NCBI GenBank assembly: GCA_964525995.1 | Contig: CAZGIM010000012.1 | Location: 3,636 to 67,635, forward strand | DNA: 64,000 nt | DNA from: an uncultured Prolixibacteraceae bacterium | GTDB taxonomy: Bacteria > Bacteroidota > Bacteroidia > Bacteroidales > FEN-979 | Direction: 5' to 3' | In this document: piece after piece, positions 1 to 64,000 of the stretch | Layout of the letters: each line of letters starts with the position of its first letter | Numbering within the stretch: position 1 is the first letter of the stretch | Notes under the pieces: generated by a model | Database searches by the model: none | What the model saw: only the letters and a program-made list of their open reading frames with translations | Told to the model about the DNA's origin: nothing | Made by a program: the position numbers and the translations under genes

Positions 1-1566
1 GCCTGGTTTATGAACCGCACACCCAATCCCGGACTTGAATTCGAATACGATTTTACCATGGCCGAACTGCCCGGGATCACTCTGGATGAAACCAACGCGG
101 AAGTAAAAAAATACCTGCGCAACGACAATCAGATCGTGACGGTAACCGGTCCCGATAAACCCGGGGTGACCCTCCCCTCAACAGATGAGATCGTAGGTGT
201 GATCGGAACCTGCGCGAAGATGAAAATCGAACCCTATGTTGATGCCTTGTCATCAAAAACACTGATCAACCGGGAGCCGGTCCCCGGCACGGTTGTCAAA
301 TCGGCCGATAATGAGGTCTTTGGAGCTACCGAATGGACCTTATCGAATGGTATCCGGGTGGTTTTCAAGCCCACCGACAACAAAGAAGATGAGTTGATCA
401 TCCGCGGTTTCTCTCCCGGCGGAATCAGTCTGCTTCGTGATGATCTGGTCCATCCGGCCGAGCTGTTTTCGAGTGCCGTAAACCAGATGGGACTCGGTCC
501 CTTTTCACGGACCGAACTGACCAAGCTTCTTGCCGGCAAGCGCGCCAGCCTCCAGCCGGGATTGTCGAGCGAACAGGAAATGATCAATGCCCGTACCTCG
601 CCGAAAGACCTGGAAACTGCACTTCAACTGATCTATGTCTTTTTCACCAATCCACGCTGGGATGAAACCGATTTCAAAACATGGCTTGACCGGTTGAAAT
701 CAAACTATATCAATGCTGCGTCCGAACCACGGACGGCCTTTAGCGATACCATCGCGGTGATGATGAGCAACCATCACCCGCGTGCTGTTCCCATCTCCTA
801 TAAAACCCTCGACGATATCACCCTCGATAAGCTGAAAACCATTTACAAGAAATCGTTTGCCGATGCCGGATCCTTCACCTTCCTGTTTGTCGGTAAAATA
901 GATCCGACCGCACAGAAAGCCCTGATCGAAAAATACCTGGGATCACTACCCACCGAGAAGCGCGATAAGAAGTGGAAGGACGACGGGGTTAGGCCGCCAA
1001 CCGGCAAAGTGGTCAATGACTTTAAACGGGAGAATAAAACTCCGCGCACTTCCATATTTGTGAACTTCAACGGCCCGGTCGAATATACTCCGGCAAACAA
1101 ACTTTTAGGCGCGGCCCTGCGTCATATTCTGGAGCTCAGGTACGTTCAGTCGATACGTGAAGATGAAGGAGGAACTTACAGCGTCAGAGCCTCCTGGAAC
1201 CTCGAAAGATATCCCGAACCGGGATTCATGCTGAATATCAGTTTTGACACCGACCCAGCAAAAGCCGACAAGCTGATCGAAATCGTGCACCGGGAGATTA
1301 CCAAAATCGTGGAACGGGGCCCAACCGATCTGGATCTTCAAAAAGCACGCGAATACCTGCTAAAACAAAGGCCGGAGGACATGAAGGAGAACGGTTGGTG
1401 GTCGAATATCCTGTTTGATCAATACTTTAATGGACTGAATTACCTGACCGGTTATGAGAAAATGGTGTTAGGCCTGAATTTGAAATCGATTCATGACTTT
1501 GCCGCCAAAACGCTGACCAAAACCAATGAAGTCCAGGTGGTCATGCGACCTGACGGACAGGAATGA
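1..1566 (+). CDS. M16-family (insulinase/PqqL-like) zinc peptidase, C-terminal portion; 5' end lies outside the window
   Basis: ORF 10..1566 stays open back to base 1 (GCC TGG TTT, no stop). Segments such as EWTLSNGIRVVFKPTDNKEDELIIRGFSPGG and IREDEGGTYSVRASW resemble the non-catalytic M16_C halves of two-lobed PqqL-type peptidases. No HxxEH motif here, consistent with the catalytic half lying upstream. Confidence 0.65.
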   Translation, partial: AWFMNRTPNPGLEFEYDFTMAELPGITLDETNAEVKKYLRNDNQIVTVTGPDKPGVTLPSTDEIVGVIGTCAKMKIEPYVDALSSKTLINREPVPGTVVKSADNEVFGATEWTLSNGIRVVFKPTDNKEDELIIRGFSPGGISLLRDDLVHPAELFSSAVNQMGLGPFSRTELTKLLAGKRASLQPGLSSEQEMINARTSPKDLETALQLIYVFFTNPRWDETDFKTWLDRLKSNYINAASEPRTAFSDTIAVMMSNHHPRAVPISYKTLDDITLDKLKTIYKKSFADAGSFTFLFVGKIDPTAQKALIEKYLGSLPTEKRDKKWKDDGVRPPTGKVVNDFKRENKTPRTSIFVNFNGPVEYTPANKLLGAALRHILELRYVQSIREDEGGTYSVRASWNLERYPEPGFMLNISFDTDPAKADKLIEIVHREITKIVERGPTDLDLQKAREYLLKQRPEDMKENGWWSNILFDQYFNGLNYLTGYEKMVLGLNLKSIHDFAAKTLTKTNEVQVVMRPDGQE

Positions 1567-1612
1567 TGCGGAATGATGTAACAGCTCTCTCATTATTTAA
1601 AAAATCAGATCT

Positions 1613-2191
1613 ATGGAATCAAAAGGATTTAAAAACTGGTGGTTTTTAGCCCTGAACGGGCTGGTGCTCATGGCTTTCGGATTGCTGGTTCTCTTTTTCG
1701 ACCAGGAACAGATCAAGCAGTTAATCCACTATTTCGGTATTATCGTCCTGGTAATCGGTGCAATCCTTTTGCTGTTTGGCATCAACAATCTGAGGCGTGA
1801 CAAATCAGGCACGGTGATCCTGATTGAGTCAATTGCCGCCATCGCAATTGGGCTGGCATTAATTTTCTACCCTCAGGCCTCTCTTGCCCTGTTCCTGATC
1901 ATGACCGGCATCTGGATTATCATCGTTGGGATCATCCAAATGGTCATCCTGGTCAACATCAAACGCATGCTCAACAACAAGAATATCCTTTTTATAAACG
2001 GATTGCTGACGGTCGGGCTTGGGATTGCCCTGCTCTTTAATCCTTTCCTGTGGGGTGTTTTTCTGATCAAACTGATTGCCGTGATGTCAACCTTGTTTGG
2101 TTTGGTACTGATCTATTTTTCCTTTGTCCTTCGTACTGTTAAAAAGATAGAGGAGACTGAAAAGAGCATTACTCCCAACGACCGAACATGA
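1613..2191 (+). CDS. HdeD/DUF308-like small integral membrane protein
   Basis: 192 aa, about six hydrophobic helices. N-terminus KNWWFLALNGLVLMAFGLLVLFF is typical of DUF308 repeats. Its stop overlaps the next gene's start (ATGA at 2188..2191). Confidence 0.55.
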   Translation: MESKGFKNWWFLALNGLVLMAFGLLVLFFDQEQIKQLIHYFGIIVLVIGAILLLFGINNLRRDKSGTVILIESIAAIAIGLALIFYPQASLALFLIMTGIWIIIVGIIQMVILVNIKRMLNNKNILFINGLLTVGLGIALLFNPFLWGVFLIKLIAVMSTLFGLVLIYFSFVLRTVKKIEETEKSITPNDRT

Positions 2192-5100
2192 AGCGCCTGA
2201 AAGGTCTGATACTGCTATTTTTCCTGACGGCAGGGCCGGTTGTGGCACAGCACTATTTCACCCGGACCTATACGATTGCCGACGGACTTCCTGCGACGCC
2301 GGTATATAGCCTTACCCAGGACACGTCAGGGGTGATGTGGTTTGCCACACGGTCGGGAATTTCAAGCTACGACGGGACTGTATGGAAGAATTACACCCGG
2401 AAAGAAGGACTTTCATCATACGGTTATTCCTGGATATATTGCGATGAAAAGGGAACGATCTGGGCATTTCCGAATAACGGTGAACTCATCGCCGAAAGCT
2501 TTGACGGCAAGGTCTGGAACCGATATCCGGTTTCCAATCAACCCACCCATACCATTTTCTATGGTGATTTCGGAGTATTTTACGAGGACGGAGCCCCCGT
2601 GCTGGTTGCAGCAGCTTTCGACTCCGGAATCTACCTGTGCAGGAACCGGGAGTGGCGTCGTTTAAATCCCGGAAATAATGTTCCGGCGAAAGTCTTCAAC
2701 GGACTGAGCATCTATGCCGGCCAGATCTATTGCGCTACCGATCAGGGCCTGTATGTCATCAAAAAGGACAAATGGTACCCTTTTTCACCGCAGGTCAAAC
2801 TGCCATCAAAGGATATTGTTACCGTCCTGGCCGTTAAAAATCCGGCTCCTTCAAATCCCCGGGTCCGGGTGTGGCTCATGGGTGAAAAATGGATTGGATA
2901 TATCGAGGAAAATCGGTTTGTACAGATTACCCCGAATTACAAATTCAGCCTCCGGCAACAATGGGAAAACTCATTCATTACTGCTGATGAGGCAGGGAAT
3001 ATTTTCTTCGGAAGTCCGTATTATGTTTATAATTATCTCGTCTCCCAGGATAAATTATTGGTTTTTAATCATAAAAACAGCCTGATTTCAGAAGGTGCAA
3101 CCGATGTTTTCGTTGACCGGGAACGCAACACCTGGTTTACCGGATATCGGGGCATTACACGCATACCTTCGCCCCGGTTTGTACATTATACCAATAATGA
3201 AGGCCTTTATGACAGCGAAGTTTCGGCTGCGCTGGAACTTAGTCCGGGATCCTTTGTATTTGGCCATAACGGGGTTCTATCCTATTTAAAAAATGGGAAG
3301 TTTGATTATCTGAATCTGGATTACACAGGTTCGAGCGGGATCCATGAGACCCGCATCATAGATTTGGATCTGGACCGGTCTGGAAATCTCTGGGCTGCAG
3401 CGTCATCATTAGGTGTTGCAAGAATTGATAAAAACAGAAAAATCACCTGGTTTCATCCCGACCGGTCTGACAAGGAATATTTCAGTTCTATTCTCATGGC
3501 CGGTGACGGGACGCTTTATGCCTCTACCCAAAAAGGGTTATACCGGTTTCTGAACAATCATTTCTACCCGGTGAATCTGCCAATCGATACCCATTTCTAT
3601 ATTAGGAAGTTGTTCAGGGGCAACGGTAACAGTATTTTCCTGGGCTCTTTAAGTTCGGGGTTGGTTGAACTCAATCTCAACGGCTCCATTAAGACTTACA
3701 CGGCTCCGGATAAAGCCGGTAACAGCATTTTTTCGTTTTTTATTGACTCGCAGGACCGGTACTGGGTAGGCACGGCCGATGGGTTATACCGGATCGAGGA
3801 TGACAAACTTACAAAGTATATAAAGGGGAACTTTCGTATTGACGATGCAGTATATCTGATCCTTGAAGATGGATTGGGCCGGCTCTGGTTCGGTACCAAT
3901 GTCGGCATCTATCGCTGGGACGGCGGCAGGCTCGATCACTTCATGGTCAATGACGGCCTGACTGGACTGGAAGTAAACCGGGATGCCGGTTTCATTGATT
4001 CGCAAAACAATATCTGGTTCGGAACGATAAACGGGGTGACGATCTATCAACCGGCTTATGATTATGATCTTCGTCAGGTTCCGCCTCCCCGTGTGCAACT
4101 AATATCGATGTTGATCAAAACCGACACTATACCGGTATCGGATAATATAACCCTGTCGTCGGATCAGAACACCCTCGACTTCACATTCAGGGCGGTATCT
4201 TTTATTGATGAAAAACAGGTCTTTTACAAAACCTTTTTAGAAGGCTATGATTCCGACTGGTCGGCAGAGTTCCATCTTGCCGACAATGAGTACCGGTATC
4301 ACAATCTGCGTCCGGGTACCTACCGGTTTCACGTGAAAGCCCGCAACGCATTGGGCATCTGGAGTGAACCCGTAAGTTCGGGGGTCATTAAAATCAGTCA
4401 ACCTATCTATTTTCAAATCTGGTTTATTATACTTGCCCTGATCTTTATCGGATTGATGGTCTATGCGATTGTGCGGTATTTTCTGATGACACGGTACAAT
4501 CTCCGGCTGGAACAAACTGTCGCGGAGCGGACTAATGAGCTCAGGTTATCGGAACAGAAGCTTCAGCAGAGTAACCAGGCCAAAGACCGGTTTTTTTCAA
4601 TCATCGCGCATGACCTGAAAAGTCCGTTCAACGCTATACTTGGTTTTTTGGATATCCTTACTGATAAGAATTACCTCCTTACCAAGCAGGACCAGGAACG
4701 AATCCTGGGGAACACTAAAAAAGCTGCCACCCATACGGCCGATTTACTGGAAAATCTTTTAGCCTGGTCGCGTACCCAACGAAAGGAGATCACACTGAAT
4801 CGTGAAACCTTTGACCTGACTGCATTGGTTCAGGAAAATATGCGATTATTAGAACCCGTGGCAAAAAATAAAAATATCGTTTTGAATATGACCGTTAAGG
4901 AGTCGTTCAGTGTTTTTGCCGATCGGAACATGATCAACACGGTAATCCGCAATCTCATCTCCAATGCCATCAAGTTCACCTTTCCCGGGGGTAATATCCG
5001 GATTATGATCAGTCAGAATCATAACGAGATTCTCACGACCGTCGCCGATAATGGGTGTGGTATGACAGACCAGGTTTCCGGAAAGTTGTTCAAACTGGAT

Positions 5101-5256
5101 GAACAGGTTTCCACAAAAGGAACCAACAATGAATCAGGAACCGGCCTGGGGCTGATCCTCTGTCATGACTTCATCATCCTTAACCATGGCCGGATATGGG
5201 TTGAGAGCGAACTGGGTGTCGGAAGTTCTTTTCACTTCACCCTGCCAATGGCGTGA
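2188..5256 (+). CDS. Sensor histidine kinase with periplasmic two-component-regulator propeller repeats and a Y_Y_Y domain
   Basis: Signal peptide, then a long beta-propeller-like repeat region. Y_Y_Y-type segment (YKTFLEGYDSDWSAEF...YRYHNLRPGTYRFHVKARN), one TM helix, coiled coil, HisKA (FFSIIAHDLKSPFNAILGF), HATPase_c (NLISNAIKFT, GTGLGL). No receiver or DNA-binding domain. Confidence 0.85.
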   Translation: MKRLKGLILLFFLTAGPVVAQHYFTRTYTIADGLPATPVYSLTQDTSGVMWFATRSGISSYDGTVWKNYTRKEGLSSYGYSWIYCDEKGTIWAFPNNGELIAESFDGKVWNRYPVSNQPTHTIFYGDFGVFYEDGAPVLVAAAFDSGIYLCRNREWRRLNPGNNVPAKVFNGLSIYAGQIYCATDQGLYVIKKDKWYPFSPQVKLPSKDIVTVLAVKNPAPSNPRVRVWLMGEKWIGYIEENRFVQITPNYKFSLRQQWENSFITADEAGNIFFGSPYYVYNYLVSQDKLLVFNHKNSLISEGATDVFVDRERNTWFTGYRGITRIPSPRFVHYTNNEGLYDSEVSAALELSPGSFVFGHNGVLSYLKNGKFDYLNLDYTGSSGIHETRIIDLDLDRSGNLWAAASSLGVARIDKNRKITWFHPDRSDKEYFSSILMAGDGTLYASTQKGLYRFLNNHFYPVNLPIDTHFYIRKLFRGNGNSIFLGSLSSGLVELNLNGSIKTYTAPDKAGNSIFSFFIDSQDRYWVGTADGLYRIEDDKLTKYIKGNFRIDDAVYLILEDGLGRLWFGTNVGIYRWDGGRLDHFMVNDGLTGLEVNRDAGFIDSQNNIWFGTINGVTIYQPAYDYDLRQVPPPRVQLISMLIKTDTIPVSDNITLSSDQNTLDFTFRAVSFIDEKQVFYKTFLEGYDSDWSAEFHLADNEYRYHNLRPGTYRFHVKARNALGIWSEPVSSGVIKISQPIYFQIWFIILALIFIGLMVYAIVRYFLMTRYNLRLEQTVAERTNELRLSEQKLQQSNQAKDRFFSIIAHDLKSPFNAILGFLDILTDKNYLLTKQDQERILGNTKKAATHTADLLENLLAWSRTQRKEITLNRETFDLTALVQENMRLLEPVAKNKNIVLNMTVKESFSVFADRNMINTVIRNLISNAIKFTFPGGNIRIMISQNHNEILTTVADNGCGMTDQVSGKLFKLDEQVSTKGTNNESGTGLGLILCHDFIILNHGRIWVESELGVGSSFHFTLPMA

Positions 5257-5280
5257 TCCTGAAACACAGGCTCAAAAAGT

Positions 5281-8214
5281 TCACCGTTTAAGAAAAATCA
5301 CCTTGACATGTTCGGTAGTATCATTTGAGCTGAAATTCACGAAACACAAAGTTTCTGTCTCAGAATCACCGAACAGCTGACTGCGGTCTAAAGTAAGGGT
5401 ATATATTCCGGGCCTTTCGCCTTCCAGGGTCCTTGAAAACAGTCTCTTTCCTGTGATATCGGTGATCTCGATGGTAGTTGCCGAAACCTGCTGTACCTGG
5501 TATGTGATATTCAGAAATTCGGAGCAGGGATTGGGAAATACCTTTATTTTCTGCGAATGTCCCGTTAATCCAGGTCTGACGGAGATGATGGTCGAATCGT
5601 AGCCTCCCGAGAGGCAAATTACTGCTCCGTTACGACCGCCAACTACGGCTTCCATCGTGCTGTCGCCCACAATATCCGGGATGGCATCCAGAGCATCGAT
5701 GGGAGTGCTGCTACCCGACTCTTTGAGAATTGCTCCATTAGGCCCGTTCAGGAAATAGACCCTGTTATCAACGTACAGTGTACCTATGCAGGCGTCATTA
5801 TATCCGTCGAAGGTGATGTCGCCCATATTGGTAACATTCCACGATTTATCCGACAGGGGTTGCTGCCAGATCATGGTATTGGTATATCCGTCAACAATCA
5901 CCCCTTTGGCTCCGCTGAAGCCGACGATAAAATCGGGATGGGTATCCTTGTTAACATCGCCCATGTCTTCAAAACGAAGCAGAAGGGTGTTGCTCTGGAT
6001 CACGCAGGTACTGACCTGATTGCCCGAAACGGCGTTGTGAAAATGAACCAATCCTTCAAAATTACCGGAGGCCACATCACGGATCCCGTCGCCCGTTACA
6101 TCGTCGATCTGGATCAATGCCCACACGGATGTACCCTGCGGGTAAGAGGTCCAAAGTATGGATCCGGTGGCTCCGTTGATACCATACACCTTCGACTGAG
6201 TTTCGTTAGCATTCGAGGCGCCCGCAATCACATCGGGTTTTCCGTCGTTAGTGAAATCATCGACCCCGATCACTGAAAATACCGGGCCGCCGGTCGGGCA
6301 AATCCACAACGGCAAACCGGTAATACCATTCAGACAAAATACACAGCGGGGACCGGTATCGTTTCCATCGTTGCCTGCGCAGCCAAGCACGTCATTAACG
6401 CCGTCGTTGTTATAGTCATACTTGTTGTCAACCTGGTAAACCCAGCCGCCATCGCCGATTGCATGGGTGTCGTACCTCCACAGCGGCGCACCGGTTTTCC
6501 CCGATAATATCCTGATAGAGCGATCACCCCCCGTAGTTCCGATCACCACATCCTGATACCCGTCGTTGTTGATATCCTGGATAACCGATAGCGAGTTCTG
6601 GTTATACACATTTCCCGAATAGATCTCAGTAGCCCACATGACATCGGCTTCTCCTGAGGAATTTCCGTTCAGACACCGTACATAATTATCCTCCGAGCAA
6701 ATGATCACATCATCAACGCCATCGCCGGTAATGTCGCCGATCGGGTGAATGGCTTTGGGGCTATTATCAAAACCTGTGGTGATCAGATAACTCCACAAAG
6801 GGGTTCCGAGCGGATAATAGGTATCGACACCGCTCCCCGTCAGGTTGACCGGAAACGGATTTTGTGTGGGGTCGTTTGATTCGATATTCAGAATGCCCGA
6901 ATAGAGGTCACCGGCTTCGGGATGGAACCAGATTCCGATCAGGAAGGTTTGAAGCGGCGTTAGTGAGATCGGCAGTACAAGGTCCTGGTCGATGATAAAG
7001 TGGGGATCGTTTATTGGCAGGGAAGAGATCACCAGGTTCTGGTTCCCGTCGTTGGTAACGGGCAGATACCAACGGCTGTAAGCTCCCTTCCGGCGTTGTC
7101 CCCAATCGTGGGAGGTCTCCTGTATATTAAGATGGGGCCCTGAATAAACAGCATCCCCGGTCAGCGAAACGGTCACCGAGGGATGGATGGGGTCGTTTGA
7201 GTTGATATTGATCGTGGTATTGAGGGGTCCGGCTGCAACCGGCTGATAAATCAGAGGAACATTGATCGAGCCCCCCGGGGTAACGGTGGCCGGCATCGAA
7301 AGCGTCGTGGAAATCGGATCTCCCGTAAGAATATCGATACTGGTGATAGACAGGTTGGCGGTTCCCGTATTTTGAACCTGGCAATTCCATGTTGCCGAGC
7401 TGCCGATGGTAACGGTACCATAATTGTGAGCGGTGACAGGGACACTGATCGCCGGGGTTCCGGTGCCCAACAGGTCAACCTTGTAAAGTGTACTTCCACC
7501 TCCCAACGGACCGTCGCAGTACCACAAATAGGTTCCGTCATACACGATGCCCGATGGTTTTGAGCCTTGTGAGGCATGGCTCTCCAGTACAGTTCCGGTT
7601 GACGATACTTTGTAGAGCATATTGGCATTGTAATCGGCAATCCAGAGGTTGCTGCCGTGCATGCAAATATCCCAGGGTTGGTTGGCCGGTGGGGTGAACT
7701 GCGAAAGGACCGTCCCTGAGGAGTTGATGTGATACACGGTTCCCGGATCGGGATAATAGGTACACACCCAATAACTTCCGTTGTCGTAAGCGATTCCCGA
7801 CATATAATGGTTCGGGAGGGTCAGATTTGAAACCGTAGCTCCGGCAAGAGTGAACTCAAGCGCAGTTGAGGGTTGCGATGAACCTGAGGGCTGGTTGATC
7901 GTCACCAGATTGGGAGTTTTGTAAGTCAATCCGTAAGCATCGTCAAACGGTCCGGAACAAAGAAGGGTATTGGTGCCGCTTGAGGGATCGAACCGATAAA
8001 CCTTATCACCATCGACTCCATAAATTCCGAAATAGATATACGAGCCGTCCCACGCCAGTCCCGAAGCCTTTCCCGGGATCGAATAAGAGGCTACAATAGA
8101 CCAGGATAAAGGGCTTCCTGGAAGAGAGGGCGCTTGTGCCTGCAATTCGGCGCTGTAAAGCAAACATCCTGTGATCCATAAAAATACAACTGGAAAAAGG
8201 TTCTTTATTTTCAT
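5281..8214 (-). CDS. T9SS-secreted protein: N-terminal beta-propeller-like region, two Ig-like (choice-of-anchor-D/HYDIN-like) domains, FG-GAP/VCBS repeats, type-A T9SS C-terminal domain
   Basis: Signal peptide (FLWITGCLLYSAELQAQ). FG-GAP-like Ca-binding repeats (DITGDGVDDVII, DINNDGYQDVVIG, DFTNDGKPDVIAG, DVTGDGIRDVASG). C-terminus KIKVFPNPCSEFLNITYQ...VKVIFLKR matches the T9SS sorting-domain pattern. Confidence 0.75.
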   Translation of the reverse strand: MKIKNLFPVVFLWITGCLLYSAELQAQAPSLPGSPLSWSIVASYSIPGKASGLAWDGSYIYFGIYGVDGDKVYRFDPSSGTNTLLCSGPFDDAYGLTYKTPNLVTINQPSGSSQPSTALEFTLAGATVSNLTLPNHYMSGIAYDNGSYWVCTYYPDPGTVYHINSSGTVLSQFTPPANQPWDICMHGSNLWIADYNANMLYKVSSTGTVLESHASQGSKPSGIVYDGTYLWYCDGPLGGGSTLYKVDLLGTGTPAISVPVTAHNYGTVTIGSSATWNCQVQNTGTANLSITSIDILTGDPISTTLSMPATVTPGGSINVPLIYQPVAAGPLNTTININSNDPIHPSVTVSLTGDAVYSGPHLNIQETSHDWGQRRKGAYSRWYLPVTNDGNQNLVISSLPINDPHFIIDQDLVLPISLTPLQTFLIGIWFHPEAGDLYSGILNIESNDPTQNPFPVNLTGSGVDTYYPLGTPLWSYLITTGFDNSPKAIHPIGDITGDGVDDVIICSEDNYVRCLNGNSSGEADVMWATEIYSGNVYNQNSLSVIQDINNDGYQDVVIGTTGGDRSIRILSGKTGAPLWRYDTHAIGDGGWVYQVDNKYDYNNDGVNDVLGCAGNDGNDTGPRCVFCLNGITGLPLWICPTGGPVFSVIGVDDFTNDGKPDVIAGASNANETQSKVYGINGATGSILWTSYPQGTSVWALIQIDDVTGDGIRDVASGNFEGLVHFHNAVSGNQVSTCVIQSNTLLLRFEDMGDVNKDTHPDFIVGFSGAKGVIVDGYTNTMIWQQPLSDKSWNVTNMGDITFDGYNDACIGTLYVDNRVYFLNGPNGAILKESGSSTPIDALDAIPDIVGDSTMEAVVGGRNGAVICLSGGYDSTIISVRPGLTGHSQKIKVFPNPCSEFLNITYQVQQVSATTIEITDITGKRLFSRTLEGERPGIYTLTLDRSQLFGDSETETLCFVNFSSNDTTEHVKVIFLKR

Positions 8215-8475
8215 AATGATACCTGTTTAGGAATAACCCGATTTTCCGGCTAAAGTTAAGCAATAATTTTTGTTTTAAAAATTTATCCCCCATGAATTTG
8301 TGATCTCGACGCACACGTCGGTCAAGGCGCTGGTGGTAGTTGTCTCCGTTTGGTATTTAGCTTTCTGGATCGCCCGGAAGCTGAAGGTTGATCCGGAGAT
8401 GTCAACGATACTGGTTCAGTCATTCAATATCGTGATCACCTTTGTGGTAGCCTGGTTGCTTTTTAATTTTTAGGA

Positions 8476-9918
8476 TCAGGGTTCTATCCAAAGGACCGAG
8501 TTTCCTGTGCCGAATTCATTATCTTCCCACAGCTCATTCGCCGGATCCATGATCCATTTGCCATCAACCACAAATTTGTAGGTGTACTTCCCGGGTTGTA
8601 GACAGAGGGAAAAGGACCAGATGCCGTCGCGGTGGGCCATCCGGTATCCGGAACGACTCCATCCGTTGAAATTTCCGGAGACGCATATTTCGCGGGCTTC
8701 CGAAAATCCTTTAAGGGTAAATGTGTGGTTCGGTTTCACCGCCAGGAATGAATTGGTGAAGTTGCCTGAACCGATAGTACTGGGATTGGTGGGATCAATC
8801 ATCCATGTTCCGTCCACAATATACTTATACTCATAATTTCCCGGGCCGAGCACGTACGGGAGTTCCCATCCGTTCCTGATGCGGGTCATAAACAGTTCTT
8901 CCTGGTTCCAGCCATTAAAATTACCCGACAGAATAATTTTTTCGGCATCCTGATAACCGTTCAGCCTAAAAATCATTGTATCCCCGATACTCATGTAGGA
9001 GTTCACGTTCCCGCGGCCGTCCGGTCGGTTTACTTTACAGGCAGGATCATTGATCCAGTTGTTATCAACGATGAACTTATAGGCATGGGTACCTTCACGG
9101 ATATAGGCCGACAGCACCCAGGCCCCCCGGAAAGGGATCATGTTCAATTCATTGGTCCTCCAGTTGTTAAAACTGCCTGCAACCACTACATTCCGGGCAG
9201 TGGAATGGCCCTTCAGCACAAATCTGTAATTGTAACAAAAGAACACGGAGTTAAAATTTCCGTAGGTATCATTTTCGGTAAGTTTGTTATAGGGATCGGT
9301 ACTCCATTTTCCGTCAACAATATATTTGTAGGTGTATTTTCCCGGGGCAAGCCGAAGTGTCACGCTCCAACCCGAATCGGATTTTTGCATCGGGGTCTGC
9401 ATGGTGCTCCAGTTATTGAAGGATCCTGAAAGATAGATGCTTCGGGCATTTTGCCTTCCCGGTAAAAAAAACCGGATCCGGTTGTTGCCGGCCTGGATGA
9501 CCGAATTAAAAGTCAACCGGTTGATTCCGTAAGGTTGGGATTCTCTGAGGACGGAAGCCGCTATCTTTATCATGATATCGTCAACCAGGATGACCTCATT
9601 CTGGTCATATTGCTGTCCGGCAGTAAGGGTCGATTTTACCAGTTCATATCGGGTTGTTCCCGTTTTTCTGATAGTCCAGACGACCCCCCTGCTGACCAGG
9701 CTTGTTTTTCCAGAGAAGGCGCCGGCAATCAGTGCACTGTCGAGGTCGAAAATAGTCGATACCTCTTTTAACTGCGAAGCGCTCCACTGTTTATCGATGG
9801 TAAAGATCAGCTTTCCGTCATCAAGGCGGCAGACCCTGGCAGGGTCGTACTGCGCACGGAGTCCGGGACTAAGGATCACCGTCAAAACCATGATAAATAA
9901 TATCCGCACCTTGCTCAT
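8476..9918 (-). CDS. Secreted protein with four tandem CBM48/AMPK-beta glycogen-binding-type domains
   Basis: Signal peptide (LTVILSPGLRAQ). Four repeats of G(S/N)FN(N/G)W...W...L..G.Y.YK(Y/F)(I/V)VD..W..DP.N. Its start overlaps the stop of the upstream protease gene by 4 bp. Confidence 0.7.
   Translation of the reverse strand: MSKVRILFIMVLTVILSPGLRAQYDPARVCRLDDGKLIFTIDKQWSASQLKEVSTIFDLDSALIAGAFSGKTSLVSRGVVWTIRKTGTTRYELVKSTLTAGQQYDQNEVILVDDIMIKIAASVLRESQPYGINRLTFNSVIQAGNNRIRFFLPGRQNARSIYLSGSFNNWSTMQTPMQKSDSGWSVTLRLAPGKYTYKYIVDGKWSTDPYNKLTENDTYGNFNSVFFCYNYRFVLKGHSTARNVVVAGSFNNWRTNELNMIPFRGAWVLSAYIREGTHAYKFIVDNNWINDPACKVNRPDGRGNVNSYMSIGDTMIFRLNGYQDAEKIILSGNFNGWNQEELFMTRIRNGWELPYVLGPGNYEYKYIVDGTWMIDPTNPSTIGSGNFTNSFLAVKPNHTFTLKGFSEAREICVSGNFNGWSRSGYRMAHRDGIWSFSLCLQPGKYTYKFVVDGKWIMDPANELWEDNEFGTGNSVLWIEP
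8479..9480 (-). repeat. 4 x ~83-aa CBM48-like domain repeats within CDS 8476..9918
   Basis: GSFNNWSTMQ..YTYKYIVDGKWSTDPYN / GSFNNWRTNE..HAYKFIVDNNWINDPA / GNFNGWNQEE..YEYKYIVDGTWMIDPTN / GNFNGWSRSG..YTYKFVVDGKWIMDPAN. Confidence 0.7.
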
Positions 9919-10928
9919 TTCGGTTGTTCCTTGTTAAAACAAATTCCTATTTCCTTCTTGACCAGATTAAAGGAGAAAGTGCCTTTAATAAAAAAATCGA
10001 AACCCAGCATACCGTCAATCTGGGTTCCGTAAAAGTCCGACATCGAAGAAAGATCGGTCAGGATGGTCTCCATCGGACTGATCTTCCGGTTGCCGACGGT
10101 AAAATCGTTCAGTATCCCGTACAGAACCTCCTTTTCTCCGGAACCCACGCCGCGCAGGCTCGACCTGCGTGTAATGGTCACCGAATTCATTACCTTTTTC
10201 GATACCGTGAGATTAATTACATTCGATTCAGCTCCTGTATCAAGACAGAAATAGAGCGGGCGTCCGGCGATGTTCGCAGTCATGAACATGATATTCCCAT
10301 GGCGCTCCATTTTCTGAATCTGATCGAATTTCATCACCTGACTGTTAGCGGTCAACCGGTTGCCATTCCGGTCGGTCCGGTAAATCTGAAGTTCGTTTCC
10401 TCCTGCATTGAGCACAATTTCATAATCCTTGAGGATAGCCATGCCCAGAAGTCCTAAAATCTTCACTCCCCTTCGGTTTTCCAGATGACCCAGTGGCGCG
10501 ATATCGGTCATGATCCCGTTGATGGTTATTCCCGAGAACTGAAGTCGGCCGATCCTTGTCTTTTCAATCTTTCCGGCTGTTCCGGTGATGCCACCGGCCT
10601 CCCTTGATACGGTGGTGGCATAATTCCGGAAATAGGTTTTATTGAGAACCAGTTCCTCCGACCCTGTATCGAGGATCAGATTACCTGTGATCTGGTCGAT
10701 GACTCCTTCAACCAGCAAGAGCCTTCCCGCCCGTTTCAAGGGGATCGAAACACCTAATAGAATTCCTGAGGGGTCATACACAGGCGAACCTCTCACCGAA
10801 AGCATCGAAATCATCAGTCCCGATCGTAGGTTCACCCCTGGCAGGGCAACAATATCAGGTCGCAGCCCAAGATTCAGGGCTAAAAGAAGGAATATTATCA
10901 GAAACCCGAATCTAAGTTTCCTGACCAT
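9915..10928 (-). CDS. Two-lobed retropepsin-like aspartic protease (two Asp_protease_2-type domains in one chain), signal-anchored
   Basis: Two catalytic-type motifs, LILDTGSEELVLN and FCLDTGAESNVIN, about 145 aa apart. Hydrophobic N-terminus FGFLIIFLLLALNLGL. Start is 23 bp downstream of the giant gene's stop. Confidence 0.7.
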   Translation of the reverse strand: MVRKLRFGFLIIFLLLALNLGLRPDIVALPGVNLRSGLMISMLSVRGSPVYDPSGILLGVSIPLKRAGRLLLVEGVIDQITGNLILDTGSEELVLNKTYFRNYATTVSREAGGITGTAGKIEKTRIGRLQFSGITINGIMTDIAPLGHLENRRGVKILGLLGMAILKDYEIVLNAGGNELQIYRTDRNGNRLTANSQVMKFDQIQKMERHGNIMFMTANIAGRPLYFCLDTGAESNVINLTVSKKVMNSVTITRRSSLRGVGSGEKEVLYGILNDFTVGNRKISPMETILTDLSSMSDFYGTQIDGMLGFDFFIKGTFSFNLVKKEIGICFNKEQPK

Positions 10929-10951
10929 AGATCATAATCCGTGGATATACT

Positions 10952-13900
10952 CTATTTTTCTTCGTTCAGAATGATCAGTTTCTTGATAATCCTGGTCTGA
11001 CCCCGCTGGAGGATCAACTGATACAATCCGGCCGGCGGGTTTCCCAATTCGATTGTCAGGGTCCTGGTTCCCTGAAACTCCGATTGTTTTACAATTTGTT
11101 TCAGGTGCCCGAGATTATCGGCCAGCCAGATATCGAGGGGCTCCCCGGAACCGGTATTATTCCATTCAACAGTGATCCGGTTGTCGGCCGGATTGGGATA
11201 AATTTTAACTCCTGTGTCATCCTGAGTCCCAATTCCCACCGGATAAATAACAACGACATTGGAGGGGTCGGATACACATCCGAACGGACTGGCAATCACG
11301 AAATAATGTCCGGGTATGTATGCCACATATTGCTGAGCTGTGGCGCCGGGGATGGGCTGATTGTCGCGGTACCACTGGTTTCCTTCAGGTGCACTGGAAA
11401 CCAGGGTGTCGGGGTCAATTACCGTTACGATGGGGGCTTCAGGATATGGATGTACCGAAATATGCAGTACCGGCGAGTAAGGCCCGTTTCCGCAGGTGTT
11501 GATCCCGAAAACGGAGATATTTCCCGACTGGGCATTTTCGCCAAAGCTAACTGTTATGATATTGGTGTTGGCCCCTCCGGTTATGACGGCTCCTGCCGGC
11601 ACAGCCCAGTCATATCCGATGGCATCCGGTATCAGGGCAACCGAATAGATCACTCCCGTCAGCGGCTTACAGATCAGGGTGTCGCCTGCAATCGCACTGG
11701 GTGTTCCGGGAATAGACCGCACCAGTACCGCCATTGATGAAAGCTGCGAGTTACAGCCTGCCGGTGTGTTATAGGTCACCGTGACTGTCTGCGCGCCTGG
11801 CGCCGTCCAGTAGATCTGAATACTCCGGGTCCCTTGTCCCCCGACAATAATTCCCCCCGAAGTAACGGTCCAAAGGTAGTTCACCATGCCCTGCTCGGTC
11901 AGATAGGTATAATTTCCTGATGTCATACAGGGATTGTTATTACCTGTGATGGTCGGAACCGGAACCGCATTGACGGTTACAGGCAGATTGGTGGGAATGG
12001 CAGCGGTACATCCGTGGGCATCGGTATAATTGACCGAAACTCCCTGTACTCCGGCGGTATTCCAATTCACGGTGATCATGTTGGTTCCGGCCCCGGAGAC
12101 GATCACACCGCCAGCCGTAACACTCCATTGGTAGTTGATCATACCGCCTTCGGTTGAATATACAACCCCCATGGTTCCCGCACACAGTGAAGTCTGTCCC
12201 GAAATAATGGGTACCGGCTGGGAATAGACTGTGACCGTATGAGTGGATGGAGTGGCCGCCGTACAACCGTTGGAATTGGTATAGTTAACCGTTACCGTTT
12301 TTGGTCCGGCAGTGGTCCACTGAACCTGGATGGCATTGCTTCCGCTTCCCGAAAGGATGGTTCCTCCGGCCGACACCGTCCATTGGTACCCCGTCATCCC
12401 GGTCTCCGTGGTATGATTGGTGGTCCCTCCTAAACATGATAGGCTGTTTCCTGTTATAGTGGGGACAGGCAAAGCATTGACTGTAACAGTTTTCGATGTC
12501 GGTTGACCGGCGGAACAACCATTACTGTTGGTGTAATTCACTGTGACACTCTGTGTTCCGGCGGTAATCCAGGTTACGGTGATAATGTTGGTACCTGCCC
12601 CGGCTGTAATGGTTCCTCCGGGTGAAATGTTCCATATATAATTCAAAAACCCGGGATCGGTGCTATATGCAACACCCGTCGTTCCGGCACAGACCGAAGA
12701 TATCCCAATGATTGTGGGATTCGGGGAGGTTTGGACGACCACCGATTTCAGCGTGGGTGCGGCAGCGGTGCAACCCAGGGCGTTGGTATAATTCACGCTG
12801 ACCCATTGGGCACCTGCCGTATTCCATGCAACGGTGATGCTGCTCGTATTGGTGGTGGTTGAGGTCAGTATTGTTCCCCCGGGTGATACATTCCATATAT
12901 AGTTGGTCATCCCCGGTTCGGTAACATAAATGTTGTTGATTGATCCGGCGCAGGCCACGGCATTTCCGGTAAGCGTCGGAACTGGGAGCGGATTAATCGT
13001 TACACCGAACTGCGTCGGCGCCGATGCCATACATCCTGCAGGATTGGTATAATTCACCGAAACCACTTGTGGGGTCAGGGTATTCCAGGTCACCGTGATG
13101 GTTCGGGTTCCGGCCCCTGAGGTTATGACTCCTCCCGACGAAACGGTCCAAAGGTAATTGGTCATTCCCGGTTCTGTAAAATAAAGATTGCCGGTTGATC
13201 CTAAACAAGCGTTACCGCTTCCGGTAATAGTCGGAACCGGCAAGTCGGAAACTGTTATGGCCTTGGAAGTAACCTGCAGCGGATAACATCCGTTAGAATC
13301 CATGTAACTCACGGTAACAGTCTTGGTACCGGCCGACGACCAGGATATAACGATAGAATGGGTTCCGGCCCCTGCAATGATGGTGCCGCCCTGACTGACC
13401 GTCCATTGGTATGAATTCATCCCCGGTTCAGTGTTACAGGTTGTGATGCCGTTAACACAAGCAACGGGGCTGTTCGTGATAGTCGGAATTGGCAATGGAT
13501 ACACTGTCACGGTCTTCTGGGAAGGCGTAAGAGCGGGACATCCGTTGAGATCGGAATAAGTAACCGTGATTGACTGTACTCCGGCTGCTACCCAGTCAAC
13601 GGTTATCGCATTGGTCCCGGCCCCTGAGGTGATGATCCCACCGGGTGTGATGGTCCAGGAATAACCGTTCATCCCTGCTTCGCAGTAATAAACGGCAGTA
13701 GTACCGTTGCATATCTGCGACAAGCCTGTAATCACCGGTACCGGTGCTGGTGCAACGACTACATTCCTGACCGTGGGCGAGGCGGCCGGACATCCTGCGG
13801 GATCGGTATAATTTACCGAAACCCATTGACTTCCCGGTACCGACCAGGTAACGGTGATCGTGGCCGTACCCAATCCTGAGGTGATGATTCCTCCCGTGGA

Positions 13901-16900
13901 GATCGACCAGAGGTAATTCTGCATACCGGGTGTAGTGGCATAAACCACACCGGCTGCTGATTGACAACTCTGTGCAGGGCCGTCAATCCAAGGGACCGGC
14001 GAGGTGGTTATAGTTACATTTTTACTGGTCGGTCCCGATGCGGTGCACCCTTTCTGATTGATATAATTAACTTCGATGGCATGATTGCCTGCACTGTACC
14101 AGATCACCGTCACCGAATTCGTTCCGGCACCGGCAATGATCACGCCTGTTGTCGAAACGCTCCAGGTATAACCGGTCATTCCTGTTTCGGTGTAATAATT
14201 CACCGGTATCAGGGTACAGCCCTGTCCTGGACCGGTTATGGTAGGAATAACCAAGTCATTAACGGTGACTGTTTTGGTCGATGGTACGGCAGTACATCCG
14301 TTTGAATTGGTATAGGAAACATATACGGTCTGAAGGCCCGTCGCGGTCCAATTGACAGTTACCGTTGGTGAATTGGCTCCAGAAACGATGGTTCCGCCCG
14401 GCGTTACATTCCATTGGTAGTTAGTCATCCCGGCCTCTGTGCTGTAAGATGCGTCAAAGGTCACACAGGCATTGGAACCTCCGTTGATCAGGGGTACGGG
14501 AAGCGGATTTACGATAATGGTTTTCACCGTCGATGAAGAGGCTGAGCATCCGTTACCGTCCTGGTAGTTGACGGTAATGCTCTGTGTGCCGGCCAATAGC
14601 CAGGAAACGGAAATTGCCGAGGTTCCCTGCCCCGATTCGATAATACCGCCGGAAGAGATATTCCAACTGTACCCGCTCATCCCCGTATCGGTCGCGAATA
14701 TATTTCCCGCAGTGCCTGGACATCCTGTCGCAGGCCCCGTAATCACCGGAACCGGGAGTTCATGGACGGTAACCGTAAGGGTAGAAGGTTGTGTGGCGGT
14801 GCACAGATCGGAATTGGTATAGTTCACTGTTACGGTCTTTATTCCCGGAGTGTTCCAGGTCACCTGCACAGTATCGCTGGTACTTGTGCCGCCGGCCGTG
14901 ATAATCCCGCCTGGTGGAACAATCCAGGTATAGTGTGTTTTTCCGGACTCGGTCCGGTAAAGATTGCCGGTTGAATTACGACAAACTGAAACAGGTCCGG
15001 TGAGTGTCGGCACAGGAAGTGGGTGAACCGTACAAAATACCGTGGCAGGGGTGAGTGCATCACATCCCGACAGGTTGATATAATTGACCTTCACCCAATG
15101 ATTCCCGGTGGTATTCCAGGCTACCGTGATCGTGTTGGTATGGTCCGATGGATTGGTAAGAATCGTCCCTCCCGGTGAGACAGACCATTCATAAAGCATC
15201 ATTCCTGCCTCGGTCGCGTAAGTATTGTCGGCTGAACCCACACATGCCGAGCCGGTTCCGGCAAGCGTCGGCACCGGCCGTACATTAACAGAAACATCGA
15301 AATTTGTTGGTATCGTTGTTGAACAGCCGTGCTGATCGGTATAGACCACTGTGACATACTGTAAACCGGCAACGCTCCATGAAACGGTGATACTGTTTGT
15401 ACCTGCTCCTCCGGTGATGGCGCCACCTGGAGAAACCGACCAGGTATAACCGGTCATCCCGGGATCGGTGGAATAGTCAAATCCCGTTCCGCCGGCACAT
15501 GCATAGCTAGGACCAGTAATGACGGGAACTGGGGCGGGATATACCAGGATGGATTTGGTGGTTGGAACAGGAGCCGAACAGTTGCTGGTATTGGTATAAT
15601 TGACCGAAACAGTATTGTTTCCCGCCTGCGTCCATTTGACAGTGATGATATGGGTTCCCAGACCCGATGTGATGATACCGCCAGGACCAACAGACCATTG
15701 ATACAATGCCATACCCGCTTCGGTTGTAAAGACTACAGTACCGTCGATACAAATGGTATCAGCACCGGTAATCGTTGGTTCGGGAGAAGGATAAACCGTG
15801 ATTTGCTTTGAGCCCGGCACTTGGGTAGGACACCCTGAAGAGCCGTTGATGTAAGTGACGGTAAGAGTATGAATCCCGACATTATTCCATTTGACACTTA
15901 CTGAATTCGTATTCGCACCCGAAATTATGGTTCCTCCTCCGGAGAGGGTCCATTCATAATTGACCATTCCCGGAGTGGTAGTATATACCGATATATTACT
16001 ATTACACATGATTTCCGGTCCTATAATTACAGGAAGCGGTAATGGAAGGACATTTATTGCCTTGATTGTCGGACCCGGGGAACTGCATCCCGCCGCATTC
16101 AGGTAATTAACTGTGATGGTTTGGGTGCCCGCGCCGATCCAGTCCACGCTGATGGCGTTTGTCCCCTGACCTCCGGTAAGAATTCCGCCTGATGTAACCG
16201 TCCAGGTGTATCCCGTCATAGCCGGTTCGGTAAAATACACGACTCCGGTGCTATTTTGACAGATCGGAGTCGTACCTGTGACAGTAGGCACGGGTGAACC
16301 CGAGACAGTAACTTGTTTTACCGTCGGATTGGCCTGCGTGCAACCGATCGGATCGGTGTAGACCACGCTGACAGTTCTGTTTCCTACGCTGTTCCATGTG
16401 ACCGTAACCGTGCGCGTATTAATAGGTCCGTCGATGGTTCCACCTGATGAAACAGACCAGTTATAGTTTTGCATCCCGGCTTCAGTAAAATAAATCTCAT
16501 GATGACCCGTGCAGGATTGTGCCGGACCGGTAATGGTAGCCACACTATTATTTTGTACCGTAACCGGTTTGGTCGAAGGAACCAGGGTGATACATCCGCT
16601 TCCATTTGTAAATACGACCGAAACAGTGTGATTACCTGCAGAAGTCCAGGCGATGGTGGCTGCATCAGCGTTTGAGCCGGAAATGATGGTGCCGCCCGGC
16701 GTCACACTCCACTGATAACCATTCATGCCCGGGGTGGTCTGAAAAACAGACTGACTACCATTGCATGCTATTGAAGGCCCCTGGATCACCGGTACGGGGG
16801 CTGGGAGCACCGTTATCGTCCTGACCGCCGGTACAGCAGGATGGCAACCTTTCAGATTGGTATAGGTTACCGACAAGGTTTTAGTACCAGAGGCAATCCA

Positions 16901-19900
16901 TGTCACCGAAATGGATTCCGTTCCCTGACCTGAATCAATGGTGCCGCCGGATCCGACATCCCAGATATAATCTGTCATTCCTGGTTCTGTCAAATAGATA
17001 TTGCCCGGCATTCCCTGGCAAGGGGCGGCCGGTCCGGTGATGACGGGGGCCGGAAGCGGATGAACCGTCACCGTGACTACAGCCGAAGCTGCAGCCTGAC
17101 ATCCGAATTCATTAGCATAATTAACCGAAACCTGCTTTGTTCCGGATCCCGTCCAGGTGACAGTGATCATATTGCTTGTCGGGGTTCCCCCGGAGGTGAC
17201 GGTTCCACCCGGTGATACGACCCACGAATAGTTGCTTTTCCCGCTTTCGGTAACATAAACATTACCGGAGGTGTTTTGACAAACCGAATCGGGACCTGAT
17301 AGAGTCGGAACCGGTCTGACATTGACAGTCACGGCAAATACAGCCGGCGTCAGAGCCTGGCAACCAGCTACACTGGTATAGTTCACACCAACCCACTGTG
17401 GTCCGGTGGCATTCCATTGAACTGTGATAGTGCTTTCGTGAAGTGAAGGATTGGTAAGGATTGTTCCGCCCGGGGATACTGTCCAGGAATAGGTACCCAT
17501 TCCGGTCTGGGTACTGTAGTTGTTGTTCACCGACCCGTTGCAAGCGGTTGTGGCACCTGAAATCACAGGATTTGACGGTCGTTCGTTGATCGAAATATTA
17601 TACTGGCTGGGCGATGCTGCGGTACAACCATATGGATCCGTATAACTGACCCTGACATACTGCAAACCGGTTGAGGTCCAGTCAACGGTTATGGTCGAAG
17701 TTCCGCCACCAGTTGAAATGGTTCCTCCTGATGAGACCGACCAGTTGTAACCTGTCATTCCCGATGCCGTTGAAAAGATACTCCCTTCCCCGCCGGAACA
17801 GGCAAAGGTAGGTCCTGTTATCACCGGTACAGGCGGGGCAAGTACCCTGATGATCTTGTCGGCATATGAAGGACATATGTAGGTGGTAGTATAGCTTACG
17901 GTCACCTTCCCGTTGCCGGCTTGGGTCCATTTCACCGATATGCTGCTGGTTCCCTGTCCCGAAGTGATAATCCCGCCGGTAACAGTCCATTGATAAAGCG
18001 CCATTCCCGATTCCGTTGAAAAGACCAAGGTCCCGTTCAAACATATGGTGTCACTTCCTGTTATGGTGGCTAAGGGCGTAGAATTTACCGTCACATTTTT
18101 CACTGTGGGGATCAGGGTAGGACACCCGAAGGTATTCAGATAGCTTACGCTTACAGTCTTCGCCCCGGAAGTATTCCAGACCACTGAAATGGAATTGCTG
18201 CCAGATCCGGAGACTATGGTTCCGCCCTCGGATAAGGTCCAGACATAATTGGTCATTCCCGCTTCGGTGCTGTAAAATACCGTAGTACCTGTACAGGCAA
18301 TGGAGGAGCCGGTGATTACCGGCTGGGGAGATGGAAAAACGGTGATGATTTTAGAGGTCGGTGTTGCTGCAATACACCCCGACGAATTTCTGTAATTCAC
18401 GGTGATGGTTTGCGTGCCTGAACTGACCCAGTCAACGCTGATAAAATAGGTTCCCTGTCCCGATGTAATGATCCCTCCCGAAGTTATGGTCCAGACATAA
18501 TCGGCCATCCCCTGCTCGGTAAAATAGATGACACCGGAACTGGACGGACAAATGGAGGTTGTGCCGGTAATGGTTGGAACAGGCGCCATATAAACCTGAA
18601 TATTTTTCTGAGTCGGCGTTGTAGCGCTACATCCGCCCGGATCGCTATATCTTACCGTTACATACTGGGCCCCTGCTGAATTCCACCTTATGGAAACGGT
18701 ACTGGAATTGGCCGGTCCGATAATAGTACCCCCCGACGAAACGGTCCAGATATATCCCGACATCCCTGTTTCGGTACTGTACACTTCGGTAAATCCCGTG
18801 CAGGAGGGATCAGGGCCGTTAATTGTGGGAATGACGGTGGATTGCACCGTGACGGTTTTAACCGTAGGCGCCAAAGCCGTACATCCGTTTGCATTGGTAT
18901 AATTGACGGTTATTTGCTGATTTCCTGTTGAATTCCAGGTGACAGATATCGAATTGGAATTGGCCGGTCCGTCTATAGTTCCGCCAGTAACCGACCAGGC
19001 ATAACCAGTCATTCCGGTCTCGGTGGTATAGATATTTCCTGAGGTGCTGACACAAGCCATGGCAGATCCCGAAATGGTGGGTACCGGCAAGGGATTAACC
19101 GTTATTTTAACCGCGTTGGTATAAAGGGTTCCGCATGAACCAGAGCTTGTCTGTGCCTGTCTGTACCAGGTTGATACGGTAAGGATTCCCGGTTGATAGG
19201 TCATTTGGGTAGCGCCAGATATCGGGGTAAAGTTCAGGTTATCGGTCGATTGTTCCCAATTGAAGAAGTAAGGTGTTACACCACCGGTTGGCATGGTTGC
19301 AGAAAGGATCAGTGGAGACTGGGTGGCACAAATCGATTGATTCGCTGATGCAGTGCCGGCTATGAACTGAGGATAAACGGTGATGTTGTAAGTGGAAACC
19401 GGCCCTGTGCAACCGTTTGCTACCGGCGTGACGGAAATGACAGCATTGATTGGCACAGACGATGCATTGGTGGCAGTAAACGATGGCACTGAAGTCCCGG
19501 ATCCGGAAACGGCAAGTCCTATTGCCGTATTGCTATTAGTCCAGGTGAAGGTAGTCCCCGCAACAGTCCCGTTCAGTTGGGTGGCAGGGACTGTCACTCC
19601 GTTACAATAAATCTGATCTGCGATAGCAACAACTGTTGGTTTGGGTTTAATCGTTACTAATACACTGGTTGAACCCGAACAGCCTTCTGTCGCTGTTTCC
19701 ATGACCGTCAGTGTAACCGTCTGATTCACTGAGGTATTATTGGTCCAGATCACATTGACGGGCGAACCAGTCGATCCACCGTTAAAAGTACCGTACCACA
19801 AGCCGGTGACCGGTGTCAGCGACCATGCGAAAGAAGATCCAGGAGCGCCGGAGGCAGAATAGGATGTGGATTCTTCGGGACAGGTCAGCAAAGATCCGCT

Positions 19901-20803
19901 AATAGATGGGGTGGGCGCAGCAATTACCGTAATATTCCGGGTGGCGCTGGTTGCAGTACACGATCCGTCCTGAACGTTCGAATAACTAACGGTGACAGAA
20001 GCAGTACCGGCGACGGTTCCCCCAAAAAGGGTTATCGAGGAGGTTCCCTGACCGGTAAACGAAACAACATTGGGCGCCGATCCGGTAACATTCCATACAT
20101 AGTTGTAGTAGTTCGTTCCGGGTGGAGGAACCGGTGCGTTCAGAATAAATGAAGCGCCGGAACATAACTGCCCTGATCCGCCGGTGATCGCGCTTCCATT
20201 GGCAGGAGGGGCAAGAACTGTAACATTTTGGACCACCGGATCAGAATAACATATCGCTGATCCCTCACCGGGTCTGGATGCCCGGAGTGTAATGGAATAG
20301 GTGCCGGGAGTGCCGGGCCAGGTAACAATGCCCATGGTTCCCGACCATACCGGTGGCGATCCTCCTGTCACTACCCAATCATAATCTTCACCCGATAAAG
20401 GGTAGGCCACCGAGTAAGGATAACTGGAATTGGTACAAACCGTGAATACCCCCAGGATCGCAGGAGTTGTCACACCTACCAGGACAGTGAGTGATGCCGG
20501 TCCGGAACCGGTTACCACGTTGATGGAACCCGTACCGGGTAATGATCCCCAGTCAACCGTTATCACGGGTGTATTGCCGATTACCGTTATCGGAGCAGCA
20601 CCTGTCGAGGTGATAGTCCAGGAGTACGGAAAGGTTCCACCCACGGCTGTATAGACATTAACGCCTGCACTGGCACAAACGCTTGCAGGCCCGTTGATGG
20701 TAACCTGAGCCGATATGCTGTTTGAGAATCCCGATAACAAAATCTGGAACGCAATAAGCATTACCAGACTGTATCCATTCAATTTACCCGTAAATGTTTT
20801 CAT
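10952..20803 (-). CDS. Giant T9SS-secreted repeat protein G1 (3283 aa): degenerate N-terminal modules, 1 B-module, 1 C-module, ~29 PKD-like A-modules, PKD-like 'GYxWxVPxGA' domain, GNQWY module, type-A T9SS CTD
   Basis: Single uninterrupted ORF with a signal peptide (ILLSGFSNSISAQ). Repeated motif C.G....Y.TE.GM..Y.W.V..GG.I..G.GT..I.V.W...G...V.V.Y....GC. C-terminus VKIYPNPADNRITVEW...KKLIILNEEK. Confidence 0.85.
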   Translation of the reverse strand: MKTFTGKLNGYSLVMLIAFQILLSGFSNSISAQVTINGPASVCASAGVNVYTAVGGTFPYSWTITSTGAAPITVIGNTPVITVDWGSLPGTGSINVVTGSGPASLTVLVGVTTPAILGVFTVCTNSSYPYSVAYPLSGEDYDWVVTGGSPPVWSGTMGIVTWPGTPGTYSITLRASRPGEGSAICYSDPVVQNVTVLAPPANGSAITGGSGQLCSGASFILNAPVPPPGTNYYNYVWNVTGSAPNVVSFTGQGTSSITLFGGTVAGTASVTVSYSNVQDGSCTATSATRNITVIAAPTPSISGSLLTCPEESTSYSASGAPGSSFAWSLTPVTGLWYGTFNGGSTGSPVNVIWTNNTSVNQTVTLTVMETATEGCSGSTSVLVTIKPKPTVVAIADQIYCNGVTVPATQLNGTVAGTTFTWTNSNTAIGLAVSGSGTSVPSFTATNASSVPINAVISVTPVANGCTGPVSTYNITVYPQFIAGTASANQSICATQSPLILSATMPTGGVTPYFFNWEQSTDNLNFTPISGATQMTYQPGILTVSTWYRQAQTSSGSCGTLYTNAVKITVNPLPVPTISGSAMACVSTSGNIYTTETGMTGYAWSVTGGTIDGPANSNSISVTWNSTGNQQITVNYTNANGCTALAPTVKTVTVQSTVIPTINGPDPSCTGFTEVYSTETGMSGYIWTVSSGGTIIGPANSSTVSIRWNSAGAQYVTVRYSDPGGCSATTPTQKNIQVYMAPVPTITGTTSICPSSSGVIYFTEQGMADYVWTITSGGIITSGQGTYFISVDWVSSGTQTITVNYRNSSGCIAATPTSKIITVFPSPQPVITGSSIACTGTTVFYSTEAGMTNYVWTLSEGGTIVSGSGSNSISVVWNTSGAKTVSVSYLNTFGCPTLIPTVKNVTVNSTPLATITGSDTICLNGTLVFSTESGMALYQWTVTGGIITSGQGTSSISVKWTQAGNGKVTVSYTTTYICPSYADKIIRVLAPPVPVITGPTFACSGGEGSIFSTASGMTGYNWSVSSGGTISTGGGTSTITVDWTSTGLQYVRVSYTDPYGCTAASPSQYNISINERPSNPVISGATTACNGSVNNNYSTQTGMGTYSWTVSPGGTILTNPSLHESTITVQWNATGPQWVGVNYTSVAGCQALTPAVFAVTVNVRPVPTLSGPDSVCQNTSGNVYVTESGKSNYSWVVSPGGTVTSGGTPTSNMITVTWTGSGTKQVSVNYANEFGCQAAASAVVTVTVHPLPAPVITGPAAPCQGMPGNIYLTEPGMTDYIWDVGSGGTIDSGQGTESISVTWIASGTKTLSVTYTNLKGCHPAVPAVRTITVLPAPVPVIQGPSIACNGSQSVFQTTPGMNGYQWSVTPGGTIISGSNADAATIAWTSAGNHTVSVVFTNGSGCITLVPSTKPVTVQNNSVATITGPAQSCTGHHEIYFTEAGMQNYNWSVSSGGTIDGPINTRTVTVTWNSVGNRTVSVVYTDPIGCTQANPTVKQVTVSGSPVPTVTGTTPICQNSTGVVYFTEPAMTGYTWTVTSGGILTGGQGTNAISVDWIGAGTQTITVNYLNAAGCSSPGPTIKAINVLPLPLPVIIGPEIMCNSNISVYTTTPGMVNYEWTLSGGGTIISGANTNSVSVKWNNVGIHTLTVTYINGSSGCPTQVPGSKQITVYPSPEPTITGADTICIDGTVVFTTEAGMALYQWSVGPGGIITSGLGTHIITVKWTQAGNNTVSVNYTNTSNCSAPVPTTKSILVYPAPVPVITGPSYACAGGTGFDYSTDPGMTGYTWSVSPGGAITGGAGTNSITVSWSVAGLQYVTVVYTDQHGCSTTIPTNFDVSVNVRPVPTLAGTGSACVGSADNTYATEAGMMLYEWSVSPGGTILTNPSDHTNTITVAWNTTGNHWVKVNYINLSGCDALTPATVFCTVHPLPVPTLTGPVSVCRNSTGNLYRTESGKTHYTWIVPPGGIITAGGTSTSDTVQVTWNTPGIKTVTVNYTNSDLCTATQPSTLTVTVHELPVPVITGPATGCPGTAGNIFATDTGMSGYSWNISSGGIIESGQGTSAISVSWLLAGTQSITVNYQDGNGCSASSSTVKTIIVNPLPVPLINGGSNACVTFDASYSTEAGMTNYQWNVTPGGTIVSGANSPTVTVNWTATGLQTVYVSYTNSNGCTAVPSTKTVTVNDLVIPTITGPGQGCTLIPVNYYTETGMTGYTWSVSTTGVIIAGAGTNSVTVIWYSAGNHAIEVNYINQKGCTASGPTSKNVTITTSPVPWIDGPAQSCQSAAGVVYATTPGMQNYLWSISTGGIITSGLGTATITVTWSVPGSQWVSVNYTDPAGCPAASPTVRNVVVAPAPVPVITGLSQICNGTTAVYYCEAGMNGYSWTITPGGIITSGAGTNAITVDWVAAGVQSITVTYSDLNGCPALTPSQKTVTVYPLPIPTITNSPVACVNGITTCNTEPGMNSYQWTVSQGGTIIAGAGTHSIVISWSSAGTKTVTVSYMDSNGCYPLQVTSKAITVSDLPVPTITGSGNACLGSTGNLYFTEPGMTNYLWTVSSGGVITSGAGTRTITVTWNTLTPQVVSVNYTNPAGCMASAPTQFGVTINPLPVPTLTGNAVACAGSINNIYVTEPGMTNYIWNVSPGGTILTSTTTNTSSITVAWNTAGAQWVSVNYTNALGCTAAAPTLKSVVVQTSPNPTIIGISSVCAGTTGVAYSTDPGFLNYIWNISPGGTITAGAGTNIITVTWITAGTQSVTVNYTNSNGCSAGQPTSKTVTVNALPVPTITGNSLSCLGGTTNHTTETGMTGYQWTVSAGGTILSGSGSNAIQVQWTTAGPKTVTVNYTNSNGCTAATPSTHTVTVYSQPVPIISGQTSLCAGTMGVVYSTEGGMINYQWSVTAGGVIVSGAGTNMITVNWNTAGVQGVSVNYTDAHGCTAAIPTNLPVTVNAVPVPTITGNNNPCMTSGNYTYLTEQGMVNYLWTVTSGGIIVGGQGTRSIQIYWTAPGAQTVTVTYNTPAGCNSQLSSMAVLVRSIPGTPSAIAGDTLICKPLTGVIYSVALIPDAIGYDWAVPAGAVITGGANTNIITVSFGENAQSGNISVFGINTCGNGPYSPVLHISVHPYPEAPIVTVIDPDTLVSSAPEGNQWYRDNQPIPGATAQQYVAYIPGHYFVIASPFGCVSDPSNVVVIYPVGIGTQDDTGVKIYPNPADNRITVEWNNTGSGEPLDIWLADNLGHLKQIVKQSEFQGTRTLTIELGNPPAGLYQLILQRGQTRIIKKLIILNEEK
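11714..19081 (-). repeat. Array of ~29 tandem ~84-aa two-cysteine PKD-like modules (A-modules) in G1
   Basis: Modules counted from the translation (aa ~575-3030). Each starts G..xxC and ends ..GC......V.V...P.P.I.G. The DNA copies are divergent, with no long identical stretches. Confidence 0.8.
19088..19642 (-). other. B-module (..C.G..VPAT...G.V.GTTF.WTNSN..IGL..SG.G..P.FTA.N....P....I.VTP.ANGC.G) followed by C-module (GG..PY.F.WE.S.D...F..I.GAT...Y.PG) in G1
   Basis: aa ~388-572 of G1. The same B-then-C junction recurs twice in G2. Confidence 0.6.
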
Positions 20804-20879
20804 CGGTAAATGGTTTGATATTAATGGGTCAACTCCTGTTTCCCGAAGCTAAATTAACATAAATTTCGAGGAGCCGATC

Positions 20880-23800
20880 TTACTGTTTCACGATCCTGAA
20901 AATATGTACCTCTTCACCCGACAGGATGCGGAGGATATAAATTCCCCCGGGGTAACCCCCGATTGAAACTTTAAAATCGCGACTATTGCTTAGTTTTTCT
21001 GATTGAATCCGTTCACCTCTCATGGAATAGATCTCAATCCGTGATCCTTCGTCAAGGTCGTTTCCCGAATATTCAATATTGAAAATTCCTGTTGTGGGAT
21101 TGGGGTATATCTTAAACTTCGACACCGGAATTTCTGTCAACGGAGGTTCAACGGCAGTAGGTACCGTGACCATCGTGGGCGCACTCATTCCACAATAGAT
21201 GCCATTGGTAGTTATATATCCATGTAGTGAACCTCCCTGTTCTACCGTAGTTCCCGGTAAAAAAAGAATATTCTTACCGGCGATAAACGTGGCAGCACCA
21301 CCGGAATGCACTATAAAGTAAGTACCGTAGCCGGCTACTGTGATGGTTTGTACCGCATCATAACATTCGTTCTGACCTGGTCCGATCTGGATATTCTGTA
21401 CTGTCACCACAGCCGGCGGCAATACTTTAACAGCATATATGACCGGCGCAACCGTACGACATCCCGAGGCGTTCACAACCTCCAGGCTGACATTCTGGTT
21501 TCCGGTTGCACCCCAGCTCACCTGGATTGCCTGGGTACCTGCGCCGCCAATAATGATACCTCCAGCTGATACCGACCAGTTATAGGAGATCATTCCGGCG
21601 TCAGCCGTATAAAGTACCGTACTTCCGACTGTAATTATTGAAGGTCCTGATATAACAGGTGCCGGAGTAGGTAGAACCGTTACCGTTTTTGGTGTCGGAA
21701 ATTCAGCCCTGCATCCTCCCGGAGTCGTATAATTAACCGTTAAACCTGAGAAGCCCGGAGTTTGCCATACCACCGTGATGGCGCTGGTTCCCTGTCCTCC
21801 TGTTATGATGCCCCCCGGTAAGATGGTCCATTGGTAATTGCTCATTCCCGCCTCGGTACTATACATCACAGCCGAAGAGGCACAGGGTGATGAGGGTCCC
21901 GCGATGGTGGGTACCGGAGGTGTCGACACTGAAACCGGCAATACCGTGGGAACTGCTGTCGGGCATCCCTGAACATCGCGGTAGCCAACTGCAACCGATT
22001 GGGATCCTGTTGTATTCCACCTGACGAAAACCGAATTGGTATTTTCACCCGAAAGGATGGTTCCGCCCTGGGTGACCGACCAACTGTACTGACTCATTCC
22101 GGCTTCGGTAGTATAATTGAATACACCTCCTGTACAGGGATTCAAAGAGCCGTTGATGGAAGGAACGGGCAATGGATTTACCGCTACATTTTTAACGGTT
22201 TGATTGGCCGCCTGACATCCCAGAGTATTGGTATAATTTACCGTCAGGGTTTGTGTTCCCGAAGTGATCCAAGATACCGTAACAGTTTGTGTTCCATTTC
22301 CTGCCGTGATGGTACCTCCCGAAGAGATAATCCAATTGTAGTTCGTCATGCCCGGATCGGTATAATAAACCACTCCCGAAGATCCTTCACAAACCGACGA
22401 AGGCCCTGTGATCACAGGTGCGGGCAGCGGGGAAACCGTAACCGGAAATGCGGCCGGGGTCAGTGCCTGACAACCGGTTTGAGGGTTGGCATAATTCACC
22501 ATTACCATTCTGAATCCGGGTTGGTTCCATCTCACCTGAATTGTAGCAGTGCCTATCCCCGATGTAATCGTGCCACCACTACCGACACTCCAGTTATAAA
22601 GCGACATCCCGGCTTGCGTAGCGTACGTCGCGGTCTGATCCAGACAAACCTGTGAAGACCCAGAAATCGTAGGAATCACAAGTGGATTGACATAGACGGT
22701 TTTCATCGTTGGTGTGGCGGGAGCACATCCATGTTGATTGAGATAGGTGACCGTTACTGTCTGGACTCCCGGGGTGTTCCAGGTAACTAAAATGGAATTG
22801 GTATTCTGCCCCCCGGTGATGGTACCACCGGTAGAAACCGACCAGGTATATCCCGTCATGCCCGGATCGGTGTTATAAACCATCCCTCCCACACCCGGAC
22901 AAACGTTAACCGGACCGGTCAGAAGCGGTACCGGCAATGGATATACCACCATAGCAACGGGTCCCGATGTTGCAGGATTTCCGGAGAGACAGGGAGAAGG
23001 CAGGCTCGAAGTAAGCACACAGGTCACCACATCGTTTGCTGCCGGAACATAACTGAATACAGCCTGGTTCGTTCCAACATCCGATCCGTTGACCCTCCAT
23101 TGATAAGCCGGATTCGTACCTCCGTTGACAGGATGTGCAGTAAACGTTACCAGGGTCCCGGCACAGATCATATTGGTTGAAGGGGTAATGCTTACGCTTA
23201 CCGGCGGATAATTGGAGCAGGTATCCTTCAGACATCGTACCGCCAACCCAAGCGACTTATTGTTGGGATTCCGGCCAGCTCCGGTTAGCGAGCCGGCTAA
23301 AAATCTTGTCCAGGCATTGGTGGTACTGTTCTGAGTTGAAGAATAAAAATATCCGAACTCCTTAAGGTTTCCGAAAGTGCCGTCGGTAAACCGCAAGCCG
23401 GCTCCTAAACCCGTGAATCCACTGGTGTTGACGGCCCCTGCATTGGGCGATGACCAGTGGGTGGTTCCCACTTCCTTCATCTTTCCTCCGGCAACACTTT
23501 CTCCGCCAAGATAGGAGGTCAGCACCGACCACTCTTCGTCGGTGGGTATATGCCATCCCGATGGACAGATCCCCTGAACTCCAGGTAAAGCAACATATTG
23601 CATCAATTCATTCCATTGATACAATCCGCCATAAACTGAACAATTGGATTCCAGGTCCAGGTAACAATATTTTTCAATGATCCCGTTGCTGGTCTGCTCC
23701 TGATTGCCATTGATACGTGTTCCGGCATCCAGGTTCTCCTTAAACCAGCACTGGTTGCCGATTTGCACAGTATGATAAGTTTTTCCCATATACGTGACTG

Positions 23801-26800
23801 TAGGAATGCCCTGACAGGGAACGCCATATAGGATACCCATAACAATTAGATTCGAGGTCGCCTGAGGATTGACAACACAATAAAAATTCGAAGTCACAGT
23901 ACAGACGATGGAATCATTTTCTGAAGGGACATAGGTGAAAGTTGGACTGTTGGTTCCGGCAATGATTCCATTCACCCGCCATTGGTAAACAGGATTGGTG
24001 CCCCCGTTCACCGTGGACGCAGTAAATGTTACGGCATTTCCGGTCAACACCGGATTTTGGGATACCACGATCGACGCCCCGACAACAACGGGCTGGGTTA
24101 TATTGACCGTTTTCAAGGGGCTGGAGGCGCTGCATCCGTAGCCATTGGTCACCAAGACCCGGAGCGTTCCCTGTGCCGGTCCCGGCCCCCCCCAGAAAAT
24201 GTTACAGGTTGACTGTGCCCCGCCGGAAAGGATTTGTGTACCAGAGGGTCCGGTTACCGTCCAGGAATAGGATGACATTCCGGGTTCTGTAAAATATATA
24301 TGCCCGCCGGTATTCTGACATACCAGATCGGTTGGATCAGAAAAACTTGTGATCGACGGTGTGGGCGCCGGGTGTACTGCCACCATAAGTGGTGTCGCAA
24401 CCGATGCCTGACAACCGTTTTCGTTCAGATAATTTACCGTGATGATCGGATTCCCGGGGTTCAGCCAGGTAATGGTAACTGATCGGGTTCCCTGTCCAGA
24501 GGTTATGATACCCTCGGATGTTACCGTCCAGAAATAGGAGGTCATTCCCGGTTCGGTGAAATATACATTACCTGTGGTATTCTGACATCCTGATGAAGCT
24601 CCCGTGATAACCGGTACCGGCAGGGAGTTGACTGTCATGGTGTGGGTGGTTGCTACTGCTGCGGTGCATCCGTTTGTGGTGGTGTAATTGATCCCGACCT
24701 GCTTCAGACCGGTTGTATTCCAGGTCACCGTAATAAAATCACTTTCAGCAGTTCCTCCGCCGGTCACAGTTCCATCGGGCGATACAGTCCAGGTGTAGTT
24801 ATTCTGCCCAGCCTGCGTGACAAAGGTATTACCGTCCGCTCCCTGGCAGGTTGTCGTAGGACCGCTGAGGGTCGGCACCGGCAACGAATGAACGGTCACG
24901 GAGTAAGTAGCCGGGAGCGTCGCAAGACAACCGGCAGTGTTCTGGTAATTTACGCTAACCCATTGCGAGCCCGGAGTATGCCATAACACCTCAATAGTAT
25001 TGGAATAGGCTGAAGGAGTCGTGATGATCGTACCGCCTTTTGAAATGGTCCATTGATATTGTATCATGCCCGGTTGCGTGGTGTATGTCGCCCGGGTTCC
25101 GGGACAAGTACCGGCAGTACCGGTGATGATCGGAGTGGGCGGACGGGCATTGATGGCCAGGTTGAACTGTGACGGAGTCGCGGCAGTACATCCATGTTGA
25201 TCGGTGTAGATGACAGATACCGACTGCAATCCTGCAGTATTCCAATATACAGTGACACTGTTGGTCCCCGAACCGGTAGTTATCACGCCATCGGCCGAGG
25301 CGCTCCAGATATAATCCGACATTCCGGTTGCGGTGTAAAATTCAGATCCCGGGCCTCCGGTACATCCATACTGCGGACCGCTGATCACCGGTACCGGCGG
25401 GGCATACACCGTAATATTTTTCACGGTAGGTGTTACGGCCTGACATCCTCCCATCGGATTGACATAGTTCACCGAAACTGTACCTGGTCCCGACTGGATC
25501 CATTTAACTGCGACACTATTGGTTCCCTGCCCGGATGTGATCAATCCCCCTGAACTCACCGTCCAGTCATACATCGCCATTCCGGGATCAGTTGAAAAAA
25601 CAACCGTTCCATTCAGGCACACCGTATCGGCTCCCGTAATGACCGGAAGCGGAGATTGGTAGACCTGGATCATTTTACTGCCGGGCACCAGCGTCGGACA
25701 ACCCTGGGCGTTGAGATAGGTGACGGATATGTTAAAGGTACCGACCGAGGACCACCGTATGCCAATCGTATTGGTTCCCGATCCGGAAATTATGGTTCCT
25801 CCCGCATCCAGATTCCAAATATAATTCGTCATTCCGGTAGCTGTGGAGTAATAGGTAGTCGTGCCGGTGCAAACCGGTGTTTGTCCTGAAATAACCGGTA
25901 CGGCAGCGGGTTGTACGGTAACCTGCTTTACGGCAGGCTGGGGTGCGTGACAACCCGACAGGTTGGTATAATTAACTGTCACACTCTGGGTTCCTGCTGT
26001 CGTCCAAGTGACTGCTATCGCACTGGTGCCCTGACCACCGGTGATCGTTCCACCCTGCACAATCCAGGTATATTCTGCCATTCCGGTCTCCGTAAAATAG
26101 ACCACTCCGGCGCTTCCCTGGCAGATTGATCCCAGGCCTGTAATAGTTGGCGCCGGCGAAGCATTGACGGTAACCGGTTTAACGGTTGGTATGGTCACTG
26201 TACATCCTAGGGCATCGTTGTAAATCACACCCACATTCCGGCTTCCGGCCGTGTTCCACAGCACCGTGATCTGGTTGGAACCCTGACCTGATACGATCGT
26301 TCCGCCACCCAAAGGCAAGGTCCACACATAATTGAGCATTCCGCTTTCGGTCGAATAAGTGCATGGAATCGATATACAGGCAGGATCAGGCCCGGTAATC
26401 GAAGGCACAATGGTGCTTTGTACCGAGACGGTCTTCGTTCCGGGCGCCGCGGCGACACAATTATTTTGGTCGGTATAGGTCACCGAAACGGTCTGTATCC
26501 CGGCAGTATTCCAGGTGACATTGACAGAACTGTTATTAACAGGACCCGCGATCACGCCTCCGGTCACCGACCAGTTATAACCGCTCATGCCTGTTTGAGT
26601 TGAGTAGATATTGTTGGTCGAATTGATACAAGCCGCCCCGGCTCCGGAAATTGTTGGAACAGGCAACGGATGAAGACTTATTTTCACTGCGTTGGTGTAT
26701 ACCGTTCCGCATCCATCGGAAGATATTTGTTTTTGCCGGAACCAGGTATTTACTGTAATGGGGCCTGGCTGGTACGACATCCCGGTTGATCCGGGTATAT

Positions 26801-29800
26801 CAACGAAAACGTCATTATCAACCGATGACTGCCATAAAAAACTGTAAGGTGGAACGCCTCCCCGGGGCTCCGTTGCCGAAATTCCGGATGGAGTGGAACC
26901 ATAGCAAACAGTCTGGCTTGAAGTCGTTGCTCCGGCAACCAACCGCGGTAAAACGGTAAAGTTAAAGGTGATGGGTTGTCCCGAACAGGTATTTTCTCCG
27001 TTAACTGACACAGGAGTCACTGTAATCACGGAAGTCACTGTGGTTGTTCCTGCATTGAGCGCTGTAAATGGCATGATATTGCCGCTGCCCGAAATCGGTA
27101 GCCCGATGGTCGGATTGGAGTTGGTCCAGTTGTAGGATGTGCCTGTTCCCGTAAAGGTTACGATCTGCGTTGTTCCCCTGTCACAAATTTCCTGACTGAT
27201 TACCGCATTGACAACAGGTGAGGGATAGACGGTATAGGTAAAACTTTTTGAAAGGCCGGTACAGGTTATCATGGGTCCCGCAGAAATTGAGGGAGTCACT
27301 GTGATAGTTGCCGTCATGGGTGTGGTCCCGGTATTGGTTGCCGTGAAGGTCCCGATATTCCCGGTACCACTCCCGGGGATGCCAATGTTCAGATTGGTAT
27401 TGGTCCAATTGAACACTGTACCGGGAACATCACTGGTGAAAGGCAGGGCTGTCGTTACTGAACCGTTACACGTCGTTTGATTGGCGATATCATCGACGAC
27501 AGGCTTTGGACTAATGGTCAGGGTAAACGTTACCGTTGATCCGGAACAGCTAAGTCCATCGGTAATTGATATGGGAGTGACTGAAAGGGTTGCAATGACC
27601 GGCGAACTTCCTGTATTGGTCGCAGTAAAGGTACCTATGTTGCCTGTTCCGGTCTCTGGTAATCCGATCGAAGGCTGATTATTAGTCCAGTCATAACTGT
27701 TACCTGTCCCTGAAAACGTTATGGCTGTAGTCGGTGCTTCGCTGCACACCGTTTGATTTTCAACCGGGTTAACCACCGGCAACGGATAAACCGTTGTCGT
27801 CAGGGTCCCGGCTGTGAGTGAGGTACATCCTGAAACGGTCGTGTAGTTAACGGTCACAGTTTGCGTTCCGGGTTGATTCCACTGTACCTGGATCGTGCTG
27901 GCATGGTTCGAGGGGTTGGTCAGGATCGTTCCTCCGGAAGAGACACTCCAACTATAGGTGGTCATTCCTGCAAGTGTGCTGTAGGCAACAACCGATCCCG
28001 CACACGCACCGGCCGGACCGCTGATCATCGGGTTTGCCGGCCGGGCATTGATGGTGATGTTGTAAGAGGATGGCGACGATGAACTGCATCCGTGTAAATC
28101 GGTGTAGCTCACATAAATTGTCTGTAATCCCGCGGCGCTCCAGGTTGCCGTCACGGTGCTGGTACCGCTAACAGGGGTTACAGTACCTCCAGTCGAAACA
28201 CCCCACGTATAATTGGTCATTCCCGGTTCCGTTGAAAAGGTATATCCACTCCCTTGTGTGCATCCAAATGCCGGTCCGCTGATTACAGGCACCGGTAGGG
28301 AATATATCGTAATATCTTTCACCTTTGCAGCCACCGCCTGGCATCCGCCCGACGGGTTTGTATAATTGACCGAAACAGTCCTTAATCCTGCCTGTGTCCA
28401 CTTCACCGTGATATTGCTGGTACCGGCACCCGAAAGAATGGTCCCCCCTGCTCCGACTGTCCAGGTGTATAAAGCCATTCCGGATTCCGTCGTGTAAGTA
28501 ACCGTTCCGTTAAGGCATACTGTATCGGCCCCCGAAATAGTGGGTTGCGGCGACTGGTTTACAGTCACTCCAAAAGCGCCGGCTGAAAGGGTCGGACAAC
28601 CCTGAGCGTTCAGGTAGGTCACGGTGACGGTATGAGAGCCGGTCACCGTCCAGGTAATACCAATGGAGTATGTCCCGGCTCCCGAAGTGATCGTTCCACC
28701 CGATCCCAGGTTCCAGACATAATTGGTCATCCCTGTCTGGGTCGTATAATAGTTCGTGGTTCCGGTACAGCCAATAGTTGGTCCCGTGATGGTTGGAGCC
28801 GCGGCCGGTTGTACCGTAACAGTTTTAATTGTTGCTTCCGACGCCCGACATCCGGCCGGATTGGTGTAGTTAACCGTAACGGTTTGCGTTCCGGCCGAAT
28901 TCCATGTAACGGAAATCGCACTGGTGTTGCCTCCTCCCGTAATTGCTCCCCCCGTAACACTCCAGGTGTATCCGGTCATTCCCTCCTCTGTAAAATAAAC
29001 CACTCCGGCGCTCCCCTGACAGATAGGGGTTGTTCCCGTGATGTGTGGATTCGGAGCAGTATGTACTGTAATGGGCATTACTGTTGGAGTCTTGGTTGTA
29101 CACTCTGACGCATCATTATAGATCACGCTCACACTCCGGTTTCCCGGTGTGCTCCAGTTTACGTTAATCCGGCTTGTTCCCTGTCCGGAAACGATGGTAC
29201 CGCCTCCCAGCGGCAACTCCCAGATATAATTGAGCATGCCGCTTTCGGTCGTGTATTCCGATTGACCGGATGTGCACGCCGGATCAGGACCATCGATGGT
29301 CGGGATGATAATATTTTGAACGGTTACAGTCTTAGTCGCAGGGGTCAGCGCAGTACAACCGTCAGGGGTGGTATAATTCAAACTCACCTGCTGCGATCCC
29401 AGCGTATTCCAGGTCACCGTGACGGTAGTGCTTGTGTATGTTCCTCCCGCTGTAATGATTCCTCCGACAACGCCCCATTGATAGTTGGTCATTCCTACTT
29501 CGGTACTGTAAACATTGTTGGTCGAATTGTAACAGGCGGCAGCCTGGCCACCAATGCCAATGACCGGCAGTGCACTTACCGATATCTTTACCGGATTGGT
29601 GTAAACCAATCCACAGCCGCCTGATGACGATTGTCTGACCCGGTACCACTGGTCAGCAGTCACCGGTCCCGGTTGATAGGTCATGGATGATGCGCCACCA
29701 ATAGCGGTAAATTCAGTTCCGTTGGTTGATATTTCCCAATCGTACAGGTATGGCGGAACCCCGCCGCTCAAAGCGGTTGTGGTCAGCAATTCCGGCGCCA

Positions 29801-32069
29801 TCCCGTAACAAACCGTCTGGCTTGCCGTTAACGACCCGGCCTGCAACTTCGGCGTTACGGTAATGGTAAATGTCATGGGGTTTCCATTGCAAGGGATGCC
29901 CGCGTTCGAATAAACCGGTGTCACGGTAATGACAGCCGTGACCGTAACCGTGCCTGTATTCATGGCGGCGAAAGAGGGTATGGAATCAGAACCCTCCGGT
30001 TCGAGCCCTATCGAAGGCTGACTATTTGTCCATTGATAAACTGTTCCGGTAACAGTTCCTGAGAACATGACGGCAGTTGTCGGATACCCGTGACAGATTA
30101 CCTGATTTTCTTCAGGGTCTACATCAGGCGTCGGATTTACCGTCACCGTGTAGGTTCTCGTTGCCCCCGGACATCCGTTGGCCTCCGGTGTAATGGTAAC
30201 CACTCCCTGAACCGGGGCCGTCGTGGTGTTGCTCGCGGTAAAGGGCAGGATATCGCCTGTACCGCTTCCTGCCAGTCCGATCAGCGGATTGTCATTGGTC
30301 CACTCAAAAGTGGTTCCGGGAACAGGCCCGCTTACCGGTGTGGCCGGTACCTCAGCGTTATGACAATATACCTGGTTGCTGATCGGGGTTACCGATGGAG
30401 AAGGCTTTACGGTAATGGTAAAAGTCATGGGGGTTCCACTACATTTGGTATCTCCGTTCGAGAATTCCGGTGTCACGGTAATGACAGCCGTGACCGTAAC
30501 CGTGCCTGTATTCACGGCGGTGAAAGAGGGTATGGAATCAGAACCCTCCGGTTCGAGCCCTACCGAAGGTTGACTATTTGTCCATTGATAAACCGTTCCG
30601 GTCACGGTCCCTGAAAACACGACGGCATCGGTCCTGGACCCGTTACAGACCACTTGACTCTCTTCAGTATCCACATCAGGCGTCGGATTTACCGTCACCG
30701 TGTAGGTCTTTGTTGATCCCGTGCAGCCATTGGCAACCGGTTGAATTGTAATGACGCCCATGACCGGGAGCGTGGTCGTGTTGCTTGCCGTAAAAGCCGA
30801 TACATTTCCGGTTCCGCTTTCCGGTAATCCGATCATAGGTTGGGAGTTTGACCAGAAAAAGGTGGTACCTGGTACCGGACCTGTTACAGGGGTCGCCGGA
30901 ACCTGGTCTCCGGGACAATGGTACTGATTGCTTATTGCTTCCACCGTCGGAGACTGAATGACCTTCACATTTTTTGTGGCGGCTGCCAATCCCGGGCATC
31001 CGTTGGAGGGGTCGGTGTAGTTAACCGATACATTCGTATTTCCGGCCTGTGTGAATCTTACCGTAACGGTTCTGGTCCCGCCGCCCGACATAATGATGCC
31101 TCCTGTTCCGACAGTCCAGGTATACATCGATTTCCCGGGATCTGTCGAGTATGTATAAGTGCCATTCGAACAAACAGTATCGGGGCCGTTAATCACCGGA
31201 TCCGGTGATTGGCTTACGGTAACTGCCTTTATTCCCGGGGTAAGGGCCCAACAATTGGTACCCGGTTCCGTATAGGTGACTGTGATGGTATAAGTTCCCA
31301 CAATATTCCAGTTAACCCTGATGGAATTGGTTCCGTTGCCCGAAACGATGGTACCACCCGATGTCAGGGTCCAGACATAGTTATTCTTTGAAGGGGCAGT
31401 GGTGTATGTCATAATGGTACCCGTGCAGGCTGTATTGCCAACCGGACCTATTACCGGAACAGCGGCCTGGTTTACCGTAATGCTACTTGTCGCGGTTGGA
31501 GAAGCGGTGCACCCCGATGAATTGGTATAGTTGACCGTAATCGTATAGGTGCCCCCGACCGGCCAGTCAACGGTGATTGCATTTGGTACCGGACCAGAAG
31601 CAAATGGCGTTGAAGGGGTGATGCTCCAGGAATAACCGGTCATTCCCGGTTCCGTAAAATAGACAATACTGGTGGTTCCCTGGCAAATTGAGTTAGTACC
31701 CGTAATCTCCGGTGTCGGTCTTGCATTTACGGTAACCGTCATCGATGCTGTTCCGGAAGGGGTTCCGCCGGCTGCATTCACTGTAATGATCACCGTTTGC
31801 GGTGTTGCGCCCCAATCAATGGTAACAGCATTGGTTCCCTGCCCTGCCGTGATAGTTCCTCCTGATCCGGGTGTGATCGTCCAGGTATAGGTTGAAGTGC
31901 CGGGCGTTGCCGAATAAACAACACCGGTTTCAGCCGTACAAACATGATCGGGGCCCGCCGTTATGGAAATCTGCGCTAACCCCGTGATGGGGATCAGGAA
32001 AAAAACAAATAATATCAGAAATAGACCTGAAATGAATCTGGGATTCAATCGCCGGTTTTGAGTCTTCAT
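20880..32069 (-). CDS. Giant T9SS-secreted repeat protein G2 (3729 aa): 4 A-modules, 4 B, C, 7 A, 3 B, C, 10 A, Ig-like, FISUMP domain, Ig-like, 6 A, unknown pre-CTD domain, type-A T9SS CTD
   Basis: Single uninterrupted ORF with a signal peptide (FFLIPITGLAQ). Same A/B/C module families as G1. C-terminus FKIYPNPTTGIFNIEYSG...HIFRIVKQ. Stop is 76 bp upstream of the G1 start. Confidence 0.85.
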   Translation of the reverse strand: MKTQNRRLNPRFISGLFLILFVFFLIPITGLAQISITAGPDHVCTAETGVVYSATPGTSTYTWTITPGSGGTITAGQGTNAVTIDWGATPQTVIITVNAAGGTPSGTASMTVTVNARPTPEITGTNSICQGTTSIVYFTEPGMTGYSWSITPSTPFASGPVPNAITVDWPVGGTYTITVNYTNSSGCTASPTATSSITVNQAAVPVIGPVGNTACTGTIMTYTTAPSKNNYVWTLTSGGTIVSGNGTNSIRVNWNIVGTYTITVTYTEPGTNCWALTPGIKAVTVSQSPDPVINGPDTVCSNGTYTYSTDPGKSMYTWTVGTGGIIMSGGGTRTVTVRFTQAGNTNVSVNYTDPSNGCPGLAAATKNVKVIQSPTVEAISNQYHCPGDQVPATPVTGPVPGTTFFWSNSQPMIGLPESGTGNVSAFTASNTTTLPVMGVITIQPVANGCTGSTKTYTVTVNPTPDVDTEESQVVCNGSRTDAVVFSGTVTGTVYQWTNSQPSVGLEPEGSDSIPSFTAVNTGTVTVTAVITVTPEFSNGDTKCSGTPMTFTITVKPSPSVTPISNQVYCHNAEVPATPVSGPVPGTTFEWTNDNPLIGLAGSGTGDILPFTASNTTTAPVQGVVTITPEANGCPGATRTYTVTVNPTPDVDPEENQVICHGYPTTAVMFSGTVTGTVYQWTNSQPSIGLEPEGSDSIPSFAAMNTGTVTVTAVITVTPVYSNAGIPCNGNPMTFTITVTPKLQAGSLTASQTVCYGMAPELLTTTALSGGVPPYLYDWEISTNGTEFTAIGGASSMTYQPGPVTADQWYRVRQSSSGGCGLVYTNPVKISVSALPVIGIGGQAAACYNSTNNVYSTEVGMTNYQWGVVGGIITAGGTYTSTTVTVTWNTLGSQQVSLNYTTPDGCTALTPATKTVTVQNIIIPTIDGPDPACTSGQSEYTTESGMLNYIWELPLGGGTIVSGQGTSRINVNWSTPGNRSVSVIYNDASECTTKTPTVMPITVHTAPNPHITGTTPICQGSAGVVYFTEEGMTGYTWSVTGGAITGGGNTSAISVTWNSAGTQTVTVNYTNPAGCRASEATIKTVTVQPAAAPTITGPTIGCTGTTNYYTTQTGMTNYVWNLGSGGTITSGAGTYSIGITWTVTGSHTVTVTYLNAQGCPTLSAGAFGVTVNQSPQPTISGADTVCLNGTVTYTTESGMALYTWTVGAGGTILSGAGTSNITVKWTQAGLRTVSVNYTNPSGGCQAVAAKVKDITIYSLPVPVISGPAFGCTQGSGYTFSTEPGMTNYTWGVSTGGTVTPVSGTSTVTATWSAAGLQTIYVSYTDLHGCSSSSPSSYNITINARPANPMISGPAGACAGSVVAYSTLAGMTTYSWSVSSGGTILTNPSNHASTIQVQWNQPGTQTVTVNYTTVSGCTSLTAGTLTTTVYPLPVVNPVENQTVCSEAPTTAITFSGTGNSYDWTNNQPSIGLPETGTGNIGTFTATNTGSSPVIATLSVTPISITDGLSCSGSTVTFTLTISPKPVVDDIANQTTCNGSVTTALPFTSDVPGTVFNWTNTNLNIGIPGSGTGNIGTFTATNTGTTPMTATITVTPSISAGPMITCTGLSKSFTYTVYPSPVVNAVISQEICDRGTTQIVTFTGTGTSYNWTNSNPTIGLPISGSGNIMPFTALNAGTTTVTSVITVTPVSVNGENTCSGQPITFNFTVLPRLVAGATTSSQTVCYGSTPSGISATEPRGGVPPYSFLWQSSVDNDVFVDIPGSTGMSYQPGPITVNTWFRQKQISSDGCGTVYTNAVKISLHPLPVPTISGAGAACINSTNNIYSTQTGMSGYNWSVTGGVIAGPVNNSSVNVTWNTAGIQTVSVTYTDQNNCVAAAPGTKTVSVQSTIVPSITGPDPACISIPCTYSTESGMLNYVWTLPLGGGTIVSGQGSNQITVLWNTAGSRNVGVIYNDALGCTVTIPTVKPVTVNASPAPTITGLGSICQGSAGVVYFTETGMAEYTWIVQGGTITGGQGTSAIAVTWTTAGTQSVTVNYTNLSGCHAPQPAVKQVTVQPAAVPVISGQTPVCTGTTTYYSTATGMTNYIWNLDAGGTIISGSGTNTIGIRWSSVGTFNISVTYLNAQGCPTLVPGSKMIQVYQSPLPVITGADTVCLNGTVVFSTDPGMAMYDWTVSSGGLITSGQGTNSVAVKWIQSGPGTVSVNYVNPMGGCQAVTPTVKNITVYAPPVPVISGPQYGCTGGPGSEFYTATGMSDYIWSASADGVITTGSGTNSVTVYWNTAGLQSVSVIYTDQHGCTAATPSQFNLAINARPPTPIITGTAGTCPGTRATYTTQPGMIQYQWTISKGGTIITTPSAYSNTIEVLWHTPGSQWVSVNYQNTAGCLATLPATYSVTVHSLPVPTLSGPTTTCQGADGNTFVTQAGQNNYTWTVSPDGTVTGGGTAESDFITVTWNTTGLKQVGINYTTTNGCTAAVATTHTMTVNSLPVPVITGASSGCQNTTGNVYFTEPGMTSYFWTVTSEGIITSGQGTRSVTITWLNPGNPIITVNYLNENGCQASVATPLMVAVHPAPTPSITSFSDPTDLVCQNTGGHIYFTEPGMSSYSWTVTGPSGTQILSGGAQSTCNIFWGGPGPAQGTLRVLVTNGYGCSASSPLKTVNITQPVVVGASIVVSQNPVLTGNAVTFTASTVNGGTNPVYQWRVNGIIAGTNSPTFTYVPSENDSIVCTVTSNFYCVVNPQATSNLIVMGILYGVPCQGIPTVTYMGKTYHTVQIGNQCWFKENLDAGTRINGNQEQTSNGIIEKYCYLDLESNCSVYGGLYQWNELMQYVALPGVQGICPSGWHIPTDEEWSVLTSYLGGESVAGGKMKEVGTTHWSSPNAGAVNTSGFTGLGAGLRFTDGTFGNLKEFGYFYSSTQNSTTNAWTRFLAGSLTGAGRNPNNKSLGLAVRCLKDTCSNYPPVSVSITPSTNMICAGTLVTFTAHPVNGGTNPAYQWRVNGSDVGTNQAVFSYVPAANDVVTCVLTSSLPSPCLSGNPATSGPVAMVVYPLPVPLLTGPVNVCPGVGGMVYNTDPGMTGYTWSVSTGGTITGGQNTNSILVTWNTPGVQTVTVTYLNQHGCAPATPTMKTVYVNPLVIPTISGSSQVCLDQTATYATQAGMSLYNWSVGSGGTITSGIGTATIQVRWNQPGFRMVMVNYANPQTGCQALTPAAFPVTVSPLPAPVITGPSSVCEGSSGVVYYTDPGMTNYNWIISSGGTITAGNGTQTVTVSWITSGTQTLTVNYTNTLGCQAANQTVKNVAVNPLPVPSINGSLNPCTGGVFNYTTEAGMSQYSWSVTQGGTILSGENTNSVFVRWNTTGSQSVAVGYRDVQGCPTAVPTVLPVSVSTPPVPTIAGPSSPCASSAVMYSTEAGMSNYQWTILPGGIITGGQGTSAITVVWQTPGFSGLTVNYTTPGGCRAEFPTPKTVTVLPTPAPVISGPSIITVGSTVLYTADAGMISYNWSVSAGGIIIGGAGTQAIQVSWGATGNQNVSLEVVNASGCRTVAPVIYAVKVLPPAVVTVQNIQIGPGQNECYDAVQTITVAGYGTYFIVHSGGAATFIAGKNILFLPGTTVEQGGSLHGYITTNGIYCGMSAPTMVTVPTAVEPPLTEIPVSKFKIYPNPTTGIFNIEYSGNDLDEGSRIEIYSMRGERIQSEKLSNSRDFKVSIGGYPGGIYILRILSGEEVHIFRIVKQ
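23225..23825 (-). other. Fibrobacter succinogenes major paralogous (FISUMP, TIGR02145/PF09603-type) domain embedded in G2
   Basis: VPCQGIPTVTYMGKTYHTVQIGNQCWFKENL...GGLYQWNE...CPSGWHIPTDEEWSVL...GGKMKE...W.....NTSGFTGLGAG.R...G.F...G..GYFYSS...RCLKD, aa ~2749-2948 of G2. Confidence 0.75.
24880..26945 (-). repeat. G2 internal paralogous block copy 2 (C-module + A-module subtypes 1-7)
   Basis: Offset ~968 aa (~2.9 kb) from copy 1. Module-by-module correspondence is visible in the translation, roughly two-thirds identical in the subtype-2 module by eye. Confidence 0.7.
26946..27782 (-). repeat. Second block of three B-modules in G2
   Basis: aa ~1430-1708: ..YDWTNNQPSIGLPETGTGNIGTFTATNTG.. / ..FNWTNTNLNIGIPGSGTGNIGTFTATNTG.. 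/ ..YNWTNSNPTIGLPISGSGNIMPFTALNAG.. Confidence 0.75.
27783..29849 (-). repeat. G2 internal paralogous block copy 1 (C-module + A-module subtypes 1-7)
   Basis: Same module order as 24880..26945. Shared subtype-specific signatures include Y(I/V)W.LPLGGGTIVSGQG, GADTVCLNGTV..., GGTI(L/I)T.PS. Confidence 0.7.
29850..30956 (-). repeat. Tandem duplication: 2 x 552-bp (184-aa) unit, each encoding two B-modules, in G2
   Basis: GTCACGGTAATGACAGCCGTGACCGTAACCGTGCCTGTATTCA... begins at 29920 and again at 30472 (offset 552). It continues near-identically for >130 nt with scattered substitutions. Protein copies: SGTVTGTVYQWTNSQPS(V/I)GLEPEGSDSIPSF(T/A)A(V/M)NTGTVTVTAVITVTP. Confidence 0.85.
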
Positions 32070-32419
32070 ACCTGAAATATTTCAAGGGTTAAACGGTCAT
32101 TGTACCCACCAGTATCATAATCACCGTTACCATTATATTATTAAAAATATTATACGATATCTTTCCGGAGAGGTTACCTGATTTGTCAAATTCTTTATTT
32201 CCCTCTGTATTTCGATCAGAAAGGTCATGGTTCCCGGGATGAAATTCATCAATTCCGCTTCGGGTAATAATTCAGGTATCCTGATCGCCGTGAACGTTCC
32301 GGACATCTCAAAATGGCACCCGTAAGGGTAATTCTTTCCCCTTCAAAGATAAATAATATAATAATCCATCGCCTATGAGTCAGGGATGGTTGATTTGTAT
32401 GGTAGATTTGAAATATTTC

Positions 32420-32438
32420 ATCGGGTTTGATACCCGAT
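32420..32438 (-). terminator. Weak hairpin downstream of the M48 gene
   Basis: ATCGGGT ttgat ACCCGAT, 7-bp stem, ~58 nt past the stop at 32496. The trailing sequence is only A/T-rich, not a clean U-tract. Confidence 0.25.
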
Positions 32439-32495
32439 TATCCTGAAAGGATTCAAGATGTTTGGGCGACAGTAAGTAAAAACATCTGACCGTTA

Positions 32496-33308
32496 TCAGG
32501 GGAGTGAATTCTTGAACTGAAGATATTCATCTGCATACACCTGTCCGTGCACACCGCCTAACGACTGGAACGCCTCGTTGATCTTGGCAAGTCGGTCGGA
32601 CGGAGAGGGGTGGGTGCTTAAAAACACCGGCACATTCGACTGGCTTTCGAGTTTGGTAAAGAAATCGCCGAGCGAAGCGGCATCGTATTTTGTCGGATAG
32701 AGATATTTCACGGCATAGGCGTCGGCTTCATATTCGTTGGAACGGCTGTAGGCCAGATTTCCCAAGCCCTGCGCCCAATCGGCTAAGATATTTGCGAGTT
32801 GTGACGGATTGCTTCCCAGGATCAGGTTTAGCAGAAAGGTCTCCCCATAGATCAGGGTCAATTGCTCCGAGGTATGCCGTAGATCTGCGTGTGCCATTTC
32901 GTGGGCAATCACTCCGGCAAATTGTGCCGAATTGTCCAAGAGTTTGATCAACCCGGTGTAAACATAGATATTTCCCCCGGGAACACAGAAAGCGTTGACT
33001 ACATTGTCGTCTTTAATAATCCTGAATCTCCATCCGAACCGGGTGGCATATTTGACCTTTCCCGATGCGAGGATGGTGTTGCGCACTGAATAGAGGAAGT
33101 TGTACGCGGAGGTATTGGTTGCTGAATCCAACACCGGATATTCGCCCGGGGTACTCATAATCTGGGCATCCATTTCGGCACCTAAAGAGATGTCGTCACT
33201 GACTGAGAAGATAGTGATCGGAACGGATTCATCGCCTTTGGAACAGGAAATCATAAGTACAATCCCAAGGATGAATGCTATTTTACGGAGGCTGAATATT
33301 CTTTTCAT
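32496..33308 (-). CDS. M48-family zinc metallopeptidase, lipoprotein
   Basis: Lipobox LMISC, HExxH motif in VIAHEMAHADLRH, downstream NEYEAD typical of M48 peptidases. Confidence 0.8.
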   Translation of the reverse strand: MKRIFSLRKIAFILGIVLMISCSKGDESVPITIFSVSDDISLGAEMDAQIMSTPGEYPVLDSATNTSAYNFLYSVRNTILASGKVKYATRFGWRFRIIKDDNVVNAFCVPGGNIYVYTGLIKLLDNSAQFAGVIAHEMAHADLRHTSEQLTLIYGETFLLNLILGSNPSQLANILADWAQGLGNLAYSRSNEYEADAYAVKYLYPTKYDAASLGDFFTKLESQSNVPVFLSTHPSPSDRLAKINEAFQSLGGVHGQVYADEYLQFKNSLP

Positions 33309-33430
33309 GGGGAAGTTTTATTGGTTAAGAGAAGGTTTAAAATTTACGATTGAACAAGATTTATGATTGACGATTTAAATCCAAGACTCTCTTCACCGGT
33401 ATTATCAACAGTTTCCTATAATCTATGTCT

Positions 33431-33480
33431 TCCAAGAAAAGGAAACGGGGTACTGCCGCAAATGCGACTCATACCCCGTA
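33431..33480 (-). terminator. Candidate rho-independent terminator after the lipoprotein gene
   Basis: Inverted repeat ACGGGGTA (33445..33452) / TACCCCGT (33472..33479), followed on the minus strand by TTCCTTTTCTTGG. The 19-nt loop is long, hence moderate confidence. Confidence 0.4.
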
Positions 33481-33499
33481 TTACCTGTAAGCGGAAAAC

Positions 33500-34399
33500 T
33501 TATTTCTGGACCTTGACCGATATGGTCATGGTTCCGTCGTTCGTTCCAGTGATGGATTCCACTTTCATGATGCCCTTCTTCCCTCCGGCCGTTATGAAGG
33601 CCAGCAGTTTCCCGGCCTGCAGCGCGGTACACCGGCTCTGATCGACACCGGTAGCAGTCTGGGCAACGATTATTGCATCATTTGCAATAGCATCAAAATC
33701 GATGGCATCGGTAATTACCTTGAATTTCGTGGCATTCCTAACGGCCCATTTCTGTAATCCATTGGTGGGATGGGTGTAAACTGCGGCGGCATGGGCGTCA
33801 TTCGGAGCGGCTATCGACGCAAAATCGCTGTCGCCGTAATAATAGAGCCAATCGACCTTGTTTGCATTGGCCTTGGCATCGGCAAGATTGTAAACGGTTC
33901 CGTCGATGGAAGCAAAAGAACTACCTGTTGTGCTGCCTTGTGCACCCAAAATTTTCATCGTAAAAGCATTGATCTCACCGCTTACCGCTGTGGTGGTGAT
34001 GATAATGGTCACCGCGCTCATCTGGCCATTCTTATCCTTAACGGTGAAAATGAAAGTCTCATTACCAACTTGTGCGTTGGCATTGGTCATCAGGTCAACA
34101 GTAAAAGAGGAAGCGCTGAAAGTAGAATCGAAAGTCTGCGTGTTCCCATTAATGGTACGGGTAAAGGTAAAATCAACCAATTTCGAACCGGAATTGGTAT
34201 TTGAAAGAGCCCGGATTCCGATTTTCATGGGAGTTCCAACTGTGACTGTAGTATTCTGGTAAACATAATCCGTCCCAACCTGCAAGGTTATCGTAGGCTT
34301 CTGATCAACGATGGGATCTTCTGAATCTTTCGTACAGGAGGTTGCAAAAATCACTGCAACCATCATCATAAGGGATAGAACCCAATTCATCTTTTTCAT
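33500..34399 (-). CDS. Hypothetical lipoprotein
   Basis: I prefer the start at MKKMNWVLSLMMMVAVIFATSC (lipobox FATSC) over the ORF-track Met at 34444. No family recognised. Confidence 0.6.
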   Translation of the reverse strand: MKKMNWVLSLMMMVAVIFATSCTKDSEDPIVDQKPTITLQVGTDYVYQNTTVTVGTPMKIGIRALSNTNSGSKLVDFTFTRTINGNTQTFDSTFSASSFTVDLMTNANAQVGNETFIFTVKDKNGQMSAVTIIITTTAVSGEINAFTMKILGAQGSTTGSSFASIDGTVYNLADAKANANKVDWLYYYGDSDFASIAAPNDAHAAAVYTHPTNGLQKWAVRNATKFKVITDAIDFDAIANDAIIVAQTATGVDQSRCTALQAGKLLAFITAGGKKGIMKVESITGTNDGTMTISVKVQK

Positions 34400-34585
34400 A
34401 ATAATTACATTTAAGTAGGGTTTAACATATGTTATTGTTTGCAAAGATACATGATTTTTAGAATACGGAGTTTGAGGGTTTATTTTTTCGTAAACTCATA
34501 CAGTTGAAACGTAAAATATAGAACAAATAGGAATTTCTTTTATATCTTTGGCTAACCCTAAACCGAACTATAAAAACAATTCCAA

Positions 34586-35323
34586 ATGAAAAAGTGGATC
34601 GCCTTTCTTATCCTTTTGTTTCTTCCTGTTTCCCTTCTGTTTTCGCAGGAATATGAATTCTATGAAAATCAGTCGGGCAACTGGGTAAAGATACCGAACG
34701 GAACGATGCTTACCCGCACCTGTACTGTAAATTCCGACGGGGTTGATGAATTTTTCGGAGTCAAAAACATTGCCTCCGACACCCGGTTGGTATGGGCCCG
34801 AAAACAGCGTCGCTATATGACCCCTGAAGCGAACGACAGTTATTGCTGGAACGGTTGCATGCAATCGTATGATTCACTATCGTACAAATATCTGTCTATG
34901 GAACCGGGAAAGCTGATCGTCAACCAGTTTGATATTCATTTCAGGCCCGGATCCAAACCCGGTAATACCCTGATCTCTTACAGTTTCTTCGACCGTTCAC
35001 ACCTGGCCGACAGCGGATTCATGCAAATTCTTTATGTGATCCAGCCTGTAGGCATCGAAGAGGCTGACTGGATAACCAAAACCGTCGTCGCCACGCCAAA
35101 TCCTGCGTCAAATCTGATCCGTTTCCTGGGAATTCCCGATCGTTTCAGCGGCGCCCTTACCCTGGTCAATCTGGTCGGACAGGAGCTTATCAGCATACCC
35201 ATAAACGCCGGTCATTCTGAAGTAACCTTCAACAGTTCGGGACTTCCCAACGGAATCTATTTTTATTTTCTGCAGATGAATGGTTCAAAAGGAGCAGTAA
35301 GAAAGCTGATGATCAACCGCTGA
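34586..35323 (+). CDS. Hypothetical secreted protein with type-A T9SS C-terminal domain
   Basis: Signal peptide (LFLPVSLLFSQE). C-terminus VVATPNPASNLIRFLG...GIYFYFLQMNGSKGAVRKLMINR. Confidence 0.65.
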   Translation: MKKWIAFLILLFLPVSLLFSQEYEFYENQSGNWVKIPNGTMLTRTCTVNSDGVDEFFGVKNIASDTRLVWARKQRRYMTPEANDSYCWNGCMQSYDSLSYKYLSMEPGKLIVNQFDIHFRPGSKPGNTLISYSFFDRSHLADSGFMQILYVIQPVGIEEADWITKTVVATPNPASNLIRFLGIPDRFSGALTLVNLVGQELISIPINAGHSEVTFNSSGLPNGIYFYFLQMNGSKGAVRKLMINR

Positions 35324-35344
35324 TCCGGCAGTAAAGAAAGATAC

Positions 35345-36418
35345 CTATTCCCGGATTATGGTCAGCGCCTTCTGATACGTTTTTCCCTCAAAAGAAGCCC
35401 TCAGAAAATAGGTTCCCGATGGCAGGGATGAAGTGTTAACCGTCAAGGAATAGATCCCAGGCATCCAAATGGTTGAGCCGATGGTGCGCACCACTTTCCC
35501 GTAAATATCCACCAGGGTCAGAGTACCATATCCTTTCTCAAGTACCCTGATATTCACAGTTGTCTTATCCAGAGCAGGGTTGGGGAAGAGATTCATGATT
35601 TCGAGCTGCTGTGAACCTCCTTCACGATCGCCCAGGGGACCTGTTACCGATTGGATTACGGCCTGTTGAACCGAAGAATTCACGAGCGACTCCTCCTGGC
35701 GATAAACATAAACGACTACAAAACAATTCTGAGGATCATAGTTACTTTCGATCGTAAAACTGAAAGTCTGAGTGACCTCCTCTCCAACCGGCCATGAATT
35801 TTCTTTTATTTTCTGACCGAACTGATTGGCCATGTCTCTAACCACATCATGATGATAACACGGACGTCGGCCTGAATAATTATAACAATTCGAATCCATA
35901 CTTTGATCAACGAGAATGTTGTTTTCGATTAATACTGCATTGATCATAAAAGTCCCTGTAAGTGACTCCAGATAAGGTTGCATTCGCACGGAAACCTCGA
36001 CTTCCTTAAACTGCGGGTTGTAGCTCTTTGATTCAACCACGATCCTGAGCGGCGCATCGGTTTGCCGTTCGATGGTTGCATTGACCGAGTCACAATACCG
36101 GTGATAATCACCCCAGGTGTATTCCATATATTTTTGTCCGTCACGGTTGGTACGGATTTCCGAATGATCTTTAAAAACGCGGCAGACAAGCGTGTCGCAC
36201 ATTGAACATTTCAAAGCAGAGAAATTGGTGTGGTAAATCAACACGATCGCATTTTGGTGTACAGGCTGCACGCAATGCTGCATCAGCGAATCGATACAGA
36301 TACATTCATCACACCAGGTGGATGAACTTCTCTCAATGAGCGTATTTCTTGGATTCTGGCTCCATAAGAATCCTCCTGGTATCAGGAGCAGGAACAGTAA
36401 AATAATCCTTTTTTTCAT
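35345..36418 (-). CDS. Secreted thioredoxin-fold/Omp28-related-like protein with type-A T9SS C-terminal domain
   Basis: Signal peptide. N-terminal LIERSSSTWCDECI resembles the TWC..C motif of Omp28-related thioredoxin-fold proteins (tentative). C-terminus MNLFPNPALDKTTVNIRV...KALTIIRE. Confidence 0.5.
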   Translation of the reverse strand: MKKRIILLFLLLIPGGFLWSQNPRNTLIERSSSTWCDECICIDSLMQHCVQPVHQNAIVLIYHTNFSALKCSMCDTLVCRVFKDHSEIRTNRDGQKYMEYTWGDYHRYCDSVNATIERQTDAPLRIVVESKSYNPQFKEVEVSVRMQPYLESLTGTFMINAVLIENNILVDQSMDSNCYNYSGRRPCYHHDVVRDMANQFGQKIKENSWPVGEEVTQTFSFTIESNYDPQNCFVVVYVYRQEESLVNSSVQQAVIQSVTGPLGDREGGSQQLEIMNLFPNPALDKTTVNIRVLEKGYGTLTLVDIYGKVVRTIGSTIWMPGIYSLTVNTSSLPSGTYFLRASFEGKTYQKALTIIRE

Positions 36419-37168
36419 GGTTGTGATATTTAAGGGACAGGTAAGAGGTCGGGCTTTCGTTTATTATATTATGATCAAAAACATCGATTCACTGATCCGA
36501 TGCCGCGATTCCGGGAAAAACAAGTAATAAAATCCGTAAGTTCACCGTGGGCGGGCATAAAAGATGTTTAAAATTACAAAAAAACATGCGGATATATTGA
36601 AATCCATAAAAAAAAACACTGTGGCCAATTGTATATTTAATCATATCGGGTCAATTCCACGCCCCTTGGAGCGGAATCTGAGTCCAGGGCTTGCCCAGGT
36701 GTTCATGCCATCTATTTTTTTTCATGCCATCTGTAAACTTTTGGATTGCATTTGAATTGGTTTATTCAATTTTATGGAAGTTGTAAATCAATTGGAACAC
36801 AGAAAAATAATAGATCACGCCATGAAATCAACGATTTCGTTCGTATTCGGTCTGTTCCTGCTTGGTTTTCCGTGCAGGATTTTCAGTATCGATCAGAAAG
36901 AGGCACACCTTTGCAGCGTATGCCGGGAAAAGGCAGGCCTGAGCTGAATTCATCCATGTCATCTGAGCCAAATCATTAGTTATCTTTGAGGTCTCCAAAA
37001 TGAAGTATGACCTGTACCACTACCTCTGTTTACCTGTTCTGTTCCCGGGAGAAGTCATTGACACCTGAAAAATCAGGCCGTGGTAGGGCCGGTTAAGCCG
37101 GATTTATTTAACAATTATGTTGTAACCATGTTGAATTTTTTAAGTCTATTTATCTAAACAATCCGACA

Positions 37169-40100
37169 ATGAAAAAACTGCTATTCCTAATGCTGCTGTT
37201 CATGGCGGCCATGCTATCTTACGCTCAGGAGAATCCGCTCTGGTTGCGTTATCCCGTTATTTCGCCCGACGGAAAGACGATTTTGTTTTGTTATAAAGGC
37301 GATATCTGGTCAGTTCCCTCATCAGGAGGGACAGCCATTCCCATGACCCTTACCGATTCGTACGAATATATGCCGGTGTGGAGTCATGACGGTAAGATGA
37401 TTGCATTCGCATCAGACCGGACCGGTAATTTCGATGTCTTTGTAATGCCTGCCACAGGTGGTGAAGCGAAGCGTCTGACCTGGAATTCAAACCGGGAAAT
37501 TCCCTGGAATTTCACCGCCAACAATAAAGATGTCATTTTCTCGGCCTACAGGCAGGACGTTGTAACCAATGCCCAGTTTCCCATATCGCTGATGAGCGAA
37601 CTTTATACGGTTCCTGTAGCCGGGGGAAAGGTATCGCAATTACTACCCAGTCCCGCCCTCCATGTTTGCCCCACCTCCACCGGCGATAAAATCCTGTATG
37701 AGGATATTAAAGGGTACGAGGATGAGTGGCGTAAACACCACACCTCCGCGATTGCCCGCGACATCTGGTTGTACGACTTCAACACGAAACAGCATACAAA
37801 GCTCACCGGATTCAGCGGCGAGGACCGCAATCCGGTTTTTGAGGCCAATGACCGGGACTTTTATTACCTGAGCGAGCAAAAAGGGTCGTTCAATATATTC
37901 AAGAGTTCCATTGATAATCCTTCTGTATCGACGATGCTAACAAAGTTTGAAAAACATCCCGTGAGATTCCTCAGCCGGGCCGGCAACAACCTGTTATGCT
38001 TCAGTTTCAATGGCGAAATCTACACCATGAATCCGCGGAGCGACCCTAAAAAGGTATCCGTGTCGGTATTTGCCGACGGACGTTCCATACTGGATCGTAT
38101 TACACCGGTCAATGAGGGTTTCACGGAAGCGAGATTATCTTCAAACGGAAAGGAATACGCCTATGTTTTCAGGGGAGAGATTTTCGTGAGCAGCGTGGAT
38201 GGCGGGTTTACCAAGAGAATCACCAACACTCCTTATCAGGAACGGAGTGTGAGCTTCAGCCCCGACGGACGTTCGTTGCTCTATGCCGCCGAGGTGAACA
38301 ACAGTTGGAATGTTTATACTACTTCCATTATCCGGAAGGAGGAGCCCTATTTTTATGCCAGCACGGTTCTGAAAACCGAACCGGTAATCGCCACGGAGGC
38401 GGAGGAGTTTCAGCCGGAGTACGCGCCCAGCGGGAAGGAGGTTGCCTACCTTGAAAACCGGGTTGTCCTGAAGGTCATCAACCTTGAAAGCCGGAAAACC
38501 CGCATGATCCTGCCCGCAGAGGTCAACTACTCCTATGCCGACGGAGATCAATATTACCAGTGGTCGCCCGACGGGAAATGGTTCCTGGTAAATTACGCCT
38601 TCCCCGACCGAATCTTTAGTCCCGAAGTCGGCCTGGTCGCCTCGGATGGTTCCGGGAAGATCATCAATCTGACTTTGAGCGGGTATGATGATTTTGGCGG
38701 GAAATGGTCGTCCGACGCGAAATCGATGATCTGGGGGTGCAACCGTAACGGTGATCACGCCCAGGGAGGGTACATTCCAACGGCCGATGTTTATGAGATG
38801 TTTTTCAGTAAGGAGGCATTCGACCGGTTTAATCTTTCGAAGGAAGAGCTTGCGCTGGTTAAGGATCAGGAGGAGCAGGTAAAGAAAGAGAAAGAGAAGG
38901 AGAAAGAGGGGAAAAGTGGAAAAAAGGGGGAAAAAGGCAGTGATTCTTCCGATGGGAAGGAGGCGACAGCCGGTGAAAAGAAAGATTCGCTAAAGGTGGT
39001 TATCGACTGGGATAATCTTACCGACCGTAAAGTCAAGCTGACCACGCACACCTCGAAGGTACGCGACTGGGTGCTCTCGAAGGATGGCGAAAAGCTTTTC
39101 TACCTCACCAGTTTTGAGAAGGACAATGATCTTTGGGTCACTGAGTTAAGGACGAAAGAGACAAAGGTGTTAGCCAAGTTAGGAGTCAAAAATCCCTCGA
39201 TGGAGCTTTCATCGGATGGCAAGTTCATTTTGGTATTAGCCGACGGGAAGCCCATGAAAGTGGAGGTTGAAGGAGGAAAATCGGAGCCTCTAAAGACCTC
39301 GGGTGAGATGTTGGTAAAACCGGCTGAAGAACGGGGTTATATTTTCGAGCATGCCTGGAGACAGTTCAAGGAAAAATTCTATGTTGAGGACCTGCACGGT
39401 GTTGATTGGGATTTTTATAAACAGGCTTATAAAAGATTTCTCCCCTATATCAGCAATAATTATGATTTTGCCGAAATGCTCAGTGAAATGTTAGGTGAGA
39501 TGAACGCTTCGCACACCGGGTGTGGTTACCGTGCCGGCCGGAGCAATGCAGATCAGACTGCCGATCTGGGCTTGTTTTACGATTATGAATACGGGGGACC
39601 TGGCCTGAAGATCGCGGGCATTGTAGAGGGAGGACCGTTAGACAGGGCTGCATCACGGGTCAAAACAGGTTGTATTCTCGAAAAGATCGACGGAGAGGCG
39701 ATTCCTGATACCGTTGATTTTTATGCGCTATTAAACCGGAAGAGCGGTAAGATCACCCTGCTTTCCTTATACAATCCTGTGACTTCGGAGCGCTGGGATG
39801 AAAGTGTTAAACCTATTGCTTCAGGAACCGCTAACGAGCTGTTGTATCGCCGATGGGTAAAGAATCGCAGGGACGAAGTGGAACGGCTTTCGGGCGGGGT
39901 CATCGGGTACGTGCATGTACGGTCGATGGACGATGCGAGCATGCGAACCGTTTTCGAAGAGGCTTTGGGACGTAACTTTGAAAAGAAGGCCCTGATTGTC
40001 GATACCCGGTTCAACGGGGGCGGCAACATCCATGAACAACTTTCCGATTTTCTGAGCGGTAAAAAGTATATCGACATTGTTCCGCACGGGCAATATGTTG

Positions 40101-40441
40101 GCTCGGAACCTTTAGACAAGTGGGTGAAACCCTCCATCGTACTGATCGGAGAAAGTAATTACTCCGATGCACATCTGTTCCCGGTAGCCTATAAACTCAA
40201 GAACACGGGAAAAACCTTAGGAATGCCCGTTCCCGGAACAGGTACCTTTGTCTGGTGGGAGACCCAGATCGATCCGACGCTTGTCTTCGGCATTCCGATG
40301 GGGGGCTGGCGGACACCTGACGGAAAGTTCTGTGAAAACAACCAGATGGAGCCCGACATCAAGGTTGCCAACGATCCCGGAATTATGGCTTCGGGCAGGG
40401 ATCAACAGATCGAGCAAGCCGTCAGAGAATTGATGAAGTGA
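37169..40441 (+). CDS. Tricorn-protease-like S41 peptidase (PD40/TolB-type beta-propellers + PDZ + S41 catalytic domain)
   Basis: 1090 aa with a signal peptide. WD40-like/PD40 repeats (ISPDGKTILF, WSHDGKMIAFASDRTGNFDVF, FSPDGRSLLYAA, WSPDGKW). PDZ-like GLKIAGIVEGGPLD. C-terminal S41-type region (LIVDTRFNGGGNI, GESNYSDAHLF). Confidence 0.8.
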   Translation: MKKLLFLMLLFMAAMLSYAQENPLWLRYPVISPDGKTILFCYKGDIWSVPSSGGTAIPMTLTDSYEYMPVWSHDGKMIAFASDRTGNFDVFVMPATGGEAKRLTWNSNREIPWNFTANNKDVIFSAYRQDVVTNAQFPISLMSELYTVPVAGGKVSQLLPSPALHVCPTSTGDKILYEDIKGYEDEWRKHHTSAIARDIWLYDFNTKQHTKLTGFSGEDRNPVFEANDRDFYYLSEQKGSFNIFKSSIDNPSVSTMLTKFEKHPVRFLSRAGNNLLCFSFNGEIYTMNPRSDPKKVSVSVFADGRSILDRITPVNEGFTEARLSSNGKEYAYVFRGEIFVSSVDGGFTKRITNTPYQERSVSFSPDGRSLLYAAEVNNSWNVYTTSIIRKEEPYFYASTVLKTEPVIATEAEEFQPEYAPSGKEVAYLENRVVLKVINLESRKTRMILPAEVNYSYADGDQYYQWSPDGKWFLVNYAFPDRIFSPEVGLVASDGSGKIINLTLSGYDDFGGKWSSDAKSMIWGCNRNGDHAQGGYIPTADVYEMFFSKEAFDRFNLSKEELALVKDQEEQVKKEKEKEKEGKSGKKGEKGSDSSDGKEATAGEKKDSLKVVIDWDNLTDRKVKLTTHTSKVRDWVLSKDGEKLFYLTSFEKDNDLWVTELRTKETKVLAKLGVKNPSMELSSDGKFILVLADGKPMKVEVEGGKSEPLKTSGEMLVKPAEERGYIFEHAWRQFKEKFYVEDLHGVDWDFYKQAYKRFLPYISNNYDFAEMLSEMLGEMNASHTGCGYRAGRSNADQTADLGLFYDYEYGGPGLKIAGIVEGGPLDRAASRVKTGCILEKIDGEAIPDTVDFYALLNRKSGKITLLSLYNPVTSERWDESVKPIASGTANELLYRRWVKNRRDEVERLSGGVIGYVHVRSMDDASMRTVFEEALGRNFEKKALIVDTRFNGGGNIHEQLSDFLSGKKYIDIVPHGQYVGSEPLDKWVKPSIVLIGESNYSDAHLFPVAYKLKNTGKTLGMPVPGTGTFVWWETQIDPTLVFGIPMGGWRTPDGKFCENNQMEPDIKVANDPGIMASGRDQQIEQAVRELMK
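38866..38995 (+). repeat. Low-complexity Lys/Glu/Gly-rich insertion encoded by a polypurine tract inside the tricorn-like gene
   Basis: Peptide DQEEQVKKEKEKEKEGKSGKKGEKGSDSSDGKEATAGEKKDS. In the DNA, 38881..38937 is A/G except for a single T. Confidence 0.8.
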
Positions 40442-40536
40442 TCCATCAAGGTTAAGCACATCCCTGACCACTTTCAGGAGTTTATTCCGGGCAATCCGGG
40501 CTTTCCGGTTATTTTTTCTTTTGCCGGCCGATGTTC

Positions 40537-41178
40537 TTATTTGGAGTCGGGGATCAGCTTAGCCGAAATGATGTAGTCCAGTTCCGGGAAATGTTTTCGA
40601 ACATAGGCGTTGCCCTGCTGCATGATCGAATCCTGGTGGTTGGCCGGCTCGAAACCATAGGCTCCATAGAAAGAATCGACCACTTCAAATCCCTCAACAA
40701 TCCGGGCTACCGGCGGAAATCCTTTCAGTCCGTTGTAGGTAACTGTATCGAGTTTGAAGTTGTCTTTTTTATTAATGAACAATTGACTGGTGCGTGAATT
40801 GGCTCCGTCGCGGGCATACGACAGGGTGCCCTTCAGGTTATGCTCAATGACCGGTTCATCCGCGATGGGACGCTTATCCCAGAACCTGTTAACCTCCGGA
40901 AGATCAGATATGCCAAATTGAACCACATAGGCTTCCTGTACCCTGAAAAGGCTGTTGTTGTCGTAGAATCCTGATTGAACAAGCTGATACAGCCGATCGA
41001 CCCCATCGGGCGACCAGGAGCGGATTGCTTCAATGGTAAAGGAACCTTTGGTGGTGGTGAACTTTGCCATAAAGGTTGAAGGCGCTTTGACCTTCAGGAT
41101 TGCGCTGTCGGGCATTTTCTGTGCTGTGAGCGCAACCGGGATGAGGAACATCATCCACAGATAAAGGGTACGTTTCAT
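40537..41178 (-). CDS. Cyclophilin-type peptidyl-prolyl cis-trans isomerase, secreted
   Basis: Signal peptide. Cyclophilin-like segments (FYDNNSLFRVQEAYVVQFG, GTLSYARDGANSRTSQLFINKKDN). Confidence 0.7.
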   Translation of the reverse strand: MKRTLYLWMMFLIPVALTAQKMPDSAILKVKAPSTFMAKFTTTKGSFTIEAIRSWSPDGVDRLYQLVQSGFYDNNSLFRVQEAYVVQFGISDLPEVNRFWDKRPIADEPVIEHNLKGTLSYARDGANSRTSQLFINKKDNFKLDTVTYNGLKGFPPVARIVEGFEVVDSFYGAYGFEPANHQDSIMQQGNAYVRKHFPELDYIISAKLIPDSK

Positions 41179-41253
41179 AAAGGTTGACAGGTCAGGATTT
41201 CTTCCTTGACAAATTTAGAAAATCAGAAGATGCGGCAAAACAGTTCTTAAGGA

Positions 41254-42693
41254 TCAATTCTTTATGAGTTTACCTGACATGCTATTACCGGATTCCTTCA
41301 CGATCCGATAAAGGTACATTCCGGGAGTCAGGTCATTGGTGGTCACTGTTTGCCAACCTCCGGCCACAACTTGCCGGAGTACTTCCTTCCCGGAACTGTT
41401 GTAGAGGATAAGAGTTGCTGGTCCGGTGAGTCCGGACAGAGTCAGTTGATCCGAGAACGGATTCGGGAATGGTTTGATCGTCTGGGCGGGTTCTCTGTTG
41501 ACTGCTATTCCTGTATACAGTGATGATTTAATATCGATCACGGCGCTTTCGATGATGGTCAGGTTATAAGGAATGGATTCCGGCGGGAGGGTGTACCAGC
41601 CATTGGCAGATCCGCCCCATCCGAAATTGAAATGATAATATTCATCGGTATTATAGCCATCAACTACTACGTTGTGACCGCCTGAACCGGTCGAAACCAA
41701 CAATCCGAGCTGCACGGGTAAAGCGACCTTGACATTTTCGGCAATGAGGGCATTCAGGGTGGTATCGTCGGGATAGACAATCCGTGATTCTTCAAATCCA
41801 AACCGTTGCCAGGCCGTCAGCGCCTGTTCCAATCCAAAGGTTCCAGAAACCGAAGCGCTGTAAACCTGTTGTGCTGCCACGCCGCATGCAAAGCAGATAG
41901 CCGCTTTCAGGGATTTTGTGAGTGCGCCCCCGAAAGCATATGTTGATTCCAGGGTGTCGAGGTAAAGGTTTAAGGTGTCGAAGGATGGAAAACCCCGGGT
42001 TTGGTAGTCATTGTCGATCCAGTACTGGTTTCCCGATCCATAGTTGTGGTAATAATCATCACCGTCGGTAAACCGGGTCTGGTTGATCTCTTTATGGTGG
42101 TTGATAATCTGTGCCATCGCGATGGCAGGGCAACCGGCCACGCTGTGTGAGCCGGCATTCAGATCGATCGGGCACATGTTGTTGTAGGGGGCGCTCTGGG
42201 TCCAGTTGGTCTCGAGCCAACCTCCCGTCGAGGTAGATCCTTCGGGAGGCCACTGCTCAAAACCGGGAGATCGCAGGGTTGCCGTAAGGAATGCATTCCA
42301 CTTTTCTGCAATAAGGTGTCTCTCGGCCGATTCAAACCTCCACGATTCATTTATCCGCACCCTGATGTCGCGTGATATGATTGTTTTGATCAGGGTTACC
42401 GCTTCAACAGGCGGATCAAAACGATCGGTGGCCGACCAGGCATAGATTGGACTGATACGATCGGAAGCGGCGATGATAACAAATCCTGTGGGAGCAAAAT
42501 GACAGATACAGGCTAAGGAATCACCCTTTTCATCCGTGAGCCATTCCTGGAAGGTCAGATTGAATTTCTGATGTTCCGACTGTAAAAAAGCTGTTGCAGC
42601 TTCAGCGAGATCAGGTTTGATAAGGGATTGGCCAGATGAGAAGTATCCGGTAAGGAGCAGGAGCAAAAACAGCGTAATCTTGCGCATAATCAT
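41254..42693 (-). CDS. C10-family (streptopain/SpeB-like) cysteine peptidase with N-terminal pro/inhibitor region and type-A T9SS C-terminal domain
   Basis: Catalytic-Cys context VAGCPAIAMAQIINHH. His context GGHNVVVDGYNTDEYYHFNFGWGGSANGWY. C-terminus IKPFPNPFSDQLTLSG...GKLIKN. Confidence 0.85.
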   Translation of the reverse strand: MIMRKITLFLLLLLTGYFSSGQSLIKPDLAEAATAFLQSEHQKFNLTFQEWLTDEKGDSLACICHFAPTGFVIIAASDRISPIYAWSATDRFDPPVEAVTLIKTIISRDIRVRINESWRFESAERHLIAEKWNAFLTATLRSPGFEQWPPEGSTSTGGWLETNWTQSAPYNNMCPIDLNAGSHSVAGCPAIAMAQIINHHKEINQTRFTDGDDYYHNYGSGNQYWIDNDYQTRGFPSFDTLNLYLDTLESTYAFGGALTKSLKAAICFACGVAAQQVYSASVSGTFGLEQALTAWQRFGFEESRIVYPDDTTLNALIAENVKVALPVQLGLLVSTGSGGHNVVVDGYNTDEYYHFNFGWGGSANGWYTLPPESIPYNLTIIESAVIDIKSSLYTGIAVNREPAQTIKPFPNPFSDQLTLSGLTGPATLILYNSSGKEVLRQVVAGGWQTVTTNDLTPGMYLYRIVKESGNSMSGKLIKN

Positions 42694-42848
42694 GGAATTT
42701 TGGAGTTTAACTGATCTTTAAGAATTCTCCGGATCGATGCCATTAAGTCTTGGTGGCATCCACCGGGACTGTAAAGATTGAAACTAATTAAATATGATGA
42801 ATATTTTTTCGATCAACCGGGTTTATAAACCGATAAATGGGCGGATTT

Positions 42849-44408
42849 TCAGATTGACTCAACCATTTTCAAGAGCTGTTCTTTGGTAAAAGGTTTTGCC
42901 AGATAGTGTGTGCAACCATGTGCCAGTAATCGTGATCGGTCGCCATATTGGGTATAACCGGTTATGGCAAGTACCGGTATTGATTGATATCCCGGAAGGT
43001 GGCGGATAAGTTTTACAGCCTCAATACCGCTCATCACCTGACCTAAGTTGATATCCATCATGATCAGGTCAAATGGGACCGATTCACAGAGGGCCAGAGC
43101 ACGGGGGCCATCGGAGGCAATGATAATCTGGTATTTGTGGCGGAGAAAAAGCCTTACCAGTTCGGCGTTGGTTTCATTATCCTCCACCACCAGAATCCGC
43201 TTCTGCAATCGTTCGGTAACCGGAGTCTTCCCCGTTTCTTCATCCCGGAGGTGGGCCGGTTTTGCCTCCTGTTTTCCAGTCGGTGACTGGACCGGAAATT
43301 CGAGTGAAAAGGAGGAACCCCTTTCGGGAATACTTTCCACGTGAATGTTTCCGCCAATCAGATGCATGATTTTACGCGCGATGGTAAGCCCCAGGCCGAT
43401 ACCCTCATAATGACGTGAAAATCCTTCGCTTACCTGCTTGAAAGCATCGAAGATCACGGTCAGGTCATTGGGGTTGATACCGATCCCGGTATCGGTCACG
43501 GTAATTCTAATGATCTTCCGGTCGTTGGCGGTTTCAACACTGGGTGTGATGGTGACTCCTCCTTCGCGGGTGTATTTGATGGCATTGTCGAGAACCGATG
43601 CAAAGGCCCGGGCGATCAATTCCTCGTCGGATGTAACAGGGATATGGCCTTCGTCGGAAGAAACCGTACAATCGAGCTTTTTATAGGTCAGGAATTCCCG
43701 GTGTTTCATGACAACCTGAGAGATCATCTGGTACAGGTCGAACTCGCGGTAGGTCGGATTGATGCCCGATTCCAACTGGGAAAGCCATACGATCGAGTCG
43801 AGGGTTTTCATCAGTCGCATTCCGCTTTTATGAATCCGGATGGCGCTTTGCCTGATATCGGGATCGTTGGTTGCATTCTGGATAACCTGGGCAAATCCAA
43901 GGATTCCGGTGAGCGGGGTCCGGAATTCGTGGCTCATATTGGAAAGCAGGGTGGTTTTGAGGTGGTCTGATTGTTCTGCTTTTTCTTTGGCCTGCTTTAA
44001 TTCTTCGAGCGTCTGCCGCCGATGGTGCCGTATTGCAGCTTCCCTCAGTTCGCGGGTCACAGCGGGGCCGATTCTCACAATATGATCCTTCATGATGTAA
44101 TCGTGAGCGCCCGATTTCATCATGCTCACCGCCACCTCCTCGCCAATGGTTCCGGATACCAGGATGAAGGGGATATCGAGTCCCGACGTTTTATATATTT
44201 CAAGGGCATGTTCGCCGCTGAATTTAGGCAGTCTGAAATCACTGATGATGAGGTCATAACCGTGTGTGTTTAACATTTCGATCATTCCGTCGGCGGTTTC
44301 AACCCGGTCGGAATCGATATCGAAACCTTCTTTCTCCAAGTGGCGCAGGAGCAACGCGGCATCATCATCATGATCTTCGATGAGCAGCAGGCGTAACTTT
44401 TCCATCAT
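42849..44408 (-). CDS. Hybrid sensor histidine kinase/response regulator (REC-HisKA-HATPase_c-REC)
   Basis: N-terminal REC (LLIEDHDDDA...DLIISDFRLPKFSG), HisKA (LSNMSHEFRTPLTGILGF), HATPase_c (GIGLGL), C-terminal REC (ILVVEDNETN...DLIMMDINLG...KP). Confidence 0.85.
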   Translation of the reverse strand: MMEKLRLLLIEDHDDDAALLLRHLEKEGFDIDSDRVETADGMIEMLNTHGYDLIISDFRLPKFSGEHALEIYKTSGLDIPFILVSGTIGEEVAVSMMKSGAHDYIMKDHIVRIGPAVTRELREAAIRHHRRQTLEELKQAKEKAEQSDHLKTTLLSNMSHEFRTPLTGILGFAQVIQNATNDPDIRQSAIRIHKSGMRLMKTLDSIVWLSQLESGINPTYREFDLYQMISQVVMKHREFLTYKKLDCTVSSDEGHIPVTSDEELIARAFASVLDNAIKYTREGGVTITPSVETANDRKIIRITVTDTGIGINPNDLTVIFDAFKQVSEGFSRHYEGIGLGLTIARKIMHLIGGNIHVESIPERGSSFSLEFPVQSPTGKQEAKPAHLRDEETGKTPVTERLQKRILVVEDNETNAELVRLFLRHKYQIIIASDGPRALALCESVPFDLIMMDINLGQVMSGIEAVKLIRHLPGYQSIPVLAITGYTQYGDRSRLLAHGCTHYLAKPFTKEQLLKMVESI

Positions 44409-44851
44409 GATTCAGGATTTGGTGGCAATTCATTGAGCAATAACCAATACATACCCAGTTGCTGGACGGCCTTTGTGAATTTGTTGAAATCGACTGGTTT
44501 GCGGATATAGCTGTTGGCTCCTCCCAGGTAGCTGTTCACGAGATCCTGTTCCTCAAGCGAGGATGTAAGAATAATGACCGGCGTCAATCGGGTCGGAGGA
44601 TAGCTTCTGATCTCTTTCAGAACCTCTAATCCGTCGAGTTTGGGCAACTTCAGATCCAGAAGGATTATGGCGGGGAGCACATGACCATCGTTGTCGGTGA
44701 AATCACCAGTGCCTTTCAGGTAATCGACTGCCATGGCCCCGTCGCTGACGACGATGATGGGGTTGGTCAGATTGGCCTTTTGGAAGGCGCGCCGGGTCAA
44801 TTCCACATCATCGGGATTGTCCTCGACCAGCAGTATTGTTTTTCGTTCCAT
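44405..44851 (-). CDS. Single-domain response regulator (REC only)
   Basis: 148 aa: ILLVEDNPDDVELT, ILLDLKLPKLDG, IILTSS, IRKP. Its stop overlaps the start of the hybrid kinase by 4 bp. Confidence 0.85.
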   Translation of the reverse strand: MERKTILLVEDNPDDVELTRRAFQKANLTNPIIVVSDGAMAVDYLKGTGDFTDNDGHVLPAIILLDLKLPKLDGLEVLKEIRSYPPTRLTPVIILTSSLEEQDLVNSYLGGANSYIRKPVDFNKFTKAVQQLGMYWLLLNELPPNPES

Positions 44852-44892
44852 ATTTTGACTGATTTTGAGGATTTGCTCTTTTCATTTAGTAT

Positions 44893-47436
44893 TCAGGGAA
44901 GTCTGAAATAAAAGGAGGCGCCCTTTCCGGGTTCTCCTTCGGCTGAAATCGTACCCCCATGCCGTTGAATGATCCGATTGACAATGGTCAGACCGATTCC
45001 GGTACCCGGAAACTCCTGTGGGGTATGGAGTCGCTGGAAAACCCCGAACAATTTCCCGGCATATCGCATATCGAATCCGGCTCCATTATCGCGGACCACG
45101 ATTTCGGTAGCTCCGTTGCGGATTACCGAATCGATAATTACTGTCGGGTCAGGGATCCCGGAACTGAATTTAAATGCATTTTGAATCAGATTATAGAGGG
45201 CGATCTTCATCAGTCCGTTGTCGGCCCTGACCGTAATTCCTTCTTTGATTTTCACCTTATGTTTTGAATATTCGGGAGTTTCGGCCAATTCATCGCATAT
45301 TTGAACTGCAAGTTGTGAAATGTTAACCTCCTGCAGGTTCATCGGCTGCCGGGTTATTCTCGACAACCGGAGAAGATCATCGATCAACTGCGCCATACGC
45401 TGGCTGGCGTTACGTATCCGCATCAGGTAATCTCTTCCTTTGTCGTCGATCTTTTCGGCCTGATCTTCCAGTAAAGCGAGGCTGAAGCCGTCGATGCTTC
45501 TCAATGGCGCCCGGAGGTCGTGTGAGACGGAATAGCTGAAGCTTTCAAGTTCCTTGTTTGCTGTTTCGAGCTGTTCGGTTCTCATTTTGACCCGTTCTTC
45601 GAGTTCCATGTTTAATCGTGACAGCTCCCGTTCATTTGCCCTGAGGGCTGTAACATCTTCACCGGAACTGATGGTGCCTGTAACCTTCCCGTTATCGTCC
45701 CTGATCAGGGCGTTGTGCCAATACATGATCAGTAGCTGGCCAGAGGCAGTGACCACGGTATTCTCGAAAAATTCAGGCCCTTCCACCTCCCCGCTCATCA
45801 GCTTTGCGAAGACCCCTCTGACCACTTCCCTCATTTCGTCGGTGATAAAGTTATCGAACCAGTTTTTTCCGGTGATCTCCTCCTGCCGGTATCCGAACAG
45901 TTCCGATCCTTTTTTATTGATAAGTTCAACATTTCCGGCATGATCTAAAACGATAATTACCGATCCGGCTATATTCAGGTAGTTTTGAGCCCGGTTACGT
46001 TCCTGGATCAGCATATGCTGGTATCGGGCTCGTTCAGAGAAGTCGCGGACAATTCCGTTAAAGTATTTTTTCCCGCGGATGTAGATGACCTGTGCGCTGA
46101 CTTCGACCGGGAATCTGGTCCCGTCCTTTTTAACGTGCATCGACTCATACAGGAATCCTTCTTCAGGAGGATCAACGGTAAGGTGTTGCCGGTAAGGGCC
46201 CTGTGCATGAGGGTCAATTATTTTTGAGGCATTGGATCCCACCAGTTCTTCCCGGGTATAGCCATACAGGCTCAGCGCCCTTTCGTTACAATCGGTAATG
46301 GTTCCCTTTTCATCCAGCAGCAGGATGACGTCGTTGGCGCGTTGCATGACCATCTCGTAATGCTGGGTGAGTACCAGGCGCTGTGATTCAAGTTTATAAA
46401 GGTTGCTGAAATAATCTTTTTTCCGCTGCAGAACTATCATAAACAGTACAAGAAATCCAAGCAGGATCATGATCATAACGGCTGGCAGGGTCCTTATCCA
46501 CCAATATGAAAGGGGTTCCAGCGCTTCATTCAGATCGGTTTTACTTACCATGAACCAGGGGGTCCCTGTTACAGGCCGGGTATAAGCTAACACTTCTACT
46601 CTGCGGTAATCAATTCCCACGGTAAATCCAGAGTAACCTTTTGCTGCCCGGGCCGCGGGAAGCATTTCATTTTTAAGCGGCATTTTCAATTGTAAGGCGC
46701 TTCCCGGTAAATGACGAACTTCATTCAAATAGATCACACTATCGTTTTTCACCTCCACGAGCAGGGTCTCCGATGTCGGGCTATTGATGGGCCAGGATTG
46801 CATCAGTGGATAGATGAACCGGGAGGGATCCATGCGGAGCAGTAATATGGCTCTCAGCGTAGACGAATCACCGGGCACACGGTAAACCGGTGAATAAAAA
46901 TCGATGTGGATCCTGTTATGGTGTCTGCAATAATAGAAACTGCTGAAGCGGGTGTCCGATGATCGAAACGAATTCAGAAGGATCTTCTTTGAATCGTCAC
47001 TAAGCGAATCCCCGTCGGCCGAAACACTGATGAAAATTTTCCCTGTCGAATCTGTCAGCAAAATATCTTCATAACCGTAATGCTCAATTAATGGTGCTAT
47101 GTACCTGAGGATTTTCTGACGAAGTTCCTCACGCTCCGGATGATTGAGAAACCGGTTCAACTCCTCCTGGAAGTTTCCGGCGCTGTTCACAAAGGCCGCG
47201 TCGCTCCTACGCTCCTTTATCCAATTGCTGATCTCGTCGGTTTTGTATCTTGAAATACTCTCCAGGCGCTCAGCGGTCGTGCGGATCAAATTGGCACGCT
47301 GTACCTTCAGATTCAGGATTCCCAAGAAAATAACCAACAGGGAATACAGAATGAAAACGGTGATGTATTTCCAGTCCGGAAAATATTCGGGCAATTTGAA
47401 TTTCATTTCGATCGGATCGGTTCCGTAAATATACAA
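44893..47436 (-). CDS. Sensor histidine kinase with extracytoplasmic Cache-like domain, two PAS domains, HisKA, HATPase_c
   Basis: Two TM segments flank a ~280-aa periplasmic region. PAS modules (LLLDEKGTITDCNERALSLYGY; VLDHAGNVELINKKGSELFGY). SHDLRAPLRSIDGF H-box. GTGIGL. The start may instead be the internal Met (MKFKLPEY). Confidence 0.8.
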   Translation of the reverse strand: MYIYGTDPIEMKFKLPEYFPDWKYITVFILYSLLVIFLGILNLKVQRANLIRTTAERLESISRYKTDEISNWIKERRSDAAFVNSAGNFQEELNRFLNHPEREELRQKILRYIAPLIEHYGYEDILLTDSTGKIFISVSADGDSLSDDSKKILLNSFRSSDTRFSSFYYCRHHNRIHIDFYSPVYRVPGDSSTLRAILLLRMDPSRFIYPLMQSWPINSPTSETLLVEVKNDSVIYLNEVRHLPGSALQLKMPLKNEMLPAARAAKGYSGFTVGIDYRRVEVLAYTRPVTGTPWFMVSKTDLNEALEPLSYWWIRTLPAVMIMILLGFLVLFMIVLQRKKDYFSNLYKLESQRLVLTQHYEMVMQRANDVILLLDEKGTITDCNERALSLYGYTREELVGSNASKIIDPHAQGPYRQHLTVDPPEEGFLYESMHVKKDGTRFPVEVSAQVIYIRGKKYFNGIVRDFSERARYQHMLIQERNRAQNYLNIAGSVIIVLDHAGNVELINKKGSELFGYRQEEITGKNWFDNFITDEMREVVRGVFAKLMSGEVEGPEFFENTVVTASGQLLIMYWHNALIRDDNGKVTGTISSGEDVTALRANERELSRLNMELEERVKMRTEQLETANKELESFSYSVSHDLRAPLRSIDGFSLALLEDQAEKIDDKGRDYLMRIRNASQRMAQLIDDLLRLSRITRQPMNLQEVNISQLAVQICDELAETPEYSKHKVKIKEGITVRADNGLMKIALYNLIQNAFKFSSGIPDPTVIIDSVIRNGATEIVVRDNGAGFDMRYAGKLFGVFQRLHTPQEFPGTGIGLTIVNRIIQRHGGTISAEGEPGKGASFYFRLP

Positions 47437-47554
47437 TCATTCGAGGCACAAATCAACCGACAAAAAAAATAAAATGTAATATGTCAATATGATTATGTGC
47501 GGCGGATAATTGCAAATACGTTGATGTTACTTATTGCCACTTCCGGGATACCCA

Positions 47555-50500
47555 TCACTTTGTGGCGACAAGCAGTGGCCTGACAAAATGTTCCTGACTG
47601 GTCCGAATGGTAACGAAGTAGATTCCGGGTGATACTCCGGTGATATCGATCTGAATGTCGCGTTTCGGAACGGATTGCCCAATGGTTTGTCGGTATACTG
47701 TGATTCCCCGGGCATCCCTGACTTCGATCTCACAGGTTTCATCAACCTGGCCGGCCAACGACACGGTGAAGATTCCACTTGTCGGAACCGGGTAGATCCG
47801 GATCCTTTGATCGGTTGGTTCATCCATTCCGGGCAAGGTTATGTAAATGTTGTTGGAGGTATCGGAGCTGCATCCGTTTATATTAACCACATCCCAATAC
47901 CAGCCGATAGCGGTGACGGTATAATTCTGCCCGGTGGCTCCCGGGATCAGTGATCCGTTGAAAAACCACTGGTTTCCGTCGGTTGCATTGCTTGAAAGCA
48001 CCGGCCCGGATAGCGTGATCACGGGAGCAGGAGGTATCGGATTCAGGGATACGGCCAGCGTTGCAACAGGTCCGTCGCCGCAGCTGTTGCTTCCGTAAAC
48101 GGTAACATTTCCGGACGTTGCGGTGGGTCCGAAATCAACGGTGATGGCATTGGTGTTGGCCCCGTTGACGATGAAGGCACCGGCAGGTACGGTCCATTGG
48201 TAAGTTGTAACCTCCGGGATCGGGTTTATTGAATAGATGATCCCGGAAGCGTATTCGCACACCTGATCGGGACCTGCGATGGCTCCCGGATCGGAAGGCA
48301 ACGGGGTCACCGTAACCGCGAAGGAAGGTGATGCCGGTCCTGATCCACACAGGTTGTTGCCTTGTACCGTGATTACTCCGGAAGAAGCATTTCCGGCAAA
48401 GCTGACGGTAATCGCGTTGGTATTATAACCACCTGTGATGGTGGCTCCCACGGGAAGCGTCCAAACGTAGGAAATAGCGTTGGTGACGGGAGCTACCGAA
48501 AATACCACACCGGTTGTACCGCCGCAGACTGCTGCTGTTCCTGTGATGGTTCCTGCTGCCGATGGAAGGGGTTCAACGGTGACACTGAAGGTCGTCGGGG
48601 AGGCGGCCATACATCCGGCCGTACCGGTGTAGTTAACCGACACCCACTGTGACCCGGAGGTATTCCATGCAACCTGTATTTGGTTAGTCCCTGTCCCAAT
48701 TACGATGGAGCCGCCCGACGACACACTCCAGGTATAGGAGGTCATTCCCGACTCGGTGGTATACGTGGCATTCGCACCGCCCTGGCATGCCGAAGTGGTT
48801 CCCGAAATTGTCGGAACCGGCGGAGGACCCACAGTGACCGGCAGTGTGGAAGGGGCGCCAGTGGAACAGAAATTTGTTCCGTAAACCGCAACATTACCGC
48901 TTGAGGTACCGAAATTTACCACGATGCTGGTGGTATTCTGTCCGCTCACAATGGTAGCGCCAGCAGGAACAGACCATGTATAGCCGGTGGCGTTTGTGAT
49001 TGGCGCTACAGTATAGGTCTTTCCTGTAGCTCCGTTACAAACGTTCGCGGAACCCGTAATCGGTCCGGCGGCAGCTATGGTCGGGCAGCCGGGTGTAAAG
49101 GTCTTATCGGCCCCGTAAAAAGTACCGGCTGTGCTTACTCCGACACAGCGGTAGTGATAGGTAATATTGGAAGTGAGTCCGGAAAGGTTGGCTGTGACGG
49201 CAACGGGCGAGTACCCGGTCACTGTGGGTGGGTTTGCAGCCAGGGAATTGCCGTAACTCGTATTCAGGCCCCAGTCGAAGGTTACCGTGGTCGGATAGAG
49301 GTTGGCGGTTACCGATCCGTTGAGGGTGGCGCTGGTCAGTAAGATATTGGAGGCGGCATTGGTCACCACGACGGGATTCACGATGATCTGTCCACTGATG
49401 GTGATCATCAGGGAATCCTTTACGGTTAAATCCTGCACCGAAACCGCTTTGGCATATACGGTTCCGTTACCGGTGGCAGTTACCAGTCCGGCCGTGCTGA
49501 TCGTGGCATTACCTGTTCCGGAAACCAGACTCCAGGTCACATTCTGATTGGCTGAAGCCGGGAATACGGTTGCGACCACCTGCAACGTACCTCCGCTTGT
49601 GGTGATCGTGGGAGGCGCGCCTCCCTGGGTGGTGACCACCAGACCGATCAGTCCTCCGACTGATATACCCTGGGCATAACCCATGTATGAGCCGGTGCGG
49701 TTTTCGGTCCAGATGCCTGCGCAACGGTTAGGGCCGTCGGGGGTGAAACCGAACCGCATCTTGGGAGTTCCCGGAGGAGCTGAGGTTGAACTAAGTTCCA
49801 CCTGATTACCGGTCCAGACAAAATTTCCGTTGGCATCGAGCCGGGTTGCATAGATTTTATCGTTGGCGTCGTAAAACAAAAACATCGGGTTATCGCTGAC
49901 CAGTGCAACCTTACCTGCATGTTGATAACTGTTCGGGCCAATGGCATAAACCACCTTGGCATTGTCGGTAAACTGCCGGGCTCCGGTCGTTTTCAGGTAT
50001 TTCTGTACATAAACTCCGTACTGGGTCTGGTTATAATCGCTGAAGTTACATACCGACCAAACGTAATTGGAGGTGGCCGACAAATTGATCGATGTAAAAC
50101 CCTGATAATCGTCGTAAGTATTCACATTCGTGTTGAAGGCCGAACCGTTCATTCCCCAGGGGATGGTACCTCCCGGTTCGATTCGTTGGAGGAAGGAGTT
50201 GAATCTGAAACCGTTTGAGCTGTAATATCCGACGTAGGTAACATCGCCATCGGCGGCGATAGAATAATAACGGGCTGCGCTGGTAGTCTGATTGCAGATC
50301 TGAAGCGGGGCATAGACGGCGGTTCCGTTCGGATTGAACATTTGCGCATAGAGTGTGGTCGACACGCCGTAACCCATCTTCTGATACACCATGGTAAATT
50401 TACCTGCCAGGTTACCGATCAACTGACCGCGGGTGGTGGTGGATGTACCTACTGTGACTACAACAGGGGCGGTCCATGCCAGTGATCCGCTGTTGGTTAT

Positions 50501-51031
50501 CTTTTGGATGTTCAGGGTGTTTCCGTTATCGGAATTCCAGGTAACAACAATCTCGCCTGTTGAAAGCAAGGCGGGATAGGGAACCATACCGCTGCCGAGG
50601 ATGATACCTCCCGCGCCCCAGAGTTGCGCTCCGGTTTGGGAGATTTTATGAACTACGGCGTTCATGATTCCGGTTCCTTCATGTTGAAATCCGATGACCA
50701 GGTTGTTGGAGGCGTCGACACAGACATTAAAAACAAAAGTCGCCGATCCCGATGCCAGGTTGCTCACCAGTACGCCATCGGCTCCAAGGAGCTTATAGCC
50801 GTCGGCATCAATGAGTTGGGCCCGCATGTCGTAATTGCCGGAATTCTCGTGGTAATATGCGATCCATGTCTTTCCGTCGGATGTGGGAACCGACTGCAAA
50901 TCGGCGGTTGGCAATCCCGAAATCAGCATGTTCACATTGGTATTGGTATTCCACTGAGCTGACGCCAGGCCTGAACAGAGCAACATCAGGAGTCCTGCAA
51001 GACTCCATAAAAATGTCAATTTTGTTTTCAT
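47555..51031 (-). CDS. T9SS-secreted protein: unassigned ~480-aa N-terminal region, Big_2-like Ig domain, FN3-like domain, PKD-like domains including one G1/G2-type A-module, GNQWF module, type-A T9SS CTD
   Basis: Preferred start MKTKLTFLWSLAGLLMLLCSGLASAQ (51031). A-module: GTTSACQGGANATYTTESGMTSYTWSVSSGGSIVIGTGTNQIQVAWNTSGSQWVSVNYTGTAGC. PKD-like GY.W.VP.GA.I repeats. C-terminus IRIYPVPTSGIFTVSL...LLVATK. Confidence 0.75.
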   Translation of the reverse strand: MKTKLTFLWSLAGLLMLLCSGLASAQWNTNTNVNMLISGLPTADLQSVPTSDGKTWIAYYHENSGNYDMRAQLIDADGYKLLGADGVLVSNLASGSATFVFNVCVDASNNLVIGFQHEGTGIMNAVVHKISQTGAQLWGAGGIILGSGMVPYPALLSTGEIVVTWNSDNGNTLNIQKITNSGSLAWTAPVVVTVGTSTTTRGQLIGNLAGKFTMVYQKMGYGVSTTLYAQMFNPNGTAVYAPLQICNQTTSAARYYSIAADGDVTYVGYYSSNGFRFNSFLQRIEPGGTIPWGMNGSAFNTNVNTYDDYQGFTSINLSATSNYVWSVCNFSDYNQTQYGVYVQKYLKTTGARQFTDNAKVVYAIGPNSYQHAGKVALVSDNPMFLFYDANDKIYATRLDANGNFVWTGNQVELSSTSAPPGTPKMRFGFTPDGPNRCAGIWTENRTGSYMGYAQGISVGGLIGLVVTTQGGAPPTITTSGGTLQVVATVFPASANQNVTWSLVSGTGNATISTAGLVTATGNGTVYAKAVSVQDLTVKDSLMITISGQIIVNPVVVTNAASNILLTSATLNGSVTANLYPTTVTFDWGLNTSYGNSLAANPPTVTGYSPVAVTANLSGLTSNITYHYRCVGVSTAGTFYGADKTFTPGCPTIAAAGPITGSANVCNGATGKTYTVAPITNATGYTWSVPAGATIVSGQNTTSIVVNFGTSSGNVAVYGTNFCSTGAPSTLPVTVGPPPVPTISGTTSACQGGANATYTTESGMTSYTWSVSSGGSIVIGTGTNQIQVAWNTSGSQWVSVNYTGTAGCMAASPTTFSVTVEPLPSAAGTITGTAAVCGGTTGVVFSVAPVTNAISYVWTLPVGATITGGYNTNAITVSFAGNASSGVITVQGNNLCGSGPASPSFAVTVTPLPSDPGAIAGPDQVCEYASGIIYSINPIPEVTTYQWTVPAGAFIVNGANTNAITVDFGPTATSGNVTVYGSNSCGDGPVATLAVSLNPIPPAPVITLSGPVLSSNATDGNQWFFNGSLIPGATGQNYTVTAIGWYWDVVNINGCSSDTSNNIYITLPGMDEPTDQRIRIYPVPTSGIFTVSLAGQVDETCEIEVRDARGITVYRQTIGQSVPKRDIQIDITGVSPGIYFVTIRTSQEHFVRPLLVATK

Positions 51032-51095
51032 TGTTTTGGGTTTTGGGATTACAAAATATTTACCGGCCCCGTCACACGTCAGCAAATCCTCCGGG

Positions 51096-52349
51096 TCAAC
51101 GGGTCGTGGTTTCTATATGTTCAGTCAGCTTTCCCAGGCACCGTACATAGCTTCCGAATTCGTTGTCGTACCATCCGAAGATCTTGGCATGGGTTACCGG
51201 AAGGTTAACGTCACGGTCTTCTTTAATTCCCAGGGAGTGAAGCAATGCGGCAGGCAACGGAAGAAATCCGGTCCGGGTATGGGTTTCGTGTCCTTCGATG
51301 ACCACTGCGGCGGGAAATCCCATCAGGTCAGACGATACATTCTGTTTTTCGCTGAAGTGAAGCAATCCCTGCTGGGATCCCCGGGTAGCACGGCGGTATA
51401 GGTCGTTGATGTATGCGCCACTGATTATCGGTTCACCGCGCTCATCCACCCGCGAATCGAAGGTAATATTGAGGGAAATCAGGGAAACGGTATTGGTCGG
51501 GATGCGCACCGAATCGGCCATGAATCCGATGTTTGCTATTTGCGGCAGCACCATTTCCAGCGCTTTTCCCGCTCCTGTGGAAGATAAAATGATGTTGTTG
51601 AATACCGACCTGTTTTTCCTCAGATCGGAAGTTCCGGTTGAGGGAACCGCATCTAGCACACTCTGGGTGTTGGTTGCAGCATGAACCGTCGACATGGATG
51701 CGGTGAGGATTCGCTTGGTTTCTACGTCTTCGAGCAGGGGTTTCATCATATGGGCCAGCCCTGTGGTGGTACAGCTTGCCGCTGAAACCACATGGTGCAG
51801 GTGCGGCCGGAAGTCGAGGTGGTTAATGCCATAAATCAGGGTTGGATATTCGCCGGAATCCTTGTAGGATTTATCTTTGATCTTAAACGGGGCGCTGGCG
51901 ATCACATTTCGCGCGCCGGCTTCGAGGTGGCCCCGGAGGCTTCCTTTTGGATCATCGGCCGGAATGGTCGGATCCAGAAATTTTCCCGTGCAATCGACTA
52001 CCGTTTGAACGCCTTCGCGGGCCCATCCGATATTGCGGGGCAACCGTTCTTTTCTTAAAATTTTTACCGGGAATCCATCCACATCCAGCATACCATCAGA
52101 GGCATCAATCACTGTAATCGGGCATTTCTTTCCGGAAAATCCGTGAAGGAAATGATCGAGTGTGCCATAGGTTGAGTCCGTACTGATGGTATGAATCACA
52201 TCATCGAGGCTTTTACCGACTTCCCGGCCTACGTTGATCACGATACCTTCGAAGCAGCGCGACTGCAGATGGTACCATAATGTCAGTTTTCCGATGCGAC
52301 CCAAACCGTTGATGCCCAACAGTTTTTTCTCTTTTAGTGAAATTTCCAT
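51096..52349 (-). CDS. Divergent long-form glyceraldehyde-3-phosphate dehydrogenase paralog (417 aa)
   Basis: Rossmann motif GINGLGRIGKL, catalytic-Cys context SAASCTTTG, TVHAATNTQ, C-terminal FGWYDNEFGY. Several insertions relative to the 334-aa form. Confidence 0.75.
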   Translation of the reverse strand: MEISLKEKKLLGINGLGRIGKLTLWYHLQSRCFEGIVINVGREVGKSLDDVIHTISTDSTYGTLDHFLHGFSGKKCPITVIDASDGMLDVDGFPVKILRKERLPRNIGWAREGVQTVVDCTGKFLDPTIPADDPKGSLRGHLEAGARNVIASAPFKIKDKSYKDSGEYPTLIYGINHLDFRPHLHHVVSAASCTTTGLAHMMKPLLEDVETKRILTASMSTVHAATNTQSVLDAVPSTGTSDLRKNRSVFNNIILSSTGAGKALEMVLPQIANIGFMADSVRIPTNTVSLISLNITFDSRVDERGEPIISGAYINDLYRRATRGSQQGLLHFSEKQNVSSDLMGFPAAVVIEGHETHTRTGFLPLPAALLHSLGIKEDRDVNLPVTHAKIFGWYDNEFGSYVRCLGKLTEHIETTTR

Positions 52350-52372
52350 GATATCGATTGTTTTGGTTAGGT

Positions 52373-55300
52373 TCAGAATTCCTGTTTCCGGATCGGATAA
52401 TTACCCTGGTAAATGATGCCAAGCGGCCCGTCCAGCGCGATTTTGTCGAATGCCCTGAACACGGTATCGTTGATGTGGCATGTCTTTTCTTTTTCGTTCA
52501 CCCTGAGTTCCGTGCAATTGACCACGCAAACTTTACCCAGGCTTGAGGCGGTAACCGCGGCATGAGAGGTGGCCCCGCCTTTGCCGGTAAGTAGTCCGTC
52601 GCATTCAAAGATCATCTCGATATCGTCGGGAACCGTGTCGGGACGGGCAAGGATGCATTGACCATCTTCAAATTTAGCTTTTATTGCCCGGATATCTTCC
52701 AGGTCAAAAGCAAGAAATCCATTCACGACCCGGTTGCCGATCCCGATACCGGTGCCAACCTGTTTCATTTTTTGAGGCGGAACGGCGAACACCACTTTTT
52801 GCTCGGGTTTTTTCACCGACTGATCCCTCACTTGTAAAATGTACAGATCCTCGGGCTTTGCGGTCTCAAAGGTGAACTCGATCTCCTGATGGCCGAAATC
52901 GTGTTTTTCGAGCAGTTCGTGGGCAAAGTTATTCAGTTTCTCAAAGATCTTCGGAAAGGCGCTTTCAAGAGAGAATGGGCTTTTCTGGTAGTATTTATTC
53001 CGCTGGGCTTCACTTACGGGAAGGGTATTAACCAGTCCTGCAACGATATCTTCACCCTGGCTCAGAAAAGAAAAATCGCCGTTCAGATGGATCCCGGGTG
53101 AATTTTGCATCACATCGCAGGTAAATACCACGCCCGATCCCGATTCGCGGTGAATATTTCCGAAAACCATCTGCTGCACGATCACGGCAGTCCCCCACTC
53201 GTGGGCGATCTGAAGGTGGTTGCGGTACACCTTTGCCCGCGTGTTGTCCCATGAATTGAATACCGCGATGATCGCCTGCCTTGCCTGTAACCAGGGATCC
53301 TGCTCGAAGGGAACGTTTCTTTCCTTCAGTACATCCTTGTATGCGTAAGTGATCTCGCGCATGATGGGCGGCGGAAAGTCGATCTTGCGGCTGATGTCGT
53401 ACTTTTGCTTGTAATCGATCATGATCTGATCAAATACATCCCGGTCAATTCCGAACGACATACCCCAGGTCTGAAGCAATCGCCGGTAACAATCCCACGA
53501 GGTCCAGCCAAAGTTATGCTGTTGGCTGAGAACCTCCGTGATCTCATCATTAAGCCCTACATTCAGAAAGGTATTCATGGCTCCGGGCATAGAGATGGCT
53601 GATCCCGACCGTACCGACAACAAGAGCGGGTTCAGCGGGTTGGCGTACTCCCGGTGCGACAGGATCTCTATTTCCCGTATATACCTGTCGATCATGTTAT
53701 CGACTTCGGCATGCAGCGAGGGATGTTTGGTGATGGAATCCTTCCGGCGAAAGACCTCGGTAGTAATGATAAAACCGGGAGGTACGGAATAGCCCTGAAG
53801 ATAGAGTTTCTTCAGGAAAAAGCCCTTTGACCCCAGGAAAATCTGGCTGTCGATTCGCGGATCGGCTATGTTGAAAGGGCTGATTACCACATCGGGATCG
53901 TACGACATGATGCTGCGTATATCCTCCGGCGTAAAATGATCAGCCATGTTACGCAGGCTGTTGAGCACTTTGCCAATGAAGTTGTCGAGCGATTGAATGA
54001 GGAAGGCAGATGAGAGCAGATCGCGGAAGAATGCTTCCGATTTTTTATGGATGAATTTGCTTACCGATTTCTGGTCCAGATTTGTTTCATCGGGAAAGAT
54101 TTGCGGGATGATCACCTTCAGAAGTTCATCGTACGAACTCATGAAGTAGTGGCTGATGATCTCTTTCACGCTTTCGCCCATGAACTGGAATATGTTGAGA
54201 TACTGACCGATTGTGAAACTGCCCGAGGTCAGGCTGTACTGCAGCATCTGAAGGTTTGAATTGAAGCCCTGATCGGGAATCCCGTCGAGTTCCAGCCCCT
54301 GGCGCAATAATTCGAGGGTCGAATAGATGCTTTTGAGAGTTTTCGCGGTAATATAATCGGTGTTGAGCTTGGCAATGATGCGTTCCATCAGTACGGTGGC
54401 GATGCCTTCGAGGCGAAAGGTCACCCCGAGTGCTTCGAATTTTTTTTCGTGGTATTCGCCGTACATCGATGGGATCCCGAATGCGATATGCCGCTTGTGG
54501 TAGATGTTTTCCCATCCCTGACTGGGCACCGGGTCGAAGATGATCTGGTTGAGCCGGTCCATGAAGCGGAAAATCAGGCGGAGCGCCTGCTCATCGTCCG
54601 ACTGATCGAGGTATCGGGTCAGATCGTCCACTTCGGCAGGGCTGAAAAAATTGTACCGGTTGAGGATCGCCGCTATGTTGATAGTCTCGAAGGAGTACTT
54701 TTCTTTCAGCAGCTTGTAAAGCCTGATCAGGAGGCGGACCCTCCGGATGTCCTGGTCTTTTGCGCTGCCCAGTTCGTTGAGCATCGTCTCAACCGCTTCG
54801 GATTCAAGTTCCGAAAGTTGTTTTACCGAGAGGTTGCCTTTTTCACACAGGGCGCTTACAATCTCATGAACTCCCTGCACCCACTCGCCTGACAGATCGA
54901 TACTCTCGATCACATCGGCCGGCACCAATGGTTTCAAAAGATCGAGGTTCGGATCTTTCCAGAAGTTAAGGATCTCCAGGCATATCAGAATGTGCGAATT
55001 ATTGCCTTCGGTATGGATCTGTTTTCGCAGGAAATGGATCAGCTTGTCGGCCCGCTGGGATATTTCATCCAGCGTGGTGGTCACCTCGCGGAGTTCACCT
55101 TCGGCTCCGATCTCGTTAAAATAAACCGGGAAAATCCGTGTGAGCTGTTTGATCCTTTTAAAGATAGGCGCAATGTCGGAGTTGAGCAACCGGGTCACAT
55201 CGCGCTGGAACAGATCGGTATCGAAGATAAAGATTCCGCCCATCCTCAGGTTGATGATAAGCGCCGACAGCAGTCTTTTCATTACCTCGGGGGAATACTC

Positions 55301-56470
55301 GATCAGTTCGAGCCATACACGGATATTCTTGATGTGGTTGCGGTCGACATGAAGCTGCCAGTTGTCGGTAAGGTACACCACGCCCGGAGTAACGAATCCC
55401 ATCCTGATGAGCTTGTTCTCAAAATAGCGGATCAGGGAAAGGTTGTCGCTGTTCATGATCTCTTTACCCAGGGTCAATACCGAATCGAGTACGGTACCTA
55501 CGTGGTGCTGTCGAAATTCTTCAAAGAGCTGAAAAAGGTTGTCGATTGATACGAGTATCTGATCTTCCGTAAGTTCCTTACCGATATCGCGAATCACACG
55601 GTTCAGGTCCCAGAGCAGGTAATCCCGTTGATGCACCATTCCCGGGAGGTGAAGAAGGAAAAACAGATAGTGAAGTTTTTCGATTGCTTTTTCAAAATTC
55701 CCTGTAAATTTCCTGAATGCCGTGGCGATATCGGTGTAGGTAAGCGAAACCTTCACTACTTCATTCCAATTTCCGGCATCAGCAAGCTTTTGTCGCTGAA
55801 CATCGAAAAAAGGTTTTCCCAATTGCAGGATTTGATTGGAGTACTGATCACCGAATATTTTCTGCTTTGATCCGTACCATGCTTCTATTTTTGTGGAAGA
55901 CTCCCAGAAATCGAGATTTTTTATAGCGATTTCACGGACCATTGTCAGGATTCGGGACGAAACCGCAGGATCTTCAGAAAGTTTATCAAGGCTTGTAAAG
56001 AAAATTCCCAGGTTGGCAATGCAACTTTCCGTGCTGGCGCCGATGTTTTCTTCTAACACACTGATTGCGTGTTCGATCGTCTGTTTGAAGAGGATGGGGT
56101 CAGTCGAAAGGTTTTCGATCAGTTTCAGGAGTGTGTAAACCAGTTGTTCCTTGAGCCGTGGCTCCAATTCTTCCCGGAGCAGGGTGGAAATGATATTGCA
56201 TTCCGCATCAAGCGCTCTGACCGCTTCGGGAAGCGCCCGGTAGAACCATAAGTCGCCAATGAAAATTGCCGGAATTTGTCCTACGACATCAGCGTGATTG
56301 GAATAGGGATGATGGAACTCGTTGAAAAAATCTTCTGAGCGCTTATGAATTCCATAGTAATTGTCAGAAAGGCTGATAAACCATTGATGCTCCTCTGGTA
56401 TGTCGATTATCAAATCCCTGGTATGTGCCAGGTTTATTTCCAGTGCGGTCGATTGTAATCCGGGGTTCAT
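52373..56470 (-). CDS. 1365-aa PPDK/PEP-synthase-like dikinase: unassigned ~865-aa N-terminal region + PPDK_N ATP-grasp domain + PEP-utilizer phosphohistidine domain; no PEP/pyruvate-binding domain
   Basis: Motifs [119 protein letters not shown]. The protein ends 62 aa after the His. Confidence 0.8.
   Translation of the reverse strand: [1365 protein letters not shown]
52376..53860 (-). other. PPDK-like nucleotide-binding plus swivelling phosphohistidine domain region of the 1365-aa protein
   Basis: See motifs above. The predicted catalytic His codon (CAT on the minus strand) is at 52562..52564, within GGATSHAAV. Confidence 0.75.
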
Positions 56471-56485
56471 GGTCGTTTAGTTTGA

Positions 56486-57490
56486 TTACAGGGTCGCGAT
56501 ATGCTTTAAAAGGTCGATGATCCGGTTGGAGTAACCGCTTTCGTTGTCGTACCAGGCCAGCACCTGAACGAAATCGCCGCCGAGGACTTTAACGCTCAGG
56601 GCATCGAAAATGGCCGAATGCGGATTGTTGATGATATCGCTTGAAACGATGGGATCGCTACAATATTCCAGGTATCCTTTAAGCTGCATCCGGGCCTGAT
56701 TTAAAAAGGCTTCACGGATCATGGGAGCGGTTACAGGATTGTTCAAAAGGGCAGTCAGTTCGACGAAGGAACCGTCGGGCACGGGAACACGTGTCGCGAA
56801 GCCGTCGAACACGTTGGTCATCTCAGGCATGACCAATGCTACCGAGCGTACCGCGCTTGTCGTGGTAGGAATAAGGTTCACCGCTGCGGCCCGGGCACGC
56901 CGGAAATCATCATGCGGCCCGTCGAGGGTTGATTGGTTGTTGGTATAGGGATGTACGGTATTCATGAAAGCCTTTTTCACGCCAAAGGAGTCATGCAGGA
57001 CCTTGAGCATCAGCGCAACGCAGTTGGTTGTGCACGATGTATTCGAAATGATCCGGTCGGTGGGAAGGAGCTGGTGGTGGTTGATCCCCATGACAACGGT
57101 ACGGTCGATCAGCTCGTCGCCGGGGGGACAGGAAAGGATCACGTTGCGGACACTTCCCCTGAAATGCTGTTCAAGTTCCTGACGGGTTTTAAAGAGGCCG
57201 CTCGATTCCACGATCACCTCTGCCCCGGAGATATCCCAGGGAATGGCCGATGGATGCATGCCCGAGGTGACGGGGATTTTCCTGCCATCGACCAGTAAAA
57301 ATCCCCGGCCCGGTTCAATCGTTCCCAAAATCCTGCCATGAACACTGTCATATTTTATAAGATGCGCCAACAGCGGCACATCCATCGCATCGTTGAGGTG
57401 AACAATTTCAATCTCCGGTGTTGCAGCGGCAAGTCTGAAAACCAGCCTCCCGATCCTTCCCAGTCCGTTTATTCCTATTCTGATAGCCAT
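56486..57490 (-). CDS. gap: Type I glyceraldehyde-3-phosphate dehydrogenase
   Basis: 334 aa: GINGLGRIGRLVFR, SNTSCTTNCVALMLKVL, TVHPYTNNQ, LAWYDNESGYSNRIIDL. Confidence 0.9.
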   Translation of the reverse strand: MAIRIGINGLGRIGRLVFRLAAATPEIEIVHLNDAMDVPLLAHLIKYDSVHGRILGTIEPGRGFLLVDGRKIPVTSGMHPSAIPWDISGAEVIVESSGLFKTRQELEQHFRGSVRNVILSCPPGDELIDRTVVMGINHHQLLPTDRIISNTSCTTNCVALMLKVLHDSFGVKKAFMNTVHPYTNNQSTLDGPHDDFRRARAAAVNLIPTTTSAVRSVALVMPEMTNVFDGFATRVPVPDGSFVELTALLNNPVTAPMIREAFLNQARMQLKGYLEYCSDPIVSSDIINNPHSAIFDALSVKVLGGDFVQVLAWYDNESGYSNRIIDLLKHIATL

Positions 57491-57566
57491 ATTGAGTTCA
57501 GTAAGCGTATTTTAATCTAAAAGAAAAACCACTTCCGGCGCCTGATTGGTTGGGGACCGGTTGTTA

Positions 57567-57598
57567 CAAATTTAACGCTTTTTCCGATTGGATTTCAA
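57567..57598 (-). promoter_or_regulatory. Candidate Bacteroidetes-type promoter (-33 TTG / -7 TAnnTTTG) for the gap operon
   Basis: Minus strand reads CCTTGAAATCCAATCGGAAAAAGCGTTAAATTTG. TAAATTTG matches TAnnTTTG and TTG lies 21 nt upstream. The motif ends 76 nt upstream of the ATG at 57490. Motif match only. Confidence 0.3.
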
Positions 57599-57668
57599 GG
57601 AAAAAAGATCCTTACTCCGGCAGTGGAAAATTAAAAAAACGGAAACAACTCGACTGACCGGGGATTGA

Positions 57669-59978
57669 TCATTGAACGGGCAGGGAAAAACTGAAAGCGC
57701 TTCCACTTCCGGCTTCGCTTTCGGCCCAAATCTTTCCGTCGTGTTTATCGATAAATTCCTTGCAAAGAATCAGTCCGAGGCCGGTTCCTTTTTCCTTCGC
57801 GGTTCCATAGGTAGAATAACTTTCATCGATTCGGAAAAGTTTTCCCAGTGATGCCTGGTCGATTCCCACACCCGTATCCCGGATTGTAACGATAACGTCA
57901 GCCGGTGTTTGCTCAGCAGTTATGGTGACGGCGCCTCCCGGTTTCGTAAATTTGATGGCATTGGAAATCAGGTTGCGCACCACGGTGCTGATCATAGGTC
58001 TATCCGCACTGACGATGTATTTCCGGGAAATGTTATTCACGATGGTTATCGATTTCTGGTGCGCCGAATCCTCCAGCAGTGAAGCCACATCACCAATCAG
58101 CCGCGTTAAATCCAGGTACTCCGGATTGAATTCCATTTTGCCAGTCTGGGATCGGGACCACTCGAGGAGGTTGGTCAGCAGATCAAGGATACGGTTCGAT
58201 GATTCGTGGATGATACCCGCGTACCTGCCCACCTCCTGGTAATCTTTCTCTTCGATTCGTTCCTTTATAACATCACTGAAACCGATGATGGCATTGAAGG
58301 GATTCTTGAGGTCGTGGGCGATAATCGAGAGAAATTTATCCTTCATCATATTGAGTTCCCTGTAACGGGTTTCGCTGAGGCTGAGGGCTTCCAGGGTTTG
58401 ACGTTGCCGGGTGACATCCCTCGAAAAAACGCCCACCTTGTCGGTGGTCTCATTTTGGTAATGGATCGGGTAAATCACATATTCGTTGTATATTCCATCT
58501 CGTACATCCTCTCCGTGGATTATCTTTCCGGTATCCAGCGACTGATGGATAAGGGTTAAACGCTTTTCGGCAATTGCGGCCGGTAAGAAATCAAAGAGAT
58601 TCTTCCCCAGCATTTCTTCCCGGGTCATGTGCATCCGGCGGGCATGGGCCTCATTGGTATCGAGGACAGTTCCTTCCCGGTTGAGCAGGATTATAAAATC
58701 GTCGGTCGATTCCATGATGGCCCGGGCATTGGTCTCGCTTTCCCTGAGTTTTCGTAGTATGATTTTCTTATCAGTGATGTTTCGGATAATCGCTACAATC
58801 TCGTTCTCAGAATAGGGCACCATGCGGCATTCAAACTGTTCGATCTCCTTACCGGGAATGGGAAGTTCATATTCATAAATCTGGATGGATTTGCCCTTCA
58901 GGGTTTCCCGGATCTTTCCCATGGTCAGTTCTGCAAACCATGCCGGCATGACTTCCGAAATGCTGTGTCCGATAAACATTTCCGGTTTCAGGTAAAGATC
59001 CTCGGAAGCCGCTTTATAACTCAGGAAAACGCCGTCGGCATTCACCTGAAATATCATGTCGGGGATCGCCGCTATCAGCGCCCTGGCATGCTGTTCACTT
59101 TCGCGAAGCGCCTCTTCTGTTTTCTTTCGCGCCGAAATATCCCTGATCAGCGCCAAAATGTACGCTGTGTCGCCCAGTTCTATTTTTCCGGCGCTGACTT
59201 CGACCGGATAAAGGGTTCCATCTTTATGTCGGTGAACAACTTCCAGCGTTTCATGTTTGATTTTTTCCAGCACCTCCTCGACGGATCGATCCTTCATTCG
59301 TTCCCGGGCTCCGGGCTCCAGGTCGCGGAATGACATTTTCAGGAGTTCTTCGGCTGAATATCCGGTACGGGTGACAGCAGCCTGATTGACTTCGATGATA
59401 TCGCCTTTCATGTCGTGGAGGAAGATCATCTCGACCGCCTGATCCATTATAGCTCGGTACTTCATCTCCGATAACTGCAACGCTTCATCCTTGCGTTTCT
59501 GTTCGGTAATATCGATGATATTTCCCGAAACTCTTGCAACCGATCCGCTCTCAAAAACCGGGCGACCGATGGTCCGGATCCAGATATGGCGTCCCGTCGT
59601 TGTAATGAAGGGGAATTCCAGGTCGTATGGAATCCCCTGTTCACAGCACTTTTTGAATGCGGTCAGGATTGTTTCCCGGTCGGAGGGCAGGTAACATTGG
59701 AGACTCGCCTCAATGAGTTCTTTTCCCTGCACCGTGTAAGTATCAGGGTCAAAGTCATGGATCCGGTAGGTTTCGGGAGTCCAAATCAACAACTCCGTGT
59801 TGATATTCCACTCCCATCCTCCTATTTTGGCCAGTTGCTGGGTCGTTTGCAAAAGTTCATACATCCGTTCAAGCGCCTCCTCACAGAATTTATGTTCAGC
59901 GGATATTTGACCGGAGTTTCCCGTTTCGATCACCTCCTTCGACGGATGTTGTCTCTTTTTTGGCTCGCTCATATCCAA
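57669..59978 (-). CDS. Multi-PAS cytoplasmic sensor histidine kinase
   Basis: 769 aa with no obvious TM segments. About four PAS/PAC modules. FLSIIAHDLKNPFNAIIGF H-box. NLISNAIKFT, GTGLGL. Confidence 0.85.
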   Translation of the reverse strand: MDMSEPKKRQHPSKEVIETGNSGQISAEHKFCEEALERMYELLQTTQQLAKIGGWEWNINTELLIWTPETYRIHDFDPDTYTVQGKELIEASLQCYLPSDRETILTAFKKCCEQGIPYDLEFPFITTTGRHIWIRTIGRPVFESGSVARVSGNIIDITEQKRKDEALQLSEMKYRAIMDQAVEMIFLHDMKGDIIEVNQAAVTRTGYSAEELLKMSFRDLEPGARERMKDRSVEEVLEKIKHETLEVVHRHKDGTLYPVEVSAGKIELGDTAYILALIRDISARKKTEEALRESEQHARALIAAIPDMIFQVNADGVFLSYKAASEDLYLKPEMFIGHSISEVMPAWFAELTMGKIRETLKGKSIQIYEYELPIPGKEIEQFECRMVPYSENEIVAIIRNITDKKIILRKLRESETNARAIMESTDDFIILLNREGTVLDTNEAHARRMHMTREEMLGKNLFDFLPAAIAEKRLTLIHQSLDTGKIIHGEDVRDGIYNEYVIYPIHYQNETTDKVGVFSRDVTRQRQTLEALSLSETRYRELNMMKDKFLSIIAHDLKNPFNAIIGFSDVIKERIEEKDYQEVGRYAGIIHESSNRILDLLTNLLEWSRSQTGKMEFNPEYLDLTRLIGDVASLLEDSAHQKSITIVNNISRKYIVSADRPMISTVVRNLISNAIKFTKPGGAVTITAEQTPADVIVTIRDTGVGIDQASLGKLFRIDESYSTYGTAKEKGTGLGLILCKEFIDKHDGKIWAESEAGSGSAFSFSLPVQ

Positions 59979-59983
59979 ATTTG

Positions 59984-62437
59984 TTAGGTACCTGACGGGA
60001 GGGTAAACCTGAAGGTGCTTCCCTTTCCCTCTTCACTTTCGACGCGGATCTCCCCGCCCTGTTTAACAACGAATTCCTTACATAATATCAAGCCCAAACC
60101 GGTTCCTTTCTCCTTGTCGGTGCCGGGTGTGCTGATTTTATTATCAATGGAGAAAATCTGAGATCGTCTCTCGGCTGGGATCCCGATTCCGGTATCGCGG
60201 ATGGCAACCTCCACCATTTCGTTTTGTCTGGATGCTTTAACAAAAATGCTTCCGCCCCGCGGGGTAAACTTTATGGCGTTGGATACCAGGTTCCGCACGA
60301 TGGTATCAACCATATTTTGATCCGCAACCACCCGGAGGCCGTCGGGAATCTCCACCGTGATGGCAATATCTTTTCGCGTCGCCTGTCCTTCGACAACAGG
60401 GAGCGTCTCCATCAACTGCTCCTTCAAATTCATCACCGCGGGCTGAAAGGTGATCCTGCTGGTCTGTAAATTGGCCCAGATGAGCAGGTTTTCAAGCAAT
60501 GCATAGGCTTGCTTCGATGAGGAGGCAATTTTCATCAGCAATGTGGTAACCTGATGCTGGTCCATCGTCCCGAATTCCTGAATCAGGAAGTCGGTAAATC
60601 CGAAAATGGAGTTGAACGGACTCTTCAGGTCGTGGGCAATGATCGAGAAGAACTTATCGCGTGTGGCAACCAGTTCGCGGAGTTCCTCGGCATTCTTTTT
60701 CATTTCGAACTCCATTTTCTTCCGATTGTCGATATTCCTGCTGACACCCAGTACTTCAATTTCACCGGTGGCATTGAATTGTATTTGTGTGGCAACTTCA
60801 ACCCAGATGACCGAACCATCTTTACAGGATTGCCTGACTTCGTTCAACTGACGGGTCAGGTTCGTATCCCGGTGTTTGAGAAATTCCGGGATGCCAATCT
60901 CAAGTCCGCGCCTGACCAGCTCCAGCGATTCCGGTTCCAGTGATTCATCCATCGACTGGGCCATCGCCTCTTCCGGGGTATAGCCGCGGAGGTGGATGAT
61001 CGAGGGGCTGATATAGGTAAACCGTTCGCGCGACAGGTTTAAGATCCAGATCACATCGGCCGTATTTTCAGTGATCAGCCGGTATTTTTCTTCGCTTCTC
61101 CGAAGTTGTTCTTCCGATTTCAGCCGTTCGGTGATATCAAAAAAGGTGACCACGGCGCCTGTGATCTTACCCTCATGAACAATGGGATACGACCAGTATT
61201 CGGCCGGGAAGCTGCTTCCGTCGGCCCGCCAGAGAACCTCATCGGTAACATGCGTTCCGACCCCTACCTGAAATGCTTTAAAAATCTCGCATGCATCGAC
61301 CGGAAACGGGGTGCCGTCCTTTCTTGTATGGTGGATAAGACGGTGCATATTTTTCCCGATGACATCGTGATAGTTCGGATAGCCCAATATCTTTCCCGCG
61401 GAATTATTGCAGAAGGTACAATTTCCATCTCTGTCGATGCCATATATCCCTTCGGCTGCGGAATTAAGCAATTGAAGGAACTTCTCCTGGCTCTCCTTCA
61501 GATCGAGTTCCGCCTTCTTATGGTCGGTGGTTTCAAGGGTCAGCAGAAAGATCCCCTCGGGAACCGGTTCGACGTGTACTTCAAACCAGGCGATGGAACC
61601 ATCAGGAAAAGCATAGGAGGATTCAATGCGACCGGGAGTGCGCTCCTCCATACATTTTTTATAGACTATAAAGAAGGAGGTATCTTCGATTCCGGGGAAC
61701 AGATCCTGAATTTTTCTACCAGTCATCTCTTCCTTGTTCATCCTCGCCTGGAGCGCATTTGCATCATTCAAATACAAAAAGGTCCAATCATATCCGACCA
61801 GGACACACCCTTCCAGCATCGTGTCGAGCGTTGAACGGAAGCGTTCTTCTGACAACCGCAATTGTTCATGACTGATCCTGAGTTGTTCGTGTGTATCTTT
61901 GAGTTTTGAGAAGCTGTTTATTTCATTATGCAGGATCAGCGCAACGTAATTGAAGAAAAGGTTTAACAGCTTTTGAACTTCAGAAACCGAAATCACGATA
62001 TTCTCAATTTTGAAGACCCCGATGATCTCCTTGGCGGCCAGCAACGGAAAGATCCAGGTGATGGCATTTTTCAGCCCCGGTGTGGTCATGTGGGTTTTAC
62101 TGATATCATCCTTTGATTCGACCGGTTCGCGGGTTTCCATGACCTTTCGCACGTCGGGGTCATCGATTTCGGCTAACCGTAATCGTTTCCCGAAAACGTC
62201 GGCGTAAAAGTATTCCTGGTCGAGGGTATAATAAATGGTCACGTTGGAGCCGCCGATGTTATTCATTACGGTCAAAAGAATGTTATCGATGGTGTTTTCG
62301 AGCCCTGTACCCGAACTGATCCGGGTCACGAGGTCGGCGATCAACTGGAGGTACGATTTCTCGAGGGCAAGTTTTTCAACGCGTTTCCTCAGATTATCGA
62401 GTTCTTCTCTTTCGATTGTAACCATTTCCGTGTTCAT
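59984..62437 (-). CDS. GAF/PAS sensor histidine kinase
   Basis: 817 aa. N-terminal coiled coil plus a GAF-like region, three PAS modules. FFSIIAHDLKSPFNSIFGF H-box. NLVSNAIKFT, GTGLGL. 5 bp upstream of the next kinase gene. Confidence 0.85.
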   Translation of the reverse strand: MNTEMVTIEREELDNLRKRVEKLALEKSYLQLIADLVTRISSGTGLENTIDNILLTVMNNIGGSNVTIYYTLDQEYFYADVFGKRLRLAEIDDPDVRKVMETREPVESKDDISKTHMTTPGLKNAITWIFPLLAAKEIIGVFKIENIVISVSEVQKLLNLFFNYVALILHNEINSFSKLKDTHEQLRISHEQLRLSEERFRSTLDTMLEGCVLVGYDWTFLYLNDANALQARMNKEEMTGRKIQDLFPGIEDTSFFIVYKKCMEERTPGRIESSYAFPDGSIAWFEVHVEPVPEGIFLLTLETTDHKKAELDLKESQEKFLQLLNSAAEGIYGIDRDGNCTFCNNSAGKILGYPNYHDVIGKNMHRLIHHTRKDGTPFPVDACEIFKAFQVGVGTHVTDEVLWRADGSSFPAEYWSYPIVHEGKITGAVVTFFDITERLKSEEQLRRSEEKYRLITENTADVIWILNLSRERFTYISPSIIHLRGYTPEEAMAQSMDESLEPESLELVRRGLEIGIPEFLKHRDTNLTRQLNEVRQSCKDGSVIWVEVATQIQFNATGEIEVLGVSRNIDNRKKMEFEMKKNAEELRELVATRDKFFSIIAHDLKSPFNSIFGFTDFLIQEFGTMDQHQVTTLLMKIASSSKQAYALLENLLIWANLQTSRITFQPAVMNLKEQLMETLPVVEGQATRKDIAITVEIPDGLRVVADQNMVDTIVRNLVSNAIKFTPRGGSIFVKASRQNEMVEVAIRDTGIGIPAERRSQIFSIDNKISTPGTDKEKGTGLGLILCKEFVVKQGGEIRVESEEGKGSTFRFTLPSGT

Positions 62438-63039
62438 CGGTTCCCGAGCTTTAAAAAAATGGTTTGTTTTAAAATCGATTCAAGGTGATCCAATGAAACA
62501 TCCCTCCATCGGAGCGGTAATCCGACAGTTTCCGCCGCGTGCTGTGCCCCGGATTCAAAATTCCCGGAGCAGGGTGTTCGCAGCGCGAGAAGGTAGGTAC
62601 GGTCGCCTCTGAAAATCTCTTTTATCACCCCGGGGTTGGAGCCGAAAGTTTTTTCGAGGATCTCATCCCAGCGGCGCGCCCAGTCTTCAAGTAAAAAGTA
62701 AGCTCCTTTTGAAAGTTCTTCGTTAAAAAGGGTTTTTCCTAAAAGCATTTCGGCGCAATTCTGTCCCTGCGACCGGATAGTTTTTGAATTCTCCAGAATC
62801 CGTTCCATCAGGGGGTGGCAGGCGCCGTAAAAGACGATCGTTTCGCGGGTTTTATATTTGCTGAGGGCGGCATTCAGAGATCCTGACAGTTTTTCAAAAT
62901 CGATATGGAGGAATGAGTTCAGGAAGTGGGATTCGACCGGCCAGTTGTTTTTCCGGATCAGGAAGGCGATCTCTTTTTTCAGGATCCCGCAACTGATCAG
63001 AACCAGTTTATCGTTTTGGGTCGTGTTTTCAGGTTTCAT
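62434..63039 (-). CDS. DUF1638-like protein (family usually linked to corrinoid-dependent methyltransferase systems)
   Basis: 201 aa. LVLISCGILKKEIAFL and YGACHPLM segments resemble DUF1638. 4-bp overlaps with both neighbours. Assignment from memory of the family pattern only. Confidence 0.5.
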   Translation of the reverse strand: MKPENTTQNDKLVLISCGILKKEIAFLIRKNNWPVESHFLNSFLHIDFEKLSGSLNAALSKYKTRETIVFYGACHPLMERILENSKTIRSQGQNCAEMLLGKTLFNEELSKGAYFLLEDWARRWDEILEKTFGSNPGVIKEIFRGDRTYLLALRTPCSGNFESGAQHAAETVGLPLRWRDVSLDHLESILKQTIFLKLGNR

Positions 63040-64000
63040 TGACCGCCTGTTTCATAAACTTCTTCGAGCATGGTTCTGATATTCTCTTCTGGGATGGCCA
63101 GGGGCATGACCAGCGTTCCGAACAGAAACTTCCCGCCCGGCATACCGGCCGCGAGCATCCGTTTGACCTCCGTTCTGATCTCCTCCTTCGACCAATCGAT
63201 CAGTTTAATATCGTTGATCACACCGCAGGTCAATGCCCGGCCGTTGATGATTTTTTTGCCTTCGGCAAGGTCATCGAGCGGACTGAGGTAAAAGGTCTTT
63301 ATTCCCAATTCTTCAATCACCTGGTCGATCACGGGATTCATCCTGGCTCCGCCGCAATAATAGACCACGCCGCTGATCCCTCCGGGTTCCAGGTCTTTCT
63401 TCATCCAGTACAGCGACCGTTCGCGAAACAGGTTCATGGGAATGAAATCGGTCGATCCGAACGCGTTGGCATAGACCAGAATATCGGCGCCGGCAACCCG
63501 GTAGGCTTCAATTTCTTTCCGGAAAAAATCGGAGCATTTGGTCAGTAACTCATCGCGTACTGCGGTTGGGCCGAAGAGGAACAGTTCCATCCATTTTTCC
63601 ATCCCGATCAGCATGGCCGGGAGGGTCATGGAAGCTGTAACATAGGCACAGATCGGATACCTGCCGCCCACTTCTTCCCTGAGAATTTTAAGACATTTCA
63701 AGGGTTCCTGAAAAGCCGGATGACCGGTCAGATCGTCGGGAACCTGCAATTTATGAATATCATCGTAGTTTTTCAAGATCATTTCGCCCACGTTGGGAGA
63801 TCCCTCGGCAGCATAGATGATCTTCCGGCATCCCAGCATTTCTGCTTCCTTTCCCACGTAGAAGAGGCTCCAGACGTTATCATACCCGTACTTTTCGCGC
63901 ATTCTGAGCTGGGCTTCCGCGACATATTCACCTTTCGAAAAATATTGTTTCAACGGCATTCCAAGTTCTTTCGCTCCCTGGTCGATGAGGTTGCAGAATA
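63036..64000 (-). CDS. Uroporphyrinogen decarboxylase (URO-D) family protein, MtaA/CmuA-type methyltransferase-like; 5' end lies outside the window
   Basis: The reading frame stays open upstream of the Met at 63959 to the window edge (..FCNLIDQGAKELGMPLKQYF). The overall pattern is URO-D-family-like (ICAYVTASMTLPAMLIGMEKWM, ILVYANAFGSTDFI, PGGKFLFGT). Confidence 0.6.
   Translation of the reverse strand, partial: FCNLIDQGAKELGMPLKQYFSKGEYVAEAQLRMREKYGYDNVWSLFYVGKEAEMLGCRKIIYAAEGSPNVGEMILKNYDDIHKLQVPDDLTGHPAFQEPLKCLKILREEVGGRYPICAYVTASMTLPAMLIGMEKWMELFLFGPTAVRDELLTKCSDFFRKEIEAYRVAGADILVYANAFGSTDFIPMNLFRERSLYWMKKDLEPGGISGVVYYCGGARMNPVIDQVIEELGIKTFYLSPLDDLAEGKKIINGRALTCGVINDIKLIDWSKEEIRTEVKRMLAAGMPGGKFLFGTLVMPLAIPEENIRTMLEEVYETGGQ

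Follow-up and report, generated by a model that had tools for sequence, protein, structure and literature searches.

[quoted passage not shown] In Bacteroidota, few T9SS cargoes are as large or as abundant as the giant Ig-like repeat proteins, of which only SprB, RemA and GhpA have been studied functionally. The locus is a clean, conserved example with tandem paralogs and defined module blocks, in which the single FISUMP domain of B offers a handle for ligand hunting. It may thus serve as a test case for the stalk role of the PKD_6 module, for FISUMP ligands, and for the order of type A-anchored fibers as compared to the GhpA grappling hooks.

Architecture of the locus

An earlier sequence-only reading had reported two giant same-strand open reading frames of 3283 and 3729 aa, 76 bp apart, and a third, smaller protein carrying the same module. 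The coordinates of the pair proved exact, and translation found one stop only, the terminal one, in each of the two frames.

10952..20803, minus strand: gene A, encoding a T9SS type A cargo of 3283 aa, downstream member of the pair (ORF, Pfam/NCBIfam)
20804..20879, minus strand: spacer between B and A, 76 nt
20880..32069, minus strand: gene B, encoding a T9SS type A cargo of 3729 aa, upstream member of the pair (ORF, Pfam/NCBIfam)
47555..51031, minus strand: gene C, 1158-aa T9SS type A cargo (Pfam/NCBIfam)

Neither a terminator-like nor a sigma-70-like site was found in the 76-nt spacer, and co-transcription of B and A is therefore counted as probable. The corresponding spacer of a relative is 278 nt long, with the last ~70 nt conserved between the two. 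A perfect palindrome occurs in two copies, solely upstream of B, and is not conserved in the relative; an invertible promoter or operator at this place was considered and not retained.

The modules were counted in two ways. A Pfam profile search (gathering threshold of PKD_6, PF19408, 25 bits) matched PKD_6 in 29 stretches of A (810.5 bits, E 1.9e-250) and 26 stretches of B (580.3 bits, E 1.3e-178), and an HMM built from the proteins themselves gave 29 full-length canonical modules in A (aa 570-3029) and 26 in B (three at aa 115-371, seven at 832-1428, ten at 1800-2659 and six at 3043-3550), plus a weaker N-terminal copy in the latter. The total of 55-56 canonical modules, about 85 aa each, agrees with the roughly 56 copies counted by eye, and the suspected resemblance to PF19408 was borne out as well. 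So was the two-cysteine skeleton, which is reproduced by the consensus xxxPVPxITGxxxxCxGxxxxxYxTExGMxxYxWxVxxGGTIxSGxGTxxIxVxWxxxGxQxVxVNYTNxxGCxA, where columns Y32, W34 and C73 never vary and C15 is missing from just one of the 56 modules. The described richness in T, G, S and V with few charged residues also holds (T 15.6-16.3%, G 11.5-11.7%, S 9-10%, V 10%; D+E+K+R just 5.5-6.4%). As for the idea of arrays built from one module, PKD_6 does predominate, but that reading had missed eight PKD_5-like, three Ig_7-like and two further Ig-like modules in A and B together, and the FISUMP domain in B. The features of A, from the N-terminus, are the following.

20708..20803, minus strand: signal peptide, aa 1-32, ending ...SNSISA/QV, the slash marking the putative cleavage site (inspection)
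19631..20707, minus strand: distal N-terminus with four PKD_6-like modules of divergent sequence, aa 33-391 (own HMM, 12-24 bits)
19097..19630, minus strand: one PKD_5-like (aa 392-478) and one Ig_7-like module (aa 479-569) (Pfam)
11717..19096, minus strand: 29 canonical PKD_6 modules in an unbroken array, aa 570-3029; higher-order period of nine modules (own HMM)
11459..11710, minus strand: PKD_6 module of a second subtype, aa 3032-3115, common to protein C (Pfam)
11204..11458, minus strand: small beta domain ahead of the CTD, aa 3116-3200, with 38% identity to its counterpart in C; no Pfam match
10952..11203, minus strand: type A T9SS C-terminal sorting domain (CTD), aa 3201-3283, and stop (Pfam/NCBIfam)

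B has a more interrupted layout.

31974..32069, minus strand: signal peptide, aa 1-32, ending ...ITGLA/QI (inspection)
30957..31973, minus strand: four N-terminal (distal) PKD_6 modules, aa 33-371 (own HMM)
29865..30956, minus strand: four PKD_5-like modules, aa 372-735, containing a recent 300-nt duplication, 86% identical (Pfam)
29577..29864, minus strand: Ig_7/SprB-repeat-like module, aa 736-831, 49-53% identical to two paralogs (sub-threshold Pfam)
27786..29576, minus strand: PKD_6 block b1, seven modules, aa 832-1428 (own HMM)
26940..27785, minus strand: three PKD_5-like modules, aa 1429-1710 (domain comparison)
26673..26939, minus strand: second Ig_7-like module, aa 1711-1799 (sub-threshold Pfam)
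24093..26672, minus strand: array of ten PKD_6 modules, aa 1800-2659, the first seven forming block b2 (own HMM)
23838..24092, minus strand: Ig-like module IgX-1, aa 2660-2744, flanking FISUMP (weak PKD/PKD_3/Ig_3 matches)
23205..23837, minus strand: FISUMP / Fib_succ_major domain, aa 2745-2955 (PF09603, TIGR02145)
22944..23204, minus strand: Ig-like module IgX-2, aa 2956-3042 (similarity to IgX-1, 50% identical)
21420..22943, minus strand: proximal array of six PKD_6 modules, aa 3043-3550 (own HMM)
21111..21419, minus strand: pre-CTD domain of ~100 aa, aa 3551-3653, conserved in P0002 and P0004, dN/dS 0.07; no match in Pfam or in a PDB sequence search
20880..21110, minus strand: type A T9SS C-terminal sorting domain, aa 3654-3729, and stop (Pfam/NCBIfam)

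Conservation and repeat evolution

Repeat-rich sequence from a metagenome-type source invites the suspicion that the arrays are collapsed, expanded or chimeric assemblies, or else decaying pseudogenes, and Logan short-read contigs do break inside B. This break, however, is situated in the non-repetitive FISUMP region rather than in the repeats, and the exact protein A was recovered in two independent Logan assemblies. As DNA, the module copies share no more than 60-70% identity, and TRF called no tandem array. Full-length orthologs exist for both genes, all in Bacteroidales metagenome-assembled genomes (MAGs). Those of A in L003 and L004 have 3282 aa as compared to 3283, at 81% amino acid identity (dN/dS 0.087 at dS 1.3 for L003, uniform along the gene), while the P0002/L016 ortholog of B is 79% identical and colinear with four gap positions (dN/dS 0.15). 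No internal stops were found in the orthologs of A and B in other MAGs, and the tandem order of B followed by A is retained, together with the upstream neighbors, in GCA_028706295.1. With DNA copies this diverged, orthologs colinear to within 1-4 residues, the same tandem order and dN/dS values of 0.09-0.15, A and B are intact genes under purifying selection; the artefact explanation is largely refuted and hardly credible.

The individual modules have kept their identities. Orthologous module pairs are about 81% identical as compared to 43.5% for paralogous ones, the skeleton residues show zero substitutions between orthologous modules, and even the most variable module column is changed in just 45% of the orthologous pairs. 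Judged from these alignments, the module arrays of A and B are not subject to concerted evolution. A higher-order block of 7-9 modules is repeated in register in both proteins, i.e. blocks b1 and b2 of B and blocks a1 and a2 of A, seven modules each, are mutually in register. Identity between the in-register blocks of A and B is 0.52-0.58 as compared to 0.41-0.43 otherwise, a value reached in none of 2000 permutations.

One conceivable explanation is that A and B are two subunits of a single ordered multi-stranded surface fiber, with strands paired domain by domain. This would account for a number of non-interchangeable modules that stays fixed across species (kept within 1-4 residues at dS about 1), for the 7-module register shared in the same order, for the position-specific module identities, and for the persistent adjacency of two probably co-transcribed genes, since strands that pair in this way must preserve both number and register. 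Position-specific conservation would, on the other hand, equally be expected in any old non-recombining array, and we regard the two-subunit fiber as improbable.

Module fold, stalk and candidate head

An AF2 model of one module, a check proposed in the sequence-only reading, is all-beta with a pLDDT of 97.4, and the predicted fold is that of a PKD/Ig-like beta-sandwich. The best Foldseek matches, and thereby the closest solved folds, are PKD domains of the clostridial collagenase ColG (4tn9/4aqo, TM 0.76) and of AAVR (TM 0.69-0.75). At 12-16% identity, these ColG/ColH and AAVR domains have neither the C15/C73 pair nor the TExGMxxYxW motif, and their copy number is 1-5 as compared to the arrays of 26-29 seen here. 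The cysteine pair is a feature of the family as a whole, with the two-cysteine skeleton found in 1566 of 1622 PKD_6 modules (147 proteins) and both cysteines nearly always occurring together; in each module it probably forms a putative stabilizing disulfide.

The PKD domains of ColG and ColH contribute to substrate binding, and the PKD_6 modules might likewise bind by themselves, acting either as a multivalent, low-affinity 'Velcro' for a polymer or for cells, or as a surface coat, with FISUMP as one site among many. Targets named for such binding are polysaccharide, mucin, the plant or algal cell wall, and other cells. This reading would suit A, in which nothing besides the 29 canonical modules is a candidate for binding (the Pfam scan recognized no adhesive domain in A), and the purifying selection that acts on every single module, surface positions included. 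Stalk and adhesive roles can also be interchangeable according to the survey of fibrillar adhesins (bioRxiv 10.1101/2020.12.07.414375). No binding site is identifiable in the modules, however, and their conserved aromatics alternate along the predicted strands as core residues do. Furthermore, the same module is paired with many different other domains in thousands of proteins, which suits a generic spacer. We therefore find binding by the modules themselves rather unlikely.

A stalk is also the only role under which the module has been catalogued. The profile search assigned it not to a well-characterized functional family but to PKD_6, which Monzon et al. (bioRxiv 10.1101/2020.12.07.414375) list among the stalk domains found in fibrillar adhesin-like proteins, and a literature search found no paper that characterizes a PKD_6 protein. 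The family has 16,790 cluster representatives, and its proteins reach up to 53 modules and up to 7,315 aa. Many are 2,000-7,300 aa long with 10-53 modules, many end in T9SS domains, and A and B are found near the top of the family in canonical module number. Considering the size of this family, the locus counts as a member of an already known kind, and by their sequences A and B belong to a class of fiber-like Bacteroidota surface adhesins that is very large and has been catalogued before, rather than to a new category.

In the preferred reading, i.e. that of adhesin-like stalks, each anchored product would form one unbranched chain, about 38-43 Ig-like domains long, with its N-terminus distal to the cell, the stalk proper being made of PKD_6, PKD_5-like and Ig_7-like modules and measuring roughly 130-150 nm when scaled from GhpA. 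The FISUMP domain, flanked by an Ig-like module on either side and some 780 residues away from the anchor, would then be the candidate binding head of B. As A has no recognizable head, it would perhaps bind via its divergent N-terminal modules or via the array itself.

In B, the FISUMP domain (aa 2745-2955) represents its family (PF09603, TIGR02145; CLec2 proteins of diversity-generating retroelements, DGRs, e.g. Legionella LdtA) at full length, matching PF09603 at 125.1 bits (cut-off 33.9; E 5.3e-36) over profile positions 1-187 of 187 and TIGR02145 at 116.5 bits (cut-off 41.65; E 2.1e-33), and it keeps the conserved cysteines of the family. Its AF2 model is compact (pLDDT 94.5). A sequence search of the domain against the PDB found nothing, and the model had no PDB match with E < 0.3, C-type-lectin-like domains appearing only in the non-significant tail. 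A survey of DGRs groups Fib_succ_major with the CLec2 variable proteins of C-type-lectin fold, whose variable region is C-terminal (PMC5758913), and by this analogy the fold is probably C-type-lectin-like. No other region of B is as constrained as FISUMP (dN/dS 0.04), whose most variable part, both in the family and among three orthologs, is the C-terminal third, just as DGR targets have their variable stretch there; specificity would be located in this third. Typical FISUMP proteins are standalone and 200-370 aa long, whereas this domain sits two thirds along a 3,729-aa array. The nearest cellular relatives are small standalone proteins, which fits the capture of a binding module by B, and FISUMP-like domains were also found inside large phage proteins (E 1.8e-18, TM 0.70). 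These features suggest that FISUMP is the most likely candidate for a ligand-binding part of B. Diversification of the domain by a DGR was rejected for this window, as neither template repeat nor reverse transcriptase is present, i.e. the 64 kb hold no second FISUMP-coding DNA copy and no YxDD-bearing long ORF, and Pfam scans of the neighbor genes gave no reverse transcriptase.

Export and comparison with known surface fibers

Signal peptides and type A sorting domains had been read from the letters on both giant proteins, and both stood up. By inspection, A, B and C start with a basic n-region, and the hydrophobic core behind it leads to a small-x-small site with Q as the next residue (ISA/Q, GLA/Q and ASA/Q, respectively), in line with the Bacteroidota 'Q-rule', by which Q follows the signal-peptide cleavage site. 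The C-terminal matches lie above the curated cut-offs of PF18962 (27 bits; A 38.4, B 41.3 and C 40.0) and TIGR04183 (23 bits; A 26.3, B 36.3 and C 25.9), and finish 0-8 residues from the C-terminus. None of the T9SS machinery genes SprA/Sov, PorV, PorU, PorZ and PorLMKN was found within the 64-kb window, which does contain four further CTD-bearing ORFs, two of them above threshold. From their own sorting domains and these four other genes nearby we infer that A and B are exported, first by Sec and then through the type IX secretion system via the type A domain. Type A cargo, as described in PMC9143113 and PMC8545088, is cleaved by PorU and then linked to A-LPS. Release of such cargo instead of anchoring is also possible. 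Once exported, A and B would accordingly either be released or have their new C-terminus covalently joined to anionic LPS.

Among described systems, the fibrillar adhesin-like proteins of Monzon et al. are one of the closest, sharing with A and B both the PKD_6 family and the head-to-tail arrangement of tandem stalk modules. The definition used in that study combines tandem stalk domains, of which A has 29 PKD_6 and B 26, plus PKD_5-like ones, with at least one known adhesive domain. A has none, and thereby lies outside the strict definition of stalk plus adhesive domain, and the FISUMP domain of B is not one of the 24 adhesive domains of the study, which counts against its role as a head. By analogy A and B would work like fibrillar adhesins.

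Another giant T9SS substrate, GhpA of Aureispira sp. CCB-QB1 (PDB 9flp and related), forms a heptameric 'grappling hook' whose disulfide-stabilized stem holds about 52 Ig-like repeats, and lateral assembly of A and/or B into a rigid, multi-stranded appendage of this kind is the structural counterpart of the two-subunit reading above. GhpA is the best match of the module profile among PDB sequences (E 5.6e-4, in many weak stretches), and its neck domains match the module model (TM 0.67, 19% identity), though these values are weak and at the level of a generic PKD/Ig fold. In the GhpA stem, Ig-like domains are held by disulfides from domain to domain and by hydrogen bonds from strand to strand. 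The disulfides, as reported, join neighboring domains, not cysteines within one domain, a point against the bond proposed here within each module. GhpA also has a hook module of about 1,400 aa and, encoded downstream, the PorP/PorE homologs GhpB/C as proposed anchors, whereas A and B have a type A domain, unrelated downstream genes, and N-termini made of further PKD_6 modules. Taken together, GhpA-like assembly seems doubtful at best. If A and B nevertheless were subunits of one fiber, FISUMP would be shown laterally at a defined height, and the fiber would add to the grappling hook a second class of supramolecular appendage built by the T9SS, one with type A anchoring. Heavy O-glycosylation as on GhpA was another rejected candidate: the Bacteroidota motif D(S/T)(A/I/L/V/M/T) is not enriched in A or B (six observed vs about seven expected per protein), and such glycosylation is consequently not predicted by that motif.

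The size and architecture had also been likened to SprB-class adhesins. This stands insofar as SprB and RemA of Flavobacterium johnsoniae are, as A and B by sequence, very large, T9SS-dependent surface repeat proteins, but goes no further than analogy. The proposal that follows from it, i.e. that A and B are mobile adhesins carried by a gliding machinery, draws on their size, Ig-like repeats and T9SS signal, on weak SprB-repeat/Ig_7 similarity in three modules, and on RemA, described in a review as a SprB paralog which joins a large repeat protein to a lectin domain much as B joins repeats to FISUMP. The best SprB-repeat (PF13573) score, obtained in one Ig_7-like module, is nevertheless 16.2 bits and thus far under the cut-off of 28, with no match in the whole-protein scan. 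NCBIfam reports TIGR04183 only and no type B domain (TIGR04131) in A or B, type B being the one associated with PorP/SprF-like proteins, and no PorP/SprF-like gene is found among the neighbors. Gliding genes are missing from the window, and to our knowledge gliding is not typical of Bacteroidales, to which the MAGs of the relatives belong. A gliding role is thus very improbable.

Directly downstream, an Asp_protease_2 gene starts 23 nt after A and is followed by an overlapping gene with four CBM48 domains. This pair was found in 13 loci, but only the two closest relatives have a giant PKD_6 gene upstream of it, the other 11 loci having none, and the two genes were rejected as operon partners of A and B.

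Protein C had been credited with one copy of the module and with the same C-terminal architecture. Its location and type A domain were correct, but it holds four PKD_6 stretches (247.1 bits), one being canonical and three of the second subtype. Over its last 250 residues C shares 37% identity with the C-terminus of A, but not with that of B. The start ATG of C at 51031 falls within a TTG-started ORF beginning at 51085.

Architecture of the two giant genes

Two giant same-strand genes 76 nt apart had been proposed by the sequence-only reading, and both were found, with B upstream of A and a spacer of 76 nt between them:

10952-20803, minus strand: gene A, 3283 aa
20880-32069, minus strand: gene B, 3729 aa

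As had also been claimed, each N-terminus has, by inspection, the typical shape of a signal peptide, ending A|Q, and each protein terminates in a type A T9SS C-terminal sorting domain (CTD), with TIGR04183 and PF18962 above their curated cut-offs. Pfam assigned the bulk of A and of B to the suspected PKD-like family, i.e. PKD_6 (PF19408), of which A has 29 matching stretches (E 1.9e-250) and B has 26 (E 1.3e-178). An HMM built from A and B themselves identified 29 canonical full modules in A (aa 570-3029) and 26 in B, in runs of 3, 7, 10 and 6, together with a weaker N-terminal copy, and the earlier figure of about 56 modules is therefore correct. The consensus and both cysteines agree with the two-cysteine skeleton described earlier, C15 being present in 55 of the 56 modules and C73 being invariant. 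Both proteins are rich in T, G, S and V, with charged residues making up just 5.5-6.4%.

The picture of arrays of a single module stands insofar as PKD_6 dominates, but A and B are mosaics that include other small module types and, in B, a complete Fib_succ_major (FISUMP) domain (aa 2745-2955; PF09603 E 5e-36, TIGR02145 E 2e-33), flanked by two Ig-like modules that are similar to each other; the three together span aa 2660-3042.

Module order of A and B from N- to C-terminus
A, first part: signal peptide, four divergent PKD_6-like, one PKD_5-like, one Ig_7/SprB-repeat-like, then 29 PKD_6
A, C-terminal end: one second-subtype PKD_6, a small beta domain, CTD
B, N-terminal half: signal peptide, four PKD_6, four PKD_5-like, Ig_7-like, seven PKD_6, three PKD_5-like, Ig_7-like
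B, remainder: ten PKD_6, Ig-like, FISUMP, Ig-like, six PKD_6, an unassigned domain of ~100 aa, CTD

As this order shows, a super-unit of one or more PKD_5-like modules, an Ig_7-like module and at least seven PKD_6 modules is found once in A and at two places in B. Inter-module identity in A is maximal at an offset of nine modules (0.507 vs ~0.44), and four blocks of seven modules were delimited:

A570-1161
A1333-1927
B832-1428
B1800-2394

The identity between these blocks is 0.52-0.58 in register vs 0.41-0.43 out of register, and the observed value was reached in none of 2000 permutations. The ~100-aa domain before the CTD of B (aa 3551-3653; 21111-21419), without a match in Pfam and PDB sequence searches, is kept in the two B-type relatives P0002 and P0004 and is strongly constrained (dN/dS 0.07).

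Integrity, age and selection

One rival explanation is that the arrays are artefacts. Self-comparison of the DNA, which had been named as a check, showed just 60-70% identity between module copies, and TRF called no array in the DNA of A and B. The sole long DNA repeat of the 21-kb region is a 300-nt pair in the PKD_5-like region of B (29851-30150 and 30403-30702; 86% identical, spaced 552 nt), which arose comparatively recently when a two-module PKD_5-like unit was duplicated. Protein A is encoded exactly in two independent Logan assemblies, and full-length orthologues of both proteins are present in related Bacteroidales MAGs, with 81% identity for A (3283 vs 3282 aa) and 79% for B (3729 vs 3727 aa, four gap positions). 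The tandem order B to A and the upstream genes are the same in the relative. A and B are thus real genes and not artefacts. The two short-read contigs with the exact copy of A (L001 and L002; Logan SRR11845627 and SRR11845628) begin within B at ~aa 2857, in non-repetitive FISUMP-coding DNA outside the repeats. Another related locus, L003 (SACF01000004.1), is titled 'Alphaproteobacteria bacterium' and has a Bacteroidales-type locus; its protein A is 97% identical to that of L004, from a Bacteroidales MAG, and a binning or labelling error is probable for the contig.

A has a dN/dS of 0.087 at a dS of ~1.3, even along the gene, while that of B is 0.15. Identity between orthologous modules is ~81%, against a paralogous mean of 43.5% (maximum 67%), which argues that the modules are old, individually constrained and not homogenised through gene conversion. 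No orthologue substitutions were found at the skeleton positions P6, G10, C15, T25, M29, Y32, W34, G40, W55, G59, V65 and C73, and per-position variability correlates between orthologues and paralogues (r = 0.76). Compared with its counterpart in the related locus L016 (L016:2501-13684), B has a dS of 0.4-0.8 at aa 372-1428 and 1800-2744 and of 1.1-2.8 at aa 1429-1799 and 2745-3729, and this very uneven synonymous divergence suggests that B has a mosaic or recombinant past.

Family, fold and a candidate binding head

A search with the module profile recovered 16,790 cluster representatives at a threshold of E <= 1e-3, of which 1,972 reached E <= 1e-30. Among the representatives are proteins of 4,771-7,315 aa with 50-53 modules, and several kinds of C-termini occur. 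In a set of 147 other proteins with 1,622 modules, 96.5% of the modules have both cysteines, and the pair probably forms a disulfide, either intramodule or intermodule. PF19408 was itself made as a stalk-domain family for such proteins (bioRxiv 10.1101/2020.12.07.414375). Given this family, its many representatives and the family-wide cysteine skeleton, A and B are thus not a new class but further members of an already known class of PKD_6 proteins, for which a search of the accessible literature found no paper on a characterised member. As a conserved and well-documented case of a common protein class, the locus is modestly notable for the strict position-specific conservation of its modules, the shared higher-order blocks and the embedded FISUMP. 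The earlier likeness to SprB-class adhesins holds for giant size, a T9SS signal and Ig-like repeats, but by membership tests A and B are not SprB-family proteins; a role as gliding adhesins was weighed as an unlikely rival reading.

AF2 on a single module, with the 56 paralogues as alignment, gave a confident all-beta model (pLDDT 97.4), closest, in line with the proposed resemblance, to the PKD-like domains of the collagenases ColG/ColH and of AAVR (TM 0.69-0.76). The top PDB sequence match of the module profile is GhpA (E 5.6e-4), the neck of which aligns to the model with a TM of 0.67. GhpA is a 5,898-aa T9SS-secreted 'grappling hook' of Aureispira, with a stem of 52 Ig-like repeats bearing disulfides and O-glycans, in an entire appendage of 240 nm. 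Scaled by the same ratio, A and B, if extended, would measure roughly 130-150 nm. A multi-stranded fibre as in GhpA was weighed as a less likely rival reading; A and B are not GhpA homologues in the strict sense.

The closest relatives of the FISUMP domain are standalone proteins of 200-370 aa, at most 64% identical. Its confident model (pLDDT 94.5) had no significant neighbour in the PDB, with C-type-lectin-like domains just in the weak tail, while in a viral library the fold was found within phage proteins of 375-1026 aa (E 1.8e-18, TM 0.70). In work on diversity-generating retroelements, Fib_succ_major, DUF1566 and DUF823 are placed together in CLec2, a class of variable proteins with a C-type-lectin fold in which the variable residues lie at the C-terminal end (PMC5758913). 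FISUMP is the most constrained region of B (dN/dS 0.04), and within it the C-terminal third (…TRFLAGSLTGAGRN…) varies most, across the family as well as between three B-type orthologues, the variable stretch of B lying at aa 2923-2940. No such retroelement was found in the window. From its relatives, model, phage occurrence, CLec2 grouping, constraint and variable third, FISUMP is therefore likely the ligand-binding head of B. A competing idea, that the array itself acts as a multivalent binder, was weighed as less likely. With FISUMP as the candidate head, B agrees with the fibrillar-adhesin survey, in which adhesive domains of Bacteroidetes are often central (bioRxiv 10.1101/2020.12.07.414375).

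A and B would most likely be exported by Sec and then translocated by the T9SS via the type A CTD. The type A route, as described in PMC9143113 and PMC8545088, comprises PorU-type cleavage and attachment to anionic LPS (A-LPS); for A and B, PorU-type removal of the CTD would likewise be followed by A-LPS attachment or release. The outcome would be long strings of Ig-like domains, tethered C-terminally, with B presenting its probably lectin-like FISUMP ~780 residues from the anchor.

Genomic neighbourhood and protein C

By its closest genome records, the organism belongs among the uncultured Bacteroidales. Scans of the neighbouring genes found no PorP/SprF or PorE homologue near A and B, and no terminator-like site was found in the spacer. 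In L016 the spacer is 278 nt (L016:13685-13962); conservation is confined to the ~70 nt adjoining the start of A, which implies a gain or loss of ~200 nt. Two copies of the perfect palindrome TTGAAATATTTCAA are present in the 64-kb window (32072-32085 and 32408-32421), both within 426 nt upstream of B (0.28 expected; two reached in 0 of 100 shuffles). The copies, neither conserved in L016, flank the sole TAnnTTTG motif of this upstream region (32344-32351, minus strand), the proximal one ending 4 nt before the ATG of B, and may represent paired operators, an inverton-like repeat or a chance occurrence.

Downstream of A, on the minus strand (8476-10928), lie two genes, one for a 337-aa Asp_protease_2 (retropepsin-like) protein and, overlapping it by 4 nt, one whose 480-aa product carries four glycogen-binding modules of the AMPK1_CBM/CBM48 type. 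This pair was found in 13 Bacteroidota loci (L003-L015; 34-81% identity, same overlap style), with a giant gene upstream solely in the two closest relatives, and was therefore rejected as a part of the A/B system. Secreted proteins are densely encoded here, with four other CTD-bearing ORFs:

5281-8214
34586-35323
35345-36418
41254-42693

They encode an FG-GAP/ASH protein and one of 245 aa, whose sorting-domain hits fall just short of the Pfam cut-off, followed by an Omp28-like protein and a Peptidase_C10 that has an inhibitor_I69 prodomain, whose hits exceed it.

For the smaller protein C (47555-51031), the shared module and the A-like C-terminus (37% identity to A over 258 aa) were borne out, but it carries one canonical and three second-subtype modules rather than one. 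Pfam gave no match to its aa 1-460 (49652-51031), and a weak Big_2 match lies between these and the PKD_6 modules. Flanking the gene C region (42849-47436 and 57669-62437) are multi-PAS sensor histidine kinases of 847, 769 and 817 aa, in a cluster with a 519-aa hybrid kinase/response regulator. An unusual minus-strand trio (51096-57490) encodes a 417-aa GAPDH-like protein, a 1365-aa protein with PPDK_N and PEP-utilizer mobile domains in its C-terminal third only, and a canonical 334-aa GAPDH.

Follow-up and report, generated by a model that had tools for sequence, protein, structure and literature searches.

Within a 64,000-nt stretch of DNA (the window) from an uncultured Bacteroidales, known from metagenome bins alone and represented here by a bin of 72 contigs, two neighboring genes, G1 and G2, contain multi-module blocks that were duplicated long ago and have kept their module order by vertical descent under purifying selection. 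We give a probability of about 0.8 to the overall reading that G1 and G2 form a tandem pair of paralogs encoding giant surface fibers, grown by these old block duplications and then retained vertically.

A tandem gene pair with secretion signals

Both genes lie on the same strand, with G2 76 nt upstream of G1. Their limits and terminal or interrupting domains are as follows:

10952..20803, minus strand: G1, 3283 aa, with a signal peptide, 34 PKD_6 modules and a T9SS type-A CTD (ORF and translation, PKD_6, Por_Secre_tail, TIGR04183)
10955..11203, minus strand: T9SS type-A CTD of G1 (Por_Secre_tail at aa 3201-3278)
20880..32069, minus strand: G2, a 3729-aa paralog of G1 (translation, Pfam, TIGR04183)
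20883..21110, minus strand: T9SS type-A CTD of G2 (Por_Secre_tail, TIGR04183)
23226..23768, minus strand: Fib_succ_major (FISUMP) domain within the G2 array, which it breaks (PF09603, E 5e-36; TIGR02145)

Pfam detects PKD_6 (PF19408) in G1 with an E-value of 1.9e-250, and 29 stretches of G1 and 26 of G2 exceed the gathering score. The modules are short (~84 aa) and T/S/G-rich, each with two conserved Cys. There are at least 145 PKD_6 matches genome-wide (150 of 185 candidates scored), and for the 21 other PKD_6 proteins of this genome, matches are confined to the generic C-terminal-type modules (G1_2698, 2783, 2867, and 3038), so the cassettes described below are specific to G1 and G2. Genes for an aspartyl-protease-like protein, a CBM48 protein, an FG-GAP/CTD protein, and an M48 peptidase are present among the nine flanking ORFs that were scanned.

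Por_Secre_tail scores 38.4 bits in G1 and 41.3 in G2 (cut-off 27), and TIGR04183 scores 26.3 and 36.3 (cut-off 23). At the N-termini, hydrophobic Sec signal peptides ending in ...SISAQ (G1) and ...GLAQ (G2) can be read by eye, and the genome encodes a component of the T9SS translocon (SprA_N, E 2e-165, in a 2417-aa frame on contig C13). By these sequence signals, G1 and G2 are predicted T9SS type-A cargo. Each protein combines a Sec signal peptide with about 35-40 Ig-like modules and ends in a type-A sorting domain. Once secreted, it would be anchored at the outer membrane by its C-terminus, leaving the N-terminus as the distal tip.

The closest solved relative is GhpA, the grappling-hook protein of Aureispira sp. 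CCB-QB1 (PDB 9flp and related entries; bioRxiv 10.1101/2024.01.29.577165); with a phmmer E-value of 4.6e-44, it alone among PDB sequences passed E <= 0.001. It is also a giant T9SS substrate, with a stem made of a long series of slightly varying Ig-like repeats, and its inter-domain disulfides and O-glycans can be compared with the conserved Cys pair and the Ser/Thr-rich composition of the modules described here. An AF2 monomer model of three consecutive modules (s3-s5; pLDDT 96, pTM 0.78) found its best three-domain superpositions by Foldseek in GhpA stem fragments (TM 0.54-0.59). The N-terminal hook of GhpA (residues 26-1402) had no significant match in G1 or G2, in a sequence comparison that is a weak test; significant alignments begin at ~1150 and cover repeat modules only, and the lone alignment within the hook itself (873-928) has a score of -0.4 bits. 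The systems also differ in that G1 and G2 carry a type-A CTD, reach about 60% of GhpA's length, and come from a Bacteroidales bin rather than a Saprospiria predator. The GhpA stem is a parallel heptamer. The SprB-type gliding adhesins of Flavobacterium and Cytophaga are likewise giant, repetitive, T9SS-exported surface filaments of Bacteroidota, but Pfam and NCBIfam identified neither a SprB repeat nor a type-B (CHU_C) CTD in G1 or G2. Among the flanking ORFs, we found neither PorP-like or PorE-like anchoring genes, comparable to ghpB/C, nor the sprF/PorP-like neighbor of the SprB system. Taken together, the T9SS signals, SprA, and the similarity to the GhpA stem in sequence and fold lead us to infer a stalk or adhesin that is rigid, extended, and probably glycosylated.

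Ordered subtypes and duplicated cassettes

Whole-protein BLASTP, within and between the two proteins, returned a few HSPs of 2000-3500 aa at 33-36% identity from which blocks could not be delimited, and we therefore used module-level matrices, with modules delimited by an HMM built from the window (34 in G1 and 27 in G2). The background, or mean pairwise identity of all modules, is 41%. The layout of each array, in protein order, is:

19088..19648, minus strand: G1 leader, preceding the cassettes, with one B module (aa 386-478) and one C module (Ig_7-like, aa 479-572) (comparison with the G2 leaders; weak Ig_7 match)
18824..19075, minus strand: G1 subtype-1 module (aa 577-660), outside the duplicated block (modules 577 and 1340 only 43% identical)
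16535..18823, minus strand: G1 cassette 1, nine modules s2-s10 (aa 661-1423; offset-9 diagonal, module tree)
14240..16534, minus strand: G1 cassette 2, nine modules s2'-s10' (aa 1424-2188; offset-9 diagonal, DNA self-match)
11453..14239, minus strand: eleven further G1 modules (aa 2189-3117), without cassette periodicity (identity matrix, tree)
30960..31706, minus strand: G2 N-terminal partial cassette s3'-s4'-s5' (aa 122-370; best matches and tree placement in the s3, s4, and s5 groups)
29556..30959, minus strand: G2 leader 1, four B modules and one C module (aa 371-838; sequence comparison)
27789..29555, minus strand: G2 cassette a, s1-s7 (aa 839-1427; identity matrix, tree, shuffles)
26652..27788, minus strand: G2 leader 2, three B modules and one C module (aa 1428-1806; sequence comparison)
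24354..26651, minus strand: G2 cassette b, s1-s9 (aa 1807-2572; identity matrix, tree, DNA self-match at offset 2898)

In G1, a run of nine consecutive ~84-aa PKD_6 modules reappears nine modules (2.29 kb) farther on at 49-63% identity. Along the offset-9 diagonal, from aa 661->1424 to aa 1340->2106, identities are 55, 63, 51, 61, 55, 59, 54, 49, and 53% (mean 55.4%), while every other offset gives 42-48%; none of 2000 shuffles of module order reached this mean, the maximum being 52.7%. Cassette 2 is 56% identical to cassette 1 in amino acids and 59% in nucleotides, and the DNA itself matches between 15334-16248 and 17635-18537 (offset 2301). In G2, modules 839..1349 and 1807..2315 are 53, 67, 69, 61, 64, 50, and 46% identical at offset 7, and their mean of 58.5% was again reached in 0 of 2000 shuffles; over s2-s7, cassettes a and b share 59% amino acid identity. 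The duplicated unit of G2 is larger (2.9 kb, offset 968 aa), consists of B modules, a C module, and seven A modules, and is present twice. The s3'-s4'-s5' modules at the N-terminus represent a fifth, partial cassette copy. Leader 1 also holds a young tandem duplication of 552 nt (repeat D15; 86% identity over 300 nt and 78% over 502 nt). The initial annotation of this DNA had proposed that module subtypes recur in the same order in G1 and in G2, and this recurrence is real; the coordinates it gave agree with the HMM module boundaries to about 10 nt. Its block size of ~2.3-2.5 kb is too small for the G2 unit with its B and C modules, and its two runs of subtypes 2-10 in G1 correspond to the nine-module diagonal, with the subtype-1 module left outside the duplicated block.

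A maximum-likelihood tree of the modules places s3, s4, s5, s6, s7, and s8 each in one group spanning both G1 cassettes and both G2 cassettes, with strong support for s5-s8. Subtype labels require 10 changes on this tree versus a mean of 28.5 when shuffled, and AU tests reject clustering by gene (p 2e-70) and clustering of neighbors (p 8e-6), the latter being the outcome that the initial annotation had named as refuting its proposal. Cassette copies share ~57% identity and different subtypes ~41-45%. Positional clustering fails for s2 between the genes and for s9 and s10. The G2 position-2 modules (aa 925 and 1891) are only 42-48% identical to G1_661 and G1_1424 and are sister to subtype 4; they are not G1's subtype 2. 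Subtype 9 is weak (49% identity), and subtype 10 does not form a clade, since one of its modules, G1_2106, falls with subtype 1. The subtype-1 module of G1 (577) groups with G2_839 and G2_1807. The motifs described for subtypes 3, 5, 6, 7, and 8 are found in the sequence, and the GP.N motif given for subtype 2 occurs in subtype 1 too. Positional clustering, the AU tests, and the whole-cassette tree discussed below all support the proposed growth by multi-module block duplication.

Age and vertical retention of the cassettes

The four cassettes are roughly equidistant, at 55-58% amino acid identity and 57-63% DNA identity, and synonymous differences between them have reached saturation (pS 0.70-0.80, with dS undefined in four of six comparisons). 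As this makes dN/dS uncomputable between paralogous cassettes, we used ortholog pairs instead. Three same-genus species carry both genes in collinear order at 79-81% identity. In the species genomes G010 and G020, the genes are complete (3282 and 3727 aa) and follow the window genes in every module (81% and 79% identity; dN/dS 0.09 and 0.15), and in G001, collinearity extends over the part that its contig contains. No loss or shuffling of modules within a cassette was seen in any ortholog compared, and lengths agree to 1-2 aa. Orthologous cassettes are 80-85% identical, against 55-58% for paralogous ones.

A distant relative (G041) has the same tandem gene pair, with a G1-like protein of 4047 aa that contains three nine-module cassettes. 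In the cassette tree, cassette 1 of the window and G010 groups with G041 cassettes 1 and 2 (98/96), and cassette 2 groups with G041 cassette 3 (87/90). The split between the G1 cassettes thus probably predates the divergence from G041, and the third G041 cassette was probably added later, in the same nine-module register; internal branches of 0.07-0.15 against G041 tips of 0.4-0.6 make this order of duplication only moderately secure. The eleven non-cassette modules of G1 are one-to-one orthologous in G010 and G041, and two of them (2273 and 2358) may be what is left of an older s2-s3 run. Matches in other genera (L024 onward) stand at the background level of 41-48% identity and were not taken as cassette homologs. 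The distribution in a species-level genome scan is narrow. In sister species, proteins of the same domain family display other modes of expansion, either a period of 3 or homogenization of neighbors.

On our reading, unequal recombination would have copied an already heterogeneous run of PKD_6 modules as one block. Of its pieces, s3-s4-s5 is the most widespread and would be the core that was extended to s1-s7 and s2-s10. Block copying produced the nine-module, 2.29-kb tandem of G1 and the 2.9-kb unit of B modules, C module, and s1-s7 in G2, before the split from the G041 lineage. Divergence since then has been independent and under ordinary purifying selection, without homogenization in the window genome, and for this reason modules still resemble their positional counterparts more than their neighbors.

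The same resemblance could be maintained by ongoing gene conversion between cassettes, a block-level concerted evolution, rather than by age alone. One observation points this way: in G041, a 411-nt tract is 100% identical between cassettes 1 and 2, in exact register and with flanks of ~50% identity, so that inter-cassette conversion can occur, provided that the tract is no assembly artifact. For the window genome, ongoing conversion is already contradicted and we consider it very improbable, as no tract of >=90% identity over >=60 nt is found between cassettes in the window, synonymous sites are saturated, and orthologous cassettes are far closer to one another than paralogous ones. Chance resemblance among short, low-complexity Ig-like modules, or an artifact of metagenome assembly, might be suspected from the module composition and the 72-contig bin. 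This reading is already refuted, and its probability is close to negligible: order shuffles never reach the observed diagonals, the s5-s8 groups are strongly supported, independent assemblies agree (in full for G010 and G020, and over its contig's part for G001), and copies with ~60% nucleotide identity are too diverged for collapse or duplication by an assembler.

Selection and the question of position-specific roles

Another possibility is that each subtype has a role tied to its position (a ligand, a partner, or a place in assembly) and that selection keeps subtype identity and order. The initial annotation had argued from retained identity for such roles and against a generic spacer function, but the conclusion does not follow and finds no support in the measurements. 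Descent from an already heterogeneous block predicts the same pattern. Purifying selection in orthologs is similar everywhere, with a mean dN/dS of 0.108 for cassette modules and 0.099 for unassigned modules. A comparison of per-column conservation within and between subtypes was dropped, since an old origin of the subtypes and invariant core sites fit any outcome, and correlation of substituted columns was used in its place. This correlation is 0.135 within subtypes versus 0.066 between them (permutation p ~0.0008), a small effect whose excess comes only from columns with the same residue in both modules (0.171 vs. 0.107) and disappears at columns with different residues. In favor of such roles, motifs and indels diagnostic of a subtype are conserved in 8-11 copies from two genes and three lineages, some of them without any variation between species (s8 has GGT.(T/A/E)S, for example, and s7 an ILT.P insertion), and some subtype-specific constraint beyond plain descent may exist. 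The intact module complement of the orthologs and the exact nine-module register of both the third cassette and the 411-nt tract in G041 agree with this, as do the C-zone super-repeats of titin, in which some positions have partner-binding surfaces (PMC10665226). On the other side, cassette number and completeness vary (two in G1, three in G041), with s1-s7 (where G2 cassette a ends), s2-s10, and s3-s5 alone all occurring, and subtypes 2, 9, and 10 are already without clear identity. We therefore regard position-specific roles as unlikely. A more specific version, by analogy with GhpA, seems to us more doubtful still: if several G1 or G2 chains packed side by side into a rigid stem, subtypes might pair laterally only with their own kind and so force in-register assembly, or, as a related possibility, they might set fiber length in whole-cassette (~9-module) steps. 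If this were true, order and subtype identity would themselves be selected, and the cassettes would be a bacterial counterpart of titin-like super-repeats with structural meaning.

Duplication of multi-domain blocks is the common mode of domain-repeat expansion, as in nebulin with its seven-module super-repeat (Bjorklund, Ekman & Elofsson 2006, PMC1553488). As in those systems, there is a fixed multi-domain autocorrelation peak (offset 9 in G1), the duplication lies mid-array, and domains at equivalent positions resemble each other more than their neighbors; G1 and G2 differ in being prokaryotic, intron-free, of the PKD_6 family, and with a block in only 2-3 copies. The A-band C-zone super-repeats of titin have been explained by recursive super-repeat duplication, with a period that matches the thick-filament repeat; two positions carry conserved surface clusters, and most show little position-specific surface conservation (PMC10665226). 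The periods of titin and nebulin match a periodic partner; what G1 and G2 share with them is the repeat pattern.

The locus is therefore a fresh example of a repeat expansion already known from nebulin and titin, which leaves knowledge of repeat evolution unchanged, and no measurement here shows a separate job for each module position. It is nonetheless a clean, datable bacterial case of super-repeat growth in a giant Ig-like surface fiber, in which nine-module blocks were copied, long kept in register, and, in a relative, copied once more. Through it, a large, unannotated family of giant PKD_6 proteins from Bacteroidales bins is also linked to its only solved relative, the stem of the GhpA grappling hook, and this link offers a structural starting point for questions about fiber function.

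The two genes and their products

Two adjacent paralogous genes of the window, G1 and G2, encode giant putative surface-fibre proteins:

10952-20803, minus strand: G1, 3283 aa, in which the cassette finding sits
20880-32069, minus strand: G2, 3729 aa, adjoining G1

Both products have a signal-peptide-like N-terminus and a C-terminal T9SS type-A sorting domain (Por_Secre_tail/TIGR04183), and G2 also has a Fib_succ_major domain. PKD_6 (PF19408) modules of ~84 aa make up most of both proteins; the scored stretches number 29 in G1 and 26 in G2. The genome encodes SprA and at least 145 PKD_6 modules, spread over more than 20 proteins. A third PKD_6 protein of the window (47555-51085 (-), 1176 aa) has four modules of generic type, three of them resembling G1_3038 (modules are named by start residue), the kind proximal to the C-terminal domain (CTD). 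Two minus-strand genes 3' of G1 (8476-9918 and 9915-10928) encode a four-module CBM48/AMPK1_CBM glycogen-binding protein (480 aa) and an aspartyl-protease-like protein (337 aa). Synteny is conserved here, as the CBM48 gene occupies the same place beside the G1 orthologues of the related genomes G010, G020 and G041.

The only solved relative found by sequence at E <= 0.001 is GhpA, the Aureispira grappling-hook protein (E 4.6e-44), a heptameric T9SS substrate (bioRxiv 10.1101/2024.01.29.577165). An AlphaFold2 model of module subtypes 3-5 is very confident (pLDDT 96.1, pTM 0.78), and its best three-domain superpositions are with fragments of the GhpA stem (TM 0.54-0.59). However, the GhpA hook region has no significant sequence match in G1 or G2, PorP-like and PorE-like genes were not found among their nine flanking ORFs, and their CTD, being type A, counts as a further difference, so we rejected orthology with GhpA. 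We infer long, rigid surface fibres for both proteins, anchored C-terminally and with the cassettes in their distal and middle part. Scaled from GhpA (240 nm for 5898 aa), such fibres would measure roughly 130-150 nm.

Ordered recurrence of module subtypes

Modules were cut with an HMM built from the window, giving 34 in G1 and 27 in G2, with a mean pairwise identity of 41% over all modules. The initial annotation had described subtypes that recur in the same order within both genes, and this recurrence is confirmed by identity diagonals, shuffles and a module tree. Subtypes 2-10 form cassettes 1 (16535-18823) and 2 (14240-16534) of G1, and the pairs nine modules apart (661->1424 through 1340->2106) are 55, 63, 51, 61, 55, 59, 54, 49 and 53% identical; nine is the sole outlier, as other offsets give 42-48%. 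G2 modules 839-1349 are 53, 67, 69, 61, 64, 50 and 46% identical to modules 1807-2315, and neither run was ever attained in 2000 shuffles of module order. In the maximum-likelihood tree of the 61 modules, subtypes 3, 4, 5, 6, 7 and 8 each form one group across both G1 cassettes and the two G2 cassettes, G2a (subtypes 1-7) and G2b (subtypes 1-9), with strong support for subtypes 5-8, and the subtype labels require 10 changes versus a mean of 28.5 after shuffling. Clustering of neighbouring or same-gene modules, which the annotation had set against its own claim, does not describe the tree: a tree constrained to keep the G1 modules, or the cassette-1 modules, together in a single clade is worse by ~150 log-likelihood units (AU p 2e-70 and 8e-6, respectively).

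The shared order of the two genes holds for subtypes 3-8, but not throughout. The second-position modules of G2 were rejected as G1 subtype 2, being a G2-specific type to which subtype 4 is closest; subtype 9 is weak, and the tree does not unite subtype 10, since G1_2106 falls with subtype 1 instead. Similarly, the proposed duplication of ~2.3-2.5-kb multi-module blocks stands as to mode but not as to the unit in G2, which measures 2.9 kb and has subtypes 1-7 preceded by three or four B modules and a single C module (other module kinds). There is only one such B-C leader in G1. The sole recent repeat event in either gene is a young in-frame 552-nt tandem duplication of a B-module pair in G2 (29851-30904 (-); 86% identity over 300 nt, 78% over 502 nt).

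A fifth, partial cassette copy (subtypes 3-4-5) lies at the start of G2 (30960-31706 (-)). The same triple, which may be the cassette's oldest core, opens a 1048-aa protein of genome G013 (L017 5753-8896 (+)), where counterparts of the G1 C-terminal modules 2698, 2783, 2867, 2952 and 3038 directly follow. G1 modules 2273 and 2358 resemble a decayed subtype 2-3 pair and group with G1 subtypes 2 and 3 (88/68 and 98/88), a possible trace of an older third cassette, since decayed, beyond cassette 2 (13700-14239 (-), G1 residues 2189-2441).

Age and mode of duplication

The four cassettes are approximately equidistant (55-58% amino acid and 57-63% nucleotide identity), synonymous sites between them are saturated, and they share no tract of >=60 nt at >=90% identity. 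Both genes were found in three same-genus, species-level genomes (G001, G010 and G020), with the G001 copies cut by a contig end. Module placement is identical throughout in G010 and G020, where the two proteins measure 3282 and 3727 aa and match those of the window at 81% and 79% identity, with dN/dS of 0.09 and 0.15. The gene pair is also present in tandem in G041, a more distant bin, whose G1-like protein (4047 aa) is longer by exactly one nine-module cassette. In a whole-cassette tree built on subtypes 3-7, window cassette 1 is placed with cassettes 1 and 2 of G041 (98/96), and window cassette 2 with G041 cassette 3 and the subtype 3-5 run of the G013 protein (87/90). The duplication that gave cassettes 1 and 2 is therefore older than the split from G041, which later re-duplicated cassette 1 in the same register. 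Together, offset identities, module and cassette trees and orthologues support expansion by multi-module block duplication.

A period of three, or else homogenisation of neighbours, is seen in the genus's other PKD_6 giants, which reach 8490 aa, and the nine-module period therefore belongs to the G1 lineage rather than to the domain. In those of sister species (G012:C111 and G012:C2, L102-L107; G019:C51, L108; G024:C4, L110), proteins of 8490, 8464 and 6597 aa each have their strongest offset at three, with mean module identities of 51-52% in the 8490-aa and 6597-aa giants and 44% in the 8464-aa giant. Adjacent modules of a 4108-aa G024 protein are 74% identical, some pairs completely so.

Cassettes 1 and 2 of the G041 G1-like gene (CAYYPH010000017.1) share a 411-nt tract at 100% identity (gene nt 3504-3914 and 5793-6203; L100/L101) in an exact 2289-nt register. 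It spans subtype 8 and half of subtype 9, with flanks ~50% identical, and reflects either recent gene conversion in register or an artefact of short-read assembly. Compared with its G010 orthologue, G2 shows mosaic divergence, with modules 839, 1807, 1891 and 2488 at dS ~0.5 (90-95% amino acid identity) and modules 2315, 2401 and 3473 at dS >2 (66-67%), which may come from recombination between lineages; divergence along G1 is more even. This Bacteroidales T9SS protein has an orthologue, at 85% identity, on a 156-kb contig (L022, SACF01000004.1) whose public bin is titled 'Alphaproteobacteria bacterium isolate INTA.CYC.164', and the taxonomic label or binning of that record looks wrong.

Constraint on the modules and comparison with other repeat proteins

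The retained subtype identity had been taken to argue for position-specific roles, an inference that our tests do not support. Retained similarity is insufficient for it, because descent from a heterogeneous block looks alike. Between the window and G010, individual modules have dN/dS values of 0.03 to 0.29; cassette subtypes 2-8 average 0.108 and unassigned modules 0.099. Constraint acts on all modules and is special to none. If subtypes had constraints of their own, the columns substituted between orthologues should overlap more for modules of one subtype than for modules of different subtypes. The effect is weak (r 0.135 within versus 0.066 between; permutation p ~0.0008), and the excess is confined to columns with the same residue in both modules, as expected from residues that share ancestry. 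Cassette copy number and completeness also vary. Some of the subtype motifs and indels do not vary over 8-11 copies from different lineages, and some subtype-specific constraint is therefore possible.

In tandem Ig proteins, inter-domain misfolding is probably limited by low identity between neighbours. Adjacent modules in G1 and G2 are 42-44% identical, so block duplication keeps neighbour identity low. Domain repeats commonly expand by several domains at once, often mid-array, and the seven-module unit of nebulin is the textbook case (PMC1553488). In the titin C-zone, domains resemble each other more when they hold comparable super-repeat positions; this has been read as recursive super-repeat duplication, and conserved surface clusters occur at only two positions (PMC10665226). 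Multi-domain expansion is thus known, and G1 and G2 add another case, with its duplication history extended.

Follow-up and report, generated by a model that had tools for sequence, protein, structure and literature searches.

A protein of 1365 residues, hereafter abbreviated as dk, is encoded between two GAPDH paralogues, hereafter gap1 and gap2, in a stretch of 64,000 nucleotides (the window) from an uncultured Prolixibacteraceae bacterium. We propose that the three genes represent one conserved enzyme system, in which dk derives from pyruvate phosphate dikinase (PPDK) and carries a helical N-terminus of ~870 residues in place of the TIM barrel. Our favoured reading, to which we assign a probability of roughly one in three, is that dk is a PPDK-style dikinase that interconverts 3-phosphoglycerate (3-PG) and 1,3-bisphosphoglycerate (1,3-BPG) via ATP + Pi and AMP + PPi, in a reaction coupled to GAPDH.

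The genes gap1 (56486..57490, 334 residues), dk (52373..56470) and gap2 (51096..52349, 417 residues) lie on the minus strand, as do all features given below, and are separated by 15 and 23 bp; the list of open reading frames gives the same coordinates as a first-pass annotation of the window. The motifs quoted in that annotation are present exactly in the translations, namely SCTTNC and WYDNE in gap1, SCTTTG and TVHAAT in gap2, and GKGGATSHAAV plus another 48 letters in dk, with the single exception of gap2 reading WYDNEFGSY rather than WYDNEFGY. The description of gap1 as canonical holds in part, for the protein contains the Pfam domains Gp_dh_N and Gp_dh_C and shows a full-length alignment to GAPDH of Aquifex (2ep7, E 1e-100), but its score of 355.3 remains below the TIGR01534 cutoff of 367.2; we consider it a near-canonical type I phosphorylating GAPDH of the NAD type, with the N-D motif kept. 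In 20 of 27 related loci the stop of gap1 overlaps the start codon of dk by 1-8 nt, which suggests translational coupling. Cotranscription of gap1, dk and gap2 may be inferred from these short or overlapping junctions and from the lack of any strong internal terminator-like site on the minus strand, where one weak 5-pair match falls inside dk; terminator-like matches overall equal the shuffle expectation. A putative -7 promoter box of the Bacteroidota type, TAAATTTG (57567..57574), lies in the 178-bp intergenic region and precedes the ATG of gap1 by 77 nt; it is only a candidate, since the window shows no enrichment of the motif TANNTTTG (37 occurrences vs 30.8 expected). A sigma-70-type scan also gave a promoter-like site at 57598..57569.

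The C-terminal part of dk had been assigned to the ATP-grasp and swivelling His domains of PPDK without a C-terminal TIM barrel, an assignment on which Pfam, profile and structure comparisons agree. Exactly as predicted, Pfam finds PF01326 (102.9 bits, residues 920-1148) and PF00391 (50.9 bits, residues 1271-1329) in dk but not PF02896, the PEP/pyruvate TIM barrel. Residues 871-1220 (52811..53860) form the PPDK-type ATP-grasp, nucleotide and Pi/PPi domain, the profile of which matches residues 17-341 of the Clostridium symbiosum enzyme (EC 2.7.9.1; 1KBL/1DIK) with E 8e-94. Here K882 and R954 align with K22 and R92 of PPDK, while SMPG, a 15-letter segment and LQVR align with the M103 region, E323 and Q335/R337. 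A linker and the swivelling phosphohistidine domain follow (residues 1221-1365, 52376..52810), in which GGATSHAAV corresponds to GGMTSHAAV of PPDK, so that His455 is conserved together with K22, R92, E323, Q335 and R337. The predicted catalytic residue, His1303 (codon 52562..52564), does not vary among 50 homologues, and the chain stops 62 residues beyond it, as had been claimed, directly after the domain. The ATP-grasp and His domains of the model superpose on 1kbl with an RMSD of 2.6 A over 542 columns and 31% identity; in the AF2 model the His domain is docked on the ATP-grasp domain, and the model is therefore silent on the acceptor site. The dikinase half scores 337 bits with the PPDK model TIGR01828 (cutoff 843) vs 66-82 bits with PEP synthase, a difference which argues for Pi/PPi chemistry. 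Unlike PPDK, dk has its gene linked to GAPDH genes and an unrelated N-terminus.

This all-alpha N-terminal domain (residues 1-870, 53861..56470), presumably the acceptor or partner-binding module, has no match in Pfam, NCBIfam or PDB sequences. A PEP/pyruvate fold was looked for in it and none was found: the AF2 model (pLDDT 83-89) is helical throughout except for one hairpin, and Foldseek retrieves only generic alpha-solenoids of the HEAT/ARM type (TM 0.07-0.25), with no known small-molecule-binding fold recognised. The predicted resemblance to solenoids, which usually bind proteins, counts against the 3-PG reading and favours its main rival, a less probable alternative in which dk is a regulatory or protein-directed dikinase that autophosphorylates His1303 and binds GAPDH through its N-terminus. 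The phosphate would then be handed on to GAPDH, much as Enzyme I of the PTS phosphorylates HPr, or else phosphorylation-dependent binding would modify the activity or assembly of GAPDH, a mode of action proposed for VadK with methylcitrate synthase. Enzyme I belongs to the same phosphohistidine swivel superfamily as dk and docks its protein acceptor via a helical subdomain, but its phosphate comes from PEP through a TIM barrel, and it lacks an ATP-grasp domain; PTS-related Pfam families were not reported for dk.

Conservation of the N-terminal domain points in the other direction. Among 50 sequences, down to about 33% identity, 52 of its residues are at least 98% invariant, and the approximately 28 of these that are polar or charged, including many Arg, Lys and His, exceed the needs of a simple interface. 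Sub-regions 261-545 and 651-870 match the ATP-grasp domain in conservation (mean identity 65% for 261-545, 67% for ATP-grasp). The most conserved core spans residues 371-491 (54998..55360), with W371, H379, D417, D419, Q422, E457, R461, D468, D475, H479, R482, K483, H486 and E488 invariant at the same level, and a second invariant motif, WENIYHKRHIAFGIPSMYGEYH (residues 653-674, 54449..54514), includes K659, R660, H661, S668, Y670 and Y673. The latter is a predicted beta-hairpin, ordered in the model of residues 170-1365 but disordered in that of the isolated domain. Judged by these residues, the domain looks catalytic rather than a passive scaffold, and its many invariant basic residues would suit a doubly anionic substrate.

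The closest characterised relative of dk is VadK (Rv1127c), a truncated PPDK of M. tuberculosis that similarly retains the ATP-grasp and His domains without the PEP/pyruvate domain and is functionally tied to specific enzymes of central metabolism. VadK has been shown experimentally to autophosphorylate on its catalytic His and is proposed to bind and regulate metabolic enzymes (PMC13400623); by analogy, this precedent for a PPDK derivative turned regulator favours the regulatory alternative and counts against the 3-PG reading. In line with it, the second-best NCBIfam match of dk is NF004531 (246 bits, cutoff 456), a 'pyruvate, phosphate dikinase' model of ~534 residues which, from its length, we take to describe the short VadK-type architecture. 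VadK differs from dk, however, in being an actinobacterial protein of ~50 kDa with two domains only and a link to the methylcitrate cycle, whereas the link to GAPDH and the large N-terminal domain are found only in dk.

The dk family extends to at least 576 species-level genomes, nearly all uncultured, of lineages that, among those sampled, we take to be mostly anaerobic. Full-length representatives nearly all have 1335-1540 residues; identity between phyla is 47-57% over 1365 residues with almost constant length, which is typical of core metabolic enzymes and speaks against a regulator. Of 79 related, non-redundant loci spread over many phyla, 71 have a GAPDH-family gene adjoining dk, confirming that the pairing is kept, and it persists at dk identities of 35% and 27%; in the reverse look-up from gap2, dk is immediately upstream in all three cases. 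The idea that housekeeping glycolytic genes merely happen to lie beside an unrelated PEP-synthase-like gene has nothing in its favour beyond generic database names and is effectively refuted by this reciprocal pairing and the frequent stop/start overlaps. Proteins similar to dk are named 'PEP/pyruvate-binding domain-containing protein' or 'pyruvate, orthophosphate dikinase' in databases.

The sandwich of dk between two GAPDH genes, emphasised in the first-pass annotation, is found at roughly one in three of the loci sampled (Bacteroidales, Lentimicrobiaceae, Prolixibacteraceae, Ignavibacteria and Cloacimonadota for the form containing gap1), but the conserved core is dk with gap2. Some loci have only a gap2-type partner, some only a gap1-type, some the two together and others a canonical gap transcribed divergently, a variety more in keeping with a metabolite in common than with a single fixed, co-evolved docking surface; the translational coupling likewise suggests subunits in fixed ratio, not a catalytic regulator. 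GAPDH is the sole conserved neighbour, with no third gene family, transporter or other pathway gene conserved at these loci. In one lineage a PGDH-like gene follows gap2, a weak hint of 3-PG involvement. The dikinase half is present in all six distant relatives checked. The outermost branch (1457-1540 residues) is not beside GAPDH and sits among signalling genes, distant relatives adjoining GGDEF and sensor genes and one being fused to hemerythrin; this counts against the 3-PG reading and favours the regulatory one. We found no characterised orthologue of dk with an unrelated function and, in the literature, no paper describing the dk-GAPDH module.

Like gap1, the more divergent gap2, likewise a phosphorylating GAPDH, carries Gp_dh_N and Gp_dh_C and has its catalytic Cys and His intact. 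None of the residues checked for catalysis or phosphate binding is lost in it, at either phosphate site (Cys193, His223, T226, R244/R247, STGA and R282), and hence both GAPDHs should make or use 1,3-BPG. The NAD-specifying residue equivalent to Asp32 is replaced (N-V-G-R) in gap2, and is missing across its family, which has a constant length of 414-419 residues and identity of at least 64%. From these sequence features, gap2 probably uses NADPH and gap1 NADH. The pair resembles GapA and GapB of B. subtilis, of which GapA is glycolytic and GapB is NADP-dependent and gluconeogenic. Two paralogues in one operon are only loosely accounted for by the 3-PG reading.

The score of gap2 (289 bits vs the cutoff of 367), its four conserved insertions and its match to erythrose-4-phosphate dehydrogenase models (107-114 bits) would also fit an unlikely alternative, according to which gap2 acts on an aldehyde other than G3P and dk phosphorylates another small molecule that feeds or drains GAPDH-like enzymes, for instance glyceraldehyde to G3P, glycerate to phosphoglycerate or 4-phosphoerythronate in exchange with erythrose-4-phosphate. 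The highly conserved sequences of these insertions would also be expected of a dedicated interface, as in the regulatory alternative. Rifampin phosphotransferase (RPH), glucan water dikinase, phenylphosphate synthase, HpeHI and PigC/RedH share with dk the combination of ATP-grasp, swivelling His domain and an acceptor module other than the TIM barrel; in RPH this module, which binds rifampin, is helical too. The breadth of substrates in the superfamily, among them rifampin, glucans, phenol, hydroxyphenylethanones and precursors of prodigiosin (RPH, HpeI and PigC/RedH matches; PMC12167813), speaks for a different acceptor. Yet the order in RPH is ATP-grasp, acceptor and His, whereas in dk the acceptor module precedes ATP-grasp and His; scores with models of these enzymes are tiny (NF041857, 31 bits, cutoff 999), and Foldseek aligns the ATP-grasp and His parts only. 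Against a different acceptor stand the complete phosphate sites of gap2, the near-canonical nature of gap1-type partners, the absence of conserved transporter or pathway genes, and the consideration that a PPDK-like, reversible and probably PPi-linked dikinase is most readily understood if what it makes is a high-energy compound.

GAPDH is well known to suffer oxidation at its catalytic Cys, and dk might conceivably phosphorylate the over-oxidised residue, like sulfiredoxin, to reactivate GAPDH in oxygen-sensitive anaerobes. The presumed anaerobic lineages and the hemerythrin fusion of one distant relative would fit such repair, which we regard as very improbable given that it is speculation for which the superfamily offers no precedent and that it leaves the dedicated, divergent, probably NADP-type GAPDH beside dk unexplained.

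For the favoured 3-PG dikinase, we infer the acceptor, the involvement of Pi/PPi and the direction of flux as follows. ATP and Pi at the ATP-grasp site would yield phospho-His1303 with release of AMP and PPi, as the conserved PPDK residues suggest; the His domain would then swing to a conserved, strongly charged N-terminal pocket, where the carboxylate of 3-PG would be phosphorylated to 1,3-BPG, and the partner GAPDHs would reduce this labile acyl phosphate to glyceraldehyde-3-phosphate. In reverse, ATP might be made from AMP + PPi. By our own arithmetic on textbook standard values, 3-PG + ATP + Pi to 1,3-BPG + AMP + PPi amounts to about +4 kJ/mol, compared with +19 for PGK and +16 for PPDK, and the reaction would therefore be reversible, with an advantage of 15 kJ/mol over that of PGK in the direction of gluconeogenesis. 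Genomes with dk probably carry pgk as well, in which case dk would be an addition to PGK, not a substitute for it.

In its position beside gap, dk occupies the place that pgk has in the gap-pgk operons of many bacteria, with the same proposed product, 1,3-BPG; PGK, which exchanges ATP for ADP and not ATP + Pi for AMP + PPi, has no relation to dk in sequence or fold. If the 3-PG reading is true, dk would parallel PGK as a dikinase, just as PPDK parallels pyruvate kinase, and its presence beside GAPDH genes in anaerobes of many phyla suggests an undescribed step of lower glycolysis or gluconeogenesis.

Translation of the open reading frames bears out the three tightly spaced minus-strand genes recognized in the first-pass annotation, namely gap1 (56486..57490, 334 aa), coding for a near-canonical GAPDH, dk (52373..56470, 1365 aa), coding for a predicted dikinase derived from pyruvate, phosphate dikinase (PPDK), and gap2 (51096..52349, 417 aa), coding for a divergent GAPDH; the spacers between them are of 15 and 23 bp. 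The codon of the predicted catalytic histidine of dk, His1303, lies at 52562..52564 of the minus strand and is followed by 62 residues before the C-terminus. The motifs quoted in that annotation are all found in the translations with the exception of one in gap2, which reads WYDNEFGSY instead of WYDNEFGY. A 178-bp intergenic region, located after a PAS histidine-kinase gene, precedes gap1 and contains the box TAAATTTG (57567..57574), in agreement with what we take to be the Bacteroidota -7 consensus; since this motif is not enriched across the window, the box is considered only a candidate promoter. Terminator and promoter scans of the window gave counts equal to those expected from shuffled sequence, the sole minus-strand terminator-like site inside the operon being a weak one with a 5-pair stem (53455..53440), and no riboswitch or leader RNA was matched in Rfam (E <= 1) between 50900 and 57800. 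A defence-system reading was rejected because PADLOC returned zero matches for the three proteins.

Sensor kinases are unusually dense in the window, which encodes three multi-PAS histidine kinases (44893..47436, 57669..59978 and 59984..62437), two of them immediately upstream of the operon, together with a hybrid histidine kinase with receiver domains (42849..44408) and a Reg_prop/Y_Y_Y kinase (2188..5256). Directly 3' of gap2 lies the minus-strand gene of a large secreted repeat-rich protein (47555..51085), the listed TTG start of which is probably wrong; the ATG at 51031..51029 (MKTKLTF..., signal-peptide-like) would leave about 64 nt between gap2 and this gene. The repeat protein seems to resemble the type IX secretion cargo proteins of the window. 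Such cargo proteins are encoded by two adjacent giant ORFs of the minus strand (10952..20803, 3283 aa, and 20880..32069, 3729 aa), which carry 26 and 18 PKD_6 repeats, respectively, plus Por_Secre_tail, the second having also the Fibrobacter 'Fib_succ_major' domain. The Por_Secre_tail sorting domain occurs in three window proteins, as befits Bacteroidota. Two further minus-strand pairs show 4-nt overlaps: a DUF1638 gene with a URO-D-family gene (62434..63959), a pairing seen in corrinoid methyltransferase systems, and a gene for a 480-aa protein of four AMPK1_CBM/CBM48 glycogen-binding modules (8476..9918) with that of a retropepsin-like aspartyl protease (9915..10928).

The C-terminal part of dk shows the two domains predicted for it, since Pfam matches PF01326 at residues 920-1148 (102.9 bits) and PF00391 at residues 1271-1329 (50.9 bits), with no match to the TIM barrel PF02896 at E <= 0.1. 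His1303, which is invariant across 50 homologues, lies in the motif GGATSHAAV. Among NCBIfam models, the top one is that of PPDK, TIGR01828 (336.8 bits, below its cutoff of 843.45), followed by NF004531 ('pyruvate, phosphate dikinase', about 534 residues; 246.2 bits, cutoff 456), which we take from its length to represent the short architecture of VadK (Rv1127c), the truncated PPDK of Mycobacterium tuberculosis. Models of PEP synthase score much lower, with 66.4 bits for TIGR01418 (cutoff 739.75) and 81.7 for NF005057 (cutoff 598). A dk profile of 20 homologues matched residues 17-341 of Clostridium symbiosum PPDK (1kbl) with E 8e-94, and matched also the isolated phosphoryl-carrier domain of PPDK, 2fm4.

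Pairwise alignment indicates that the PPDK residues which we take to be catalytic are conserved: K22, R92, E323, Q335, R337 and His455 correspond to K882, R954, E1198, Q1213, R1215 and His1303 of dk, while the SMPG loop and QGED are the same in the two proteins. The AlphaFold2 model of residues 170-1365 (pLDDT 88.8, pTM 0.75) superimposes on 1kbl over its last ~540 residues with an RMSD of 2.6 A. Given this superposition and the retention of the PPDK residues, the first partial reaction, in which ATP, probably along with Pi/PPi, generates the phosphohistidine, is very likely intact in dk, and we infer that the protein autophosphorylates on His1303. The closer similarity of dk to PPDK than to PEP synthase favours a chemistry of the Pi/PPi type. 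The model gives no clue to the acceptor site, since its His domain packs against the ATP-grasp domain, as it does in the 1kbl conformer.

Comparison with established dikinases helps in defining the position of dk. It shares with PPDK the ATP-grasp domain with catalytic Lys, Arg, Glu and Gln plus the swivelling His domain (TSHAA), but the C-terminal TIM barrel of PPDK is missing, and its score is below the cutoff of TIGR01828; it equally falls under the cutoffs for PEP synthase, again without PF02896. Proteins of the VadK type have just two domains in about 490-534 residues, whereas dk possesses an additional, conserved N-terminal domain of 870 residues. Rifampin phosphotransferase (RPH) differs in domain order, having the ATP-grasp, rifampin-binding and C-terminal His domains in succession; its model NF041857 gives 30.9 bits with dk (cutoff 999), and Foldseek aligns about 460 columns with TM of only 0.16-0.22. 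By these comparisons, dk lies outside the PPDK, PEP synthase, VadK-type and RPH families, yet retains the same phosphotransfer core.

The N-terminal 870 residues of dk have no sequence match in Pfam, NCBIfam or the PDB. Their AlphaFold2 model is all-helical (pLDDT 83), and in the longer model of residues 170-1365 the invariant motif WENIYHKRHIAFGIPSMYGEY (residues 653-674) forms an ordered beta-hairpin. Foldseek against the PDB retrieves only generic HEAT/ARM solenoids (TM 0.07-0.25), which argues against a TIM barrel or an RPH-like domain in this region. A PEP/pyruvate TIM barrel at the N-terminus was therefore rejected, the models being all-alpha save for the single hairpin and matches to such a fold being absent in Pfam, PDB sequences and Foldseek; the earlier claim that dk is devoid of the PEP/pyruvate acceptor domain stands. 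Kinship with the rifampin-binding domain of RPH is equally unsupported by Foldseek. When 1.84 billion representatives were searched exhaustively with phmmer, the N-terminal domain matched 466 clusters; nearly all full-length members of this family have 1335-1540 aa, and in each of the six distant members that were inspected the C-terminal half contains PPDK_N and PEP-utilizers. No stand-alone form of the domain is known.

Mean identity along dk is 38% for residues 1-260, 65% for 261-545, 44% for 546-650 and 63% for 651-870, compared with 67% for the ATP-grasp and 62% for the His domain. Among 50 sequences with identity down to about 33%, 52 N-terminal residues are at least 98% invariant, including D417, D419, E457, R461, D468, D475, H479, R482, K483 and H486, as well as K591, K659, R660, H661, S668, Y670, E812, R816 and D829. 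Such conservation looks like that of an active site whose ligand is anionic and possibly bound to metal, and unlike that of a passive scaffold. Besides the acceptor that we propose below, another small molecule might receive the phosphoryl group, an alternative that we regard as rather unlikely. The solenoid-like fold of the same domain would suit a regulatory or protein-directed dikinase, for which VadK provides a precedent, being a truncated PPDK proposed to regulate enzymes of the methylcitrate cycle through binding (PMC13400623). VadK has been shown to phosphorylate itself on the catalytic His in a reaction dependent on ATP and Mg (PMC13400623); it is the only relevant literature precedent that we found for the dk module. 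With this fold and this precedent in its favour, and the pattern of invariant residues to be set beside them, we consider a regulatory role for dk, the leading alternative, doubtful.

A word-indexed search retrieved 1671 proteins matching dk at E <= 1e-5, the best 120 of which are all of ~1365 aa with 51-99% identity. With one genome per GTDB species, at least 600 pattern matches were obtained, at least 576 of which were confirmed. The best 80 loci carry the labels Bacteroidales, Lentimicrobiaceae, Prolixibacteraceae, Marinilabiliales, Ignavibacteria, Cloacimonadota, Calditrichales, Aminicenantes, Clostridia/Oscillospiraceae, Geobacter, Desulfobacteraceae and Dehalococcoidia, with the cultured delta proteobacterium NaphS2 in the Desulfobacteraceae-type set; other sources add Delongbacteria, Marinimicrobia, Tenuifilaceae and Acidobacteria. 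These lineages are mostly anaerobic. Between phyla, dk proteins maintain 47-57% identity over their full length, and their database names are only generic, for instance 'PEP/pyruvate-binding domain-containing protein'. The GTDB representative contig SACF01000004.1 (locus L006) shares 99% identity with the window and bears the label 'Alphaproteobacteria bacterium', while a second 99% match (L007) is labelled Bacteroidales; given the latter label and the Bacteroidota-type secretion cargo genes of the window, the former is probably a binning or taxonomy error.

The neighbours of dk were surveyed by tblastn with the two GAPDHs of the window and by all-against-all clustering of ORFs. A GAPDH gene adjoins dk in 71 of 79 non-redundant loci and is its sole conserved neighbour, so that the linkage of dk to GAPDH genes indicated by the first-pass annotation is indeed conserved among relatives. 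The order gap1-dk-gap2, as in the window, is present in about 25 loci; dk-gap2 without gap1 in about 35 (Geobacter, Desulfobacteraceae, Clostridia, Calditrichales, many Cloacimonadota and Bacteroidota); gap1-dk without gap2 in about 10; and a canonical gap, 43-47% identical to gap1, lies beside dk in the opposite direction in about 10. Four loci show no GAPDH, one being at a contig end. The gap1 and dk genes overlap by 1-8 nt at 20 of 27 junctions, spacers between dk and gap2 are mostly of 12-60 nt, and the dk-gap2 pair is kept even where N-terminal identity drops to 35% (L086) or 27% (L090). In the reverse direction, dk was immediately upstream of all three gap2-type genes looked up, from different lineages. 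That dk and GAPDH genes adjoin each other by chance is effectively excluded.

Clustering of the ORFs of the 79 loci revealed no third conserved partner (pgk, tpi, transporter or regulator), the remaining neighbours reflecting lineage-specific synteny, and no dk-GAPDH fusion was found among the best 120 gap2 homologues or 150 representatives of the N-terminal domain. In NaphS2 (L081:11423-12967), gap2 and the end of dk share 7 nt, and 24 nt after gap2 comes a dynamin-family GTPase gene. The outermost branch of dk proteins (1457-1540 aa) does not adjoin GAPDH and is found beside GGDEF, sensor or unknown genes, with one member fused to an N-terminal hemerythrin domain; this branch may form a subfamily with a function of its own, possibly in regulation. 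Its members include P0175 (L088), P0243 (L087) and P0264 (L089), near which are sensor-kinase genes. On the basis of domain content and gene order, we place dk in the PPDK superfamily as a presumed dikinase distinguished by a new acceptor domain and by reciprocal pairing with a GAPDH partner.

The alignment of gap1 with Aquifex GAPDH (2ep7, E 1e-100) spans the whole protein. Gap1 has the domains Gp_dh_N and Gp_dh_C, a catalytic Cys (in SCTTN) and His and, in an N-D motif after strand beta-2, the Asp that specifies NAD. Its score with TIGR01534 is marginally under the cutoff of 367.2 (355.3 bits), and it shows an unusual TTTSAVRS where gap2 and solved GAPDHs have a motif of the STGAAKA type. 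Gap2, clearly under the same cutoff (289.2 bits), falls in a close-knit family whose members have 414-419 aa and are at least 64% identical. It has the catalytic Cys (SCTTT) and His (TVHAAT) and equivalents of the phosphate-site residues T179, R195, T208-G209 and R231, the further motifs present being DLRKNR, SSTGAGKA and RIPT; we take T226, R244/R247, STGA and R282 to form its Ps and Pi sites. With these residues retained, gap2 is expected to be a genuine phosphorylating dehydrogenase whose substrate is a phosphorylated aldehyde or an acyl phosphate. That dk is instead a repair enzyme for such GAPDHs seems very improbable. Four insertions of gap2 are themselves highly conserved in sequence, for example IEGHETHTRTGFL...PVTHAK. 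At the position of the NAD-specifying Asp32, the gap2 family has V, T, I, Q or A followed by Gly-Arg, a replacement which, by analogy with GAPDH cofactor engineering and with Bacillus subtilis GapB, suggests NADP(H) or dual cofactor specificity.

The simplest compound common to a GAPDH and a phosphohistidine enzyme is 1,3-BPG, which we therefore propose as the link between the two. Tentatively, and at less than even odds, dk would catalyze 3-PG + ATP + Pi <-> 1,3-BPG + AMP + PPi in conjunction with GAPDH. Arithmetic with textbook standard free energies gives about +4 kJ/mol for this reaction in the direction of 1,3-BPG, the corresponding values being +19 kJ/mol for PGK and +16 kJ/mol for PPDK; it would hence run in either direction and, for gluconeogenesis, have an advantage of 15 kJ/mol over PGK, with PPi hydrolysis contributing about 19 kJ/mol of further drive. 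Several host groups live on acetate, amino acids or fatty acids under conditions of low energy charge. These substrates, together with a gap2 that is probably of the NADPH type, favour a bypass in gluconeogenesis; just as compatible would be a role in glycolysis, with ATP conserved in a PPi-dependent manner. In a Calditrichales-type lineage, gap2 is directly followed by a phosphoglycerate-dehydrogenase-like gene (L051:11604-12764 and L094:5823-6986; 254-260 bits on TIGR01327, under the cutoff) and then by an MFS transporter gene, a weak hint that 3-PG is the node of the module. The complete proposal, namely a 3-phosphoglycerate, phosphate dikinase with a novel acceptor domain that passes its acyl phosphate to a dedicated GAPDH, has in our estimate a probability of about 0.3.

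Full-text literature searches yielded neither a 'phosphoglycerate dikinase' nor any account of a PPDK-like protein with a GAPDH partner, and the dikinase passages found in a 2025 review of glycolysis name just PPDK and PEP synthase. To our knowledge, the steps from triose phosphate to 3-phosphoglycerate are regarded as invariant (GAPDH plus PGK), save for the archaeal GAPN and GAPOR bypasses.

The dk proteins form a very large, very well conserved family hard-wired to GAPDH genes; the species-level genomes that encode them number at least 576 and belong to phyla dominant in anoxic sediments, digesters, rumen and gut. The presumed acceptor domain of these proteins has neither a Pfam model nor a structural relative. 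Both the metabolic and the regulatory reading are directly testable with three recombinant proteins. If dk were a regulator directed to GAPDH, the idea of a PPDK turned regulator, as proposed for VadK, would be extended to a central glycolytic enzyme in many phyla. If dk is a dikinase counterpart of PGK, it would constitute a new reaction of central carbon metabolism and change the ATP/PPi bookkeeping in metabolic models of its hosts. For anaerobes short of energy, the benefit would be either a gluconeogenic route around PGK with a strong driving force or one more PPi-linked step that conserves ATP, the latter being the third PPi-dependent reaction of glycolysis besides PPi-PFK and PPDK.
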